Shown piece after piece: positions 1-64,000 of a DNA stretch of 64,000 nucleotides (position 1 is the first letter of the stretch; each line of letters starts with the position of its first letter). Position numbers and translations under genes: made by a program. Below the pieces are notes generated by a model. It ran no database searches and had not been told where the DNA came from. It was given only the letters and a program-made list of their open reading frames with translations. Source of the stretch: Amoebophrya sp. A120 (Eukaryota > Protista > Dinoflagellata); assembly GCA_905178155.1 (NCBI GenBank), contig CAJINV010000004.1, positions 1,518,784 through 1,582,783 of the forward strand, read 5' to 3'.

Positions 1-233
1 GAAAGCCTGCCATGGGTTTCACTATCCACGGGTGGTGTTGCGGGTATTCCTGGCGAAAGCCAAAAACCGGCAGAAAACGGGCCACGGCAGTGCTCTCGCT
101 GGACATTACCAACATTTGTCCGGGCAGGGCCGTCCTCTTGCCGGACACAACCAACATCTGTCCGAAACAGCCTAGGGCCAAGACGACACCGTGAGGACGA
201 CCACAGGGGGTTCGTCTCAATGATGATGATGAT

Positions 234-345
234 GATGACAGAGAAGAGAGCCTTTTCGTGCCTATGCAACACAGATTCTCGAGTCATGCCAGACAAGCAT
301 GACGAACTTGCATTCTTCCAGACCCAGACATTTTTACATTTGATA
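234..345. mobile_element. Right half of a family A introner
   Basis: Ends CTTCCAGACCCAGACATTTTTACATTTGATA; left end not located. Confidence 0.7.
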
Positions 346-3300
346 CATGGAGGAAACGCGCCGGGAGTTGCAGGCCGCCCAGGAGAAGTGGATGGCCGGG
401 CAACAGCGCTGGCTGTCCGAGCTGCTGGTATCCCACAGAAAAAAGCTGGCAGGTCAGATTTGTAATGCAAAAATAAATACACAGAAAAAGCTGTCATGGG
501 CGGCCTCATAGCATGCTGTTTAGGATACGCACCACATATTTTTTTGTGTATTTATTTTTGCATTACAAATGTGACCTGCCAGCTTTTTTCTGTGGGATAG
601 CTGGCTTCCAACACCAAGAAGGCGTCGCTGCAGCTGGAGAGTTCTTGTTCTTCCTCCAAAGCCAGCAACAGCTGCACGACGGGGTCGAGTGCAACCGGCC
701 TCGGCACCATCAAGGCCGCGGCGAGTATCACGCCGCGCCTCCAAGATCTGGAGTCCGCCGTGGCGCGCAAGATGGTGCTGGTGGAGCAAAATTTGAAGGA
801 CGTGCTCGCGCAGTCGACACAGGACAACACGGAGGCCTTTCGGATCTTGCTGGAATTGGTAAAAAAGTCTTCGGCCTCGTCGTCCGCCGGCACCGCGCCG
901 CAGCCGGTTCCCGGGGCCGGCGGTGGTGGTACTGCTAGTAGTAGCACCAGCAGAAGCTCCTGCGCGACGTTGGTGGAGCGATTAGATGGTGCTGGTCGGA
1001 CACCTGTAGAAGTTCACGATCAGGCCAAAAATAAGGCGACGTTTTCGACGTCTTCAACGGACCACGGGGCTTCTTCTGAAACATCATCAGAGCGCAAGGT
1101 AAAGATCCTCGGAGCGGCCGCGGCGCGGTCGCGAAGCGTCCCGGCCGGCGGGCGACAGCAAATAGCTCTGCGCGGCGTGTTGAAGAAGAGGGTGAACTTT
1201 GCAGCCTCCACCCGCGGCCCGACTGGTGCCCCTGCACATCATTTTTCCGGGGACAGCGGGGTGGTCCCCGTCGGCGGCGGAGGCACTGTCTTGGCCCCGG
1301 GCGGGGAAGAACAAGTGGCACCGGCGCGGAGTGTGGTCGACGGGGTGCTTCGTGCCTTGCCGCGGGCGGACCTCTCCTCCAAGATCCTGGCGCAGCCCCC
1401 GAAGGGTGGATCGGGCTTCAAGCAAACTTCCGCATTAGAGGGTGCCCCTGTACTAGTGTCAGCTGTAGTATGCATTGCAAAAACTACGTCTGGGCGGTGT
1501 GGAAAGATGCAGACAATTTGTCATGGTGGTTTTTGCATATGCATGCGCATGGTGCCAAGAGGTTCTTGTGTACGGCACAGCAGCATTACAAGTTTTTCGC
1601 GGCTTCTTGCGAATTTAATCTTGTGTAGCACGACAAACTTGCTTCCAGCATGAGAAGAAAAAAAGTCGCCATGCATCACAGATCTTGTCGTCCTTCGCAA
1701 AATTTAGCATTACGAATCCAGACATAGACATAGTTGCAATGCATAAGACGGGCGGGAACTGGGCCAGGATGGCACCGTGGACCACGACTCTATTATCGCG
1801 AGAAAAGTGTTTAGTTACAGTAATACACGACATTGTGATTTCGCGGACAACGAGAAGCAAGACATACAACATCTGTCATGCCGAACATGCTTGCGAGCCT
1901 CTTTTCATCCGTGTTTCGCCCTTGTGGTCCCTTCCGCATTGTAAGTTTCCGTTTTGTAGTTCATGCCGGGTAAGTCTGTGATGCTGAAGTTCTTGCTGCA
2001 AAGAAATGTGTAAAACACTTTTCCTACCTTGGATATCCACTAGTTGCGGCTCCCAGGCGAATTCAAACTCGCAGTCAAAGGAAACCGCGAGCTCCATTTC
2101 GAAAGACACGCAAGATCATCCACCCACGAATATCCGGAGCAAAAACCTACCCACACCAGAGTTGTCATGCAGATTTGCAATGACAGGAACATTTGTAATG
2201 CGCATCGCCAGGAGAGGCATTTTTAGTCGTGTTTTGGAATTTGTAATGCTGTAAACAGGATGAGCAGATCGATTTCTGATGCAGCTGGCCTTGCGAACCT
2301 GCACTACACTACGGACTGCAATGCGTGACGCGTGACCCCCAAAAGTTCTAGGTTTGTGTTGCAAAGTCCCCATCTTGACTCTGGTTCGGGTACGTTTTTA
2401 CTCAGGATAACGAACGCCATTATCAAAGACGAATAAGTATGTCTGGGTCCGGAACAGTGTCCATGTTTGTCATGCAGATCATGTGGCAAATGCAAGAGCA
2501 AGACGAGGACCTAACCGCGTCATTGGTTATATTGTGACGGCTTCGCCATGCCTACGCTCAGCCTCCATCAGAAATTCCCTGTCTGCGTAAAAAGAGAGCA
2601 AAATAAACACGCTTGTCGCTTTTCTAGTCGCTGATGCAAGAGTACAGATTTGCATTTTATTTTTGTATGATGCACAGTAGGTCCGGGTCACCCACATAGC
2701 GCATCGCAAGTTTGTATGCTTCCAGTTCCAGATACATGTTTGCACTGCATAGCCACCCGTGGCTTGGACGAGGCGCTGCTGCGCGTTGGCGCCTCCCGGG
2801 TACTACCCTGTGTAAAAACATTCCCACCCTAGATTTGTCATGGAAATCTGCAAGCCTATGCCTACAGGAGCGCTCAGGTTTCTCATGTGCAGCCCGCCCA
2901 TAAGAAGCATGCTTGAAAAATGCTACCTGCAAGCTTCTCCTGTTAGAATCAGGAATAGCTGATCAATTTCTGATGCGGCTTCACTACGCTAGATACAATT
3001 ACACTGCGAGGAGTCCAAACTTGTCATGCGCACCAGCACTCAAAGCTTAAGCTGGTCGACTTGTGTACACTAGCAAATAAGTTCATTCCAACATGTTGAC
3101 CCTGGGGCGGAGACGTTTTTGCTCAGGATAGGCGCTGGAGCAGGCTCATCTTTCGAAGCTCTTCCCAGAGCAGGCGACGGGTGCTACTATCAAAATGAAA
3201 AATCCCTATCCCCCCTCCCGCCCATATCAAAATGGCAAGCTGTGTTGCGGGATTTGTGTACACAAATCAGCTTTGCCTTGCAATAGAGGAGTGCAGGCAG

Positions 3301-6300
3301 ATGCAAAGCCTGGAAAGGGCTGCTTAGAGGTGGCGGCGGGCGCCTAGCATGGCAGGCGTCTGCCCTGGTGGCGCAGCATCATCGCAAATTGCCTGCGTAA
3401 TGCGGCGGAAGCCCTGCTGGCTTTGCTCTCTTGCACGACAGACCTGACTTGTGGCCACAAATCAGCATCGCAAATCTCCTACGGGATGCCCTTTCGATAC
3501 GGGGAGGGGGGATTTATCCTTCCGATAGCTACCCTGGCTGCCGCAGGCGGACCGGGGTGTAGTTTTCCGCCTTCGTCTGCCACAATCCCTGTATCAGCGT
3601 CGTCCTCCACGATCTCCTCCTCCTCTGCCGCGGGGCAAGTTCGCGTGGCGGGCAGTGGCGTCTTTCATCCCGCGGGCGGCGGCGATACGGGTGAGACTGA
3701 CGTTAGCCTTCCAACCTCCTCGCATCACCTGCGTTTTGCGCCAGACGAGGATGTATCAAGTGTAAAAATGTCTGGGTCTGGAAGAATACTTACAAACTTG
3801 TGGTGTGCATACATTTCAGAACACAGAAAAATTTCTCATGCATAGGCAGCAAAAGTTGCCCACTTTATTCTGTCACCAAAATAATCAGGGATTTGTCATG
3901 CGGATTCGGCATTGCGAACGCTTCTCGAAACCTGTGATGCTAGAACTTCCATGCCAGACCTTCTGTGTCATGCAAAAACAGCGTGACTCTATCAGACCCA
4001 CCAGACCCTTTTGCATGTGATAGGACGGTGATGGGGTCTTCGCAGGGTCGTCGTTTCGTAATCTGCGGACGGGGTCGACGGTCGGAGAAAAAGACCTGCC
4101 GAACGTGCTGCTGCAACCGCCGCGGAGTGTCACCGACCCCGTAAGTCAACAAGGCAAGAACTACGCAGATTATAGTAGTGCTCTCCGGCCCCGGCCCGCC
4201 GAGCAGGGATTGAAGACAGTTTATTCCCTGGACCACGGCGGCGGCGGCAGCTCCCGTGATGTTAACGACCAGAGCTGTTCCTTCACTGGGAAGCCGACCA
4301 CCACCACAGCTGGATTCTACGAGATTTGCAACCCAAACAGTGGTGAAAACTATCCATAGAAAGAAGGCGAACTTTTTTCATCTTCGCGGATGTTTGACTT
4401 TTGGAAGACAGGTAGCAACGCAGTATGTACTAGGAATAATTCCGCGCCGCGAGGACAACGAGAAGTTACGCGCGGCTCAGAAAGGAACCGCATGAAATCA
4501 TTGTCCTTCACGAAATGAGCCTAGGCGGATGTTTTTGTTTATTTTGCGGCGACAGAAGCTATGTTTTGCATACCTACGATCCTTGCGACGATTAAGTACA
4601 TCACACGACCATGGAAAGATTTTTCTGTTTTCTATGGATAGTGAAGGGCTTTTGTTGCCCGGTACTCCCGGTGACCTCGACGAAAGCAGTGCTGTTGGGT
4701 CCGTGGCAGTATGCATTGCAAACATGTCTTGGAGGAGGTCTGGAAGAAAATTGTGATGCGGAGTTGTGAATCACTGGAAGAGGAGTTGATAGTGCCGGAA
4801 AGTACGAGAAGTTGTTAGAGCGCTCTCTCATGAGTGCATGACATTGTGTGTTTTCGCATGACGACAGAGGCTGCGCTTTTGTCGATTATGCAATGTAGTT
4901 TTTTCAGGAGATGATGGAAGTAGTGCCAGACGGGCATGACAAGCTTCACTCTTGTCCCAGACCCAGACGCGGTAGTTGCAATTCTTGATACAGAGGCGAG
5001 AAAGCCGAGAGTCAAACGGGTAAAAGCGTCGCCACGACAAGGACCCGTCCAACCACCCCGAAATTTGACGAAAAAACGGTATGGATTGTAAAAATGTCTG
5101 GGTCTGGAAACTTGTGATGCTGGTCGGCGTATCATGAAGAGGCCACAAGTGCTGGCTCAGCATGACAAGGTTTTGAGCTTCTAGGTGTTGCCTATTCTGC
5201 ATGACAAACAGCGTTTCTGCATGACAGCAGAGTGGGGCTCTTGGGTAACGTGCATGACAGATTCAAGAGTCGTGCCAGACAAGCATGACAAACATGCACT
5301 CTTCCAGACCCAGACATATTTGCATTCGATAAACGGGGGCCTACCGCATTTTCCCGAAGGAAGGCCGGGCGACGAAGACAGAAGTGCCCCTATATGCCTT
5401 GCAAATATGTCTGGGTCATTTGTATTGCGGAGGCCAGTGTAACGTTTGTCGTGGCGGATAAAGATAATTGCACTTTGTTGTCACCTGCACAACACGGAGG
5501 TAGCACTCGCAATAACGCCCGGAAAACCTGTGATGCTGTCATGCCGTACGACTACGAAATTGCACGACTCAGCATGGTGACAACAAGTCGCGTGCTTTTC
5601 CGCAGACCCAGACATATTTTTGCACCGGATAATATCCTACAACCTAATGATACAACTACCTGTAGTTTCCCAGAGACGTCGGCAGGCAACGACGGCGAGG
5701 CCGGCCCAGGAGATGCGAGCAGCAGCGCTGTGGCGAAGAAATCTACCCTGTGGCCTTCCGTATCCTGTGTGAAATTGCTTCTCCCACACCTCCGTCGACG
5801 ACCGTTTCCTTGTCATGCAAGTCTCATCGTTTCGATCGTGCAGGTGCAAAGCATGTACGATGCAAATGCAAGAAGTTGTGATGCGGGCACGCTAGCGACG
5901 TCGACGTGATGCGCCGGACGCTGTCGTCCTCACGTACTAGTATGAGTTGCAGAATCGCCCTTGTTGTACTGATTTGCATGGGGAGGGGTGGTATCAAATG
6001 CAAAAATGTCTGGGTCTGGAAGAGTCCGAACTTGTGATGCTGCATTTGGATTCCAAAAAATGACCAGCAAAGGGAATCGATTTTGGCTACGCGGAGAGGG
6101 CATTTGTCATGCGGAATAGGCATTACGAAGCCCTCAAAAAGTCTGTGATGCTAGGGCATTCATCACAGACTTCATGGCCATGCAAAACGTGCATGGCAAG
6201 TTATAAACACGGCAGCCGGATGCAAGTTATAAACACGGCCATGCAAAACGTGCATGACAACACGGCAGCCGGATGTCCGTGACCTGGTTATAAAGGGCTT

Positions 6301-6752
6301 CGTCGATCGATTGTGCCACTAGGGCCTTGTGTTCTGGCTACTCCGGATCGCAATCGATGGAGGGCGGGACCTGCACCGGCGACAGGCGCTATCCAACCAA
6401 CCAACCAACCAACCAAGTCTCAGAATCTTCCAGACCCAGACATCTTTGCATTTGATATGTGAGAGCGGTTTGAAACAGGATTTGCCGTCGAAGATATTCT
6501 GGACCAGGCGAAATGAGCCTGTGCCCTTGTATGGGGTTTAGTTCACTACACGGCGACTGGTGGGAGGATGTAGTGCAACCAAAGAAAGAGCAGCTTGTTG
6601 GCGACTACACACGACGGCTTGCGCGGCCGTCGGGTGAATTCGGTCGAACAAGTGTCCTGCGTTTATTACAGAAAGATACTACAAGAACATCTAAACAGGT
6701 TTTCTTTATTCGTCATCTCTATCACAGTGATAGTCAGATATGTATCAAATGA
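346..6752 (+). CDS. Multi-exon gene, unknown low-complexity/coiled-coil protein; 5' end lies upstream of the window, 3' end approximate
   Basis: Removing the TIR elements joins exons in frame at the junctions checked: MEETRRELQAAQEKW..ELL|ASNTKK.. into ORF 760-1653; QDHPPT|NA|TRGLDEALLRV..SRV|LEQAHL..GA|TLAAAG. Confidence 0.65.
429..599. mobile_element. Introner family C
   Basis: TATCCCACAGAAAAAAGCTGGCAGGTC...GACCTGCCAGCTTTTTTCTGTGGGATA; DR GCTGG/GCTGG; removal restores frame. Confidence 0.9.
1469..1745. mobile_element. Degenerate introner family A
   Basis: TATGCATTGCAA...TTGCAATGCATA. Confidence 0.65.
1794..2035. mobile_element. Degenerate introner, C-like
   Basis: TATCGCGAGAAAAGTGTTT...AAAACACTTTTCCTACCTTGGATA; DR TCTAT/TCCAC. 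Confidence 0.6.
2131..2409. mobile_element. Introner family B
   Basis: TATCCGGAGCAAAAAC...GTTTTTACTCAGGATA; DR ACGAA/ACGAA. Confidence 0.85.
2421..2751. mobile_element. Degenerate introner family A
   Basis: TATCAAAG..ATGTCTGGGTCCGGAA...TTTGCACTGCATA; DR GCCAT/GCCAC. Confidence 0.7.
2804..3130. mobile_element. Introner family B
   Basis: TACCCTGTGTAAAAAC...GTTTTTGCTCAGGATA; frame restored on removal. Confidence 0.8.
3188..3527. mobile_element. Introner family D
   Basis: TATCAAAATGAAAAATCCC...GGGGAGGGGGGATTTATCCTTCCGATA; DR GCTAC/GCTAC. Confidence 0.85.
3754..4022. mobile_element. Introner family A
   Basis: TATCAAGTGTAAAAATGTCTGGGTCTGGAAG...GCATGTGATA; DR GGATG/GGACG. Confidence 0.85.
4351..4640. 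mobile_element. Introner of a minor TIR type
   Basis: TATCCATAGAAA...TTTCTATGGATA. Confidence 0.65.
4710..4990. mobile_element. Degenerate introner family A
   Basis: TATGCATTGCAAACATGTC...CCAGACCCAGAC..TTGATA. Confidence 0.7.
5080..5331. mobile_element. Introner family A
   Basis: Family A TIRs; DR AACGG/AACGG. Confidence 0.9.
5393..5631. mobile_element. Degenerate introner family A
   Basis: TATGCCTTGCAAATATGTCTGGGTC...GACCCAGACATATTTTTGCACCGGATA. Confidence 0.7.
5761..6482. mobile_element. B-like introner with a family A element (5992-6457) nested in its right TIR
   Basis: TATCCTGTGTGAAATTGCTTCTCCCACACCTCC pairs with GGAGGGGTGG|insert|..GAGCGGTTTGAAACAGGATT; DR TTCCG/TGCCG. Confidence 0.6.
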
Positions 6753-6929
6753 TTGAAGAGATGAACAACAACAAATTGCACCAGTCCAGCTTTGCGCGCT
6801 GATTTCTTTTGTTTCCGCGTCCCCAAAGGACGGCGGCTTGACAAGTATCTTAATCTCGACGCCCAAACGGATTGTTCGTGGTCCTCACGGGTCGTGATGA
6901 TGGTTCTAGTTCGTGGTCACTTGCAGCTC

Positions 6930-8500
6930 ATATTCAGAACATCCTTTTGAGCACCTGCACTGGGTTGTGCGAAACTATTGGTACACACGACTAAGTAGCG
7001 GAATACGTGCGATGAAGCTGTGGCGCTTGCAGCATTTTCTGCAGTAGGTACAGAATGTCTGTGTGCTTGTGAGGAAATTGTCATGTTACTCGTTCAATTC
7101 TTGTCGTGGGTGGTGAAGTGTCTAAGTTACATTTGCCTGATTGTGATTGGAAGTACTTGAGTAAGTACTTAATAAATATGAAGTTGAGCAGGAGTTTGGT
7201 TTTCGATGCGGAAAGAAAACGCACCAGTTCATCTTGGAACGCTGTGTCGTCAACTCCCTCCTTTGCTGCTGCTTGTTGTGTTAGCAGTGCTAGCAAACAC
7301 TTTTGCTGTCCCATGTATGGTGCTAGAACGGCTGCCAAAGTGCCATCTGCCAGCCGCATTTTTCGTAAAGGTGAGTCGTGTCGTTTGCCGCATGATGGTG
7401 TGGAAGTAGAAGCACATGTCAATCCCATGCTTTTTTGTCTTCCACCCTGAAAGATAGTTCTCCATCGTTCGTGATCCGATCGTGCGTGCTTTCGTAAGTC
7501 GTTCTCGTTGCAGCTGCCACAAGTCTTATCGTTATCGTTCTCGTGGTCCTTGCTGCCAAAATATAATCTACGTGCAATTTTTCCTGAATCGTGCCGAGTA
7601 TTTCCGCAATTGAAATGCCGAAAGATATGAGCATCGTCATCTATCTTCGTGCGAAAGAACGGACAACTCTTACAGACGTGGCTCGCGCAGGCTTTGAACT
7701 GGTTGTTGTAGGTCACAGGAGGACGGTGGAGTACTTGGTTTTATTATATTTATGATTGATCTTTATCACGTCCGCCTAGCACTGACACGTTGGAGAGATA
7801 AGATAAACAAGCCGCGAGAAACTGCTCGGTCCAGCTTTCGAAGATGGAGGAAAGTTTGTCGAAGCTGCAGCCAAGAATTAAGTATGTTGTTTTTAGTATG
7901 CTTCATCTTCCAGAAGTATGTACTCTAGTGCTGCACTCCGTGCAGACGGCGTTCGAAGGAAAAAGACGTTGCGCACTAAATAGTTGTAAAGTACGCAGAT
8001 AATAAAGTCGCCGCAAGATAAAAGGTCGGCTTTGCCGAGCCGAAGTAGCATCCTGCGGGCTCCTGCATCTTGACAAATATTCTTAGTTGTCTTATGATGT
8101 ATTGTTGGACTGCAAAGTACAGGTTTCTGGCTGCCAAAGTTTGTCCAAATAGAGCAGTTTCTTGTCAACCGAGTTTCGCAGTGTCCCGACCCCGATGCTA
8201 GAAAAGTGTTTTGTACGCAGCCTTTCGATCTTTTCTTTAAACTTCCACTTGCTTCCACAGACATTGCGGTGAAGAAAGCGCATGAAGGTAGAGGCAATTA
8301 TAAGCACTGACGTCCTACTTACGCAAGTGAAGCTGCACGGAGAAAAACTAAATGACGCATTTATTACTTTGAAGCCGTGACGAATTAGAAATAGAATAAG
8401 GCGAAGGTTAGAACAAAAGTAGTGTCGCAGCTTTTCTACCCTAACGTCTACCCTCAAGACAACTTCGTCAATCTCAATCACCATTCGTCCGAAAAACGTC
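6930..8500. repeat. Upstream segment of the tandemly duplicated Cys-rich gene unit; further copies at ~8760-9930 and ~19310-22160
   Basis: Long colinear similarity, e.g. AAGAACGGACAACTCTTACAGACGTGGCTCG near 7660, 9005 and 20075; approximate edges. Confidence 0.8.
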
Positions 8501-8507
8501 GAGAACG

Positions 8508-8760
8508 ATGTTGGATCGTACCTTTCGTGGGCAGGTTTTTGTAACAGTGGCAGCGCTCATGCTCATCTTCTTTTTCACGACTCACCATCAACATGGCATT
8601 TCGGGGGTGAGACTCGTAGCCGCGGTTTCTGTAAGTTGTGAAACAGATGGCTCTTTGGCGGCTACCGATTGCGACACTGCGCTCGGAGGTGGAGCCGCCG
8701 GAGTATTTGCAGTACTTGGAACATGCGACGACTCCATCGACCCGAAGACGGATTCAGGTG
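8508..8760 (+). pseudogene. Truncated 5' copy of the Cys-rich gene (leader plus start of first Cys domain) fused to the upstream repeat
   Basis: MLDRTFRGQVFVTVAALMLIFFFTTHHQHGISGVRLVAAVS nearly identical to the 9936 copy, then switches into upstream-repeat sequence. Confidence 0.65.
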
Positions 8761-9935
8761 TGTATAGTGGAAGCACTTATCAATATGATTCCCCGTTCTT
8801 ACGTATGCTTTTTTGTGTTCCACCCTCAAAGATGGTTCTTCATCGTTCGGCATCAAATCGTGCGTCCGTTCGTTAGTCGTTCTCGTTCTTGCTGCCACAC
8901 GTCGTCGTCGACCCAATAAAAAAATAGAATCTACGTTCATGAACAGTATTTCCGCAATTGAAATACAGAAAGAAGATGTGAGCATCGTGATCTTCGTGCG
9001 AATAAAAAACGGACAACTCTTACAGACGTGGCTCGCTCAGGCTTTGAACTGGTTGTTGTAGGTCACAGGAGGACGGAGTACTTGATTTTATTTAAGATTA
9101 GATCTTTATCACCTCCGCCTAGCACTGACTCGTTGGAGAGATAAGATAAACAAGCCGCAAGAAGCTGCTCGGTCCAGCTGTCGATGCTGGAGGAAAGTTT
9201 GTTGAAGCTGCAATCAATTTAAAGTATTCTGTTAGTTTTTACTTGTATGTAGTGAGGTCAGAGTATGCTCCTCCGAGAAGGAAGTACTTCCTCGCTCCCA
9301 GTAGTCCGCTCTCGGCAGACGGCATTCTGAAAAGAGCGTTGCGCACTAAATACGCAAAAGTCACGACAAATAAGACGGCTTTGCCGTGCCCAAGTGGCAT
9401 TTTGGTGGCTCCTGGATCTTGCCAAAGTGGACAAATATGAATATCTTTAGTTTATCTACTGTTGGACGACTACACGGAGTTGATGCTACTGTCTTTTTTG
9501 AATGAACAAAATTACCTAAGAACTTGCAACGCATGAGTACAGGTTCTCGGCAGCCGAGTTTCGCAGTGTCCCGACCCCGACTATAGTAGAGAAGTGTTTT
9601 GTAGTAGCTTTTGCATTTTCGAGGTAGTCTATAGGACTTCAAAATTGCGGCGCAGAAAGCGCGTGAGGAAGGTAGAGGCAATTATAAGCACTAAAGCTCG
9701 TAGGTACTTAGTACGCAAGTGAAGTAGCACAGAGAAAAAACACGCATTTACAACTTATTTCGAAGCCCTAACAAATTCAAATTCGAAGGTTAGAACAGTA
9801 ATTATGTCGCAGCTTTTCTGCCCCATTAATGTCGTGGCCTCGTCAAAGAGCGGGGAACGGTTGACAAGGTCGGAGGAAGCATCAAGGCAAGTGCGTCAAT
9901 CTCAATCACCATTCGTCCGAAAAACGTCGAGAACG

Positions 9936-12900
9936 ATGTTGGATCGTACCTTTCGTGGGCAGGTTTTTGTAACAGTGACAGCGCTCTTCTTTTTCACGAC
10001 TCACCATCAACATGGCATTTCGGGGGTGAGACTCGTAGCCGCGGTTTCTCGACAATTGTTATCCACTGCAAATGTGTCTGGGTCTGGAAGTTTGCAAGAC
10101 CTATAATGACGCTTGCTTGCTTGAGAGGAGAGAGAAGTCTGTCGTGCGTGATCTTGTGCTACAGGGTGATCCTTGAAAGAGCTTACTTTTCTCATTACCA
10201 AAAAACGCAAAAAGAATTGTACTTCATTTGTTTGTCGTCGTCGTGCGAAAGGGCACGCTTGACGTATTTTTTGCCCAGAAACTTGTCATGCTTGTTGCTC
10301 AACGTCAGCCGCGCACGAGCATTACAATTTTCCCAATAACCCTGACACAATATTTGCAGTTGATATTTGTGTCGCAGTTACGATTGTCCAACTGCAGAAG
10401 CAGACAGCGGGGCCGGCCTGGGGAGTCCCATCATGGTGACCAGCACCTATCCAGGAAACGAATTGGTCGATTGCACGACCGGCGATGATCCTGGGGCTTT
10501 ATCTCCTTGGTGTACCCAGGAATTGTGCTGCACAGGAGCTGATCAGAGTGTGTCGACGACCGATTGCGGGGATTTCTGCGGCGCGCTGAAGGACTCTAGT
10601 GACAAAGTTATGGGTGTCGCCACTCACATTTACTACAATCCGCACCGTTGCACTGCGTTTTCGCTTGCGCATGGAGATTGGTGCAGTATGAAAAAATGTC
10701 AGTGCGAGTGCAACATCGGGGGGGGGTACCGCCTGGATCCAGAAAAAGTCGCCTATACCTCTCTTCGAGACTTGCGCAGCGACTGTAAGCATACTTGTGC
10801 GGATGAGCCTGCTGGTTTCTGTACTGACAAGAAGTATCTGCCGAAAGACGGCTTGGCCGCGATTAGCTGTAATGGAGCGGCGTGCACGGCTGATGAGTGT
10901 TGCAAACCGACCTGCACAGCTACGGATACTACAGCCCCCAGTAAAGGAAGCTATTCATGTGGATCTCTTGCTACTCCTAAAGTACTGTCATCCGACGCGG
11001 CGGGGAATCTCATCGCCTGCAGGGAAGAGGCTGATGCTACTGCATGTCCAGCAGACACTGATGCGTGCTGCATGGAACAAACCTGCGCGAAGTATACTTT
11101 TGACGACGCTTCAACGAGCTTTGCTGCTTTCGGAGGTACTTGTGGTAGCAGTGCCATCGGTGACGCCAGTTTATTGAGTAAGGCCAGTCCGGAAACGATC
11201 CCCTGCCCCTCTGGTTGCACCGAAGTTGAATGCTGCGACGGACCGACTGTCTGCCGCGACGTCACATGCACTACGAAGGACTTTGTTGTTCCGAATGGAA
11301 GGCTGAACAAGCAGTGCGCGGTCAGCATTCATGAGGGTACGTTCGTCGAAGATTGCCAAGGAACCTGCTGCACTTCCACAACGTGCGCAAGCGAAAGCGC
11401 AAACGAACAATTTAGCTGCAATAACAAAGGACCAGACGGGACTGACCTTATCCTCCGGGAAGATGCCGCCAGCATCGGCTGCGACGATGGCGTATTCACT
11501 GCAAATCAGTTTGGGTCTTCTAGGAGCTTGTGATGCTTGTTCTGGTAGGCTGGAGAATCTTCACGAGGACGCCTTCATGGACGGACAAGCATGAAGAAAA
11601 CGTACTACTAGGCGTTGGCCATTCTGCATGACAAATACTTAGCGTTTCAGCGTGACAGAAAAGCGCGGTGCTTCGGCAACGTGGATGGGATTTTAGTTTT
11701 CAATATAAGACTCGTGCTAGCTGCCGCGTATGACAGCCCTTACATTCTTTCCCCAGACCCTGAAATATTTGCAATCCATATCACGGGTGCACACGGGCTT
11801 TGTGCTGCCGTGGGGCTTACTGCGGGGCGTGCCCGCACGGCGTCGAGGGGGCGTGCACAAGTGACCTGATCGGCCTGCCCAACTGCCAGAGTTGTGACAA
11901 TGGCTATCATAGAGTCGTGACCCCAGGACATGGAGGCTCATACAGTTGCCAGCCGAACGTGTGCCTTTGTAGCTACGGCACCCCCGACACCGGCACCGAC
12001 TGTGTGACTGATTCGGTTACGAGCTGCAAGCTAGGCAGTTGCTACGACGGTTACAACATGGTGATCAATGCGAACAATCGGCGCGAATGCGTTCCGAACG
12101 AACTGTGCAAGGACGGTTTTGCGGCGGAGTCCGAAGTATCAAATGCAAGAAATATGTTGTTCGGGTCTGGAAGTTTGCAGAAAATGTATGTCATTCATCC
12201 TCTGCAATAGATGGATGAGCTGGAATGCCGCATGAGAAACTCGCAGCTGTTTACGTACCAAGAAGTGGTCAGCTGTAGCCCTTCGAGAGTTTGCTGCATC
12301 ACTTCCAGAGGACCCACACGTATTTGCAATTCATACGAAGTGCAGTGTCCGGCGGGCACGTCAGTCGTGATGGGCACCGCGGCCACCCTTCTGCGGTGCA
12401 GTGCAGCAGCATGCACCAGTATGGCAGTGCACAACCCCCCGTCCCCCTCATTGGCCATGCAAAATGCCAAATCCAGTTGCTACCTTGTGACACTGTTTGC
12501 ATGCTGCCAGATTCTGAAAACCCAAAGAGTACTACACTCGGCGCACCAAGTACGTGTCATGCACCGCCTCCACGTGTGTTGGTGTGTCTATTGCTGTTCA
12601 TGCAATACAGATGAGGGGGAGCTGCAGGGGAAGTGCACTTTGATAACCTGTGCCGACGATGCTGCTACCTGCTGCGTCAGCGATTGGAGTAGTTCGTGCG
12701 CCGTATCCTGAGTGAAGACTACGTCGTCACCCCAAACTTTTCATGCACGTTTGCATCTACAGGATCAGGAACATCATCAACATTTGTGATGCGCATTCCC
12801 GTGAGACGCGTTTCTAATCGTGTTTCGGCATTTGTATTTTCAAAAATAGTTTAAAAAAGGCGAAGCAGACGGCGATGGCTATGTGATGCGGCCGTCCACC

Positions 12901-15900
12901 CTCTCCCTATCCTTGTGTTGCCGAGGTCCCGAGGACTTGACTTTGTGTTGCAGAGGTTCCACTCTGGATTTATGTTGCAGAGGTCCCAAGAACCTGATAT
13001 TGGGCTGGGGACGTTTTTACACAGAATACGCCGCCGCGGCCGGAAAGGAGGAAATCACCTGCCCAGCCGTCAACGGCGCGGCGCGCGTCATCGATTTTTT
13101 CGCTAAGTGCGACGTATCCAACAGAAATAAAATACACCCATCGTCGCAGAAAAAAAGTCTATTTGTGCTGCCAAATTGGCGTGAATGGCAACTCTGGACT
13201 TCGAAGACCACAAGAGTGGCAGTTTGCTGCGATGCGTGTGCATGTGCAGCGGCTTGTTGTAAATGTGGATTAGCGACAATTAATGACCCTATAATCAGCT
13301 GCAACACAGTTTCACTATACTTAGTGCTTACCTATTGCGTTTTTAGTATGAAAATGGGTTTACTTGTTTTCTGTGGGATACAACGGCGCCACCTGCACGC
13401 CTAGCGAGTGCTGCGTCAATGCGCCGTTGTGCGCGACGCTGACTTGCCCGGCCGCGAAGCCGCTGAATCGCGGCCCGAACGTGAGTTGTGCGCTGGCGAC
13501 CGGGTGCGAGGTTCCCGAATGCTGTATCAAAATGAAAATCCTTCTCGTCATACTCAAAGTGGAATTTGTGTAGCATGATTTGTGATCACAAAGGCAGTTG
13601 TGATGCTTGTAGGGAAGAGATGCAGGAGACTGTGCTTAGTGCTGTCCGGCGCGGGTAAGCCCTGCCACTCCAGCATGACAGGAACCAACTGCATTCGCCC
13701 AGAACAGAACGACAAAGCTCCTGAAATACACAGGCCGCGAGTCTGTTTGTCCCTTTACCTTCCTAAAATACAAAGGGATCTGTGTACACAAGAAGTTGCG
13801 CACCGGAAATCTCCTTTTGATATGGGGAGGGGGATTTTTCCTCACAATATGCTGCGTGGTTGCCTCGGAGCCGTTCCGCTCGGTCACGACGTTGTCCATG
13901 GACCTGCCCGTATCCAGGTGAAAAGTGCCATATCCCCAGAAATGGAGAAAATTTCTGATGCATAAGGGTTTCAAATGAAAAATGCATGAGGGGACTACGA
14001 GTCATCTTCCTGGTCCAGAGCTGGCACTCTCGGAAGCATGTTTCACATGACAATTTTTGCAGCCGCTAGGCTGCATGGCGAATTTATGATGCTGGAGGAT
14101 GTAGGTGGATGCGGACAGCGTTTCCATTCGGAGCTTTTGCACGCGCGAGCGCCCTCCGTTTCTGAGATAGGGGTGCTTTTCACTTCCATAGTCCGCCGAT
14201 GCGGACTACACGGAAGCCGAGCTGTTGGACACACTCGGTCCCCTATCCTGTGTAAAGGCGTCCCCGCCGCATACTTGCCATGCAAATCTGCATGGGGTGT
14301 TTCGGAATGTGTCATGTTAGAACTAGGATATGCTGCTGAGCGATTTATCATGCAGCCGCACTAGCTAAACACGACTACACTTCTGCAAGCCCAATTTATT
14401 AATTTGTTCTGCGCATTGCACATAGCTTGTGGGTCTATTGCGTAGCAACGACGTGTCCACGATCTTGTTGACTTTCGGGCGGGGCTTTTTTTCTCAGGAT
14501 ATCCCAGCGTGAAAACCGGCCTCGAGCAGAGCATCCGTGCCGTCGCACCGGCGGGTTCCGTAGTCCAGGTCGAGATCATTTCGATCACCTTATCCTAAGG
14601 GAAATCGTCCCTACCCCAGAGTTGTAATGCAAAACGGCTTGCCTAAAGTAAAAGTAAAATCAAAATGTTTCCCATGCGCTGCAACCCAATGAAGGCATCT
14701 TCTATAATCTAATGCTGTCTGGCAGCCTGTCAGGCTACATATCGCGATGAGATGATGATCGATTTGTCTGTAAAATGCGGCTGCACCGAACCACCAACAC
14801 CATGACACTAGGATCCCAGACTTGTCATGCGCCACAGCCGGCAAAACTTGTTAATTTCTTTGTGTAGCCAAAACCCGGCAGGAGTCTGAGTCACTGCCCC
14901 TCTCCTTTGTTTGAATCACTTCCCCACGCATCACCGCCCGATCCGGATCAAGACCCCACCTCCCCCGCATCACCTCCGGCAGCCGGCGATGGACTTGGTT
15001 GTTTAGGGTCGTCTAGGGCCTAGGGTTCGAGGTTTCGGGTCGCTCCGTCATGCCGCCCCCCCCGTCCATCCTTTTCCGCCTGCCTTTGGGCCTCGGCTTC
15101 TTCCTGGCCCCCAAGTTTCATGCCCTGGCCGTGTCTGCGTGCCGTGTGTACTTGCACTTTTGCGCGCCCCGCGTGCCGTTTCAGGTTCGTCATCCTAGGC
15201 CTGCCTACAGACGGCGGCCACATACGTAGGCAGGCTCGCGGAGCGCAGCTGCGGGCGGCAAGGGTACTTATTACAGTGTGCGGCGGGGAAGTGGGGCCGG
15301 GCTCCCCCACTTCCCCAGCACTGCCTGGGGAAGTACTTCTTTGCCCACGACCCGAGGGGCAGCACTTCCACTTCCCCAAGGTGGGTCAGTGGGGGAGTGA
15401 TGCTTGGGGAAGTGGTTCACACCATAAACCCAAATCCCCACCCCATCTGCGTCTTGACTCTGGGGTGGGGGCGTTTTGCCTGAGGATGCATCTTCGAGAA
15501 TTCCCGCCGCCGCACGCAGCTGGAAGACCCGCACTTGGAACGCAGAGCGGTGGAAGGCGCGATTGCTGCTGGAACAACCGAAAACTATCGGGGTACATAT
15601 GCATTGTGACTATGTCTGGATCTGCAAAAGTGAAACCTGTGCTGCGGGTTTGGGAATCCTGTAAAATCTGTATCGCACCTCCATGACCAGCATCACCAAA
15701 ATTAAGCTCTGTTTTGTCATGCAAAAGCACAGTTTCTATTAATGCGCACTACACGTACACGTTGATTGTACACATCAGGAAGCGTCCTCAAGATTTGTCA
15801 TGTTTGGCTCCTGCAATCCGGAGTATGATATGCTCAGTCCCTTGGCCGCTCAGCATCGCAGGTCTCCAGACGGACCCAGACATCTTTGCACCAGTTGATA

Positions 15901-18125
15901 GTACTACTAAATCGCCGACCGAGCGACAGTACACGAGGGACAACAAGCGTCGACGAGCGTCAGCTAGTACAACCAGGTCTGATGTGCTTGTGGACTTCAC
16001 CGTCAAGGGCGGACAGGCCGAGTCCGGGGAGGACCTTCCTGTCGAGTATCGTAAGGAAAGATCCCCCCACCTCCCCATGCCCAACGGGAAAGTTTATGAT
16101 GCAGAATTCTGGTCACAAATCAGCTCGGTCTTGCAGGAAGACAACGAGTGCGCCAGAGGCTTCCGCCTCATTGTGCAAGCGATTGGGCGGAATGATCATG
16201 CTGCTCGGCGGCCTAGAGGGTAGCAGTTTGCAATTCTAAACCACTAGACTTAAACGCCCCGGCCCAGGCTGAAGATCTGGCCGCAGTGCCTTGCTGCAAG
16301 ACCACAGAGCGTACTTCCGTGTGAAGGCAAGTCCAACACTAGAAACTCCGTTTGGGCCGCAATATGGGGAGGGGGGATTCATTTTCCTCTTGATATCAGG
16401 GAGCTGGTGACAAGCCTGCCCGCTGCCGATCTCGAGGCTGCGATTGCGGACGCAATCGAGGCGAACTCAGCGACGCTGCCCGAAGGCGTGAGCGTGGCCG
16501 ACGTGGTTAGCGCACCCGCGCCGCAGAGCGAGACCAGCACCCCCGTGTCGTATCAAATGTACTTAAAAATGTCTGGGTCTGGAAGAGTCATGTTGTTTTT
16601 GCATGACACAGAAGGTCTGGCATGGAAGCTCTAGCATTACAGGTATCGAGAAGCTTCCGCAATGCCGAATCCGCGTGACAAATCCGCCACTTTGGTGACA
16701 GAAAGTGGGCAGCGCTTGCTACCCATGCATGAGAGATTTTTCTGTGTTCTGAAATGCGCATCACAAGTTTGTATTCTTCCAGACCCAGACACTTTTGCAT
16801 TTGATACGTCGGGCAACGCACCAACTACCACGCGAACCACCGACACGAATGACGACGAAGATGAGGAAACTATCGTCCTTGTCTTTGTTCTCGTGGGCGC
16901 CGTTTTGCTAGTGATGTTCCTGTTTTCGATGGCGGTGTGGCGCCAGAAAAAGCACGAGGAGGCAACGCGAAGATACATGCAAGCTTACAACCGCGACGGT
17001 TCGTGGGGAACACAATCGGGGAATAAAATGTGGAAAGGTGGTATCCAAGAAAAAAACATTGTAGGTGTAACTTTTTTGGAGGAACAGCATTACAAATTTG
17101 TCTGGCATGACAGCAAAAACCTGTCATGCGCAGATAGTACGTGAAAACGCCCTTTAATGGGAGCTACGATGCATGCCAAGCATGACAGACGCAATCGTCT
17201 TGCAGGTTGCGCATGACAAATTTACACTAACAACGTTTTTTTCTTGGATAGGTGGTAAGCAGTACGGGGGACAGCGTGCAGCTTGGGATATATGCATTGC
17301 AAGTGTGTCTGGGTCACCTGGAAGAGTTCCAACTTGTGATGCTAAATCTCGACCAGACGAAAATAAATCTGTATTGCGTGAGGGTGCCAAAAGGCTGCTT
17401 ATTTTTCGCTTGCACAATTTGCGAATTTGTCATGCGGGGTAGGCATGATCAGGAACAGGAAGCCTTGGCCTTCGCAACAAAACCCATATAGATAAATGCT
17501 TCACGTGCATTCCAGAGCACTCATTTGTTCCAGCAGATGCATGACAAACTTTACTTCCAGACCCAGATATGTTTGCATTTGATAAAAACAAGGCAAACGA
17601 GGCTACAACAAGAACGAGCGCTGGCACTATGGCGCCGGCGGTTCTTCCCCGAGCTCCGGCGGGAAATGGGGAGCAGCATTATCAAATGCAAAAATGTCTG
17701 GGCCTGGAAGAATGCAACTTGTGAAGCTGCATTTGGATGTCTAAAAAATTTGTGTTGCATGAGCAGCAAAAGATTTCTGAATTTTGCTACGCGGAGAGGG
17801 CAGCTGTCATGCGGAATAGGCGTCAAGAACCCCTCAAAAAACCTGTGGCGCTAGGGCATGCATCACAGACATCATGGCTCATGCAAACCGTGCATCACAA
17901 GTCTCAGAGTCTTGTTCCAGACCCAGACATTTTTGCATTTGACAAACATCAAAGGGAAAGAACAAGTGGGCAGGAGGCACCAGTCCGGCTACGCCTCCCC
18001 CCGTGCGCCCGAAGAGCCCTGCGCCGGGGCTTTTGGGACAAGGGAACAAGGGCAGTTCTTCGTGGTCCCCGCATCCCCAGGGCATGCCGGGGAAAGGTGG
18101 CCTCCTTGCCAGTTGGATTTATTAA
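9936..18125 (+). CDS. Cys-rich type-I membrane (surface) protein, paralog 1, 16 introners; alternative in-frame ATG at 9804
   Basis: Hydrophobic leader; repeated Cys motifs such as CTADECC; TM IVLVFVLVGAVLLVMFLFSMAVW followed by RQKK; G/K/P-rich tail; exons join in frame where checked. Confidence 0.75.
10060..10365. mobile_element. Introner family A, homologous to 22448 and 24408
   Basis: TIRs; DR ATTGT/TTTGT; joins QL|CRSY. Confidence 0.8.
11493..11780. mobile_element. Degenerate introner A, shared with paralog (26490-26771)
   Basis: Joins DDG|GCTRALCC in frame. Confidence 0.75.
12137..12335. mobile_element. Introner A, shared with paralog (27131-27328)
   Basis: DR CGAAG/CGAAG. Confidence 0.8.
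12420..12645. mobile_element. Introner family G, shared with paralog (27413-27647)
   Basis: TATGGCAGTGCAC...GTGCACTTTGATA; DR ACCAG/ACCTG. Confidence 0.7.
12704..13028. mobile_element. Introner B, shared with paralog (27706-28141)
   Basis: DR CGCCG/CGCCG. Confidence 0.85.
13115..13380. mobile_element. Introner C-like, paralog-1 specific
   Basis: TATCCAACAGAAA...TTTCTGTGGGATA; DR CGACG/CAACG; empty site at ~28220. Confidence 0.8.
13525..13849. mobile_element. Introner D, shared with paralog (28367-28699)
   Basis: DR TGCTG/TGCTG. Confidence 0.85.
13911..14190. mobile_element. Introner family H, shared with paralog (28761-29027)
   Basis: TATCCAGGTGAAAAGTGCC...GGTGCTTTTCACTTCCATA; DR GCCCG/GTCCG. 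Confidence 0.8.
14244..14501. mobile_element. Introner B, shared with paralog (29081-29430)
   Basis: TATCCTGTGTAAAGGCGTCCCC...CTCAGGATA; DR TCCCC/TCCCA. Confidence 0.8.
14591..15488. mobile_element. Long introner B with internal cargo, paralog-1 specific
   Basis: TATCCTAAGGGAAATCGTCCCTACCCCAGAG...CTCTGGGGTGGGGGCGTTTTGCCTGAGGATG; DR CACCT/CATCT; empty site at ~29745. Confidence 0.8.
15598..15900. mobile_element. Degenerate introner A, paralog-1 specific
   Basis: DR GTACA/GTACT. Confidence 0.7.
16047..16395. mobile_element. Introner D, shared with paralog (33065-33431)
   Basis: TATCGTAAGGAAAGATCCCCCC...GGGGGATTCATTTTCCTCTTGATA. Confidence 0.8.
16551..16806. mobile_element. Introner A, shared with paralog (33587-33848)
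   Basis: DR TGTCG/CGTCG. Confidence 0.9.
17042..17250. mobile_element. Introner C-like, paralog-1 specific
   Basis: TATCCAAGAAAAAAAC...GTTTTTTTCTTGGATA; DR GGTGG/GGTGG. Confidence 0.85.
17291..17584. mobile_element. Introner A
   Basis: Family A TIRs; frame restored WD|QGKRGYN. Confidence 0.75.
17680..17944. mobile_element. Introner A
   Basis: Family A TIRs; DR AGCAT/AACAT. Confidence 0.85.
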
Positions 18126-20362
18126 AAGCGAAAGCCACACAAGCGCCTCGCCGGGGGCGCCGCGCAAGGGATTTCTCGACGCGCATGAGCAGGCGCCCGA
18201 CGGAAAAAAAGGGAGCCGGAGGACGATGTGAAAAAATACACTAGTACCAGAGAGGATCTGAAAAAATAAAAAAGGCAGTGAGAGGACAAGCTGCAATAAT
18301 AGATTTGGCCTGCCGGCGCCCACAGGGTAGGTTTTTTGTGTTAAAATATTTCATATGATAGTACATTTTTTTACATACACATACTTCTGTCACACATACA
18401 CCTAGAGTAGTAATTGTTCCCTCGTTTTTGATATCGATTTTTTTGTACTTATGTGATGAATTTGTTTTGAAATTATTCGGTTGTAGAGTTTTAGCCCCGA
18501 AGAACGCCCCGCATGAAAGAAAAACGGGAAAGAGCCCGTCAATACATCTCTCCTCTTGTAACTTCTTTGTTCCCGATCACAAAGTAACATTTTTTTACAA
18601 GAACCAATCTGATAGCAAGATACATCGATTTGCTTTATTTCCCGATCATATTACCATATCCATATCCATTTCAACTTCAAGACCCAGAAGACCTGCAAGT
18701 AACTTCACAGACATCAACCCTTTGGACGAAGAAAAGACACCGAAGTCCCCGCGCTAGCGAGCAAACCAACTTTGCTTGTTTGCTGTAGGGCTACGGTTCT
18801 AGACCACCGGCTGACTACATGCATCTAGAAGTTCCTTTGCTGGTTCGACTCCGCTCTGGCACGAAGAGAAATAATGTTGTCCCCGTGAGGAACGAATGCT
18901 GCCCCGAAGACCGCCCCGCGTGAAGGAAGAACGAAACTATACCCTTGAGTGTCACGCTTCTCTCTTCCTCGAACTTCTTTGTTTCCAACCAAAATTATAT
19001 CACGTTCCCCCGACCAGCAATCTGGGTGATAGGAAGATGCATCGATTTTGCTTTCGTGTTCCCAACATTTTCATCATACTCATTTCAAGACCTAGCCCTA
19101 CAATGAGCTCCTCCACATCAACAGTCAACCCGGACGAAGGGAAGACAAGGAAGAAGTCCACCGACCCCGCGCTAGCGAGCAAACCAATCTGGTCTTTCTG
19201 TGCCATGGTGCTAGATCGACTAGTTCCACGTTGTTCCTTTGCTGATTGTTTCTTTCACCCCGCTGTGGCACGATGACGAGTAAAAATCCAGTCCTCCTGA
19301 GCACCAGTCAGAACATCCTCCTGAGCACCTGCAATGGGTTGTGCGAAACTGGTACACAAGACTAAGTACTGCCGAATGCGTGCGATGAAGCTGTGGCGCG
19401 TGCATATTCTGCAATACAGATGAATGTCTTTGCGCTTTTTCGGAAAATTGTATATGTTACTCGCTCAATCCTTGTGTTGTCATGGGTGGCGAAGTGTCTA
19501 ACTTACATTTGCCTGATTGTGATCATTGGAAATAAACATAAAGTAAATGGAGTTGATCTTGATGAAGATGAACAGGACTTTGGTTCTTTGCAATGCGGAA
19601 AGAAAACGGATCTGGGTCAGTTGGAACGCTGTGTCGTCCACGCCCTGTTCTGCGGCTGCTTGTTGTGTTAGCAGTGCTACTAGCACTTTTGCTGACCCAT
19701 GTTTGTAAGTATGGTGCTACAAGGGCTGCCAAAGTAGAACAAGAAGTGCCATCTGCTAGCCGCATCTTTCGTAAAGGTGAGTCGTGGTGTTTTGGCACAT
19801 GATGGTGTGTAACTACGAGAAGCACATATCAATATGATTGTGATTCCCCGTTCTTTACTTACTATGCTTTTTTGTCTTCCACCACCCTGAAAGATAGTTC
19901 TCCATCGTTCGGGATCAAATCCTCGTGCGTCCGTTCGTTCATCGTTCTCGTTGCTGCCACACGTTCCGTCGTCGTCGACCCAAAATAGAATCGACGTTCA
20001 ATTCCTGATTCGTGCCGAGTATTTCCGCAATGGAAATGCAGAAGGAAGGTGTGAGCATCGTGATTTTCGCGCGAAAGAACGGACAACTCTTACAGACGTG
20101 GCTCGTACAGCCGTTGAACTGGTTGTCACAGGTCACAGGAAGAGGTAAGTACTTGATCTTATGAAAGAATGGATACACTACATCACGATCACGTCCGCCT
20201 AACAGTAACTCGTCGAAGAGATATGCTAAAGCCGCAAGAAGCTACTCGGTCCATCTTTCGAAGACGGAAGAAAGTTTGTTGAAGCTAACTATGCTGTTTT
20301 TATTAGTATGCTTCATCTCCCAGAAGGAAGTACTCGTCCCTAGTGGTGCAGTCTCGGCAGAC

Positions 20363-21498
20363 TCGTGGGAGTGAGGGGTGATTCTCTTCGTGGGGGTGAT
20401 GTTGTGGGATGGAATCTGTAATGCTATTTTACTACTCAGCAAGGTATTGCTCGTTCGGAGTTTTCTAAGAGGATTTTTGATCACGCGCATTACAAGTTTC
20501 TGGCGTCCATGTACGAACGAGTGTACCACCGGGGAGTTAATAAATCTGAATATTAAAGTCCTGAAATTGGTCGGATCTTACCGAGGGAACGATGCTCAGA
20601 ATATGAAGTTTATCGATGTCGACTATCAGACCTGAGAAAACGCCTACACTATTACACAGAAAATAAAAAACACAAAAAAAAACCGCACCTTTCTAATAGT
20701 GCAGTTTCTCTTTCTCTTTAAAGCAAGGTAAAAGTCAAACTATCTGAGTTTGGCTTTCTTTTTTCTTTTACCTTTCTTTTTCTCAGTTGAGAGCTTTGCT
20801 AGTCCGCAACACGATGGTGTGCTGATGAGAGGCGAGTGACGTGGTCGTGTTTTGTCTCTCTTGGTAACTCCGTTGTTGTAGTTCTCACGATGCTATCACG
20901 CGATTGCTTGGTTTAATGTTTTACCTGATTTCCATTTTAGATTTATTCTCGGGTGGACCTCTACTTTTACGGATCCATCAAGCTCGCCTTGTCCCCACGC
21001 TAGGGCGTAAAAACGCACCAGTCAATAGATACAAAAAACCGCAAAAGTGCTGACCTTCCAGGATCTTGCACGCACTGCCTGGTCCCCACGTAAAACTACA
21101 GTTTAGCTCAAAAAAGTTGTTGCTCTTCCTTTCCGTAAAAAAAAAATCGAATAGATCTTTATCGAAGCCAAAGACCAAAGTTTTAGTTCTGTTTTAGCTC
21201 CCCCAGTTCCGCTCTTCGGAGCAAAAATGTTTCAAACCTTTCCAGCGTAGCTCCTCGGAGCATAGTTTTATAGCCCACTCCAGCTTAGCTCCTCGGAGCG
21301 TCAGTTTTAGTTTCTTTAGTTTTAGTCTGCAAAAAAGTTTAAGCGTTAGTTATCTCTCTCTCAGTTCCTGCATTGAAACTTCTGACAAACGCAAAACTGT
21401 TTTATGGCCGACGTGGTGGTTAGGATTGCCTGACTGCTGCGTTGAGCCCGGCTCGCGTGGCTGCGCCACGTGCGCCGACACCTCTGACCTCTGATCTG
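20363..21498. mobile_element. ~1.14-kb insertion flanked by a perfect 72-bp direct repeat
   Basis: 20291-20362 is identical to 21499-21570; absent from the homologous segment at ~7890-7950. Confidence 0.65.
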
Positions 21499-22164
21499 AT
21501 GCTGTTTTTATTAGTATGCTTCATCTCCCAGAAGGAAGTACTCGTCCCTAGTGGTGCAGTCTCGGCAGACGGCATTCGGAAGAAAAAAACGTTGCGCACT
21601 AATTAGGCAGATAAAAAAGTCACCACAAAAAAGGTCGGCTTTGCCGAGCCGAAATAGCATTCTGCGGGCTCCTGCATCTTGACAAATATCTTTAGTTTGT
21701 GTATTGTTCTTGGACTACAAGACTTACTTACAAAGTACAGCTTCCTGGCTGCCAAAGTATGTACAAATAGAGCAGTTTGTCTACCGAGTTTCGCAGTGTC
21801 CCGACCCCGACGATAGTAGAGAAGTGTTTTGTAGCTTTTCGATCTTCTATCTTTTCTTTAAAGTTCAACATTGCGGTGCAGAAAGCGTGTGAAGGTAGAG
21901 ACAATTACAAGCACTAACGTACTTCTTACGGAAGTAGGTCACAGAGAAGAAGCTTACTTACGCATTTATTACTCTGAAGCCCTGACGAATTAGAAATAAA
22001 ATGAGGCGAAGGTTAGAACAAAAATTATGTCGCAGCTTTTCTACCCTAGTAATGTCATTGCCTCGTGGAAGAGCCAGGAACGGTTGAGGACAAGGTCGTC
22101 GGAGGAAGCATCAAGGCATCTGCGTCAATCCGGATCACAATTCGTCCGAAAAACGCCGAGAACG

Positions 22165-25100
22165 ATGTTGGATCGTACCGTTCGTGGGCATGCTCTTGTA
22201 ACAGCGGCAGCGCTCTTTTTGTTCACGGCTCATCGTCAACATGGAATTGCCCAAGCCGTTACAAACTGTGCCGCAGTCTCGGACGGCGCTACGGGATTTT
22301 TCTGGGATGATGCGAGCTGCAACACTGCATTGCACCCTGATGAAGGTGTAGTGAATGATGAAGCAACATGCATCAACACTAAGGACGATACCAGCCCTGG
22401 AGATTGTGGTCATGCTGGCACATGCTGCCGCGTGGTAACACAATTGTTATCAATTGTAAATATGTTTGGGTCTGGAAGTTTGCAAGACCTATGACGCTAG
22501 CTTGCTTGCTTGACAGGAGAGAGAAATCTGTCGTGCGTGATCTTGTGCTACAGGGTGATCCTTGAAAGAGCTCACTTTTCTCATTACCAAAAAACGCTAA
22601 AAGAATTGCACTTCATTTGTTTGTCGTCGTCGTGCGAAAGGGCACGCTTGACGTATTTGCTCAGCAACTTGTCATGCCTGTTCGCCCCTTATTGGAGGTT
22701 GCTCAACATCCGCGCACGAGCGTCACAATCTTCCCAATAGCCCCGACATGATATTTGCAGTTGATAATTATGTGGTAGCTTCACGTCGTGTCCTGTAAAC
22801 TCGAATCCTATCATGGTGACCAGCAGCTACCCGCCGGCTTTGGACAGCAAACTTGTGGACGATTGCACCGATGTGTCTAGCGACACCACCTTTTGTACCC
22901 AGGAGTTGTGCTGCACAGCAGCAGGTGTGTCTCAAGATTCTTCGGATACCAGCTGCGGGGCCTTCTGCGGCGAGCTGAAGGATGCAAATGGAGTGGCTAT
23001 CGGTGTCTCCACCCACGCGACACTGAGTCAGAAACTATGCAAGAGGTGGACCCTTAACCAGGGATATTGGTGCAGTATGCAACACTGTCGGTGCGAGTGC
23101 AACGCCGGCGCGGGGTACCACCTGGTTACAGATAACGGCCTGTATTCCGTTGCTCGAGACTTGCGCACGGACTGCATAAAGCCGACGTGTTTGAAGCATG
23201 GTGGCGCCCTGGACGGTTCAGAGGCCACTGCGAACTCATTTTGTACCGGCAGTTCTTATTCCCCAAAAGACAGCTTGAGCACAATCGAGTGTCAAAACAG
23301 TCGCTGCACAGAAGAGGAGTGTTGCAAGCCGCGGACGTGTGGCAATACCGATGGAGGAAATGCGGTTTACTCGCCGTGTCCCTCAGGCTCCGCACTCAGA
23401 GCCGGCCCGGCTTATCGTGAGATACATTCTCCCCTGCCCATACTCAAGATGGATGAAATTTCCGATGCCGCTGTGTGGCCACAATGCATATTTTCGAAAA
23501 AGGCGAAAAAGCGACACACCTTACGCTCACTCTGTAGGCCATTGGACCGTAGAGCTACGTAGAACTACGTCGCACTTCGTCGAGTAGTGGTGATAGATTG
23601 CGCGCCTCTGCGCTTTCGTTCTTTTTATGGATCCGTTTTTTTGTTTGGTTTTGCGTTTGTTCGTAATGCTTGCATGAAAGAGCTCCCATTGCTGGTGGAG
23701 GCGCCACCCTGGTTGCGGATTTGGGGGGACAAGCTCTTTCATGTCGGAGCACCTGTATGCCGCTGGGAAGGAAGCGCAGCAAGCTTCTTGCTGAATTTGT
23801 CCGAATTGGCGCAGCAGCGGCCAGCTTCGGCTGCTTCTTTCCTGCGTTTTGCCTCCACATGCATAAGGACCTCCAGGGCCGTGCGTCATGTTCGAGCTCA
23901 CGACTTAAGCGCACGCCGCACGTCTGGCCCTCGTGAAGCGGGGGCCCAGACCCATGCTGCGCGTTGTAGCTGCCCGAGCCGCCTTCTCGTTGCGCCTTCT
24001 ATCACCACTCATTTTCCGAAAGGCCTGGACTTTCATGACAAGCGCTGTAGAGTTTACTCGACCCTTCTTTTTTACTGATTTTAGTCGAAGGCCGCGGCCG
24101 CCCGGACGTCCTGCCGGTAGATCACCGATGTCATACCATTCTGCGCAGAATTGCAGCCTTCGATCCTCTTTCATCCTGAGCCAGCGAAGCGTCTACCTGC
24201 TTCCCACGCCTGCACTCTGCCTTGCCTGTGTTCTGGCATGACAGAATGGTTCTTTGCGTACAGAACTCTCGCATCAGAACAGAGTTATGCATTGGAATAT
24301 GGGAGGGGGGATTTTCCATTTTGATATGAAGAACTTCAAGTGCGGCAACGACGGGTATGGAGACCCCTGTGACCAAAACCGCTGCTGCGTGGCTTTGGAA
24401 CCATTGCTATCAACTGCAAACATGTCTGGGTTTGGAAGTTTGCAAGATCTGTGATGCGTGCTCGACAGGAGAGAGAAATCTCGCACGCGTGTTGTGCACC
24501 GGGCGTGTCGATCCCGGAAAAGGAATGAATACACTTTCGAGAAAACGAAAAACGAATTGCTACAGGGGGTGGTCCCTGGTTTGTCGTGGCGCCACGAGTG
24601 GCAGTAACTTTCGGAACGGAATCCCGAAAACTTCTTCGGTCATCATCCGCTAGCACAGATGATCGATTACTACAGGCACTGGCGGCGTGGACATCGTAGC
24701 AGGGTTTCGTTAAGGTAGCTGCCTGTTTTACTGAAAAGTACCTGAGGGGCCAGGCCATGAGGTGCTAGGCGGTCTAGCAGCTCCGGAGCGGTAGGTGGCC
24801 GCGTGCCTGTTCTTCATCCGCGGCGCCAGCGCGCTTCCTTTTTAGGAGTTCGAGTTTCGGTCTCTGATTCCAAGCTCAGGGTGTTTGGGCTGCTGTTTAG
24901 TTGGGCGGTGCACCGCGGTGTTTTGTAGGGTTGCCCGAGTGATTCCTTTGTTTCGTTTGGCAGGCTGCCTTACCCCCTGGCTTCAGGGCTTGTTGGTATC
25001 GTCCTAATCTGGCCGGGCTTTCTTCCGCATTGTTTGAGCGGCGGCTTTGAAGTCCTTTTACGCGCGAGTTTGTTACTCGGCATTCTAGCGCGCCAGTAGC

Positions 25101-28100
25101 GTGGGTTTGATTTCGCAAACGCAACCCAGTTCGTCTCCCAGCACAAATATCACCGAAAAGCTTCTTGAGGCGCGCTGCTACCTGTGGCTCTGCCTCCCTC
25201 CGGCAGGGGTTTAGTTCACACGTTGAGCTGGAGGTTGCTCAATATCCGCACACCAGCACCGCAACCCTCCATTTAACTCCGAGATGTTTGCAGTTGATAA
25301 GCATGTTCCGGTGTAGATGAACAGTCCGTTTGCGGAGCTGGTGAGTCGCTCATCATGGTGCACCCCTGGGATTTCGGCGCTGTCTACAAGAGTTTTGTCG
25401 ATTGCAGTGTGGAGGAAGATATTCGCTTGACGCTGTGCAATGCGAACCCCAGCAAGCCCTACACCTACACGACGGCCTCGCCCTACGGCAAATTGGTCGG
25501 ATGCAGCAGCGCTGCAATCGACTCGCTGTGCAGGGCGGACAAGTGCTGCATGAGTAGTGCAGGCGACGACACTACAACATGTTCCAATTTCTGTGCCGGG
25601 CTGACTGGTTTCAGTAACTCGGAAGCGGACCATGCCGACATGATTTGCAAGGACCGGTACGGAGGTTGGTGCAGTGTCCAGAATTGCCGGTGCGAATGTG
25701 ACACTAGTGCGGGATTATACAAGGTGAAAGATGGAGGGTATTCCGTCGATCCGCATCCGCGACTCGCTACGGACTGCGAGGCGGTAGTACAAACTTGTGC
25801 AACTCAGGTTGCAGATAATTTGTGTACTAGTAAGAATTATCTGCGGAAAGATAACCCGGAGTTGATCAAGTGTGCTGAAGACGCGTGCACTGAACGGGAG
25901 TGTTGCAAACCGACCTGCACAAACAACCAAGTGGTGGACGGCGGTGATCCAGATTTGGCTCTGTATGACTGCACGAGCGCCAATAAGGTTGCGAAGTATC
26001 TCAATGGGGATCTGATGGCCTGCACCAACATCGACGACAGCACTCATTCCTGTGTTGCTAACAATCCGACGAATAATAACCTTTGCTGCATGGAACAAAC
26101 CTGTGATTCGCATACTATTCGAGTCGACGGGACCACTCTCACTTATGACGATTTCCCGTGTCCGATTCATCCAATAGCTACATCACTGAAGACGGCCACC
26201 CCGCCGCCGATCACCTGCGCTTCCGCTAACGGTGGTTGCGACGCCGCGACCTTCTGCGACGGACCGACTGTCTGCAGCGATCACGAATGTACTAGCGTCG
26301 GCAAAGTTGTTTCGCAAGGAAGCTGGGACAAGAATTGCGCGCTCGCAGATGCAGCTGGTACAAATCAAGACTGCGAAACAACCTGCTGCACTTCCACCAC
26401 GTGTGCAAGCGACGCCAGCCTCTGCGATGCGCAAGGTTTCGACTTGTACCCCCGGGAAGACGCCGCCAGCATCGGCTGCGACGATGGCGTATCCACTGCA
26501 AATGGAAATCAGTCCTCTGGAGGGTCTAGAATAAAGTTCTGAGGCTGGTAGGTTGGAGAAGCAATCTTCACGACGAGGACGCCTTCATTGACGGACAAGC
26601 ATGACAAATAAATTTTTGAGGTGCTAGGCGTCGGCCAATCTGCATGACGAAAAGCGGTTCATCTGCATGACAGAAACGCGCGGCGTGTCGGTAACGTGCC
26701 TGAAGACAGCCTTGATGAGATTTGCGCCCCTTACATTCTTTCCCCAGACCCTGAAATATTTGCAATCCATATCACGGGTGCACACGGGCTTTGTGCTGCC
26801 GTGGGGCTTACTGCGGGGCGTGCCCACACGGCTTCGAGGGGGCGTGCACAAGTGACCTGATCGGCTTGCCCAACTGCCAGAGTTGTTACGATGGCTATCA
26901 TAGAGTCGCGACCCCAGGACATGCAGGCTCATACAGCTGCCACCCGAACGTGTGCCTTTGTAGCTATGGCACCCCCGACACCGGCACCGACTGCGTGACT
27001 GATTCGGTTCTTACGAGCTGCAAGCTAGGCAGTTGCTACGCCGGTTACAACATGGTGATTAATGCGAACAATCGGCGCGAATGTGTTCCGAACGAACTGT
27101 GCAAGAACGGTTTTGACGCGGAGTCCGAAGTATCAAATGCAAGAAATATGTTGTTCGGGTCTGGAAGACTGCAGAAAATGTATGTCATGCATCTTCTGGA
27201 ACACAAGATGGATGAGCTGGAATTCGGCATGAGAAACTCGCAGCTCTTTACGTACCAAGAAGTGGTCAGCTTTAGCCCCCCCAGAGTCTGCATCACTTCA
27301 GAGGACCCACACATATTTGCAATGCATACGAAGTGCAGTGTCCGGCGGGCACGTCAGTCGTGGCGGGCCCCGCGGCCGAGCTGTTGCGGTGCACTGCAGC
27401 AGTGTGCACCCGTATGACAGTGCACAACCCCCCCTGCCCCTCATTGGTCATGCACATTGCCAAATCCAGTTGCTGTCTTCGCCTTGTGGCACTGTTTGCA
27501 TGACAGATTCTGAAAACCCAAAGAGTACTACACTCGGCGCATGAACTTGTCATGCACAACCTCCACGTGTGGTGCTTATGCTGGTGTTTCTATTGCTGTT
27601 CATCTTCATGCAATACAAATGAGGCGGAGGGAAAGTGCACTCTCATAGCCCTCGCCGACGATGCCGCTACCTGCTGTGTCAGCGATTTGACCACTTCCTG
27701 CGCCGTACCCTGAGTGAAAACTACGTCGCCACCCCAGACCAATAGGGTTGTAGTCTCCTCTGTTGAACCCCAGACCAATAGTGACTCCTCTGTTGAACCA
27801 ATAGGGTTGTAGTCTCGCGAGATCTTCTCGTGAATAAATTGTAAATTGTAAATTGTACTTCTCATGCACATTTGCATCTACAGGAACATGAAGATGAACA
27901 TTTGTACTTAAAATGCTCATTCCCATGAGAAGCGTTTCTAATCGTGTTTTGGCCTGTGTATTTCAAAAGGAGTGTAAAAAGGCGAAGCAGACGGCGATGG
28001 TTATGTGATGCGGCTCTCCCTGTCCTTGTGTTGCCGGGGTCCCATGAACTTTGCCTTGTGTTGCACAGGTTCTATTCTGGATTTGTCTTGCACAGGTCCC

Positions 28101-31100
28101 AAGAGCTTGACACTGGGGTGACGACGTTTTTGCACAGGATACGCCGCCGCGGCCGCTAAGGACGAAATCACCTGCCCGGATCTGAACGGTGCGGCGCGCG
28201 TCATCGACTTTTCGGCCGTGTGCGGCGGCGCCACCTGCACGCCTAGCGAGTGCTGCGTCACCGCGCCAATGTGCGCGACGCTGACCTGCCCCGACGCGAA
28301 GTCGCTGAGTCGCGGCGCGGACGTGAGTTGTGCGCGGGTATCGGGGTGTGAGGTTCCGGAATGCTGTATAAAAATGAAAAAATCCCCCCTCCCCATACTC
28401 AAAGTCGGAATTTGTGTAAAAGGATGATTTCTTCTGATCACAAATCCAGTTGTGATGCTGGTAGGGAAGGGATGCGGACTGTAGTTCTGCCTGGCACGGG
28501 CAAGCCTCCCTCTCCAGCATGATAGGAACCAACTGGATTGCCCAGAACAGCATGACAAACAAAGTGCCTGAAAATAGGCCGCGCGTGTGTCTTTTTGTCT
28601 TCCAGCAATACAAGTGTATCTCTGTACACAAGCACAACTCGCGCATCAGAATAAGTCTCCTTTTGATATTATGGGAAAAGGGGATTTTTCCTGACAATAT
28701 GCTGCGTGGTTGCCTCGGAGCCGTTCCGTTCGGTGACAACGTTGTCCATGGACCTGCCCGTATCCAGATGATGAAAAGTGCCCGTATCCCAGAAGTGGAG
28801 AAAATTTCTGATGCATAAGTTTTGCAAATGAAAAACTTTACTGGTCCAGAGTCGAGACTTTCGGAAGCATGTTTCTTCACATGACAAATGTTGTAGCCGC
28901 TAGGCTGCATGCAGAATTTGTGCTGCTGGAAGTTGATGCAGGATGCGGAGAGCGTTTCCATCGGGAACTTTTGGACATGCAAGTAGCGCCCTCCCTCTCT
29001 GGGATACGGGCGCTTTTCCCTTCGATAGCCCGCCGATGCGGACTACACGGACGAGGAGCTGTTGGACACACTGGGTCCCATATCCTGTGTAAAGACGTCC
29101 CCGCTTCATACCTGTCATGCAAATCTGCATGCCTAGGCCTACTTACTTCTACAAAAGAAAACAGTGCTGCTCATGCACAGCGGCCCCGTGAGAAGCAGTT
29201 TTCAGATGTGTTTTGGCATTTGTCATGCTAGAACCACAAGGACAATCTGCTGATCGATTGTCGATGTAGCTGCACTAGCTATTAAACACGACTACACTTC
29301 TACGAGCCGAATTTATTTGTTCTACGCAACATCACACAATAAACAAGCTTATGGGTAGTTTATTGTGCAGCTGCACCGTGTTCGTGAAGATCTTCTTGAC
29401 TTTGGGGCGGGGACGTTTTTGCTCAGAATACCTCAGCGTGAAAAGCGGCCTCGGTATCCCACGAAAAAAGTGTTACAGTTACACACTTGTAGTGAATTCA
29501 GCAACACAAATTTCTCTCCATGAGAGAGAAAACTTGTAATGCAGAAATCCTTCGAGAAAACTAAAACACCTATTAAACGAGGCTCCTATAATGCATATCC
29601 GGCATGACAGTACTTGTCTGTCTTGCTGGGCCTGCATAGACTATGTGTGTAACTGTAACACTTTTTTCTTGCGATACTCGAGCAGAGCATCCTTGCCGGC
29701 GCCCCGGCGGGTTCCGTGGTAGAGGTTGAGATCATTTCGATCACCTTCGAGAATTCCCGCCGCCGCACGCAGCTGGAAGACCCGCGCTCTGAACGCAGAG
29801 CGATGGAAGGCGCCATTGCGGGAGACGGAGATGCTGTTGAATCTGCGACCACGAAGCGGGAGAACACAAGGGACAAGCGCCGATATCAAACAAGAAAGTT
29901 CGTCACGATCACTCATGCGCATTTTTGCAATACAAAACTTTCGTTTTAGAAAAGTTTTCGGGTTGCGCCATAAAATTAATTAAATAAGTTTGAAGAATGA
30001 AACTAAATAGATTAGCTAAATACGAAAATAGATAGCCATAGACTATATATTGGTGCTTAGCATAGAGCATTGCTCATCATTATTATGATGAGCCGCGTGC
30101 TTCTTTCTTTTTGTCCTCCGTTGCGAAGACTTGGCCAGGTGATCACCTCCATCAGCGAAAGGCGGCCGCGCGTGATCGTCGTCCGCTGACGAAGATCACC
30201 GGGGTCGACAGTTTCGCGGCCGTTCCGTAGAATTGGCCAGGTGATCGCCATCAGCGAAAGACGTCCGCGATTGGTCGTCGTCAGCTGGAGACGATCAACA
30301 TGCTCGACAGTTTCGCGACCATTCCGGAGAATTGGCCAGGTGATCGCCATCAGCGAAAGACGTCCGCGATTGGTCGTCGTCAGCTGGAGACGATCAAGAT
30401 GGCCGACAGTTTCGCGATCATTCCGTAGAATTGGCCAGGTGATCACCATCAGCGAAAGACATCCGCGCCTGGTCGTCGTCAGCTGGAGACGATCATCATG
30501 GTCGACAGTTTCGCGACCATTCCGTAGAATTGGCCAGGTGATCACCATCAGCGAAAGACGTCCGCGCTTGGTCGTCGTCAGCTGGAGACGATCATCGGGG
30601 TCGGCAGTTTCGCGGCCGTTCCGTAGAATTGGCCAGGTGATCACCTCCATCAGCGAAAGACGTCCGCGATTGGGCGTCGTCAGCTGGAGATGATCATCGG
30701 GGTCGACAGTTTCGCGATCACTCCGTAGAATTGGCCAGGTGATCACCATCAGCGAAAGGCGTCCGCGACTGGTCGCCGTCAGCTGGAGACGATCATCACG
30801 GTCGACAGTTTCGCGACCATTTCGCAGAATTGGCCAGGTGATCACCATCAGCGAAAGACGTCCGCGATTGGTCGTCGTCAGTTGGCGACGATCATCATGG
30901 TCGACAGTTTCGCGACCATCCTGTAGAGCTGGGCAGGTGATCACCATCAGCGAAAGACGTCCGCGATTGGTCGTCGTCAGCTGGCGACGATCATCGGGGT
31001 CGACAGTTTCGCGATCATTCCGGAGAATTGGCCAGGTGATCACCATCAACGAAAGACGTCCGCGCCTGGTCGTCGTCAGCTTGCTGGCGACGATCATCAT

Positions 31101-34100
31101 GGTCGACAGTTTCGCGACAATTCCGTAGAACTGGCCAGGTGGTCGCCATCAGCGAAAGACGTCCGCGATTGGTCGTCGTCAGCTGGAGACGATCAGCATG
31201 GTCGACCGTTTCGCGACCATTCCGCAGAATTGGCCAGGTGATCCCCATCAGCGAAAGACGTTCGCGACTGGTCGTCGTCAGCTGGAGACGATCATCATGT
31301 TCGACAGTTTCGCGACAATTCCGTAGAATTGGCCAGGTGATCACCATCAGCGAAAGACGTCCGCGACTGGTCGTCGTCAGCTGGAGACGGTCATCGGGGT
31401 CGACAGTTTCGCGATCATTCCGTAGAATTGGCCAGGTGATCACCATCGGCGAAAGACGTTCGCGACTGGTCGTCGTCAGCTGGAGACGATCACCATGGTC
31501 GGCAGTTTCGCGACCATTCCGTAGAATTGGCCAGGTGATCACCATCAGCGAAAGACGCCCGCGATTGGTCGCCGTCAGCTGGAGACGATCATCGGGGACG
31601 ACAGTTTCGCGATCATTCCGTAGAATTGGCCAGGTGATCACCATCAGCGAAAGGCGCGCGCGAGTGCCGGCCGGGCCGGCGGGCTTGCGGCTGCGCGCTG
31701 GCTTCCTTCCCGGAAAAAGAAGGCCGCCGGGCGTTTCCGGGCCTCCTACGTCCGTAGAACGCCCGGAAACGGTGGCGGGCAGGCAGCGTCTGGCCGGGTG
31801 CGGGGGCTGCCCGCGAAATTGTCGCCCGGCGATTTTGCCGAAAAAGTTCGCCGCGACGAAGATCGCCGGGCGGGCTGCGCGCCAAAGTTCTAGGGGGCGG
31901 CTGCGAAACTGCCGCCCGGCAAAGATTGGCCCGGCTTTTTGTTCGGTCGGCCCCGCCTGTACTTGGCGCGCCCGGAAAAAGACGGCCGCCGGGCGTTTCC
32001 GGGCTCTCTACGCCCGTAGAACGCCCGGAAACGGCGAAACGCTGCCCGTCGCCCAGATTTGTTGCTGAATTCCTTGGGCGGCACGGAAGCGTCGCCGACA
32101 AGGCTCGCCGTGCCATCGGGGGCGCCCTGTGGTAAATTTCCCGCGCCAAAGGTTTTGCGGGCAATCTTGAGACGATGACGACCATGCCGGATCATCTTCA
32201 GCCGATGACGACCACGCCGGAGCATCTTCAGCTGATGACGACCATGCCGGACCGCCTTCAATGGATGAGGACCATGCCGGATCGTCTTCAGCTGATGCCG
32301 ACCATGCCGGATCCTCTTCGGCTGATGATGACCATGCCGGACCGGTTTGCATTTAATGGCGATCACCTGGCCAGTCATCAGTTTCTATTTGATGGCGATC
32401 ATCAATTTCATCACGTGACCCGAAAACATCTAAAAGTGATGAGTTGTTGCATTTAGTTTCATTCTTTTTAATTATTTAATTAATTTTATGGTGTGACCCG
32501 AAACTTTTTCTCACTCAAATTTTCTGTCATGCGTAAAAATGCATCACAGCCAAACTTCATAAGGGATTTCCCTAGTGTTTCTGCAATACAAGGAAAAGTT
32601 GTGACGCTAAAAAAATTTGTAATGCAAAACGTGCAAGCTAGCGACTGTGACAAACTTTTTTCTTTCCATAGCCGACGAGCGTCAGCTAGTACAACCACGT
32701 CTGATGTGCTTGTGGACTTCACTTATGGATTGCAAATATGTCTGGTTCTGGATAAGTGCAAGATTTGTTATATGCTTGTCTGGCATGCCTTTGGTGAATC
32801 TGAGCACTGTGATGCACAGGCACGAACAGCCCCTCTGGACTGCCATGCGAAAATGCCATCGATCTGCCATGCGGAATACGCAACACATTAGCAGCTCAAA
32901 AATTTGTCATCCGTGCGCTTGGTTGCCTAAACAGTATTCAAGGGTGCCCATCAATCGCACCGTTGCATTACAAGTTCCCCGTTCGTCCAGCAGCAGACAT
33001 GTTTGCAGTGGACTTCAGTGTCACGGGCGGACAGTCCGAGTCCGGGGAGGACCTTCCTGTCCAGTATCGTAAGGAAAGATCCCCCCACCCCATACCCCAG
33101 AGGAAATCTTGTGATGCAGATTTGTGCTCACAAATCAGTTCTTTTGACTTGCAGGAAGGCAACAGGTGGCGCAGAGGCTTCCGGCTCAGCAGTAGGCAAG
33201 CGATTTGGCATGCTCATGCTGCGGTGCCTAGACGAGGGTGCTTAGCCATTTGCGATGCTAGACAAATAGAATCAAACGCCCCTGCCCGGGCTAAAGATCA
33301 TCTGGCCGCAATGCCTTACTGCAAGACAGTGACAGAGCGCGCTTATTTGTGCACACACGACACACCCAGACCCAACATGAGAAACTTCGTTATGGTATGC
33401 TGGGGAGGGGGGATTCGTTTTCCTTTTGATACCAGGGAGCTGGTAACAAGCCTGGGCGCTGCCGATCTCCAGGCTGCGATTGGGGACGCAATCGAGGCGA
33501 ACGCAGCGACGCTGCCCGCAGGCGTGGGCGTGGCCGACGTGGTTAGCGCACCCGCGCCGCAGAGCGAGACCCGCACTCCCGCGTCGTATCAAATGTACTT
33601 GAAAATGTCTGGGTCTGGATGAGTCATGTTGTTTTTGCATGACACAGAAGGTCTGGCATGGAAGCTCTAGCATTACAGGTTTCGAGAAGTAGCTTCCGCA
33701 ATGCCGAATCCGCATGACAAATCCGCCACTTTGGTGACAGAAAGTGGGCAGCGCTTTCTACCCAGCATGCATGAGAGATTTTTCTGTGTTCTGAAATGCG
33801 CATCACAAGTTTGTATTCTTCCAAACCCAGACACTTTTGCATTTGATACGTCGGGCAACGCACCCAGTACCACGCGAACCACCGGCACGAATGCCGACGA
33901 AGACGAGGAAACCATCGTACTAATCTTTGTTCTCGTGGGCGCCGTTTTGCTCGTGACCTTCCTGTTCGCGATGGCGGTGTGGCGCCACAAGAAGCAGGAG
34001 GAGGCAACGCAGTACTGGGAAGCCTACAACCGCGACGGCTCGTGGGGAACCAAATCGGGGGGCAATGAAATGTGGAAAGGTAAAAAGAACTACCACGACG

Positions 34101-36186
34101 GGAAGAGCGTTGATGGGGGTGCAGCTCCTTGGGAACAGTTCGAGGTGGAAGACATATGAAATACAAATATGTCCTCTTGGTCTCGAAGCTTGGAACTTGT
34201 AATGCTGTCTTTGGATTCCAAAAAATTATGTATTGCATGACCAGCAACAGGAGTCCAGTTTGTGTTACGCGGAGAGGGAATTTCTTACGCGGGATAGGCA
34301 TAATTAGGAAGCCCTCTAATTCTAAAAATTTGCGATGCTAGATCATGCATTACAGGCATGCATGATCATACACAATCTGCAGGACAAACCTGACAATCTT
34401 CCAGACCGAGATGACATAGTTGCATTCGATAAGACACGCAAGGCTACAACAAGTACGAGCACGAGGCGGCGGACCGGTACTACGGGCATGTATCAAATGC
34501 AAATATGTCTGGGTCTGGAAGAATGCGCGACTTGTCATGCAGCTTTTCCGTGACCCATGAGGTCTGGAATGCAGGACCTAGCATGACAGATTCTGTGCGA
34601 TCTCTTTCATGGCTCTCCTGCATGAGAAACTCCCTCCCGACTTGGTCAAAACTGGACGACTTTTGGTAATCATGCAACACAGTTTTTTGTATGCTTCAGA
34701 TCTAGCATGACAAGTTGCATTCTTCCAGACCCAGACACTTTTACATTTGATAGCATGGCGGTGACGACCATTATGATGACACTGGAGCGAGCGACCCGTA
34801 CTACGCGAACAGCTACAATTACAAGAGAGCAACAGACCAACCCTATTCCACGGAAAATAAGTGCCCCCTCGTCCCCGGAGGTTGGATAGGTTTCTGGTGC
34901 ATAAGGTTTTTATCATCAAATGCGAAACTCTTTATCAATCTATGCATCAAAGGACTAGTATGTATGAATGTTTCTCCTGCAGTAGAGTCTAGTAGGCTTG
35001 TGTTGAAGCATCCCTTGCAGCACAACAGGCGCCGCTCTTGTTGGGCTCTTTTGATGCCATACGAGTTTTATTCGGCTATTCACAATAATTTTTAAAACTG
35101 TGACTCTGATTGATACAACATGCAAGAGGGAGCAGAGTGTTTCCACGGGGAAGCTTTGCAATTATGCGAATGCTTCCACGTTCCGGGGTCGTGGGGGCCG
35201 CGTTTTCAATATGATAAACCCGGCGGTTCGACGACGTTGGGGTCGCCCGAGAGCAAGAGAGAGTCGGGCAGTGGTAAAAGTTCGCAGAAGACCTACATTC
35301 TGCGAAACAAAGACGCGAGTTCGGATTTCGTACAGGTCGTGGTCGCGGACACACAGCGGGCGGTCAAGATCTTCAACGACGCCGTTGTGGACGGAGAGCC
35401 GGAGCAATTCGGCACAACGGCGGACGGGGATCCACGCATGAAGGCGAAGCTTCAGGAGGCCTGGAGCTACAGCGACCACAGCAGCTTGGCCGGGCGGACG
35501 GTGTTGGTCAAGTACAAACACGTGGTGGAGAGCGGCACCGTATCGAGTGCAAACATCTTCACTTCTGGGTCTGGAACAAGAATCAAACCGACACTGACAT
35601 GCAGAGTGTTGGCATCATCATCATCATCTGCGGGACGAGGGTATAGTAGTTTGACATGTTGCACGTACTAGAAGTAGAGCACGATATCCTTTTTGTTCTG
35701 TTCCATGCATAATTTATTGTCTGCACGTTGAGATGAAATAGAATTAGAAATTCAAATTACGCCTTTGTTCCCCTGGAGACGAAAACCGCACAGCTTTTGC
35801 TGACCGTGGATGCATTCTACAGTTGTATTTCGTCCTCCGATGTTCGTCCTCTTCCAGATTCCCATTGCCATTCCGCATCATCATCTTCCTTCCAGACCCA
35901 AATCGAAGATATTTGCAAGGCATAGACCAATCAGACGGTTCTGGTTACGCCGTCCCCCGCGCGCCCGAAGGTCCCCTCCGGTCCGGTTCTGGTGAAGGGA
36001 GCTACCAAGAGCAGTCCATCTTCTTTGCTGGGAGGTAAGAAGGGCGGGGGCAGCACTGCTAAAAGCATGCCATCGACGAAGGGCAGCCTCCTCGCCGGCG
36101 GGAAGATGGGCAAGGGCAGCGGTGCCGGGGGCAAAAGCCGCAGCGGTTCGGCGGGGGCAGCGGCCGCGCGGAAGGGATCTTACTAG
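22165..36186 (+). CDS. Cys-rich type-I membrane (surface) protein, paralog 2, 19 introners; alternative in-frame ATG at 22027
   Basis: Colinear with paralog 1; extra duplicated Cys module; TM IVLIFVLVGAVLLVTFLFAMAVW followed by RHKK; ends ..AAARKGSY*. Confidence 0.75.
22448..22766. mobile_element. Introner A
   Basis: Homologous to 10060; DR ATTGT/ATTAT. Confidence 0.8.
23413..24326. mobile_element. Long introner D with internal cargo
   Basis: TATCGTGAG..CTCCCCTGCCCATA...TATGGGAGGGGGGATTTTCCATTTTGATA; joins GP|ANFKCGND. Confidence 0.7.
24408..25299. mobile_element. Introner A with ~700-bp cargo
   Basis: Ends homologous to 22448-22766; joins EPL|CSGVDE. Confidence 0.75.
29455..29676. mobile_element. 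Introner C-like, paralog-2 specific
   Basis: TATCCCACGAAAAAAGTGTTACAGTTACAC...GTGTAACTGTAACACTTTTTTCTTGCGATA; DR CTCGG/CTCGA. Confidence 0.85.
30128..31653. repeat. 99-bp minisatellite, ~15 copies
   Basis: Unit AGAATTGGCCAGGTGATCACCATCAGCGAAAGACGTCCGCG...TTCCGT; 33-aa periodicity in the ORF track. Confidence 0.9.
32172..32342. repeat. 30-bp minisatellite, ~6 copies
   Basis: Unit GATGACGACCATGCCGGATCATCTTCAGCT. Confidence 0.85.
32724..33014. mobile_element. Degenerate introner A, paralog-2 specific
   Basis: DR TCACT/TCAGT; joins DFT|VTGGQ; empty site at ~16000. Confidence 0.7.
34155..34431. mobile_element. Introner A
   Basis: DR AGACA/AGACA. Confidence 0.8.
34491..34752. mobile_element. 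Introner A, reverse internal orientation
   Basis: Clean TIRs; DR GCATG/GCATG. Confidence 0.9.
34844..35216. mobile_element. Introner H-like
   Basis: DR AACCC/AACCC. Confidence 0.7.
35541..35924. mobile_element. Degenerate introner A
   Basis: DR CACCG/GACCA; joins GT|NQTVLVTP. Confidence 0.7.
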
Positions 36187-38060
36187 AAAACGAGACGCGC
36201 AGCTGGAAAAAATGGACCGAGAGCAGAACGAGCTGAAATGGGCTTGTTCCGCCGCCCGCCGCCCACAGGCTAGGAGGTTTTTTGCTTCAAAATAGTATAC
36301 ATGATAGTACATGATCTGATCTAGGTCTTCCACAAATTCGCATACACACAGCATTCCCCGAAGATTCAACATAGTAGTTCCACCCATTTTTTTGACATTG
36401 ATTTGTTTAGTTCGATCCCAGCACAATATCCCAACCGAAGACTACTCCGCATGAAAGAAAAACGAAAAAGAACCCCTCAGTAGAACGCTTCTCTGTTCGT
36501 GTAAGTAACTTCTTTGTTGTTCTCGACCATTTTTATATCACGTCTTCACAAGAAGAAGAACCAAGAATCTGATTACTTAATAAATAGGCAATATGTCGTG
36601 TCGTCGATTTAGGCGAGATACATCGATTTCCTTTTTGTTTCCCCAACATTTTCATATTCATTTCAAGACCTAGGCCTGCAAAAGGTTCGGTCCACGTTGC
36701 AGGGCCGGACAAGGCGAAGGCAACGGAGAAGTCGGCCCCACGCTAGCGAGCAAACCAAGCTTGCCTTGCTGTGCCACGGTGCTAGACCGACTAGTTGCAT
36801 CTTGTTCCACCTTTGATGTTCGTTCCACCCCGCTGTGGCACGATGAGGCCAAGTTTCTGAGGCCCCCACCCCGCCGCCCGGGGGTCTCGCACAGTGAAGT
36901 CGAAGAAAGGCGGAAAGGATCTGTTCTGAATTTGAAATCAAGAGGTTCTTCACGGTGAAGTTCCTCAAGTAGACTCCTCATTTTGAGCAGAAGTCTCGCG
37001 TACTACGCGAACACTGTAAGCTGTAAACTGTAAATATTGCTTCACAGGCGAGTGAAGATGATGACGCGACCCACAACCTACGACTGAGAGCGAAGCCAGC
37101 TACGGTGTGAAACTTCTATCCTACGACAAGTCATCAATGAGACGCGTCGGCGTTTATGTAGAAGTAGAAGGTCGGACTCAGGACGAGCCGCTTGAAAAGC
37201 CTAAGCCAACCTTTAGTAAATACATCTTGCGCGCGTTCCTTCTTTCCGGGCAAACCGACTTACGTATGTAAAAGAGATCCGCGTTTCAAAATGTAGTCGC
37301 GACCACAGGATCCTTGGAATCTAATTTGAGAACTTCGCGATAATTTTACTTTTAGTTTTAGCTTCGTATTTGTTTTCCTGAGGCGTTGCGGTTTGTGTCT
37401 GGCTGCTTTCTTCTTCACCAAAAAAATAAACCTTCGAGGACGATAGGAGGCATACCTTCGATAGCAGCTTTTCGGTTCGTCAGCTGCGGCCCGTCTGCTC
37501 CTCGACATGGATTTTTAAGAAGTGGTGCCAGCAGGGAGAGTAGTTTTAGTCTGTGTGTAGACAAAAAAAGCTCTCGTTGTTCCCCGAAGTAGTTCCTATC
37601 GAACATGCCGAATCGCTTCTCCGGGACCGTCGCCAAGTGGCTGAACCACAATACCATGCGTAAAAACGTTGTTCCCATCACCCCAAAGATGTCGTGCAAA
37701 GAATTCGTGGGTTTTGCGCTCGCGCCTAACAACGAGTCGCATGCATTGATTTTGCAGCTGCTCAAGGAGAAAATAGAGCCTCTAGTGGTGTTTCGAAGTT
37801 TAGTGTCATGCTAATATAGTAGTCAGGACGAGGACCACAAAGAGCTGGATTATTCGTGATGCTTCTGCCCTGGTTTAAGTAAACGCGATCTCCTCGCTGC
37901 AAATCCAGAAAGGCCTTTGTCACGCGCGTCTCGGAAGTATGCTTTTTGAGTTGTATAGCGGGTTTACCATGATATTGTCTGGACTATGGGGTGGGTAAGA
38001 ACAAGGTTTTCCTCATGATAAACAAAGGCATTGGCTTCATCCGCCCCGACGATGCAGACA

Positions 38061-38205
38061 TATCAAGTGCAAAGATGTCTGGGTCTGGAAGAGTGCGAGC
38101 TTTGTCATGCTAATCTGGCTTGACACTGGACTGCCATTGATTATGTTTACAATTACAAATACAACCTTCGTGAAGATCCAGACCCAGACATATTTGCAGT
38201 GGATA
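38061..38205. mobile_element. Short introner A
   Basis: TATCAAGTGCAAAGATGTCTGGGTCTGGA...TCCAGACCCAGACATATTTGCAGTGGATA. Confidence 0.8.
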
Positions 38206-38242
38206 AATCGATGAGGATTCCGATCTGCTCGTGCACTATCAG

Positions 38243-38540
38243 TATTCATTGCAAATATCGAAGATTCGGGTCTGCAAGATTGCAAGGTTTTGTCATGATC
38301 GTTGGGCCTGCTGTCTGTGAGGTGTAAAAAACTGACGCAGGTTTACGAAGATGAGTTTTTAGAGTTCCCATTGGCTGTCCTGCAACTACAACATCAACGG
38401 AGTTCGTGGTCAGGTCATGTCTCATGCTTGCGTGGTGTCTAATGGTAATGTTGCACTGTGCTTGGCATGCACAATTTAGATTTACAATTCAGCGCTGCGA
38501 AAATGATTTGCAGACCGAGAGAGGATATTTGCAGTGGATA
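38243..38540. mobile_element. Degenerate introner A
   Basis: TATTCATTGCAAATATC...GATATTTGCAGTGGATA. Confidence 0.65.
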
Positions 38541-41500
38541 GGCAGCAGATCCAGCAAGCTTCTGAGGATGGGTTCAAGTCGCTCTCCCAGGGGTCCAAGG
38601 TACAAGAGCTTTATAAAAAATACTTCTACGGCATCAACATGTTTTGTAGAAGGATTTGGATTTCTTCTACTTTTGTAACAAACTTTCAATTCATTGTAGA
38701 CGGCAAACAACGTTTAACATTTTTTTTGTCGTGCTTGTAGTTGGTGTCTATTTCTATTGGATGCAAAGGATTTAGACGGGTAATATGGTACCAAAAACAA
38801 GGTGGAATACGACGTGGCGGACGAGTATGGCGGCATCAGCTGGGAAAACATCGTCCAAATGGAGACCGCAACGGGTTGCAATGCATGACTTGCAACTCAG
38901 GCAAAGTGAAAGTCGTGTCTGCATTTCTTAGCATGAGAACAAAGCACATGAAAAAACCATTGGTCAACCGCAGCCTGTTTCATTTTGCGAAGAAAGCTGC
39001 GAACAAGAAACAAGACGACAGTACGAGCAGTTTTCTATTTTGTGCTCCCGAAGAGTTCATGAATCACACTCATATCGACCTTCGGCCGCGTTGCAGAAAT
39101 TTGCGGTGCGCCGCTTAGAGACAAATGGCAGGCCGACCTGCATTCTTCACCTGGTTCTGGTTGTATGTAGTGAGGTTACCGAACGGCTCTAACCAGGGAG
39201 TTTTTTTGCCATATACCCTGAAAAACGATCGGCAGTTTTCAAGCGGCCGGAAGCGTTTTTGGACATAAAAAATTTTCAATTATCAAGCGGGCGGGGCTTT
39301 GCCATCAAACAAGCCCGGTAGAAAACTATCGATTCGCACTTGATAAAACGACGCAGGGGAGCCGGCAAAAGGGGCGCCCTTCTGAGGCGCCCGCCGCCTT
39401 GGTTTCTGGCGATTTGGGGCGCCCAAAAAGGGGCGCGCAAAAAACGCGCCCAAAATCAGAACAGCGAAACAGCATGGCACGGCCGCGATTTCGGAGCATT
39501 TTGGGCGGCCGCGAAAGCGGCCGCCTTTTCGCCGGTTTCAGAGCCTGGGAAGCTTTGCAAAACGCGCCGGCGTGAAAAATAAAAACGCGAAAAAGAAAAA
39601 GCGCCCCAGACGCGCAAAGCCAATCCGCATGCTATGGGCCCGATTTTCCTTCGCTTTTTGGGCGCCCACCGTGGCACCCGGATCGGCTCCATAGCATGGG
39701 GGCTGGCTTTCGGAAAGGAATTTCGGGAATTTGCGAAAATTTGCGACGTTTATCGAGCGGCCGCCATACCGTGCGGCCTAACGTTACTCGCTGCGGCATG
39801 GCGAGCCAAGAAAAAGCAAGGCCGCGGCCAAGGCGACGGCCGGCAAGAAAACGCCCACGACCTCACTACCCCCGCCCCGGCGGCTATATTTGGTATCAAG
39901 TGATTCTTCTCGCTCTCCTCTTGACGATTTTATTTTCCCGCCTGGCGCTGCCATAAGGGTCCGAAGGACAGCACGAAAAAAATCGCGGTCAACGTCTATG
40001 CTGGGTAAAAACGCCCCCATCAACTCAACACATTCATTCGTCAACAAGAGAAACATTTTGGTTACAAAAAGCGCCTGACTCAACATCCCTTGGGTGTCTG
40101 TGACGAACTCATTCCAACAACTACTAGGAAGCGACGGTGAAGAAGTAGTTGTAGGGGGCGGGTGCGCGACGGTGAATAGTACCAAGCGTTGCGGTTCAAC
40201 TTGTACTGCAGGAGCCACGTTCAAGTCAGGAATGGCAAATTTCTTTGCATAAAAAAGACAACGACCTCAGGGTGGTCGCCGTGGTGGGGACGTTTTGTTT
40301 ACACAGGATAAGGCCACCGGTCCGGACGGCAGCGATTGCGATCCCCGCCCCAAGTATGGGGAGAAAAAAATCTGTGTTTCATAGCCTTCTAATTCTTTCT
40401 TTGCAATAAAGACCACCTAGAAGATGATGATGATGACGCTGATGGTGAAGATGAAGTACACATCTCAAACCTTCTCCATGCTAGATAATTCTGCAGCGAT
40501 GGCTATCTTGCGCTGTGCTTGTTTCACGTGGTAGTGGTACTAGCTCGAAGCGACTCGTCGTACAAGACAAATTTGTGATGCTGATCCTCCGTAGTGGACG
40601 ACTAACTAACACTAAGTGGAAAAAACCAGTAGAGACATCACTAGTGAACACTGTTGTTTCTCCTCAATACCGAGGGCAAGGGAAAAGGCAAGAAGGGAGG
40701 TGACGGCAAGGGCAAAGGTACTACTTCTACTTGTTGTGGCGGAGTTGCATAGATTTAAATGGTGGTAAAATACACGTTTCTGTTTTCCTGTATGATCTAC
40801 CTGGTGAGCAGCAACAGATTCTGTTCGTAGTCGAATTCCGTGCAAATGCAGCAAGAAAAACTGGAGTTTAGTTTAACATTTTCTTGCGCTGCTGACGAAT
40901 AAATACTATCCAGTACTATGGAAGTAAGACGACCTGCACGCGACTTCAGGTAAGGGCAAGAAGGGCAAAGGAAAGGGCAAGGGATATCCAAAGTAAACAC
41001 GTACTTCCCATCAACTTCAACACGCCAGACTTGTCATCCAAGTCTGGATGGCAAAGCCTGCGTTAGCTTAAGTTTCGCATTTGTAGTATTTCCTAACAGG
41101 TTTCCGTTTCTTTCAACAGTGGTGGTTGGGAGTTTTGTTCCGTCCTGCTCTAATCAGGATGAGAAAGTCGCTTCCTCATGTGCAGCTAGCGCTAACCACG
41201 CCTTTGCTGTAGGTACCCGAAGAACTTGTGCTTGTCATGCGCAGTAGCCAAGCGCTTTTGATTTGTATAGCAGTTTGCATTTAGAATTTAGTAACCTGAC
41301 GATGGGATAGCAGATGCGTTTTTGCACAGGATAGGGGAAAAAAGAAGGGTGGCGACGACGATGACGACGAGTAGGATGATATCGCGAGAAGAAACTGTCT
41401 CCGTCTCAACTTGTAATGCGGAAACCGCTTGACGCTGCAATAGCAGGTGTGCGCGCGCTGGCGCTCTGCTCCTACTTTCACACGTGTTTATCTCCTTTTC

Positions 41501-42073
41501 TCTTGCGTCTGGCGCATCCCAGTTTTTGTCTGTCATGAGGAGCGCAGAGTCGGCTGCACAGATTTTTTTGAGCCAGGGACAGTTCAGTTCTCCTTGGGAT
41601 AGACGATTCAGCTGGAGCACTTTCACGTCGCACTTCGTCTCTATGATAGTGGACAAGAACTCCGCCCCCGTTCATAGTCGCACTCCATCATAGTATGTAT
41701 AAGAACGGATCGCTGGCAAGGGGAGAGATTAAGAAACCGAAACAGCATATTCCTGTTTCTTCTTCGAGCACGTTAGCTTCTCACCTTTTTTGGGATGAAG
41801 AACAGTTCAGCGGTTTTGACACAACTACGATTTTCAAGAACAAACTATTAAGGGACTCCAGTTGTACTGATTAACCTCAGTATAATATTAATCTACCTCC
41901 GTTCATCGCAAAATAAGTACAGCTATTTCAAATTCAAGTTTTTGGCGCCCTGTTTTACTACGGAAGATTTCGATTTATTCACAGAATTTAGCAGCTTCAC
42001 CTAGCAGGTAGAAACAAGTGGCAGACCCAGACCCACCTCTTCGAAGAAATTAAGTAGCAATTTACAACACTTC

Positions 42074-42279
42074 TATCGCAAGAAAAAACTGTTTCACTGT
42101 GAACTTGTGATGCAGCAACACAGAACTATTTGTCTTGCTACACCCGCAGCAAGGCATTGGATTTTCAGGCGTGCTTTCCCTTGGGAAGCGCGCAGAGCAA
42201 GTTTTCAGAGTCATGTGTAACAAACTTGTGATGCAGATCTTGCAAAATTGTCACAGTGAAGCAGTTTTTTTGTGGGATA
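42074..42279. mobile_element. Introner family C; host gene unclear
   Basis: TATCGCAAGAAAAAACTGTTTCACTGTGA...TCACAGTGAAGCAGTTTTTTTGTGGGATA; DR ACTTC/ACTTC. Confidence 0.85.
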
Positions 42280-43209
42280 ACTTCTATAATGACGTTAATA
42301 CCGTTACCGAGGACAGGAACTGCAAGCTCCTAGAAAAAGAAATATTCGACAACGTTGATGTGGTCAGACTTGGGCGAAGTCTTATGGACCACTCTGTTGA
42401 CGACGAACTATGAGCAATCCTTGGCTGCAACAGAAATCACGAAAAATATTACCATTTTTTTACTGAAAACTTTTTTATTTTCTACTCATGCTGCGTGAGC
42501 GGTAGAGAAAAAACGAAGAAGCGTGGCATTGGCCACGGTGATATACTTCTTATTGACGGGCGTGTCGACTCCTCTGCCGCTTCACTATGCGGTGCAAAAT
42601 TTCGCCGAATTACCAGATTTCAATTTGATGTCATTTGCCCGCCGCAAACGCAAGCACGGAAATTGACAGGCCTAGGATATTGTTGTGAAGATTTTACTTT
42701 ACTTTGTGAAAGGAGGTACTTCTAGACGGATAGATTCCGAGATGGCCTCTTGCTGCAACTCGCAAGTTGTTCATCGGGAAATAAAGTTGGTAGAAAAGCA
42801 AAGGCAAGGTCAATTTTGCACCTGTTTGGTTGTGGGATGTGATCTGAGAAAATTGTCGACTGGTCTCTGGTAGCGTGATCGTCAGGCCTGCTCATTCTTC
42901 GGAAATCGTGGCTTTCTCTCGTCTACTTAGTACTATCCTATCGGAGATAAGCTCTAGGATACATAGTAGTCTAAAATCTCCGTATCATGATCGGAGATAA
43001 GAAGTTCTTCGATTCTTTCGTGTTGCATCGTCTTCGTCCATCTTCTTCACTGACACGGTCTCTCCTGTCAAGGAAGGGCCTGAAAATGAGAACTGCTACT
43101 TGTTATCGTTGGCGGTTCTATTGAGGTGATCGTGAATTTCTTACGACGTTCTTTGGTGTCACAACGACCAAAGGACAATGTCATCGCAGCACAGAAAATT
43201 TGATCCGAA

Positions 43210-43863
43210 TCATCTTCGATACTTACAATGTTGTGCACTATTCTTTATGTGCACTTTTAAATTTACATTGGCTGTTCGCTGAGTAGTACTGGTATCAGCT
43301 GCTACTTTTCCTGTGAACTCGTAATTGTACACGTCGACACTGACACAATGGCTGCAGAAGATGACGAGACCTTTACATACGAGCACAGCTGCCCCGACGT
43401 GGTGCCACATCCAGCTGCTCGCAACGTCGAACACGACAGAAGCAGGCGTCAAGGGGAACAAGTTGTGGGACCCCGAGAAGAGGAAGTTGTAAATGATCGC
43501 TATGGTGACCACGAGGAGCAGTCCGAAGAAGAAGAACCACAGCATGTTCGGGATCGAGTTGAACAACCAGATCAACATTTGCGAGAAGATCATCCGGGCG
43601 CAACCGCTCATCTTCCCGGCACTGACCACGTTGCCGCGGACGCTGGTACTAGTACTTCTAATTATTCCAACTCCTCTGCTGGGTTCTTCTCCTTCTTGTG
43701 CAGCGCGTGTTACGACGTTCTGGGCTGCGGAAATGGGAGTGGTGCTTGCACTTTTATGCAATAGAAGCGAAAAACTTCGAGAAGTAGTTTGTGTTCCTCG
43801 ACAGCCCATGGTAGATTTGTCTTGTTCAACATGATCCGTAGAGGTGGACGACGCAGAGTTCAA
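43210..43863 (-). CDS. Putative membrane protein of unknown function
   Basis: 217-aa ORF with hydrophobic segments (MLWFFFFGLLLVVTIAIIYNFLF); the overlapping + ORF looks like its antisense shadow. Confidence 0.4.
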   Translation of the reverse strand: MNSASSTSTDHVEQDKSTMGCRGTQTTSRSFSLLLHKSASTTPISAAQNVVTRAAQEGEEPSRGVGIIRSTSTSVRGNVVSAGKMSGCARMIFSQMLIWLFNSIPNMLWFFFFGLLLVVTIAIIYNFLFSGSHNLFPLTPASVVFDVASSWMWHHVGAAVLVCKGLVIFCSHCVSVDVYNYEFTGKVAADTSTTQRTANVNLKVHIKNSAQHCKYRR

Positions 43864-44166
43864 TAAAGGTGCAAGTTGTACTAGTGCACGACTGTTTAGT
43901 ACTTATTCTTGCATTTGCAAGAATTTGGTGGACAACATTCATTCATGAGACGTTTGTTTGACGTCACCCCGCTTGACCATGCTGCGTGGCAGATCTTGTT
44001 GCATTTTTGTAGGAGCTAGTGCATGATTGTTTTTGCTTGTTCGCTGCCAAAGAAACTGACATGATCTACTGGTGTTGGGGAGGGCTCAAAGCCGCTTCTT
44101 CCTTGCATAAAAACCTTCTGGCAAGACAAGTGGGACGGTTTCGCCCGTAGTTTCTTCGGCGCCGCG

Positions 44167-46041
44167 GTGGTCCAGTCTTGTGCTTGTCTCTGTACGACAA
44201 TCCTCGAGTGTTTCGTCGGGGCCATTCCGATTGTGGCTTTGCTGAAGCTGGTCTGTGGCGTTCCGCAGCTGCTCTTCGTCGATTCCATTACGTTTCTCAC
44301 GGGCTATTGCACCTTCTTCGCGAGTATGCATGTGCATCTCACCTATGTCTTGGTCTGGAAATTATAAAGTGCGGACGTTGTGGTCATGCTGTAGTTTCTA
44401 CTGCATAGCATTACGATGAACAAGGAAAAGTAGCAGCACCATCACAGGTCGTAGTTTTGAGGAGGTGTCTCAATACCGCTACTTCCTGAAAAATTTCTGA
44501 CCCGGAGGACATAGTTCTTGCATTCAATAGCGAGCCCCGAGACGCGCAACCCTCTGTGCGTGAGGCTGTTGCAGGTGATGGCGTTTTTCGCGGTCCTTTT
44601 CCACGCGGTCGCGCTGCTCGTTCGTTTTGGTCCCGAGCCGCATCAACGGTCTTGGGAACAGTTTCTGAAACCAGACTGTAGTACATCAACCGTACTGGCT
44701 ACTAGAAAAGGAGGAGAACCTCCCTCGGGCGCAGCCTTATTTAGTGGTGCAGCATCAACCGGACCGGGGCCGTTCCCGTTCCGTGCAGGGACTGCTCCTA
44801 CTGGTGCAAGTACCAACATAGTTGGGGAGGTAGATGCGAACGATCCACAAGAACCTCTTCGCAGCAAGAGTGCAGCTTCGCTTTCGCACGCAGCAGCCTC
44901 CGGCTCATCTCCTCCAGGGGGTTCTTCCCCCGGAGCTGCGGACGTCGCAGTTGTACCGCCAGTAGCCGCTGGGGCTGGCGAAGGCCATGTTGATCTGGGC
45001 AGAAAAACAATTAAGAATCTCGTGCCAGACTACTACACGACCAAGAGTGCTGCCCCCGCTGGTCCTCTGATGTCGGCGGACAAGCAGGTGCAGCGACACC
45101 AACGCCCTTCGTCCGCATATGGCGTTCTCAAATGTTACATTCTTAACTGTTACGTGATCTGTCATGCAAAATTACAACCAGAATCGACGCGATCAAGCTG
45201 CTTCGCGTGATAAATTCTCGAAGAGCCAAACAGGCTAAAAGTCTGCGCCAAGTCTGTCATGCAAGATGCGCAAGGCCAAGGTCACCCCTTTCACTTTTGC
45301 CATTCTTGCATCTTCACAAATCCATGTAACAGCTGAGAGTGTAACAGTTGAGAACGCCATGCCGCAAGTTCAATCAACGACGGGCGAGGTCGTGGAGACG
45401 GCTCTAGTACTCTGCCTTTAGTAGCTCATGATCTTTCGTCCGCCAGTTCACCGGAAGGTGGACAGGGAGCAGTGGCTACAGACGGAACGAGGACCTTCAC
45501 GGCGACGATACTACCGCAGCCGCCTGGCACCTCCAGTGATTCGGAGGTAGTCCTAGTCTCCGGCACATCTTCTTCTACTGCTCCATCGGGACAAATAGAA
45601 GAAGTACAGAACTCAAGTACTACTTGCGTCTACTCGTTACACGGATTCGGTGGGGACGTGATCCTGCTGTGCGCTATCTTGCAGTACTGCGTGATTGGTT
45701 TTTTAGCGCGGTCTCGGTCCCGCGCACTGCTCCTGCAGGGACTGGATGGGGACCACCAAGACGGGTTTCGGTATCAGGGTGAAGTATCTGGCAACTATGC
45801 TGCAGATCCGTTCGCGCCGCAAATTTTCCACCAGGAGGTAGAGATGGCGAGTGGCATGAATCCAGGGGTATTTAATACGGATAGTACGGGAACAGCGAGC
45901 CCTTCCGCGCCTTCTGGAAACATCAGCAGCTCGGCGTCCCCGGATGGTGCCATGCCGCCAACTCGCAGTACTACTTTCTTGCCTTTTAGCGGCGCCGGAC
46001 ATCGTTTAGGCATCGAGAAGGAGAATGAGGGGAGTGCTTGA
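44167..46041 (+). CDS. Multi-pass membrane protein with a C-terminal SHP-box-like p97/Cdc48-binding motif; true start uncertain
   Basis: Two introners removed in frame (TFFA|SPETR; PSSA|SSIND); hydrophobic segments; ends FLPFSGAGHRLGIEKENEGSA*. Confidence 0.65.
44325..44529. mobile_element. Degenerate introner A
   Basis: DR GCGAG/GCGAG; frame restored. Confidence 0.75.
45118..45361. mobile_element. Introner family E
   Basis: TATGGCGTTCTCAAATGTTACA...TGTAACAGTTGAGAACGCCATG; DR CCGCA/CCGCA. Confidence 0.85.
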
Positions 46042-47011
46042 AGATGTCATAGTTGGCAAGGTAGTTAGTAGATAACAGCACGTCGTGGTCCTTCATCGTG
46101 TACCGACCGCTTTGCGTCCTTTAAGAGATGAAATTCGGAAGCCAATGACTTGGGAAGAACCGGCGGTTCTACATCTGCGAAGACCACATGCGTCGCATGC
46201 CGCCGGAAAATAAATCTGACTGAATCTTCACAAGGACCAGCGAATCAATGTTGCTGATGCGTAGGAAGTGTCTTCGGCTGAAATTTGGATGAAACAATAC
46301 TTGTGCCATGTGAAGAAGTGTCCATTACAGGGCTATGTGTTTGGCATCAAGAAAGATAAAGAGATCTTGGTCTTGCTCTGCCTGCGGTGTAAGTGATAGT
46401 TGTTCTCGGAGAGGAATCCCGAAGAAAGGAGCCTTCGCTGCCTCGGTCCGCTTTCGAAAAATGTCCTCTGCTCGCTGCTTTATCTTGAAAGAAGTAGTGC
46501 GAAGTTCAGCTCATTTGGATTTTGCTCACAAGATCTTCCCGATCTGTCTCGAATGTTTTTTTATCGCTCCGTCAAGACTATGAGTCAGCCGATCACGAGG
46601 ATGATGCTTTGTATGGCAATTTTGTTACAACCTTGCACCGTAGTTGAAGTCGTACTGCTTTCTGTTCTACATCTACTGTAGTTGTAGCGCCAGCATCAAG
46701 ATCGTCGATCACAACGCCGATTCGTTCCACTCATTCGCACAAAGTTTTTTTTTGCCGATCCTTGTTGCTTGTCCACGACCCATTCGGGAATGGTACTAGA
46801 AATCCTAGCACATCATGATCACAACAACTTCGTCTAAGCTCACTGACTCGTTCTTTCAACAAAGTGCTGCGCTACGTTTCTTTTTTTGACGCTTGTTCCC
46901 GTCGACATTCTGATTCTACTTGCTGTTAGTTCTGGGCAACTTCATCAACATTAAGGTTAGTTTTGTTTCGTGAAAAATCATAAACGGTGCTCGGTACAAC
47001 GATAGTACAGT

Positions 47012-50000
47012 ATGGAGCTGCAGCTTCAACTGCAGAAGGCGTCTTGCGCTGGCAGCAAGAGGTCCTTTCGCTCGTCCGGTGACTCCTTTGTCTTGGAGCA
47101 TAGCATGATTCTCACTAACGTCGCTTTGCGTCCGAGAAGTGGTGCGCATGTAACAGCCCGAGGTGACAGCGCACCCACCGTGCTGTGTGCGACAAGAAGG
47201 TCCTGCCCATATCCACCGGATCTGGAGCAGGATGCAGATGCGCAGCAGATGGACGTCGGAACCTGCTCCAATGGGCTGTTCTACTCCCGAAGCAGTACTA
47301 CTAGTACAACCACGGGGCCTTGTTTGGATGTCGGTGCCACTGCAACAGCATCTTCTTCGTGTGGTAAAAAGACTCGCCGTCCAGCAGCAGCTGTGATCAA
47401 GAGCGCCAGAAGCGGTGGAAAAGTTCGTTCCCCCGGGGGAAGTTCTACAAGAGCCACAACATGTGTAGGAACAAGAGGACCACATGATCTTCACGTAGGG
47501 GCACTTCTACAGCACGCGCAAGAACTGCAACCGTCGAGGAAAACGTCATCTGCCACGACTGCCTCTTCACGGCGACCGGGTGGGAAAGTTTCTTTTTCCA
47601 CCGGGGCGAAAAGACTGATAACAAGCAGAAGGTCGTTGTTCTTGTTCCACATTTTTGCAACAGGCGGAGCTGCTGTGGCCAGAAGCGTGGAGGTGCTGAC
47701 AGGGACCACAAGCAAGATGTTGCTCATGTCCTCGCTCTCGCCGTGGTCCTCGTCCACCGTGCTGCCCGTAGGAGCGAGTTATCCATCCGAACCAGAGCAG
47801 GAACTGCAGCCGTGGCTGACGTACTTCGAAACGAGCGATCCAGACTGCTGGAGCAAAAACAAGCTGATCGACTGGGAGCTCTACCGACGGCAAATCTTCG
47901 ATGCCATCAAGGACGTGCACGACCTGCGCTTGTTGCGCCTGCCGTCGGACTTCCAGAAAAACTGGATTTTCGTGCTGAAAAACTTCTCCCTGGCGCTGCA
48001 GGAGTGTCCGCTGGGCACCATCGCGTCCTCGACGCTGGCCGCCGCCTGGCAGCAGAATCGGTGATATCCTGTGGAAAAACGTGCCTACACAAACCAACAA
48101 GGTTCGGCTGTCGCGCATGAAAGCTACCTACATTGGGGTCGCAGTTGTGTAAAAATCTTGTTTAGCTAGGCGGGTAGCTCTAGGTCTAGCTGTGCCACAC
48201 ATCGACCGCTCCATGAAGATCCTGCGGCTAGCATGGCAAACTCCCGAATAGTAGCATGAGAAAGCACTTCGCATGTTGTGGCTGCGCCTGTTGAGACACA
48301 TTCCAGTCAAGGCGAGTAGCGTGACAAACCTGGGGTGGGGACGTTTTTACTCAGGATGGGCAGCCGGTCGAGGCGAATCTGGTGGAAGAATTTCCCCTGT
48401 ACTTCCTGCAGACCCCCTACGAAAGTGCACGACAACCACTCCCCTTCGTTCTCATTTCTCATGCAAAACACCAACTCCATCTCCACAGCTTCCCTCCTGT
48501 CACTATCATGCATGACAGGTTCTCGTACTCGTTGCAACATCTTCCCAAGTAGCACTACACTCCTGCGCAAATTTGTCATGCGAAACTTGCATAAATTTAA
48601 ATATCTAGCATTCTTCTTGCCGACGCTTGTGTTGCTGTTCATCATGTTTCACAAACTTAGGCGAGAAGTTGCAGTTGTGCACTCTCATACCCTTATCCTG
48701 GAGCTAGTCGGCCGCGACGTGGTGGAGCTGCTCCGTTTGGTGAATTTCCGTGTCTTGATCACGACCGAGTGGCCCCTGTTCAAGATTTTGTGCCACCTGA
48801 ACTTTTATCAACTGTAAAAATGTCTGGGTCTGGAAGGATTCAACTTGTCATGCTGATTTTGGATCCTAAAAAAATCTGTATTGCATGAGCAGCAAAGAGA
48901 GTCCAAGTTTTGCTACACGGAAAGAGCATTTGTCCTGCGGTATAGGCATCAGGAAGCCCTCACAAAATCTGTGATGCTAGGGCATGCATCACAGACATCA
49001 GGAGTCATGCAAAATGTGCATGACAAACCTGGCAATCTTCCAGTCCCAGACATTTTTACATTTGATAACTTTGACCAGGCCCTGCAGGCGTTGGACGAGA
49101 ACAACGGCCCGCAGCAGTGCGGCGAGCTCAGCGTGTCTGGGTATCCGAGCCAGTTTATCCTCGACACTATCAGGAGCAAAAACGTCTCCATCCCACTCCC
49201 AGAGTTGTCATGCAAGTTTGCTGTTGCAGGAATGGAATGGAACATTTGTAGTGTTGTAAACAGGATAAGGAGACGGCTCTGTGATGCGGCGGTGCTTGCT
49301 AAACTGCACCATAAAACAAAGAGGAGCTTGTCAACAAGCGTGACAACTCCCGAAACTTCTTGATTTGTGTCGCTAAGATCCCAACTTGTGACTCTGGGGT
49401 GGGGAGCGACGGTTTTGCTCAGGATGGACGCGATCAATTCCTTCACGTCTTACGCTGAGAACAAGGGACTGCAAGCGGCCAAGTTTCTATCGTAAGAAAA
49501 AACTGCTTCACTGTAAAGATTTTGCAAGTTTTACATTACAAGTTCACTACACATTACAACGAAAACTTGCCATGCGAGGATCCTAAGGGAAAACACCGCT
49601 AAAAATCACTTGTCTTGCATGTGGAGCAAGACAAACACTTCAATGATGCATTTTCTGCATTACGGGTTTACAGTGAAACAGTTTTTTCTTGCGATAGTTT
49701 CTGAAGGAGCTAGATCCCATGATCTACGGCATCATGAAGGACCCCCGGGAGTTCGGCACCGTTTTCCTCACATCCTGCCCCTCCGGCGCCCTCAGCATCG
49801 CGACCGTGAGCTGCATATCCACAGTACTTGAAACGCCCCCACGAGCGGAAAGTGACTATCATGGGGACTACTACCTTGCTAGTTAGTGCACAAGTCAACC
49901 AGTTTCAATATTGGCCGTGATGCATCATGATGACGAGCTTGGGCTGCTCGCAGTGCAAGTAGTCGCGTTCAGCTAGTGTAGCCTCGTCAGAAATCGAGCG

Positions 50001-53000
50001 CCTTATCTTCGTGATCGTGATAGCATGCCCATGCGCTTGACATCGAGTTCCAAAACATATTTTACCATTATTTAGAGGATGCTCCGCATAGTTGGATTGG
50101 GCATGCAAATTTGCAATGAGAAACGCTGGGCGGCGGGGACGTTTTTCCATAGGATACTGCATTCTTGCCCTGATGGCTTCGCCGGTGCTATTCGAAAAAT
50201 TCGAGCGGATCGTTCAGATGTTGTTCGACGTGCAGATGGGATACGCAAGAAAACAAATCTACCGTGCAACCACACGACGGGCAAAATGCATCTTCACAAA
50301 GAGCCCGAAACATGATTGAGACTTGTCATGCAGAATGTGTTGACTGCAACTGCAACTGCTCGTGACGGGGAAGAGCGAAAAGCTTGTTTGGCATGCAATG
50401 TGAAATAAAACGAATGCCAGCATCATGATAGATCATTCGTGCCCGTCATGGTCTACGGTAATCTCAGAGTTTTTCAAGTGGATGCGAAGGTTCTGATCCA
50501 GAAGGAGACCCAAGACTGGAAGGTCTTCTGCATGATGCACGCCTTGGGAATATCCCGTGTAAAAACGTCCCCACACCACAGTTGTCATGCAATTCTGCAT
50601 GCCAAAAGGAAAAGCCAAAAAAGTTTCTCATGCGGAGCCCTATAATGAGAAGCATTTTCTAGTCGTGTTTTGGTATTTGTAATGCTAGAATCAGCACGCT
50701 ATGCTAGATCTGTGATGCTTCTGCACTAGCTAAACAGGATTACACTACGAGGACAAATTTGTCATGCCAAACAACCAAAGCTGGTTGATTTGTCTAGCAG
50801 ATTTCGCATTTTGACTATGGTGTGGGGACGTTTTTAATCAGGATAGGGAACGTTCCGGCTGCGGTCCTTCGACCTGGGCTTCCACTTCGAGGAACTGGTC
50901 CTGGAGAAAACGCCCATTTTTTCGTCTTTCACGCTGCCGCCCTTAGCCGGTACTAACACGGGTGGAACAAGAACATCGGCGCTGCAATTCCGCGTTTCTA
51001 GTGCGGAAAACTGCACTCACAGTTGGGTTGTCAGTCCGGGAGGTTTATTTCCTATTGAGCCTGATGCAACTACAATCACAGATGTGACCAAAATTCCCGT
51101 CCTGCGGTCGGGCGCCGAGTTTGACACACTCGGGAAGCAGCGGGACTTGAGTGCGTTATTGGACGCCCGCGTGAAGTTTGTGGACGTGATATTGCGAAGA
51201 AAAATCCCCCCTCTCCATATTGAAAAGGTATGTTTCTAAAAATTTGTGATGCTGATTTGTGACCACAAATCCTGTCTCTCTTGCAAGAAGGCAACTCCAA
51301 AGAATCTGCCGCCTTATGGAGGCGATTTGTAAGGCCGTTTCACCTGCTACATGGCAGGCCTCTGCTATGCTAAGCGCCTACAACAAAACACCCCTACGCA
51401 GACTGAGGCTTTGCCTGTAGTGCCTCACTGCAAGACAGGTTTGTGTACACAAATCCAGCAACAGGAGTTTCCGTTTCAATATGGGGAGGGGGGATTTTTC
51501 CTCTCAATACATGACCAACCCGGGCCGCAAATTCTCGACCGGTGCAGACGCGAAAACGCCCGAGAATCGGCTGTTGCCTGCCCTGCCACAGAACTACGAT
51601 TTGTACAAGTGGGTCAAGGAGGCGCTGCTGCCCTTGTTTGATGTTCCGGGACCGGGAAAAATGGAAAGTCAAAGTACTGATTTTAGTACTTCTAACCCCT
51701 ACGTTTACCTGTCCGCGGTGGGCGGGAAAATGATGCAGCCGTACGTGAGCGGCTTCGTGTATGGCGCTCTCAAACGTTACATTCTCAACTGTTAAGTACA
51801 CGAATCTGTGATGCAAGAACAGCAAAAATGAAAGAAAAGTGGGAAGTGTGCGCCAGTTTCCATCACAAATTTGGAACGGATTGTCATGCTGCTTGGCCCG
51901 CCTTCGACAGTTTGTCATGCGAAGCACCTTGATCGTGTGGAGGCTGGTGGCAATTTTGCATGACAAAACCACGCAACAGTTGAGGGTGTAACGTTTGACA
52001 ACGCAATATCGTGCGCCGGTTTTTTTTGGAGTTGAAGTTGAAGGGGCTGATTCTAGCCTGTCTGGACGAAGACGGGTTGGCGGCCTGTCAGGCGGAAAAG
52101 AGGAGGTACTATACCACTGCTTGCTTTTTTTTTCCGATTCCACTCTTGGTTTTTGTGATTCGTCAGCTCTCCCTCGTTGGCAAGCGAGCCTCCTGCACGA
52201 AGATGCAAGTGGCGAGGAGAATAAACTGCATAAAGTTCTTGATGATGTACACAACGAATTTTGAAGTTTTTTTTTATTGTATGATGTTGCGTCATGATGC
52301 ATATGCTTCAAAAACAAAATTCCAACAAACACATCAAAGTAACTCCTTCAGATTCTCCTCCGCGTCCGGCGCGACAACTGCCGAAGACCCGTATGCCACT
52401 TTTCTTTGTCTGGACTCGCAACAAGGGCACGTGATTTACAACAAGCATCGGTGGATACCGGTTTTGCTCAGCATGAATCTGTACGCATTTTTGCAAATAT
52501 GTCTGGGTCGGGAAGAGTCAACATTGCAAGGTTTCTGGCCATGCTTGCCTGCAGTGACTTTGAGCTCGGTGATTTGCCGTCGTGGGCGCAAAAAGATATT
52601 CTTGCCTGTCATGCACAAACGCCGTCTGACTTGCGGAATTCTGATTCGCAAGAACACATACATAGCAGCTCGTCAACGACAAAACATTGCTGCGCTCCTT
52701 CGTTGCGCCTTACATGGCGCCGCCCACAATTCGTCACAGACTAGCATTTTACGACTTGTTTCCAGACTCAGATGAAATATTTCCAGTGCATAATCTGGAT
52801 GTCCTTTGGCTAGACTTCGATATCTACCTGTTTCAAGACCCCGTGAAGCACATCAAAACCCTGGTGCCCGATCCGGAGCTCAAGGGCGTGCTGGACTTCG
52901 AAAAGAAAAAGCGGAGGAACCTACCACTGACCTTTGCAAACGTGCCCGAGACGTCGCATCACCCGGACGAGCCGATCGGGTTTGATACCGATTCGGTGGA

Positions 53001-55334
53001 AGATATCACGAGATGAACCCAGGTTGGAAATCGTCAGAAGTGAAATAATCTGTCATGCTCGACCCAGGGTTTCTAGTCGGCGCAACGTGACAAATTTTCC
53101 TGACGCCATAAAGCGGATCTGCCAATAATGCCGCTTAGGGCAAAGAAGTGTCCTCATGTCATGCAAGTCATCACCTCCTGTTCAGTTCCTGCTGCTGCCC
53201 TTCTCTTGACCTCAGTACAACTACTTAATCAGGACTACTTACAAGAATCCTCCGCCTCCCTTGCTCTCTCTACTGCCGCAATACTTACACGCACTTCTTT
53301 CGTCGCGTTTGATGCAGATCGCAGACTATTTATTCCCTTTTGCGGCGAGTATCCAACCTGAAGACGCTCCTTCCATAGAGGACCTGGACAAACCGGTGGA
53401 GGTGCGGCCCCGCAGCCCCGATCTGGAGAAGCAGTATTCGCGGGCCAATGTGAAGAAGATTTACCGCGAAATTCGGTCCGCACCGCAGTACGTGCCCCTC
53501 AGGGATCCGGCCACGGACGCCACCGGAGGAGTGACTAGTACCTGGTCCTCGTGGGCCTCGCAAGCAGTGCAGGAAAAAGGACCCTCGTCGTCCGAGCTGC
53601 TCCCGGATATCTATGTCACCGAGCACTACGACGCTCTGTGCCTCAACTCTGGCGTCTTTTTCGTCCGCAGCAATGCCAAAACGCTGGAATTTTTTCTGGA
53701 ATTCCTGCGCTGGCAGTACGAGCACGTGTTTGCCGATAATCAGAACGGGTTTGACGCCTTTCTGAGGCACTCCTGCGCCGACAGCTACGTGCCAGCAAAA
53801 CTTCCGGCCATAACGTACTTACTTATTTACAGATCGATACATAGTGAAGATGTTGCAGGAGCCTTCCTAGATGACATGATCGTGCTGCTCGATATTTTAG
53901 CTTGTTTTGTCGTGTAGAAAGAAATTGACCGTACTATCGCACTTTTGAATGGATGTAGCCATGTTAATGTAATGTAGATGTACATATTAATGCAAATAAA
54001 ATTTAGGTACGGTCTTCTGGACGTCGAGCAGAGCTACTTGTGTGCCGAGGGTTGGCACGGTCCATCGGTGGAAAAAGCGATTCTGTTCCACTTTTGGACC
54101 TCGGACTTCGACCACAAAAACAAGCGGCGGGACGGCAGTCCCATTCGGATGAAGAAGAAGCACTATTTCGATCTCTTCTACCCCACCGAGGGCGGTGCGC
54201 GGGACGAGGCGGAAGTTGTGAGTTTGCTAGAAGATCTCCGCTACCAAGTGCAAATGAAGATAAACTTAAGCACCTCCTCCACACTCGGCAAAGTACTGTA
54301 CAACCTGCTGCATAATAAGTCGTAAGACAAATAAGAACCTTCTCATGTTTGCTTTTTCTCGAAAAAAATGGAAATTGCCATTCAGAGTGTAAGGGCAGTG
54401 GGTGCGATGTTTTTGCAGTGCATACACGGTACCCGAGGTTTAAGATTCTGGAGAAGTGCGCGGTAATGACCACTGGAATCAATGATTTGATCGAGGCCAC
54501 TATCCAGGAGAAAAACTGCAACTAATGTGATGCAAGAGTAGGAGTACTGTAACTGTTGCAGACATGACATGATTCGGCCGGATATCATACGCCAGCAGAG
54601 GCCATGTTCGCACGTGGTTCTATTCACGCAGACGTCTAGCCGCTCTCGACATTGACGAGTTATTGTTGTGGCCAGGTAGAACAAACATAAAATTGTGATG
54701 CCGGTGCTAGGTCAAGGTCCAGAGAACTTACGACCACCTACAATAGTCGCACAATAATGTTTTTCAATGGATAGCCCAGGCCGGGTTGGACCCAAAAGCA
54801 GCTGCGAACAGCGGGGGTAGCGGGTCGCTGAAACCCAACCACCAGGAGTTCGAGCAGCGCCGGCGCGAGGCCGTACAGAAGTTAGAGGACCAGAAGCGGC
54901 GACAGGTATCAAATGCAAAAATGTCTGGATCTGGAAGACTGGTAGGTTTGTCATGTGGGTTTTCCATGACCCACACGGTGTGCCATGCACGGCCTAGCAT
55001 GACAGGTTCTGCGAGATCTCTATCATGCCGTTCCTGCATGAGAAACTGCCTCTAAACTTGTTCAAAAGTGGACCTCTTTTAGTAATTCCGCAACACAAAT
55101 TTTTCCACGATCCAGATGTGGCATGACAAGTTACACTCTTCCAGACCCAGACATATTTGCAATGCATAACAGGGGAAGCTAAACGAGCTGAAAGCGGAGT
55201 ACGGCATTGACATTTTGGAGATGCAGCAGGCCATCACCGATCTGACCCTGCAGGTGACTACGCAATCGGCGCAGATTGACGTGCTTCGGCAGCAGGTGAT
55301 GGCATTAGTGACGGGGACGCCAGTGAAGTTGTAG
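47012..55334 (+). CDS. Nucleotide-diphospho-sugar transferase (GT77 / Nucleotid_trans-like) with long N-terminal region and coiled-coil C-terminus; start approximate
   Basis: Spliced motifs LILACLDEDGLAAC, KHRWIPVLLSMNL|DVLWLDFDIYLFQDP (DxD), LNSGVFFVRSN, DNQNGFDAFL, ILFHFW; ~15 introners plus GT-AG introns. Confidence 0.7.
48065..48358. mobile_element. Introner B
   Basis: TATCCTGTGGAAAAACGT...ACGTTTTTACTCAGGATG. Confidence 0.8.
48418..48689. mobile_element. Introner G
   Basis: TACGAAAGTGCAC...GTGCACTCTCATA; joins LQT|PILEL. Confidence 0.7.
48806..49067. mobile_element. Introner A
   Basis: DR ACTTT/ACTTT. Confidence 0.9.
49168..49426. mobile_element. Introner B
   Basis: DR GACAC/GACGC. 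Confidence 0.8.
49488..49696. mobile_element. Introner C
   Basis: DR GTTTC/GTTTC. Confidence 0.9.
49816..50156. mobile_element. Degenerate introner B
   Basis: DR CTGCA/CTGCA. Confidence 0.75.
50551..50845. mobile_element. Introner B
   Basis: TATCCCGTGTAAAAACGTCCCCACACCA...TGGTGTGGGGACGTTTTTAATCAGGATA; DR GGGAA/GGGAA. Confidence 0.9.
51190..51509. mobile_element. Introner D
   Basis: DR CGTGA/CATGA. Confidence 0.85.
51760..52008. mobile_element. Introner E
   Basis: DR TCGTG/TCGTG; joins SGFV|RRFFLE. Confidence 0.85.
52106..52351 (+). other. Probable canonical GT-AG intron
   Basis: AG|GTACT...CCTTCAG|; in-frame join; length is a multiple of 3, so retention cannot be excluded. Confidence 0.5.
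52482..52792. mobile_element. Degenerate introner A
   Basis: DR ATCTG/ATCTG; joins MNL|DVLWLDFD. Confidence 0.8.
53815..54006 (+). other. Canonical GT-AG intron
   Basis: AT-rich, GTACTT...TTTAG; joins PAI-T-YGLLDV. Confidence 0.7.
54242..54424. mobile_element. Degenerate introner
   Basis: TACCAAGTGCAAA...TTTGCAGTGCATA; joins DL|RYPRFK. Confidence 0.6.
54501..54773. mobile_element. Degenerate introner
   Basis: TATCCAGGAGAAAAAC...GTTTTTCAATGGATA; DR GCCAC/GCCCA. Confidence 0.6.
54907..55168. mobile_element. Introner A, reverse internal orientation
   Basis: DR ACAGG/ACAGG. Confidence 0.9.
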
Positions 55335-56198
55335 GACCGAAGGTGTCGAAGTCGAAGCAGCAGCAAAATTATTGTTCAGTTCACTTCAATAGAGAGCGTT
55401 CTTCGAATGACTAAAACGATATAAGGAAGCAGAATGAAATTTTCTGGAGTTTCAAACGACAGCGCAGGCCACTAAAATTGGGAAAACCTTCTGTAAATCA
55501 TCTCTCTGGAGGTGTACAACTAGCTTTGCCGTTCGTGTGGGCACAATTTAGTGCGGGGCGCCCTCCGCTGGTTCCGATGGATAGGATACTCCAGGTCCAC
55601 CTTTTCTTCTCGTTGTACTTCTAGGCGTACTTCTATGCTGCCTTGCTTCACATAAAATTTTCGTGAGTCTTCTTCAAAATCTGACTCGTCGTTGCTTTTG
55701 TCGTACACGACCCTTGCTATCTGTTTTAAAAAGTAAGTACAAATTATGCATTCGGTCGTCGTCCATGTTAATGCGAGGAAGATAGGTTGTCGGTCGTCTT
55801 CGTGTTCGTTCATCTGGTCGGTCGTCTTCGTTCTCCTGGTTCTTGACCACACAGCGTAGATTCATCCAGTACTGGTAAAGTATCAGTATGTATAACCCTA
55901 GAAATTATCTCCGCTCAACAGAAGTTATTTCTGTATCTTTACAAGAATTCATTATCATCTGTGTCAACAGTATCTACTGAAGCAGTAACCCTGCGTACGC
56001 AAAAAGTACCGGCTAAAAACCATCAAGAGCACACTAGCCCCTTGAAACTTTGAATCAAAGAAGTCGAAGAGGACCGACAAACACATTGCTATAAATCAAG
56101 CCCCCGCCCTGAACCTGATTACTACACTTAAGACAAGACTACCGCATCGACGACTAAGCGACTCTTGCTGCACCAGGATCCTTAAATCATATTCAAAA

Positions 56199-56771
56199 AT
56201 GTATCGCTTGTCTCTCTTGGCGAAGGCCTTTCTCGCGCTGCGCGTCGCTACATGCGGATCACGGGTTGCGGGAGTCGTGCAGCAGGCGCGCAAATCCAAG
56301 AGTGGCAACCGCCGTGGAAGTCGGGAGACCCTTGGGGGCGCTTCTCACAGCATGGCAACCGACGTCGATGGCGACAAGTACGCGTTTCTTGAAGAAGCTG
56401 CTGGACAAGATTCTGAAACAGTTGACCCGCCGTCGCAAGAGGAGCTGGAGTGGATTGAGATGTATGACATCATCGGGGCTGAATTGGCAAGCGATCGCTT
56501 TTCCCCGGAGAGCAAAAAGTTGCTGGAAAAGGCACTAAATAGGTTGGACACAGCATTCAATCAGGTTGCAAACGCTCCGGAAGAAATGAGAGAGATTACG
56601 ATTGCCAATGGCAAAGATTACATCGCAATCGTCAAGGCAGCGTGGACAGAAATCGAAGGCGCTCTGCAGGATCCTGACAATCTGCAGGATCCGGACGACT
56701 TGACTTACCCAACTGGCGTCCTCAAAGACCGGTTCGTGACCGCTTTCTGGAATAAAGTGCGGTATATATAA
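56199..56771 (+). CDS. Intronless hypothetical protein, possibly with an N-terminal targeting peptide
   Basis: 190-aa ATG-initiated ORF; hydrophobic/basic N-terminus followed by an acidic helical domain. Confidence 0.55.
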   Translation: MYRLSLLAKAFLALRVATCGSRVAGVVQQARKSKSGNRRGSRETLGGASHSMATDVDGDKYAFLEEAAGQDSETVDPPSQEELEWIEMYDIIGAELASDRFSPESKKLLEKALNRLDTAFNQVANAPEEMREITIANGKDYIAIVKAAWTEIEGALQDPDNLQDPDDLTYPTGVLKDRFVTAFWNKVRYI

Positions 56772-56783
56772 AATTAGCAATTC

Positions 56784-56834
<51 letters not shown>
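56784..56834. repeat. (ATG)17 microsatellite
   Basis: Read directly from the sequence. Confidence 0.95.
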
Positions 56835-56835
<1 letters not shown>

Positions 56836-58059
56836 GAGCGAGCAAGGACCTAGTAAGGTGATGACGTCCTACGCCAAGAATGACAACACTAAAACACGAG
56901 CCACGAACATCTGGCCCCTGATTATGCTCGTGAGTAGCCTCGCAGTAAGTATGTCAGAAGCTTCACTGATAGGGTGAATGTATATACAACAGCTTATTGG
57001 GTCTGGCTCCAAGAAGATCCGCAGACAGTTTTCCAGGTCGTTGAGACGTTCTTCTGCGGAAATTCGGGCAAGGAAGAGGTGAAAGTAGAGGGGGTGTCTG
57101 GTTCCAGCGGGAATCTGGTGGAACGTTTTTGGTCAGATAAAGGGAGCCAGCCCCCGGACACAGGAAAGAAATTGAGAACAATGCACGCACAGCTACGAGG
57201 TTCTCGGAAAATCTTAACACGAGAATTAGCGCACTAGGATAAGCTGAAGCGTTTGATTGTTATGTCGGGCTCTCACACGGATTCGCGTTGTTAGCATGAG
57301 AGATTTCGCAAGTTTTCTTTCGTGTTATAGTATAAGGCCGTGCATAGTAGAATGATTGATTTTTTTTTTGGAACACTCTTGCTTGGTTAGAGCACTTTGC
57401 TTGGGAATCTTTTGAAACACTCTTGCTTAGTCAGATACATAGCGGGAGTCTGCCCTCGGACACAGAAGAGAAAACTAATAACAATGTGCGCACAGCCCCG
57501 AGCTTCTCGACAAATCTCAGGGCGAGAACTATGCCACTGAGTACGCTCTGAATTAAAAAGAGCACGCGTGGCTGATTGACCTCCGCGTGCGTTTTTTAAA
57601 AGAACGCGTTTTTTAGAAGAACGCACATGGCTGATTGACGGATTCGCGCTATGAGCGCTATCCTGCCTTGCTTCAAAAAGTCTCGCGAATCTACTTCAAA
57701 ATCATAAGGCTCATCTTTGCTCGTGTCGTTCACCCTCGCTTTCTGTTTTACTAGTTCCGTCGAAATGCGTTCCGTCGTCGTCCATCTGTTGTCGTTCGTT
57801 TTCGTTCTTGTTCCCCCTCGTCACCCCTATTGGTCGTTCATCATCGTTCTTCTGGTTGACAAAGCAGCCTACTTACTTCACATCAGATTCGATCCCACTA
57901 ACTACGCTTAACCGTAAACTTTATTTTCCCTCAACAACAGTCAACCCACGACCTACACGTCTGTTTCATTCACCACCTATAGCTCCTCCTTCTACGAGTG
58001 CAGCAGCAACCCTGCGCGTACTCATCTTCTCTCACCTATAGAACAAGCAGCATCAAAAA

Positions 58060-60055
58060 ATGGCGTCCACCACCTTCCTGAGTTCGTACGCCGTGGCGAC
58101 GCTTGCCGACGCCGAGCGTATCAAAAGCAAAAATGTCTGGGTCTGGAAGGTTGCAACTTGTGATGCTGTTTTTGGATTCCAAAAAAATCTGTATTGCATG
58201 ACCAGCGAGAGGCGTCCAGTTTGTGCTACGCAGGGACGGCATTTCTCCTGCGGAATAGGCATCAGGAAGCCCTCTAGAAATCTGTGATGCCAGGGCCTGC
58301 ATTACAGACCTCATGGGTCACGCAAAATATGCATGACAAACACGGCGATCTGCCAGACCCAGACATATTTGCATTTGATAGAGCGGCTGGCGGAGCGACT
58401 GGCCGACAAAGAGGAGTCGAGAAAGCTTGGGACGAACAAGCACACGAACGGCTCCGATGCCGAATCCGTCTCCACCCAATCCGTGCTGTCCACCGACAAG
58501 GGCGCCAGCTCATCCGCCGCGTCGAGCAGTGGCAATGAGCGCGGCGGTGCTGTTTATTCAGGTAGAACTTCCACATCAATGCGGAAGAACACCAGTGCAG
58601 CTGCTCCCACAGTGACGTCTTCGCAACTACAGCAGATGACGAACAAGGGGCCGAACAGTAGGGCCACGCCGGGCACCAGTACTGGTACTTCTATAGTACA
58701 ACGCGGAACAGGTCCTCCTGCTGGGCAGCAGACTGGTGTGGAGAACAAAACGACTACCAGTGAAAGCGAAAAAACGAGTAACGAGGTGGTGGAGAACAGT
58801 TCTGATGTGGGAGGAACGAATCCGAATGAAGATGAGAGCAATAAGCCTCGCATTTCGATGACAGGTCTACCAGTGCAGCAGATTGAACGGGCGCTCGAGC
58901 ACCGGGCGGCGCTGCTAGCCAGCATGCACGCGGGAATCGATCACGATGACGAGTTAGGGATTGAAAGTATGTACTAGTCTGGGCCTGGAAAACTGCGAGG
59001 TTATTCTGAAGATGCCAGCTCGTCCCTCAGGACGATGACGACAGAGAAATCTGTATTGCATGAGCGACAAACAAGCTAAGTAAGTACCTATTGCATTCCT
59101 GCAGACCTCCTAGATCATGCACAAGCAAGCTGCATGACGATAAACCATTTTAATGTTCTTTCAGAGCACCAGACATATTTGCAATTGATACGAGTCACAG
59201 TATGAGCACGGCGCCGCGGAGGAACGGCCGGCCACCGGTTGGGAATTCAAGCGTTTAAGTGAGTACAGGGCCGGAGAGATTGAGACGGAATTTGTCAACC
59301 GGGTCATTGACGGCGACCTGCTCTGGGTGCTGGACTGCTGCTATGCTGGAAAAAAATATCCAACTTGTACTTAGTGTGTCGCTCCTCTTGGTGGCGTGGA
59401 CTCGTTGTTCTTACAGCGTCTTCACGACGTGATGAGATGAAGACTCGTCTTGTCTTCAACATGCATCGGTACTAGTAATATGAATCATTCTGCGACAGCG
59501 ACCAATATTAATCGTTCTCTATATGAAAAGTGCTATGCGCGAACGGTTAGGGTAGCGCTATCATTGGTGTGGCTTGGTATGACAAGTTGTGACACATTTT
59601 TTTTCTTGGATAGCAGCGAGCGCGTGGGGGGGAAGCCGATCATCTGGAGCAAGTGGGGTGGGAAGTGCACTCGGATGTGTATCACACAGAAAAAAGCTAG
59701 CGTATCACATGTGAAAACAAATGCACAGGCATCGATGTACTAGGGTGCTTGAGTCGGGTTTTATGCAAGACAGATTGTTTTTGCATATACAAATGTGCTA
59801 GCTTTTTTCTCTGCGATACTGTGCCTGCTGTACGCCCTGAAGAACCGCGACGAACTGATGACAAGACTCTTGCTCCACTTCGGGGGCAACGATTTGTTGC
59901 ACGTCTGCGATTTTAAGCGGCGCAACGCCTACCACTTTGCGGAGAAAATGGACCTCGATATGGTCGCCCTGCTGAAGGGCATCGAGGGAGCCCGCGTCGA
60001 TTGCTGGCGCCAGGTGAAGCGCTCCGAGGCCTTCCGCATAAGGGCGCAGCTGTAA
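58060..60055 (+). CDS. Protein with C-terminal ankyrin-like repeats; 4 introners
   Basis: In-frame joins; C-terminus MCLLYALKNRDELMTRLLLHFGG..DFKRRNAYHFAEKMDLDMVALL. Confidence 0.7.
58119..58380. mobile_element. Introner A
   Basis: DR GAGCG/GAGCG. Confidence 0.9.
58955..59190. mobile_element. Degenerate introner A
   Basis: DR CGAGT/CGAGT; joins DDE|SQYEH. Confidence 0.75.
59342..59612. mobile_element. Degenerate introner, C-like
   Basis: DR GCTGC/GCAGC. Confidence 0.7.
59680..59818. mobile_element. Introner C
   Basis: TATCACACAGAAAAAAGCTAGC...GCTAGCTTTTTTCTCTGCGATA; DR ATGTG/CTGTG. Confidence 0.85.
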
Positions 60056-61083
60056 TGAAGGGAAAGTTATACATAGTTGTAACTACGCAGCTGCAAGAGC
60101 AAGTACAGGGCAGCTGGTGCAATTAAAAGTAAAACCAAGATGCTTGGGTGAGAGTGCAAGCCTGGAAACAAGAAGAAGATCCTTTCTTCAGCAATAATTT
60201 TTGAGCACGCCCAACCTGGAGTGCAACCGCAAGGCATTTTCTTTTGCATACACATAAACATTTACGATTCCGGTGTGGTTTGAAATTCACCCATCGTGGT
60301 CACGTTATTGCAGGAAATACTACCAAAACTTAAAAATACTTGCACGCAAGGGACACGGTGCGACAACTAACTTTCTTTCTGATGTGGTGCCGTGATATAT
60401 CATGACGGAGTCGTATTTTGGTTCCAAAAATTCTTATTTGTTGTAACCTACACTACTAACAATTCATCTTTTCCCGACAAGTTTTCCGTTCCGAAAGGTG
60501 GCCATCACCAAAAGAATCCCGTGTAGCCCACGTGACTTTGTGGTGGACGTCAATCTTTTCCTGTGTATCCCACAGGCACTAGAAGAACAAAGTAGGCCGA
60601 AGCTAGCGCACGACATTAACAACCAGAAACAAGAGAAGAGTATCGGACGGAAATAACGCAATTTTTCGCGGAAATCCCAGAGACCAGGTGGCACGGTTGT
60701 TTTCTAGGTTTGGTGTTTTCGCTTGTGTGGAGGAAACACACTGTGTGTTCTACGAAAAACTTCTTACGACCCTCTTTGTTGGCAGAAGCTGTCAGAAAAA
60801 AAATTCTTGGTCCGCATGATAAGAAATGCACTTCATCTCAAAAATTGATGATGCGAGCAGAATTTGAGCAATAACACGAGGCCGCCGTTAACATCCATGT
60901 CGTGGTCGGAAAGGATAGGACCAGTGGCGCCGAGAAAAAATCCGCAATGTCCACGTCGGAAAAATATATTATGTAAATTAAGAAAAAGTTGTTGACCAGC
61001 ATAAGCACAACATGTAGAAGTAGCCATACCCATATTCTTTTTGAATTCAATCGTCGAAGAAAAAGAAACAACATCACCACGCC

Positions 61084-64000
61084 ATGCCTTCTGATTGCGT
61101 TGTTGCTCCCCCGTCTTTGTTGCTCTCCGCCGAGCGGGGCAGCGTCGTGACGGATCTGGCCCTGCATCCTGCCGAAAGCAACCTCCTCGCGACCGCGTAT
61201 GCCGAGGGAAAAGTGGCGGTCACTCTGGCGCCGCGGAACCACGCTGGAAGGGATTCTTCCGCAGCGGGAATAGGGGTGCAATGGAAGGCACACGAAGATT
61301 ATGGGAGAGAAGTGCACAAGACCTCGGGCGGCTTTTTCTCTCTTCCTCATAACATAAATTACGATATAATTTCTATGATCTGCGAAAAGAAATAAAGCAC
61401 CACACCATTTCGGGCAAGCGAAATGCTTCTCCACCTGCACGATTTTAAGTTATAAATCCACACACAACTGCGAGGCTGGTGCTGTTTGATATTGATTCCA
61501 GAAGAAGACGATCGCCTCTCGTCATGCAGGCAGAAGTGAAACGAACGAAAGAATGAATCGAAAAGTTGGTTAGTAGTTTTGCCATTAATTTACAAGTTTC
61601 GGTTCGAATCTTTATCTTGTGCTCGAACGGTAAAATGGATTATGCACTCCCTCCATACGGGCAACGCATGGGACAATCCGGTTCGGTGCTGCTGGCACGA
61701 CGCCGTAGCGGCTACGGGAGCAACTTCGTTAGGAACAACTGCATCGGCGGACTTTTTTGGTCAAGAACATCAGAGCAGCGCGCCGCTGCTCGTTACGACG
61801 GGCGGCGGTGCGGTAAAGGCGTGGTCGCTGGGAAAGGTACTGGACAGGCTACGGCGATATGATGCGGGCGGTCGCCGGGAGATCGGGCGGCGCGGCATGG
61901 GAGTCGAAGAGCTTTCTTCCACCAGAACTAGCAGTGCTGTGCACCGGAACTACCCTCCCCGCTGCGCGTCCACAATTTCGCTGCGACCCGTGTGGAGTGT
62001 GAGACTGGCACAGCAGGAGTCCGCTCCTGGTCGCCAGGATCCTGTGGCCGGAACTACCCTGGGAGCGGGTGGTGCATCAAGATTTTCCGCAGGTGGTACT
62101 AACAAGTTGCACCAACGATTTCGCTCGCTGTACTGCACCTCGCTTGCGGCCGGTTCCGAATCGGTAGCTGTGGGAGACAGCTGGGGCCGGGTGTCGGTTA
62201 TCGACATCGCCCGAGGGTTATCAAATGCAAGAAATATGTCTGGGTCTGGAACATGGCAACTGGTCATGCCAGATCTGGATCATGCGAAAAATCTGTGTTG
62301 CAGGATTACCAAAAGCTGGCCACTTTTGACCAAGTTGACATGGGGTTTCTCATGCAGAATAGGCATGACAGAGCCAGAGGTCTCATAGGATCTGTCATGC
62401 GAGGTGGTAGGTTCTGCATTCTAGACCTCATGCGTCATGTACCAACTGCATGACAAGTTTGCGTCTTTCCAGACCCAGACATATTTGCAATGCATAAGCG
62501 TGTCGCCTCGCGGTGTTCGACGCGCACGTGCAACCCGTCTCCGGGATCGCGTTTTGCCCCGAGGAAAGTGGGACGACGACCACAAGCGCCACCACCGATA
62601 TCAAGTGCAAACATGTCTGGGTCCCATGCTAAGTGCAAACATGTCTGGACACTTGTCATGCTAAGTAATACATGAATGACACAATGACTAGAGTACGCAG
62701 CCAAGCATGACAGATTTTTGAGCGGTCTTGTGGTGCGTAACACTCATGAGCAACTGCGCTTTTTCATCATGACACAGAAACATCACTGCTATTCCGCAAC
62801 ACACATATACAGAGTTTGGGAGTACTATGCGAGTCCAGCATTACAAATCTCGCAAAAATCTTGTTCCAGACACAGTCGTATTTGCACTTGGTAGCCGAAC
62901 TACAGATGGCGCAATTTTTTGGCCCGCTGGAGAGGCTAGCGACCGTGGGGTTTGACGGGAAGGTCAGAATATGGAGGTAAGACAACTTCGCATTTTTTCC
63001 TTTGCCATCAGGAACATTCAGATAGTATAGTACTCACATCTGCGAAGAAAAACGCCTCGGTCAACATACCCACATAGTACTACCGCATTTCTCGTGCTGA
63101 TTGAAAAAAAACCTTTTCTTCTTCCAGGCCAACCGGCGTGGTAGCAGCACCGGGCGGCTTTGCGGGTGCTCCGTCCGTTTCCGGTCTGCAACAAGGTATC
63201 CAATATAGACATCGGTCTGGGTAGAAGTGTTCTGAAAAAAGACTGCAAGACTTGTTGATGTAATGATGACCTGGCGCCATCGCCAATGCCATGCGACTGC
63301 GTGTGGTCTTTTTCTTTTTCGCAGGACAACTTTGATCTTCAGAACGTCCCAAGAATCATGTCATGTCAGTTTGCAATGCATACAAGGAATAAAGTTTGAG
63401 CCGCAACACCAGCTGGCGTATGTGCAGGAACTTGTGGATGACAACGAGAACGATCCCATGAGCACAGCTGCAAAAACCTCCCCCTCCCAAGTTGTAGGCA
63501 GCAACTCCCAGCAAAGTCGGCACCATCGCACGCTGCTCGCTGTGGCGTGGCACCGGTTTGGGGCGGATGACTGTGTTATCAAATGTAAAAATGTCTGGGT
63601 CTGGCATGGTTAGAACTTGTGATGCAAACTCTGGAGGACACAAAAATTTGTGTTGCATGAGCGCCAAAAGCTGTCCATTTCTTGGCACACAAGTAGGAAG
63701 TTTCTCATGCGGGACAGGCATCATGAGGCGTGCTCAAAACCTGTGATGCTTTTGCCTGCATCATACGCCATTTGCGTGATCCGAAATATGCATGACAAAT
63801 CTCGCAATCTTCCAGACCCAGACATTTTTACATTTCATATGTGTGGCCGTCGGAGGGTACGGCGGAAAACTCCGATTTCTGGCCTTCAACGCAGAGAAGG
63901 GGTGGCATTTTGTCCAAGACACGGCTCGTCCTGACGAGGGCGCTTTATTGGATCAGGAACTACTACACGGAAAAACAACGAAGATGGAGCAGGAGCAAAA
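61084..64000 (+). CDS. WD40-repeat protein; continues past the window end
   Basis: VTDLALHP..LLATAYAEGKV; VAVGDSWGRVSVID..FDAHVQPVSGIAF..LATVGFDGKVRIW; VAVGGYGGKLRF after splicing. Confidence 0.75.
61300..61657. mobile_element. Degenerate introner
   Basis: TATGGGAGAGAAGTGCA...TGCACTCCCTCCATA; joins AHE|DNAWD. Confidence 0.65.
62219..62496. mobile_element. Introner A
   Basis: DR AGGGT/AGCGT. Confidence 0.85.
62599..62893. mobile_element. Introner A
   Basis: DR ACCGA/GCCGA. Confidence 0.8.
62977..63127 (+). other. Canonical GT-AG intron
   Basis: AG|GTAAG...TTCTTCTTCCAG|; in-frame join. Confidence 0.75.
63197..63382. mobile_element. Degenerate introner A
   Basis: DR CAAGG/CAAGG. Confidence 0.75.
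63577..63839. mobile_element. Introner A
   Basis: DR TGTGT/TGTGT. Confidence 0.9.

Follow-up and report, generated by a model that had tools for sequence, protein, structure and literature searches.

In a 64,000-nt stretch of contig CAJINV010000004.1 of Amoebophrya sp. A120 (the window), coding sequences are interrupted by transposon-like elements that are removed at a cut fixed relative to their terminal inverted repeats (TIRs): four bases of the flanking repeat are kept from its left copy and one from its right. The host is a parasitic dinoflagellate. The introner phenomenon was already known in outline; the fixed register is the added result, and no statement of such a 1+4 register was found in the literature searched.

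Elements and families

Between 429 and 63839, 85 TAT…ATA inverted-repeat elements were curated; the preliminary description had rightly seen such elements but, at ~75-80, counted slightly too few. Their median length is 280 bp (range 139-2787) and together they cover 29,105 bases, or 45% of the window. Position counts over the 85 elements give a TIR starting TAT + N7 + AAA. A strict element scan returns 16 matches vs 0-7 in 10 block shuffles. End-motif matches scoring at least 10 number 61 left and 73 right vs 4-8 on one strand in three shuffles; the matrix was trained on the window itself, which makes this shuffle test partly circular.

Flank identity has a sharp peak at 5 bp (mean 0.75 vs 0.24-0.34 for 2-4 and 6-9 bp). 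The 5-bp length proposed earlier for the direct repeats therefore holds, but the repeat is perfect in just 31 of the 85 elements; 26 match at 4/5, 13 at 3/5, 7 at 2/5 and 8 at 1/5.

The elements form one 14-node cluster (one node being the host of a nested copy), one 5-member cluster and pairs, and interiors are unrelated from one family to another. Members of the largest family occur in both orientations within plus-strand genes (9 vs 5). A further 485 elements were found in 133 loci beyond the window. With TIRs, a 5-bp target-site duplication (TSD), empty paralogous sites and no apparent coding capacity, the elements have the features of MITEs; open frames in the six long elements are only short or repeat-derived. 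No Rfam match occurs within the window. The elements are non-autonomous DNA transposons that correspond to the A120-type introner elements described in Amoebophrya (PMC7789003). The link to the introners of Farhat et al. 2021 drawn in the preliminary description is confirmed by TIR, repeat, family and non-canonical ends. The portions of that paper examined report no transposase in A120; an A120 TIR family with integrase-like homology, described in part of PMC12130899, is a lead only.

Two elements (41380-41601 and 42074-42279), identified by TIR and repeat scan, lie outside coding frames. An orphan right TIR on the plus strand at 320..345 has a strong end-motif match, and a contig of run X3 has a loose end before 346; no convincing left partner was found within the window.

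Interrupted genes

Eight reading frames, all on the plus strand, are restored when each element is deleted with one repeat copy, as had been claimed; they contain 82 of the 85 elements. In seven genes the deletion of element+5 extends the longest stop-free stretch from 229-413 to 358-1496 codons. Removed lengths of element+3, +4, +6 or +7 make the frames fail. Element+2 and element+8 also keep the frame; they are ruled out only by RNA and homology.

Gene 1 (429..6482) has 693 open codons within the window and 13 elements: 429-599, 1469-1745, 1794-2035, 2131-2409, 2421-2751, 2804-3130, 3188-3527, 3754-4022, 4351-4640, 4710-4990, 5080-5331, 5393-5631 and 5761-6482. Each intron runs from element start-1 to element end+4. 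A 6-nt microexon (2414..2419) separates two of the elements, and a nested element, or twintron (5992..6457), lies inside the last.

Genes 2 and 3 are paralogues, and their elements were defined by frame restoration and paralogue comparison. The 16 elements of gene 2 (10060..17944) are 10060-10365, 11493-11780, 12137-12335, 12420-12645, 12704-13028, 13115-13380, 13525-13849, 13911-14190, 14244-14501, 14591-15488, 15598-15900, 16047-16395, 16551-16806, 17042-17250, 17291-17584 and 17680-17944; its restored frame has 1032 codons after one boundary correction. The product has Cys-rich repeats and a hydrophobic segment near the C end. Gene 3 (1496 codons) has 19 elements: 22448-22766, 23413-24326, 24408-25299, 26490-26771, 27131-27328, 27413-27647, 27706-28141, 28367-28699, 28761-29027, 29081-29430, 29455-29676, 29884-32670, 32724-33014, 33065-33431, 33587-33848, 34155-34431, 34491-34752, 34844-35216 and 35541-35924. 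Ten elements are common to both genes; the others stand opposite empty sites. The largest element (29884..32670, 2787 bp) has a perfect 5-bp repeat and an empty counterpart in gene 2 near 15935-15972. Its interior holds a 99-bp x 15.3 array and a 30-bp x 5.6 array, its open frames are repeat-derived, and it matches locus L015 at 96% over 593 bp.

The gene at 37652..41333, which we take to be cold-shock-like, reads through for 127 codons after removal of seven elements (37652-38020, 38061-38205, 38243-38540, 38826-39955, 39997-40310, 40355-40669, 40985-41333); it also has two GT-AG introns (38600-38801, 40718-40949). Frame restoration gave three elements in the gene 43300-46020 (43755-44109, called mainly on this basis, 44325-44529 and 45118-45361; 640 codons) and four in the gene 58050-60055 (58119-58380, 58955-59190, 59342-59612, 59680-59818; 358 codons), for which no spliced contig is listed.

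A PF03407 (GT77-like) gene has 15 elements: 48065-48358, 48418-48689, 48806-49067, 49168-49426, 49488-49696, 49816-50156, 50242-50484, 50551-50845, 51190-51509, 51760-52008, 52482-52792, 53004-53377, 54242-54424, 54501-54773 and 54907-55168. It also has two GT-AG introns (52106-52351, 53815-54006). Its best protein relative is the A25 protein P0001 (57% identity over 1035 columns). A WD40-like gene has five elements (61300-61657, 62219-62496, 62599-62893, 63197-63382, 63577-63839) and, in its reconstruction, one GT-AG intron (62977-63127); the reconstruction is identical to deposited protein P0005 at 453/453 residues in registers 4 or 5.

As for the recognisable proteins noted earlier, the DxD-like LDFD motif is common to the GT77-like protein and its A25 orthologue. 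In the window, PF03407 is matched by one exon (E 4e-4), below the curated cut-off which the A25 orthologue exceeds, and the WD40 match is weak (E 9e-5) and also below cut-off. The transmembrane helix mentioned in the preliminary description was read from sequence only.

Absence from likely-RNA contigs

All 30 checkable elements are absent, at element+5 length, from contigs of the likely-RNA runs X1-X4, whose RNA status is guessed without a record and which derive from no more than two samples of a single study. Support for the removed length comes from direct joints (14 elements), from three exact sums in one contig (15 elements) and from piece ends (one element). The evidence consists of assembled contigs; raw-read runs X7 and X8 gave no coverage of these genes.

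In gene 1 the coordinates were predicted beforehand, and all 13 elements are skipped as element+5 in X1-X4 contigs. One 3884-nt X3 contig spans 46929-55472 in the GT77-like gene; it is missing exactly the summed element+5 lengths (2215, 1520 and 925), and it also lacks the two GT-AG introns, which provides support at the RNA level. X3 pieces of the WD40-like gene end at 61298, 61662 and 62216. Contigs of the DNA-like run X5 keep every element they span. For the nested element, one X3 contig skips 471 nt (466+5) with the outer intron still present; in this one contig from one run, the inner element was removed before the outer.

The 1+4 register

An intron of 1 nt + element + 4 nt (k=4) is compatible with 17/17 junctions having cut-range data; k=3 fits 12, k=5 fits 11 and k=1 fits four, and none of these fits all. 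Any register is possible at three of the 17 junctions, where the repeats are perfect. At the microexon, contigs of 4/4 runs join 2130 to 2752 through a single intervening letter; for this pair, position 5 has to come from the right repeat copy, which adds the constraint k<=4. In homology to P0001, k=4 is best or tied at 8/8 mismatched GT77 junctions and is sole best at 48065 and 54501. Comparison of genes 2 and 3 favours or ties k=4 at only 15/22 junctions.

The mirror register is excluded at 13/17 junctions, though families occur in both orientations; the register is tied to transcript direction, not element orientation. An intact repeat is not needed, as the register holds with flanks matching at as little as 1/5. 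The direct repeat is an insertion leftover and not a signal for cutting.

Bases at the intron ends

As the preliminary description stated, most junctions are not GT-AG (81/85). GT-AG ends are found in 4/85 elements at the true register, in 7/85 at any of six registers, and in 5/316 oriented elements from other loci; by GT/GC donor and AG acceptor, the elements are not standard U2-type introns. Acceptor AG occurs in 21/316, like other repeat positions (17-24).

Donor T+2 and A+3 are present in 85/85 window elements. The outer base varies in 0/85 left ends (donor T+2) and in 7/85 right mirrors; among the 316 elements elsewhere the counts are 0 and 6 (pooled sign test, p 2e-4). Keeping poorly bounded calls makes the asymmetry weaker (3 vs 7), as does using no filter (6 vs 7). 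Five of the seven right-end variants keep a U-G pair and are also compatible with a hairpin model. Variation at left +4 exceeds that at its mirror (17 vs 6 pooled) and is mostly to C; C at +4 (GTAC) is also found in 4/5 canonical donors of the window.

G occupies +1 in 93/316 elements from other loci. Its enrichment in the window (38/85) is not significant once paralogues and phase are removed (29/72 vs 22.9, p 0.08). Drift to G at +1 is seen at other loci (12-14 vs 2-5, p 0.013-0.064 by threshold) and not within the window (5 vs 5). No match to the AUA motif was seen at the 3' ends of canonical introns in the window.

Comparison with known introns

The introners described in A120 and A25 (portions of PMC7789003 examined) share with the window elements IRs of TAT + 7 variable nt + AAA, 3-5-nt direct repeats, ~240-nt mean length, families and mostly non-GT-AG, RNA-supported ends. 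There, sites vary relative to the hairpin (IR 1-5 nt away) and no clear dinucleotide signature is reported; in the window, T+2/A+3 is invariant, the repeat is always 5 bp with a dispensable match, and one 1+4 register holds at all junctions. The T at +2 is latent in Table S4 of that paper (predominant motifs, possibly aligner-biased: 9/9 in A120, 9/9 in A25) and is not discussed in the text portions examined. In the same portions, A25 IRs start TTA, so that a different TIR would also supply T and A at +2 and +3.

Nonconventional introns of euglenids and diplonemids (parts of PMC6221363, PMC11170887, PMC11282704) likewise have free terminal dinucleotides, TSD-like repeats, an end-pairing motif that lies inward of both splice sites and leaves the longer overhang on the 3' side, and a proposed MITE origin. 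The euglenid motif is CAG/CTG at +4..6 and -8..-6; the window elements have TAT/ATA at +2..4 and -7..-5 and are not euglenid-type by this pairing. Euglena, an unrelated lineage, keeps U1, and released circles are reported. Fritillaria borealis introns (parts of PMC13326754, PMC11282704) are also MITE-derived, genome-wide and non-GT-AG; they involve a modified U2-type spliceosome with duplicated U2AF and altered snRNA m6A. Fritillaria keeps U1 and prefers AG-AC and AG-AT ends, whereas +1, -2 and -1 are free in the window. Introners of Micromonas, Aureococcus and Polarella (parts of PMC11282704, PMC12130899) are TIR/TSD transposons that become introns upon insertion, with GT/GC-AG built from element and TSD; the window elements need neither.

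Possible removal mechanisms

The favoured reading, to which we give a probability of about 0.55, is that a relaxed spliceosome without U1 takes the elements out of pre-mRNA, recognising nothing but T+2/A+3 and counting from the 3' TIR. One transposase family would mobilise all elements, leaving the 5-bp duplication; it may bind the shared TAT-N7-AAA end and an inward-facing TGTNATGC subterminal motif. In the transcript, the left end would present N-U-A, with the same U+2/A+3 as canonical GUA donors of the host. Both ends could be kept together by the TIR stem or by proteins on the end motifs, replacing U1 and AG recognition. Counting towards the 3' cut would begin at the terminal AUA, and one of its two As, at -7 or -5, is the putative branch nucleotide. 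The 1+4 offsets add up to the length of the duplication, so that an insertion, whichever way round, leaves the mRNA as it was; this explains how elements can saturate coding sequence.

The spliceosome inventory is consistent with this: nearly all proteins, U2, U4 and U6 were found in A25 and A120 and U1 is missing (PMC7789003, portions examined). A spliceosome is also supported by the pairing of U6 A51 with U+2 in the P complex of yeast. Known spliceosomes read G+1, G-1 and A-2 in step 2; the free +1, -1 and -2 of the elements count against it, as does a branch A at -7 or -5, which would be nearer to the 3' cut than in yeast, where a spacing of about nine nucleotides is discussed.

A serious competitor, though appreciably less probable, is removal without a spliceosome, by a structure-guided nuclease and ligase of the kind proposed for euglenids; the TIR stem would be the substrate, cut at fixed offsets from its base. 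Free terminal dinucleotides, the missing U1 and the similar offset geometry of Euglena pairing suit it. End pairing of at least 10 bp is predicted, without a shuffle control, for 28/30 verified introns. Only element 4710-4990 has ends that hardly pair at all; X1 and X3 contigs still contain it, and X2 covers part of it. However, contigs also retain element 1794-2035, which pairs well, all three TAT:ATA pairs are predicted above 0.5 in only 19/30, and pairing is poor at TIR positions 4-10 (45-62 of 85). Stems have no excess of G-U over A-C (174 vs 153, p 0.27; 155 vs 174), hence no sign of selection for RNA pairing, and the invariant base is donor U+2. Self-splicing, or a domesticated transposase acting on RNA, is improbable. 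It would fit a removed length of element plus duplication and the transposase-type end motifs, but not the unrelated family interiors, the short or repeat-derived frames of long elements, the subterminal motif without transcript-strand skew (515 vs 475), or the absence of an Rfam match and of a reported A120 transposase.

Excision from DNA (somatic, or as element-free alleles), with spliced contigs derived from excised DNA or retrocopies, is very improbable. The unrecorded status of X1-X4 leaves some room for it, and the repeat-flooded X5 joint table could hide rare DNA joints; yet spliced contigs lack GT-AG introns as well, spanning X5 contigs contain the elements, partly processed nested and retained forms exist, and a cut tied to transcript direction would not be expected of a symmetric TIR inserted either way round. 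Hardest to credit are ordinary spliceosomal introns whose GT/GC-AG ends are assigned wrongly through sliding along the repeat, or are repaired by RNA editing. The four GT-AG elements at the true register and possible editing at 2-4% of boundaries (Farhat et al., PMC7789003, portions examined) are compatible with them. They are contradicted by junctions pinned at mismatched repeats; sliding yields GT-AG in so few elements, low-ambiguity joints end GT..AC, CT..CG and AT..CA, and gene 1 exons have no listed letter differences.

Implications

The removal of tens of thousands of non-GT-AG introns in Amoebophrya has called for an explanation since 2021. The fixed register is testable: it names the 5' nucleotide predicted to carry a 2'-5' link, two candidate branch adenosines and two donor bases expected to be essential. 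It also gives an annotation rule (locate TAT…ATA, cut at -1 and +4), which rebuilt the deposited protein exactly. More broadly and tentatively, at somewhat less than even odds, Amoebophrya may have a universal transposon-erasing splicing, in which a U1-less spliceosome disregards G+1 and AG, relies solely on U+2/A+3 and on a branch A within the TIR, and counts off a set distance to reach the 3' cut; with 1+4 equal to the 5-bp duplication, erasure would be scarless in either orientation, and A25 would reach the same register via its different TIR (TTA). If a spliceosome is responsible, the conserved step-2 pairings of G+1, G-1 and A-2 are entirely dispensable; if not, dinoflagellates would have a second nuclear route of intron removal, convergent with that of euglenids.

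Elements and their flanking repeats

The window contains 85 transposon-like introners with inverted TAT...ATA ends and 5-bp flanking repeats; they were collected by pairing end motifs and the set was then completed manually. They make up 45% of the window bases, and 82 of the 85 lie within coding frames; the elements at 41380-41601 and 42074-42279 lie outside. Flank identity has its maximum at 5 bp only (0.75 versus 0.24-0.34 at other lengths). This bears out, with a slightly higher count, the 75-80 or so gene-splitting elements with 5-bp direct repeats of the preliminary description. A stringent search for inverted ends whose 5-bp flanks are identical gives 16 matches in the window versus 0-7 in shuffles. 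The repeats are perfect in 31/85 elements and match at two positions or fewer in 15/85; mismatches are spread evenly over the five positions (19-24 each). The right boundary of element 17680-17944 is backed by the detector at 17944, while some window counts used 17945.

TAT-N7-AAA is common to the element ends in the window. The motif TGTNATGC is present in 134 copies in the window elements and in 2 in the remaining 34.9 kb; it is oriented inward and shows no transcript-strand skew. Judged from sequence, it is a candidate transposase-binding site common to all families. No Rfam family was found in the window, and the TIR pattern has zero matches in viral contigs.

The largest element (29884-32670, plus strand, 2.8 kb) lies within a coding frame and carries an array of fifteen 99-bp units and an opposed 30-bp array. 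It is missing from the paralogue. A segment of it is found again, at 96%, in another locus, L015, and the element is possibly the shell of a longer autonomous one. Four further long elements (14591-15488, 23413-24326, 24408-25299 and 38826-39955; 0.9-1.1 kb) have unrelated interiors and may contain more nested inserts.

Removal in likely-RNA contigs

Evidence for removal comes from contigs of four runs guessed to be RNA (X1-X4; one study, at most two samples), alongside two DNA-like and three raw RNA runs. Two raw RNA runs with the same species label, X7 and X8, give 10 and 2 reads, which lie on repeats and are uninformative on expression. Contigs of the DNA-like run X5 retain the elements that they span.

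A 3884-nt contig from X3 covers 46929-55472, which includes the GT77-like (PF03407) gene at 48065-55168. Its gaps of 2215, 1520 and 925 nt equal the summed lengths of two GT-AG introns and 15 elements when 5 nt are added per element; with +4 or +6 nt, none of the three sums fits. This evidence consists of contig piece coordinates and length sums, not listed joints; compensating errors are possible but unlikely, because three matches are exact.

For gene 1 (429-6482), 13 introns were predicted from the contig piece ends before comparison with X1-X4. All 13 are seen in all four runs with a length of element+5, including those around a 6-nt microexon. In one X3 contig, the nested element 5992-6457 is gone while its host intron is still present. 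Retained forms are also seen, for 4710-4990, 1794-2035 and 61300-61657. Unspliced contigs of 4710-4990 occur in X1 and X3 at about 40% of spliced depth; this is a single case, and the depth of contigs is at best a rough guide. A joint 3789->6086, present in X1 only and with a 20-nt side, connects two members of the same family and was discounted as a repeat artefact.

A fixed register

The piece ends imply that the mRNA contains repeat positions 1-4 of the left copy and position 5 of the right copy. This is the sole register permitted by all 17 junctions; those of 48065 and 61300 each pin it by themselves, the latter as two contig ends rather than a listed joint. The intron thus has the form N + TAT...ATA + NNNN (register 1+4). 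Homology in the GT77-like gene agrees with this register at 8/8 mismatched junctions, uniquely at two, and it is favoured or tied at 15/22 junctions between the paralogous genes 2 and 3. A codon-score test on 76 elements from other loci has no power to discriminate between registers.

The mirror register, 4+1, is ruled out at 13/17 junctions. Since families are present in both orientations, the asymmetry follows the transcript, which points to RNA processing and not DNA excision. The flanking repeat is an insertion scar and not a guide: among the verified introns, the flanks match at 1/5 positions in four and at 2/5 in another four. Removal at the RNA level in a fixed register has, in our estimate, a probability of about 0.93. 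GT-AG is present in the true register in 4/85 elements and possible in any register in 7/85, so the preliminary description was right that most junctions cannot be GT-AG.

Restored genes

On the plus strand, deletion of each element plus 5 nt yields eight open frames, with 693, 1032, 1496, 127, 640, 1222, 358 and 454 codons; five ordinary GT-AG introns are interspersed with the elements. The 1222-codon product is 57% identical over 1035 aligned columns to an Amoebophrya sp. A25 protein with PF03407. The WD40-like product (61300-63839) equals the deposited protein P0005 at 453/453 residues; this match is not independent, because the record is a gene model from the same DNA. That removing an element and one repeat restores recognisable proteins, as previously claimed, is upheld by these frames and matches. 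The frames also survive removal of +2 or +8 nt, but both are ruled out by the lengths missing from RNA and, at 13/15 GT77 junctions, by homology.

Genes 2 and 3 (9900-18100 and 22150-36200) encode large Cys-rich proteins, probably membrane-anchored, in which several insertions differ. A Pfam scan of their Cys-rich exons gave nothing except one weak DUF7107 match (E 0.08). The two genes have 10 elements in common, and several private elements stand opposite clean empty sites, which demonstrates insertion. The gene at 37604-41373 (about 126-127 codons), presumably cold-shock-like, has a Gly/Lys-rich tail; seven elements and two GT-AG introns divide it into exons of 23-55 nt.

By eye, ~6900-8100, 8770-9900 and 19300-22200 are three diverged copies of one intergenic sequence upstream of genes; they are almost element-free. 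An apparently element-free open frame at ~56200-56770, also found by eye, adjoins an (ATG)17 run and has zero X3 coverage.

Elements at other loci

TIR-pattern retrieval gave 133 overlapping loci (607,597 bases), all from one metagenome assembly, with 485 distinct elements. On the window, the detector recovers 65/85 elements exactly and makes 2 other calls; codon-based orientation is correct for 82/82 in cross-validation. The elements at these loci are known from DNA only, and the sample is biased to young copies.

Among 316 well-oriented elements with repeats matching at 4/5 positions or better, acceptor AG is not enriched (21/316 versus 17-24 at other positions), G+1 is present in 93 and GT-AG in 5. 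Donor T+2 changes in none of them versus 6 changes at the mirror base (0 versus 7 in the window); the contrast is weaker once poorly bounded calls are counted. An association between +1 and -1 (p 0.012) is not stronger than three of four neighbouring-position controls.

Mechanism of removal

A relaxed spliceosome is our preferred explanation, by a modest lead over even odds. The invariant bases U+2 and A+3 match the GTA donors of the host, the drift at +4 is towards C, again as in those donors, and the four GT-AG elements sit on the 1+4 register. In yeast, U6 A51 is paired with U+2. Farhat et al. (PMC7789003) report spliceosomal proteins with U1 not detected, T at +2 in 18/18 predominant motifs of Table S4 (including TT- in A25), and A25 inverted repeats that begin with TTA. 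Against a spliceosome, G+1, A-2 and G-1, which are paired in the known active site, are free in these introns; the G+1 preference is weak or absent; and the candidate branch at -7 or -5 is unusually near the 3' cut.

Removal could instead be guided by structure, as the window introns resemble Euglena introns in geometry. End pairing is predicted in 28/30 verified introns, and 4710-4990, the only one with almost none, has retained forms. Against this route, neither of two data sets has an excess of G-U over A-C, so that a test for RNA-level stem selection is negative in both; TIR positions 4-10 also pair poorly. We regard this route as a tentative second choice, and all other readings jointly as improbable.

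Relation to known introners

The window elements match every directly testable feature of A120-type introners in PMC7789003; the phenomenon is therefore already published, and its description as known in outline (Farhat et al. 2021) was accurate. In that paper, splice positions are described as variable relative to the hairpin and as having no dinucleotide signature, whereas the window has a fixed register. A 2024 review (PMC11282704) calls removal still unexplained. AT5 and the Karlodinium parasite, by PMC12005148, have introns of the canonical kind. No statement of a fixed register was found in the literature searched; Roy et al. 2023 (Curr Biol) and Farhat Figs 3, 4 and S19-S25 could show part of it. 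The observation is real and belongs to a known class, to which a sharper, directly testable rule is added.

Hundreds of elements of the same families in the metagenome assembly indicate that it contains an A120-like Amoebophrya whose introners are active. In the window, the shared and private elements of genes 2 and 3 provide a natural clock for element decay.

Follow-up and report, generated by a model that had tools for sequence, protein, structure and literature searches.

Where is an intron cut when it is itself a transposable element whose borders lie inside a direct repeat, and from which part of the element is the cut measured? The question is raised by a 64,000-nt stretch of DNA (the window; coordinates count from its first letter), whose host is identified as Amoebophrya sp. 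A120 by two deposited proteins, P0001 and P0002, that are 100% identical to window exons. A120 is a marine parasite of algae, and its genes are dense with small transposons. In the window, 83 inverted-repeat elements of the form TAT...ATA are flanked by 5-bp direct repeats (DRs). They were catalogued by seeding on TA starts, from 85 hand-paired entries of which 52112 (unresolved) and 53811 (a canonical intron) were left out and 27413, 32724 and 53004 were re-paired. Terminal inverted repeat (TIR) pairs number 61 in the real window, while three block-shuffled versions of it yield 1, 0 and 1.

The position profile of the element ends reads TAT-N7-AAA...TTT-N7-ATA; of 81 window elements, 72 begin with TAT and 72 end with ATA; in a related, second genome the searched motif is present at the 5' end in 33 elements and at the 3' end in 28. 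Repeated families account for 54 matches among the 83 window elements, and 17 of these 54 lie in reverse orientation inside plus-strand genes, so that both orientations occur. The available text of Farhat 2021 describes A120 introners with an inverted repeat of TAT, 7 nt and AAA, border DRs, a MITE-like character and a hairpin proposed to join the exons (PMC7789003). The window elements have such a terminal inverted repeat, 8-20 nt long with 7 variable nucleotides between TAT and AAA, and are removed from transcripts at 17 joints; they are these known introners, MITE-like transposon insertions with a 5-bp target duplication. A transposase match was absent from the 2 repeat-derived frames scanned of the longest element (29884-32670), and no Rfam match was obtained within the window.

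The length of the flanking repeat is clear from 318 elements of the related assembly, where 5-bp repeats have a mean identity of 0.907 (236/318 perfect) and alternative lengths of 2-4 and 6-9 give 0.25-0.32. This falls within the 3-5 nt DR overlapping the exon/intron border that is given for A120 introners, here at 5 bp. Perfect DRs remain in 30 of 82 window elements. The imperfect ones had been used in the original prediction to locate the cut, and their coordinates and sequences at the sites it cited agree with the window. It had called the DRs at 11493, 23413, 24408 and 61300 fully decayed, which is right for the last three (1/5 matching); 11493 still matches at 3/5. In-frame joining at these junctions had also been taken to back a particular cut. 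That argument fails: with k the number of left-copy DR bases that stay exonic, all values from 0 to 5 take out an equal length, and none disturbs the frame. An excess of synonymous changes among DR mismatches was considered as a further signal and dropped (18/33 in the second genome, only 4/21 in the window).

The proposed geometry was an intron of 1 nt, the TIR element and 4 nt, that is k=4 or register 4|1. Among the joints listed, all in contigs of one run whose status as RNA is a guess (X1) and in which minor alternative cuts would be hidden, k=4 fits 17/17, compared with 11 for k=5, 10 for k=3, 9 for k=2, 7 for k=1 and 6 for k=0. These come from 15 of 25 joints and 8 of 291 pieces listed. 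With 13 informative introns, the probability of such agreement for a random k is 1.8e-5 if k is drawn from 0-5 and 3.3e-3 if it is drawn from 3-5. The deposited proteins extend this, with k=4 fitting 19/19 junctions of P0002 and all 6 readable junctions (of 12) of P0001, although as gene models probably built from A120 RNA they are not independent of the contigs. P0001 appears to be frameshifted at a missed 6-nt exon.

Three of the 17 joints are exact, each at a DR matching at 1/5. The first lies in gene B, a Cys-rich membrane protein gene whose modelled part (10370..18120, plus strand, as are all features below) contains 15 TIR-element introns and gives 978 codons without a stop once the element and 5 nt are removed at each site; likely-RNA contigs join its exons. 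Its intron at 17290..17588, consisting of A, element 17291-17584 and AAAA, has a DR decayed to GGATA/AAAAC and ends AT..AA; the joint runs from 17289 to 17589, cannot slide and is exactly 4|1. The other two are in gene C (22027..36186), a paralogue of gene B with 19 TIR-element introns that encodes P0002, and whose 4|1 model from 22231 is identical to P0002 from residue 69 to the end. At 23412..24330 (element 23413-24326, DR decayed, ends TT..AA) a contig piece ends at 23411 and the protein allows k of 4-5; at 24407..25303 (element 24408-25299, DR decayed, ends CT..CA) a piece starts at 25304, giving k=4, and the protein allows k of 3-4. A 76-nt gap between the contig pieces forces k=4 for the two introns jointly.

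The remaining introns bracket the same value. In gene B, the joints allow k of 4-6 at 12419..12649 (element 12420-12645, GT..CT), k of 4-5 at 16046..16399 (element 16047-16395, GT..AG), and k of 0-4, excluding 5|0, at both 14243..14505 (element 14244-14501) and 15597..15904 (element 15598-15900). At 11492..11784 (element 11493-11780), which stands outside the 17 counted joints, a contig piece ends at 11492, so that k is at least 3. In gene C, adjacent contig pieces allow k of 4-5 at 22447..22770 (element 22448-22766), and a cross-mapped joint at 33064..33435 (element 33065-33431) fits this paralogue only, again with k of 4-5.

Empty paralogous sites had been said to keep the left copy at DR positions 2-4 and the right copy at position 5, and all four sites agree. 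The site at 28223-28227, CGGCG, is the empty counterpart of the intron at 13114..13384 (element 13115-13380, joint allowing k of 2-5), whose copies are CGACG on the left and CAACG on the right; it keeps the left base at position 2. At the predicted intron 14590..15492 (element 14591-15488, 3' end ATG), for which no joint occurs among the matches listed, the left copy CACCT, and with it the left base at position 3, is retained at 29742-29746 over the right copy CATCT. The intron at 32723..33018 (element 32724-33014, 3' end ACT; protein allowing k of 4-5) has left TCACT and right TCAGT, and its empty site at 15997-16001, TCACC, keeps the left base at position 4 and has neither copy's base at position 5. 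For 29454..29680 (element 29455-29676; contig letters allowing k of 0-4), with left CTCGG and right CTCGA, the empty site at 14521-14525 is CTCGA, the right base at position 5. Insertions common to paralogues (7 pairs) lend the register weak backing. Among L001-L129 there was no empty site, and in the second genome 60 mismatched elements give 3, 1, 2, 1, 1 and 2 stops for k of 0 to 5, which does not discriminate.

A third gene (47600-55335), for which no A120 protein was found, can be read against its A25 orthologue, P0003. At the predicted intron 48064..48362 (element 48065-48358, AT..CA) the left copy GGTGA had been expected to create an in-frame TGA if its fifth base were exonic; k=5 does give a stop, k=3 gives one as well, and k=4 alone yields the Trp of the orthologue. 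At 54500..54777 (element 54501-54773, CT..CC) only k=4 yields its Lys. A GAT start at 50240 was rejected since it breaks the frame relative to the orthologue; TAC at 50242 fits. The predicted intron at 61299..61661 (element 61300-61657) stays open in frame whichever k is used, and its peptide does not differ between k=4 and k=5.

Could the joints have arisen other than by splicing, through reverse-transcriptase template switches between DRs across the hairpin, or from strain DNA without the elements? Hairpins with flanking direct repeats are the classic substrate for template switching, and the RNA status of X1 is a guess. However, the exact joints at 17291, 23413 and 24408 occur where the DR matches at only 1/5, the reading frames require that the elements be removed, and the exon pieces listed contain 0 other letters. 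Coverage also differs between runs: X1-X3 leave the unique exons of the silent gene at 47600-55335 uncovered, whereas X5 covers 30/30 bins with contigs running through the elements. We regard such an origin as very improbable. For that gene, 16 junctions predicted in advance yielded 0 joints; the 15 joints listed there, out of 95, were discarded as repeat misjoins of X5, and the raw-read RNA runs X7-X9 match repeats only, in 1-2/30 bins.

It is improbable, too, that 4|1 merely dominates while a sizeable minority of introners is cut elsewhere or individual families have registers of their own. Such cuts would suit the legends of Fig. 3 and Fig. S23 of PMC7789003, which place the inverted repeats 1-5 nt from the splice sites, and the word "variable" in the available text of Farhat 2021. 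Contigs would drop rare forms, exact joints number only 3, and four elements of gene A (4351, 4710 and 5393 with odd DRs, 5080 with a perfect one) fall outside the register counts. On the other hand, k=4 is excluded by 0/17 joints, 0/19 P0002 junctions and 0/6 P0001 junctions, across several element families, and slidable 5-bp repeats would themselves yield a spread of 1-5 nt in an aligner. We are highly confident of a single register, cut 1 nt ahead of TAT and 4 nt beyond ATA and independent of DR identity.

That splice-site dinucleotides do not set this cut, as originally proposed, is borne out. Among 81 window introns all four bases occur at +1, any base at -1 and all 16 dinucleotides at the acceptor, with GT-AG in 4/81, and in 4/188 in the second genome; the GT/AG rule is absent. 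The introns thus lack the GT/GC/GA and AG sites that canonical-site introners carry or recruit from the target-site duplication (TSD). Nor do they resemble U12 (AT-AC) introns, given the unrestricted +1 base and acceptor. The U12 donor motif is RTATCCTT, with an AC or AG acceptor. Minor snRNAs are reported absent from A120 in the available text of PMC7789003. The exon starts with a purine in 55/82 cases, and the euglenid signature N3-CDG ... CH'G-N5-6 | purine is not found; here 1 and 4 nt surround TAT/ATA.

A preference for a GTAT donor had been suggested from left DRs ending in G in about half of cases (18/34). The proportion holds in the range 11488..48363 (24/45), but right copies end in G equally often (24/45), so that the proposed comparison of left and right position 5 reveals no enrichment; among discordant DRs, 3 have G only on the left and 4 only on the right. 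Over the window, counting paralogous duplicates, G at DR position 5 reaches 34 of 71 against 23.2 expected (p 0.005). A donor signal was nevertheless rejected because the excess is in both copies and is lacking in the second genome, where G stands at +1 in 54/188 introns, with 29.3% G in the flanks and 56 expected by codon phase. Drift towards AG in the intronic DR copy was not significant (4 gains, 2.8 expected, p 0.29).

From what, then, is the cut measured? The original proposal, the base of the hairpin, is right in naming geometry rather than dinucleotides, but the cut follows TAT/ATA and not the predicted end of the stem. The register does not change at elements whose stem is predicted to run 1-2 bp longer (16047, 22448, 13115, 29455 and 16551; at 22448 folding carries it 2 bp into the DR) or whose terminal pairs are predicted to be weak (17291, 17680). 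The stem is itself only a prediction, the terminal U:A pair having p>0.5 in only 39/78 folded elements. Substitutions point the same way. In 260 transcript-oriented elements U+2 alone is changed 1 time and its partner A-5 11 times (p 0.006), a count biased by TA-start seeding in the window, and 1:5 (p 0.22) in the triplet-blind second set alone, where about 5 variant rows look like mis-called ends. A-7 alone is changed 2 times and its partner U+4 16 times (p 0.0013), with 8:1 in each data set. Control AAA/TTT positions give 31:22. The bias at A-7 arises although A>G would retain the pair and U>C breaks it. With the register fixed despite changes of the stem, and U+2 and A-7 protected, the measurement starts from the terminal TAT/ATA motif, which is read in part as sequence.

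The greater conservation of U+2 and A-7 than of their partners suggests a relaxed spliceosome of U2 type, measuring from the ends of the element, in which A-7 would be the branch point and a ruler would fix the 3' site, a reading to which we give an even chance. The inverted repeats would pair and bring the ends together in place of U1, which the available text of PMC7789003 lists as undetected in A120, where U2, U4, U5, U6 and 83/89 spliceosomal proteins are present. The TA of the TIR would fall on canonical donor positions +2/+3, G+1 being no longer required; the first A of the terminal ATA would serve as branch adenosine, and distance from it would set the 3' site without AG. As 1 + 4 equals the 5-bp duplication, removal is seamless at any target sequence. 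In Table S4 of PMC7789003 the 9 most frequent non-canonical pairs of A120 all have T in second place, which N+TAT predicts, and TA begins none of them. Fixed branch-to-3' distances have precedent in Yarrowia, Trichomonas and Giardia (PMC2483917), and in Fritillaria a U2 spliceosome processes non-GT/AG introns (PMC13326754). Against this, splicing needs particular pairs of first and last bases (PMC13326754), and here any base is found at +1 and -1. Upstream of A-7 the sequence is variable and unlike the branch consensus WCTRAY. A stable stem would also bury +2 to +6, the stretch that pairs with U6.

The same register could instead be produced by a non-spliceosomal endonuclease acting on the TIR stem, 1 nt 5' and 4 nt 3', followed by an RNA ligase, with chemistry of the tRNA-splicing or Ire1 type, or the machinery that removes euglenid nonconventional introns, as variants. 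The unconstrained +1, -1 and -2, a symmetric signal seen in both orientations and the undetected U1 (available text of PMC7789003) would suit it, as would Euglena, where geometry governs the removal of hairpin introns (N3-CDG...CH'G-N5-6|R) and circular intron RNA has been reported (PMC12501133). It sits less well with a register that places TA exactly on canonical +2/+3, with a most protected 3' base that is an A at branch-like distance, and with a cut that does not track the predicted stem end; we consider it possible, but doubtful. The spliceosomal reading in its full form, an A120 spliceosome needing neither G+1 nor AG, with TIR pairing replacing U1, A-7 as branch and a 4-nt ruler, we put forward tentatively, at somewhat below an even chance.

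The organism and elements are identical to those of Farhat 2021, whose available text puts the DRs at 3-5 nt, calls the position of the splice sites with respect to the hairpin "variable" and says that the border "remains unknown" (PMC7789003); here the DR is 5 bp, the register single, and U+2 and A-7 protected. In A25 the repeats start with TTA, and the Amoebophrya AT5 and Kv have canonical introns. Its figures, such as S19 with 5-bp DRs and predicted exon borders, may partly anticipate the register; the elements, the hairpin and the loss of U1 are already published there, and Euglena is the geometric precedent. Like the A120 introners, euglenid nonconventional introns are transposon-like, with paired ends, slidable DR borders and no GT-AG (PMC12501133; PMC11282704), and are cut at a set distance from a paired motif, as was solved through non-slidable introns (PMC12501133), a logic that the present analysis shares. 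They differ in having CAG/CTG, overhangs of 3 and 5-6 nt and a purine starting the exon, where A120 has TAT/ATA, overhangs of 1 and 4 nt and no requirement for a purine; the likeness is convergent, the lineages being unrelated. Introners of Micromonas, Aureococcus, Polarella and Symbiodinium share the TIR DNA-transposon origin, the TSD and seamless removal, and some classes work in both orientations (10.1101/2020.10.14.339549; PMC11282704). Their GT/GC/GA and AG are brought by the element or drawn from the TSD, and the frame may shift to reach them (PMC11282704), whereas the A120 elements recruit nothing from their target and their frame does not move. Fritillaria borealis has MITE-derived introns without GT/AG, handled by a modified U2 spliceosome, but retains U1 and prefers AG-AC/AG-AT (PMC13326754); A120 ends other than +2 look unconstrained. 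Yarrowia, Trichomonas and Giardia have the 3' site a short, constant number of nucleotides from the branch A without a polypyrimidine tract, yet keep ACTAAC and AG (PMC2483917), neither of which is present in the A120 introners, whose branch is a predicted one.

About 65% of A120 introns are non-canonical, and the source paper, in its available text, takes the variability of their borders to be without precedent. The register N|TAT...ATA-NNNN| turns this variability into one rule plus aligner slippage within a 5-bp repeat, and explains how these transposons could invade coding sequence without target preference. It would correct gene models such as P0001, and predicts a branch at A-7 to the nucleotide. 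If the spliceosomal reading in its full form is true, one rule would cover most of these non-canonical introns, and an element with these ends that duplicates 5 bp on insertion would at once become a seamless intron, wherever in coding sequence it lands and whichever way it points. On the two competing readings, an alveolate would possess a spliceosome that does without G+1 and AG, or else a second system of structure-guided mRNA splicing resembling that of Euglena.

Elements of 140-900 nt that start with TAT-N7-AAA and end with TTT-N7-ATA lie densely across the window. Pairing their ends by hand gave 83 elements (median 279 nt, 27.6 kb in all), 45 of them within 11488-48363, the range of the original prediction. 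Two window exons match deposited Amoebophrya sp. A120 proteins at 100%, and the elements were already described as introners by Farhat et al. 2021 (PMC7789003), a study that reports a TAT...AAA repeat, a direct repeat (DR) of 3-5 nt, a hairpin and an undetected U1. One element (5761-6482) has a second nested inside it (5992-6457). At 4351-4640, the right-flank 5-mer has its left-side counterpart displaced 3 nt to the left of the expected place, as though an extra codon had arisen beside the insertion.

Once each element is taken out with 5 nt, reading frames open in eight modelled genes or parts of genes (71 elements). If k is the number of left-copy DR bases kept in the exon, the frames are open at every k, bar stops at 48065 (k=3 and k=5) and one in the gene at 10370-18120 (k=0). 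The frame is therefore uninformative on the register, and in-frame joining, previously offered as evidence for k=4, carries no weight. The stop anticipated at 48065 for k=5 is real, and the four empty paralogous sites (13115, 14591, 32724 and 29455) have the bases first reported; the DR at 11493, described as fully decayed, matches at 3/5 positions.

The register is resolved by transcript joints. Contigs of sequencing run X1, whose RNA status was a guess, were compared with window positions 10300-30000; the rows listed comprised 15 of the 25 joints and 8 of the 291 contig pieces. From these we obtained 17 joints: 11 rows used directly, one row split into two joints by its printed intervening letters, one reassigned to the paralogous element 33065, and three from adjacent pieces of one contig; two cross-paralogue rows were left out. 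All 17 of these listed joints skip exactly the element and 5 nt. Every one fits k=4, as against 11 for k=5, 10 for k=3, 9 for k=2, 7 for k=1 and 6 for k=0. Three are exact: 17291 directly (intron ends AT..AA), and 23413 and 24408 through the length of a 76-nt exon. With k drawn at random, the pattern at the 13 informative introns has a probability of 1.8e-5 (k 0-5) or 3.3e-3 (k 3-5). The joints come from one sample, and contigs conceal minor cuts; with k=4 fitting throughout, we consider mixed registers improbable. A second comparison, over 47500-55400, read none of 16 junctions predicted in advance, since runs X1-X3 leave the unique exons of the gene there uncovered, but it served as a control: X5 covers 30 of 30 bins there and its contigs run through the elements; X1-X3 therefore behave as RNA, and the DNA contains the elements. 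That the joints are an artefact is very hard to credit.

Deposited proteins, which are gene models and probably not independent of the RNA, agree. From residue 69 to its C-terminus, the A120 protein P0002 is reproduced without a difference by the k=4 model of its gene (22027-36186). All 19 junctions fit k=4 (16 fit k=3, and 15 k=5), so that the predicted intron of 1 nt, element and 4 nt holds in both data sets. Among the introns removed in this k=4 model is an element of 2.8 kb (29884-32670) whose DR is perfect and which contains a tandem array of 99 bp, a 30-bp array and, internally, an inverted repeat (29915-30008/32451-32544); two repeat-derived frames scanned in it gave no credible Pfam domain. 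For A120 protein P0001, k=4 is allowed at all six testable junctions, six more not being comparable because its model deviates: it omits a 6-nt exon (2414-2419), differs by one base from the window model and ends early in another frame. Two elements in 2131-2751 flank this micro-exon, and the two-intron model around it is open for 681 codons; its skipping in P0001, followed by the loss of frame, is probably a mis-annotation.

The gene at 47600-55335 encodes a nucleotide-diphospho-sugar transferase (PF03407 in its A25 orthologue, P0003), for which a protein search returned no A120 protein. Compared with P0003, 48065 gives the matching Trp, and 54501 the matching Lys, at k=4 alone; k may be 4 or 5 at 48418, 49168 and 50242 and anything from 1 to 5 at 54242, and 51190 and 53004 do not discriminate. 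A candidate intron in this gene (52121-52376) has a perfect 5-bp DR and ends in TTG...ACA rather than TAT...ATA. Its removal with 5 nt joins the frame and matches P0003; it retains U+2 and A-7 (intron positions counted from the cuts).

The genes at 10370-18120 and 22027-36186 are tandem paralogues for a Cys-rich single-pass membrane protein with no Pfam match. About ten insertions are common to both and several occur in one copy alone, which places element movement on both sides of the duplication. A short gene at 37605-38597 carries three elements, and its product presumably resembles a cold-shock domain.

Dinucleotides do not set the cut, as predicted. In 81 window elements (nested 5992 and apparently intergenic 42074 excluded), donors are GT 36, AT 18, TT 14 and CT 13, and all 16 acceptors are present, with AG in 8 and GT-AG in 4. 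All nine of the commonest non-canonical A120 pairs in Table S4 of PMC7789003 have T second (GT, CT, AT, TT) and none starts with TA, which is the genome-wide prediction of N+TAT. A search of metagenome contigs with one terminal inverted repeat (TIR) found 129 loci in a single assembly, related but not identical; this subset, picked by exact TIR match, is biased to young elements. It holds 318 elements with a 5-bp DR. One locus (L062:503-1223) matches window 39163-39895, upstream of a gene, at 82%, so this second genome is an A120 relative with the same introner families, not the same genome. Its 188 elements with strand called from flanks again have all 16 acceptors and GT-AG in 4. The proposed enrichment of G at left DR position 5, giving a GTAT donor, did not hold: in the window G occurs in 36 left and 38 right copies (28 and 30 of 71 after removing 10 paralogous duplicates), and the second genome, where G makes up 0.293 of the flanks, shows no enrichment, its +1 base being A 54, G 54, C 45 and T 35 times. 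Positions -9 to +14 there show no clear departure from codon expectation. Under the 4|1 register, phase 0 is in excess (33/17/21, p 0.05, in window genes; 86/48/54, p 0.001, in the 129 loci). It appears although no exon splice-site bases are recruited and target preference is not seen; frame-calling bias may be a source.

The same families occur in both orientations in both genomes; the signal therefore resides in the symmetric ends. The original prediction measured the cut from the hairpin base. Folding in context paired the terminal U:A at p>0.5 in 39 of 78 elements; the predicted stem extends into the DR at 16047, 22448, 13115, 29455 and 16551, and the terminal pairs are predicted weak at 17291 and 17680. 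All seven have joints of element plus 5 nt that fit k=4. The fixed distance from the element ends thus stands, but its reference is the position of TAT/ATA, not the thermodynamic stem end.

Since the two ends are equivalent for transposition and pairing, transcript-relative asymmetry should reflect splicing. We counted changes in 189 strand-called second-genome elements, found by a method that ignores the terminal triplets, and 71 independent window elements. A-7 alone changed twice and its partner U+4 alone 16 times (p 0.0013; 8:1 in each set), a protection contrary to both pairing logic and A>G strand bias. U+2 alone changed once and A-5 alone 11 times (p 0.006), a weaker result because the window catalogue favoured TA starts (second set alone 1:5) and about five variant rows in the second set resemble mis-called ends. 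At the middle pair the changes are balanced (5:9), and the AAA/TTT control gave 31:22. In a literature search mostly outside subscription journals, neither the register nor the protected bases were found stated in the accessible portions of PMC7789003, PMC12130899, PMC11282704, PMC12005148, PMC11453091 and bioRxiv 10.1101/2020.10.14.339549; the register may be anticipated in part by one sentence of Farhat et al. 2021 and by its Figs 3, 4, S19 and S23.

The cut thus keeps a fixed register in both orientations, follows no GT/AG rule and does not depend on DR identity. Splicing by the spliceosome, to which we give an even chance, would have the paired element ends stand in for U1, the TA of the element occupy canonical donor positions +2/+3, A-7 act as branch point and distance set the acceptor. 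Fixed spacing from branch to AG in Yarrowia, Trichomonas and Giardia (PMC2483917) offers one precedent, and the adapted U2 spliceosome found in Fritillaria (PMC13326754) another. Counting against it, the first and last bases are unconstrained, there is no branch consensus and the stem would bury the donor. A protein endonuclease and ligase, as suspected for Euglena (PMC12501133), is a more doubtful possibility. An apparently intergenic element with a perfect DR, at 42074-42279, lies outside every modelled gene, and such copies would serve as a control for transcript-oriented constraint.
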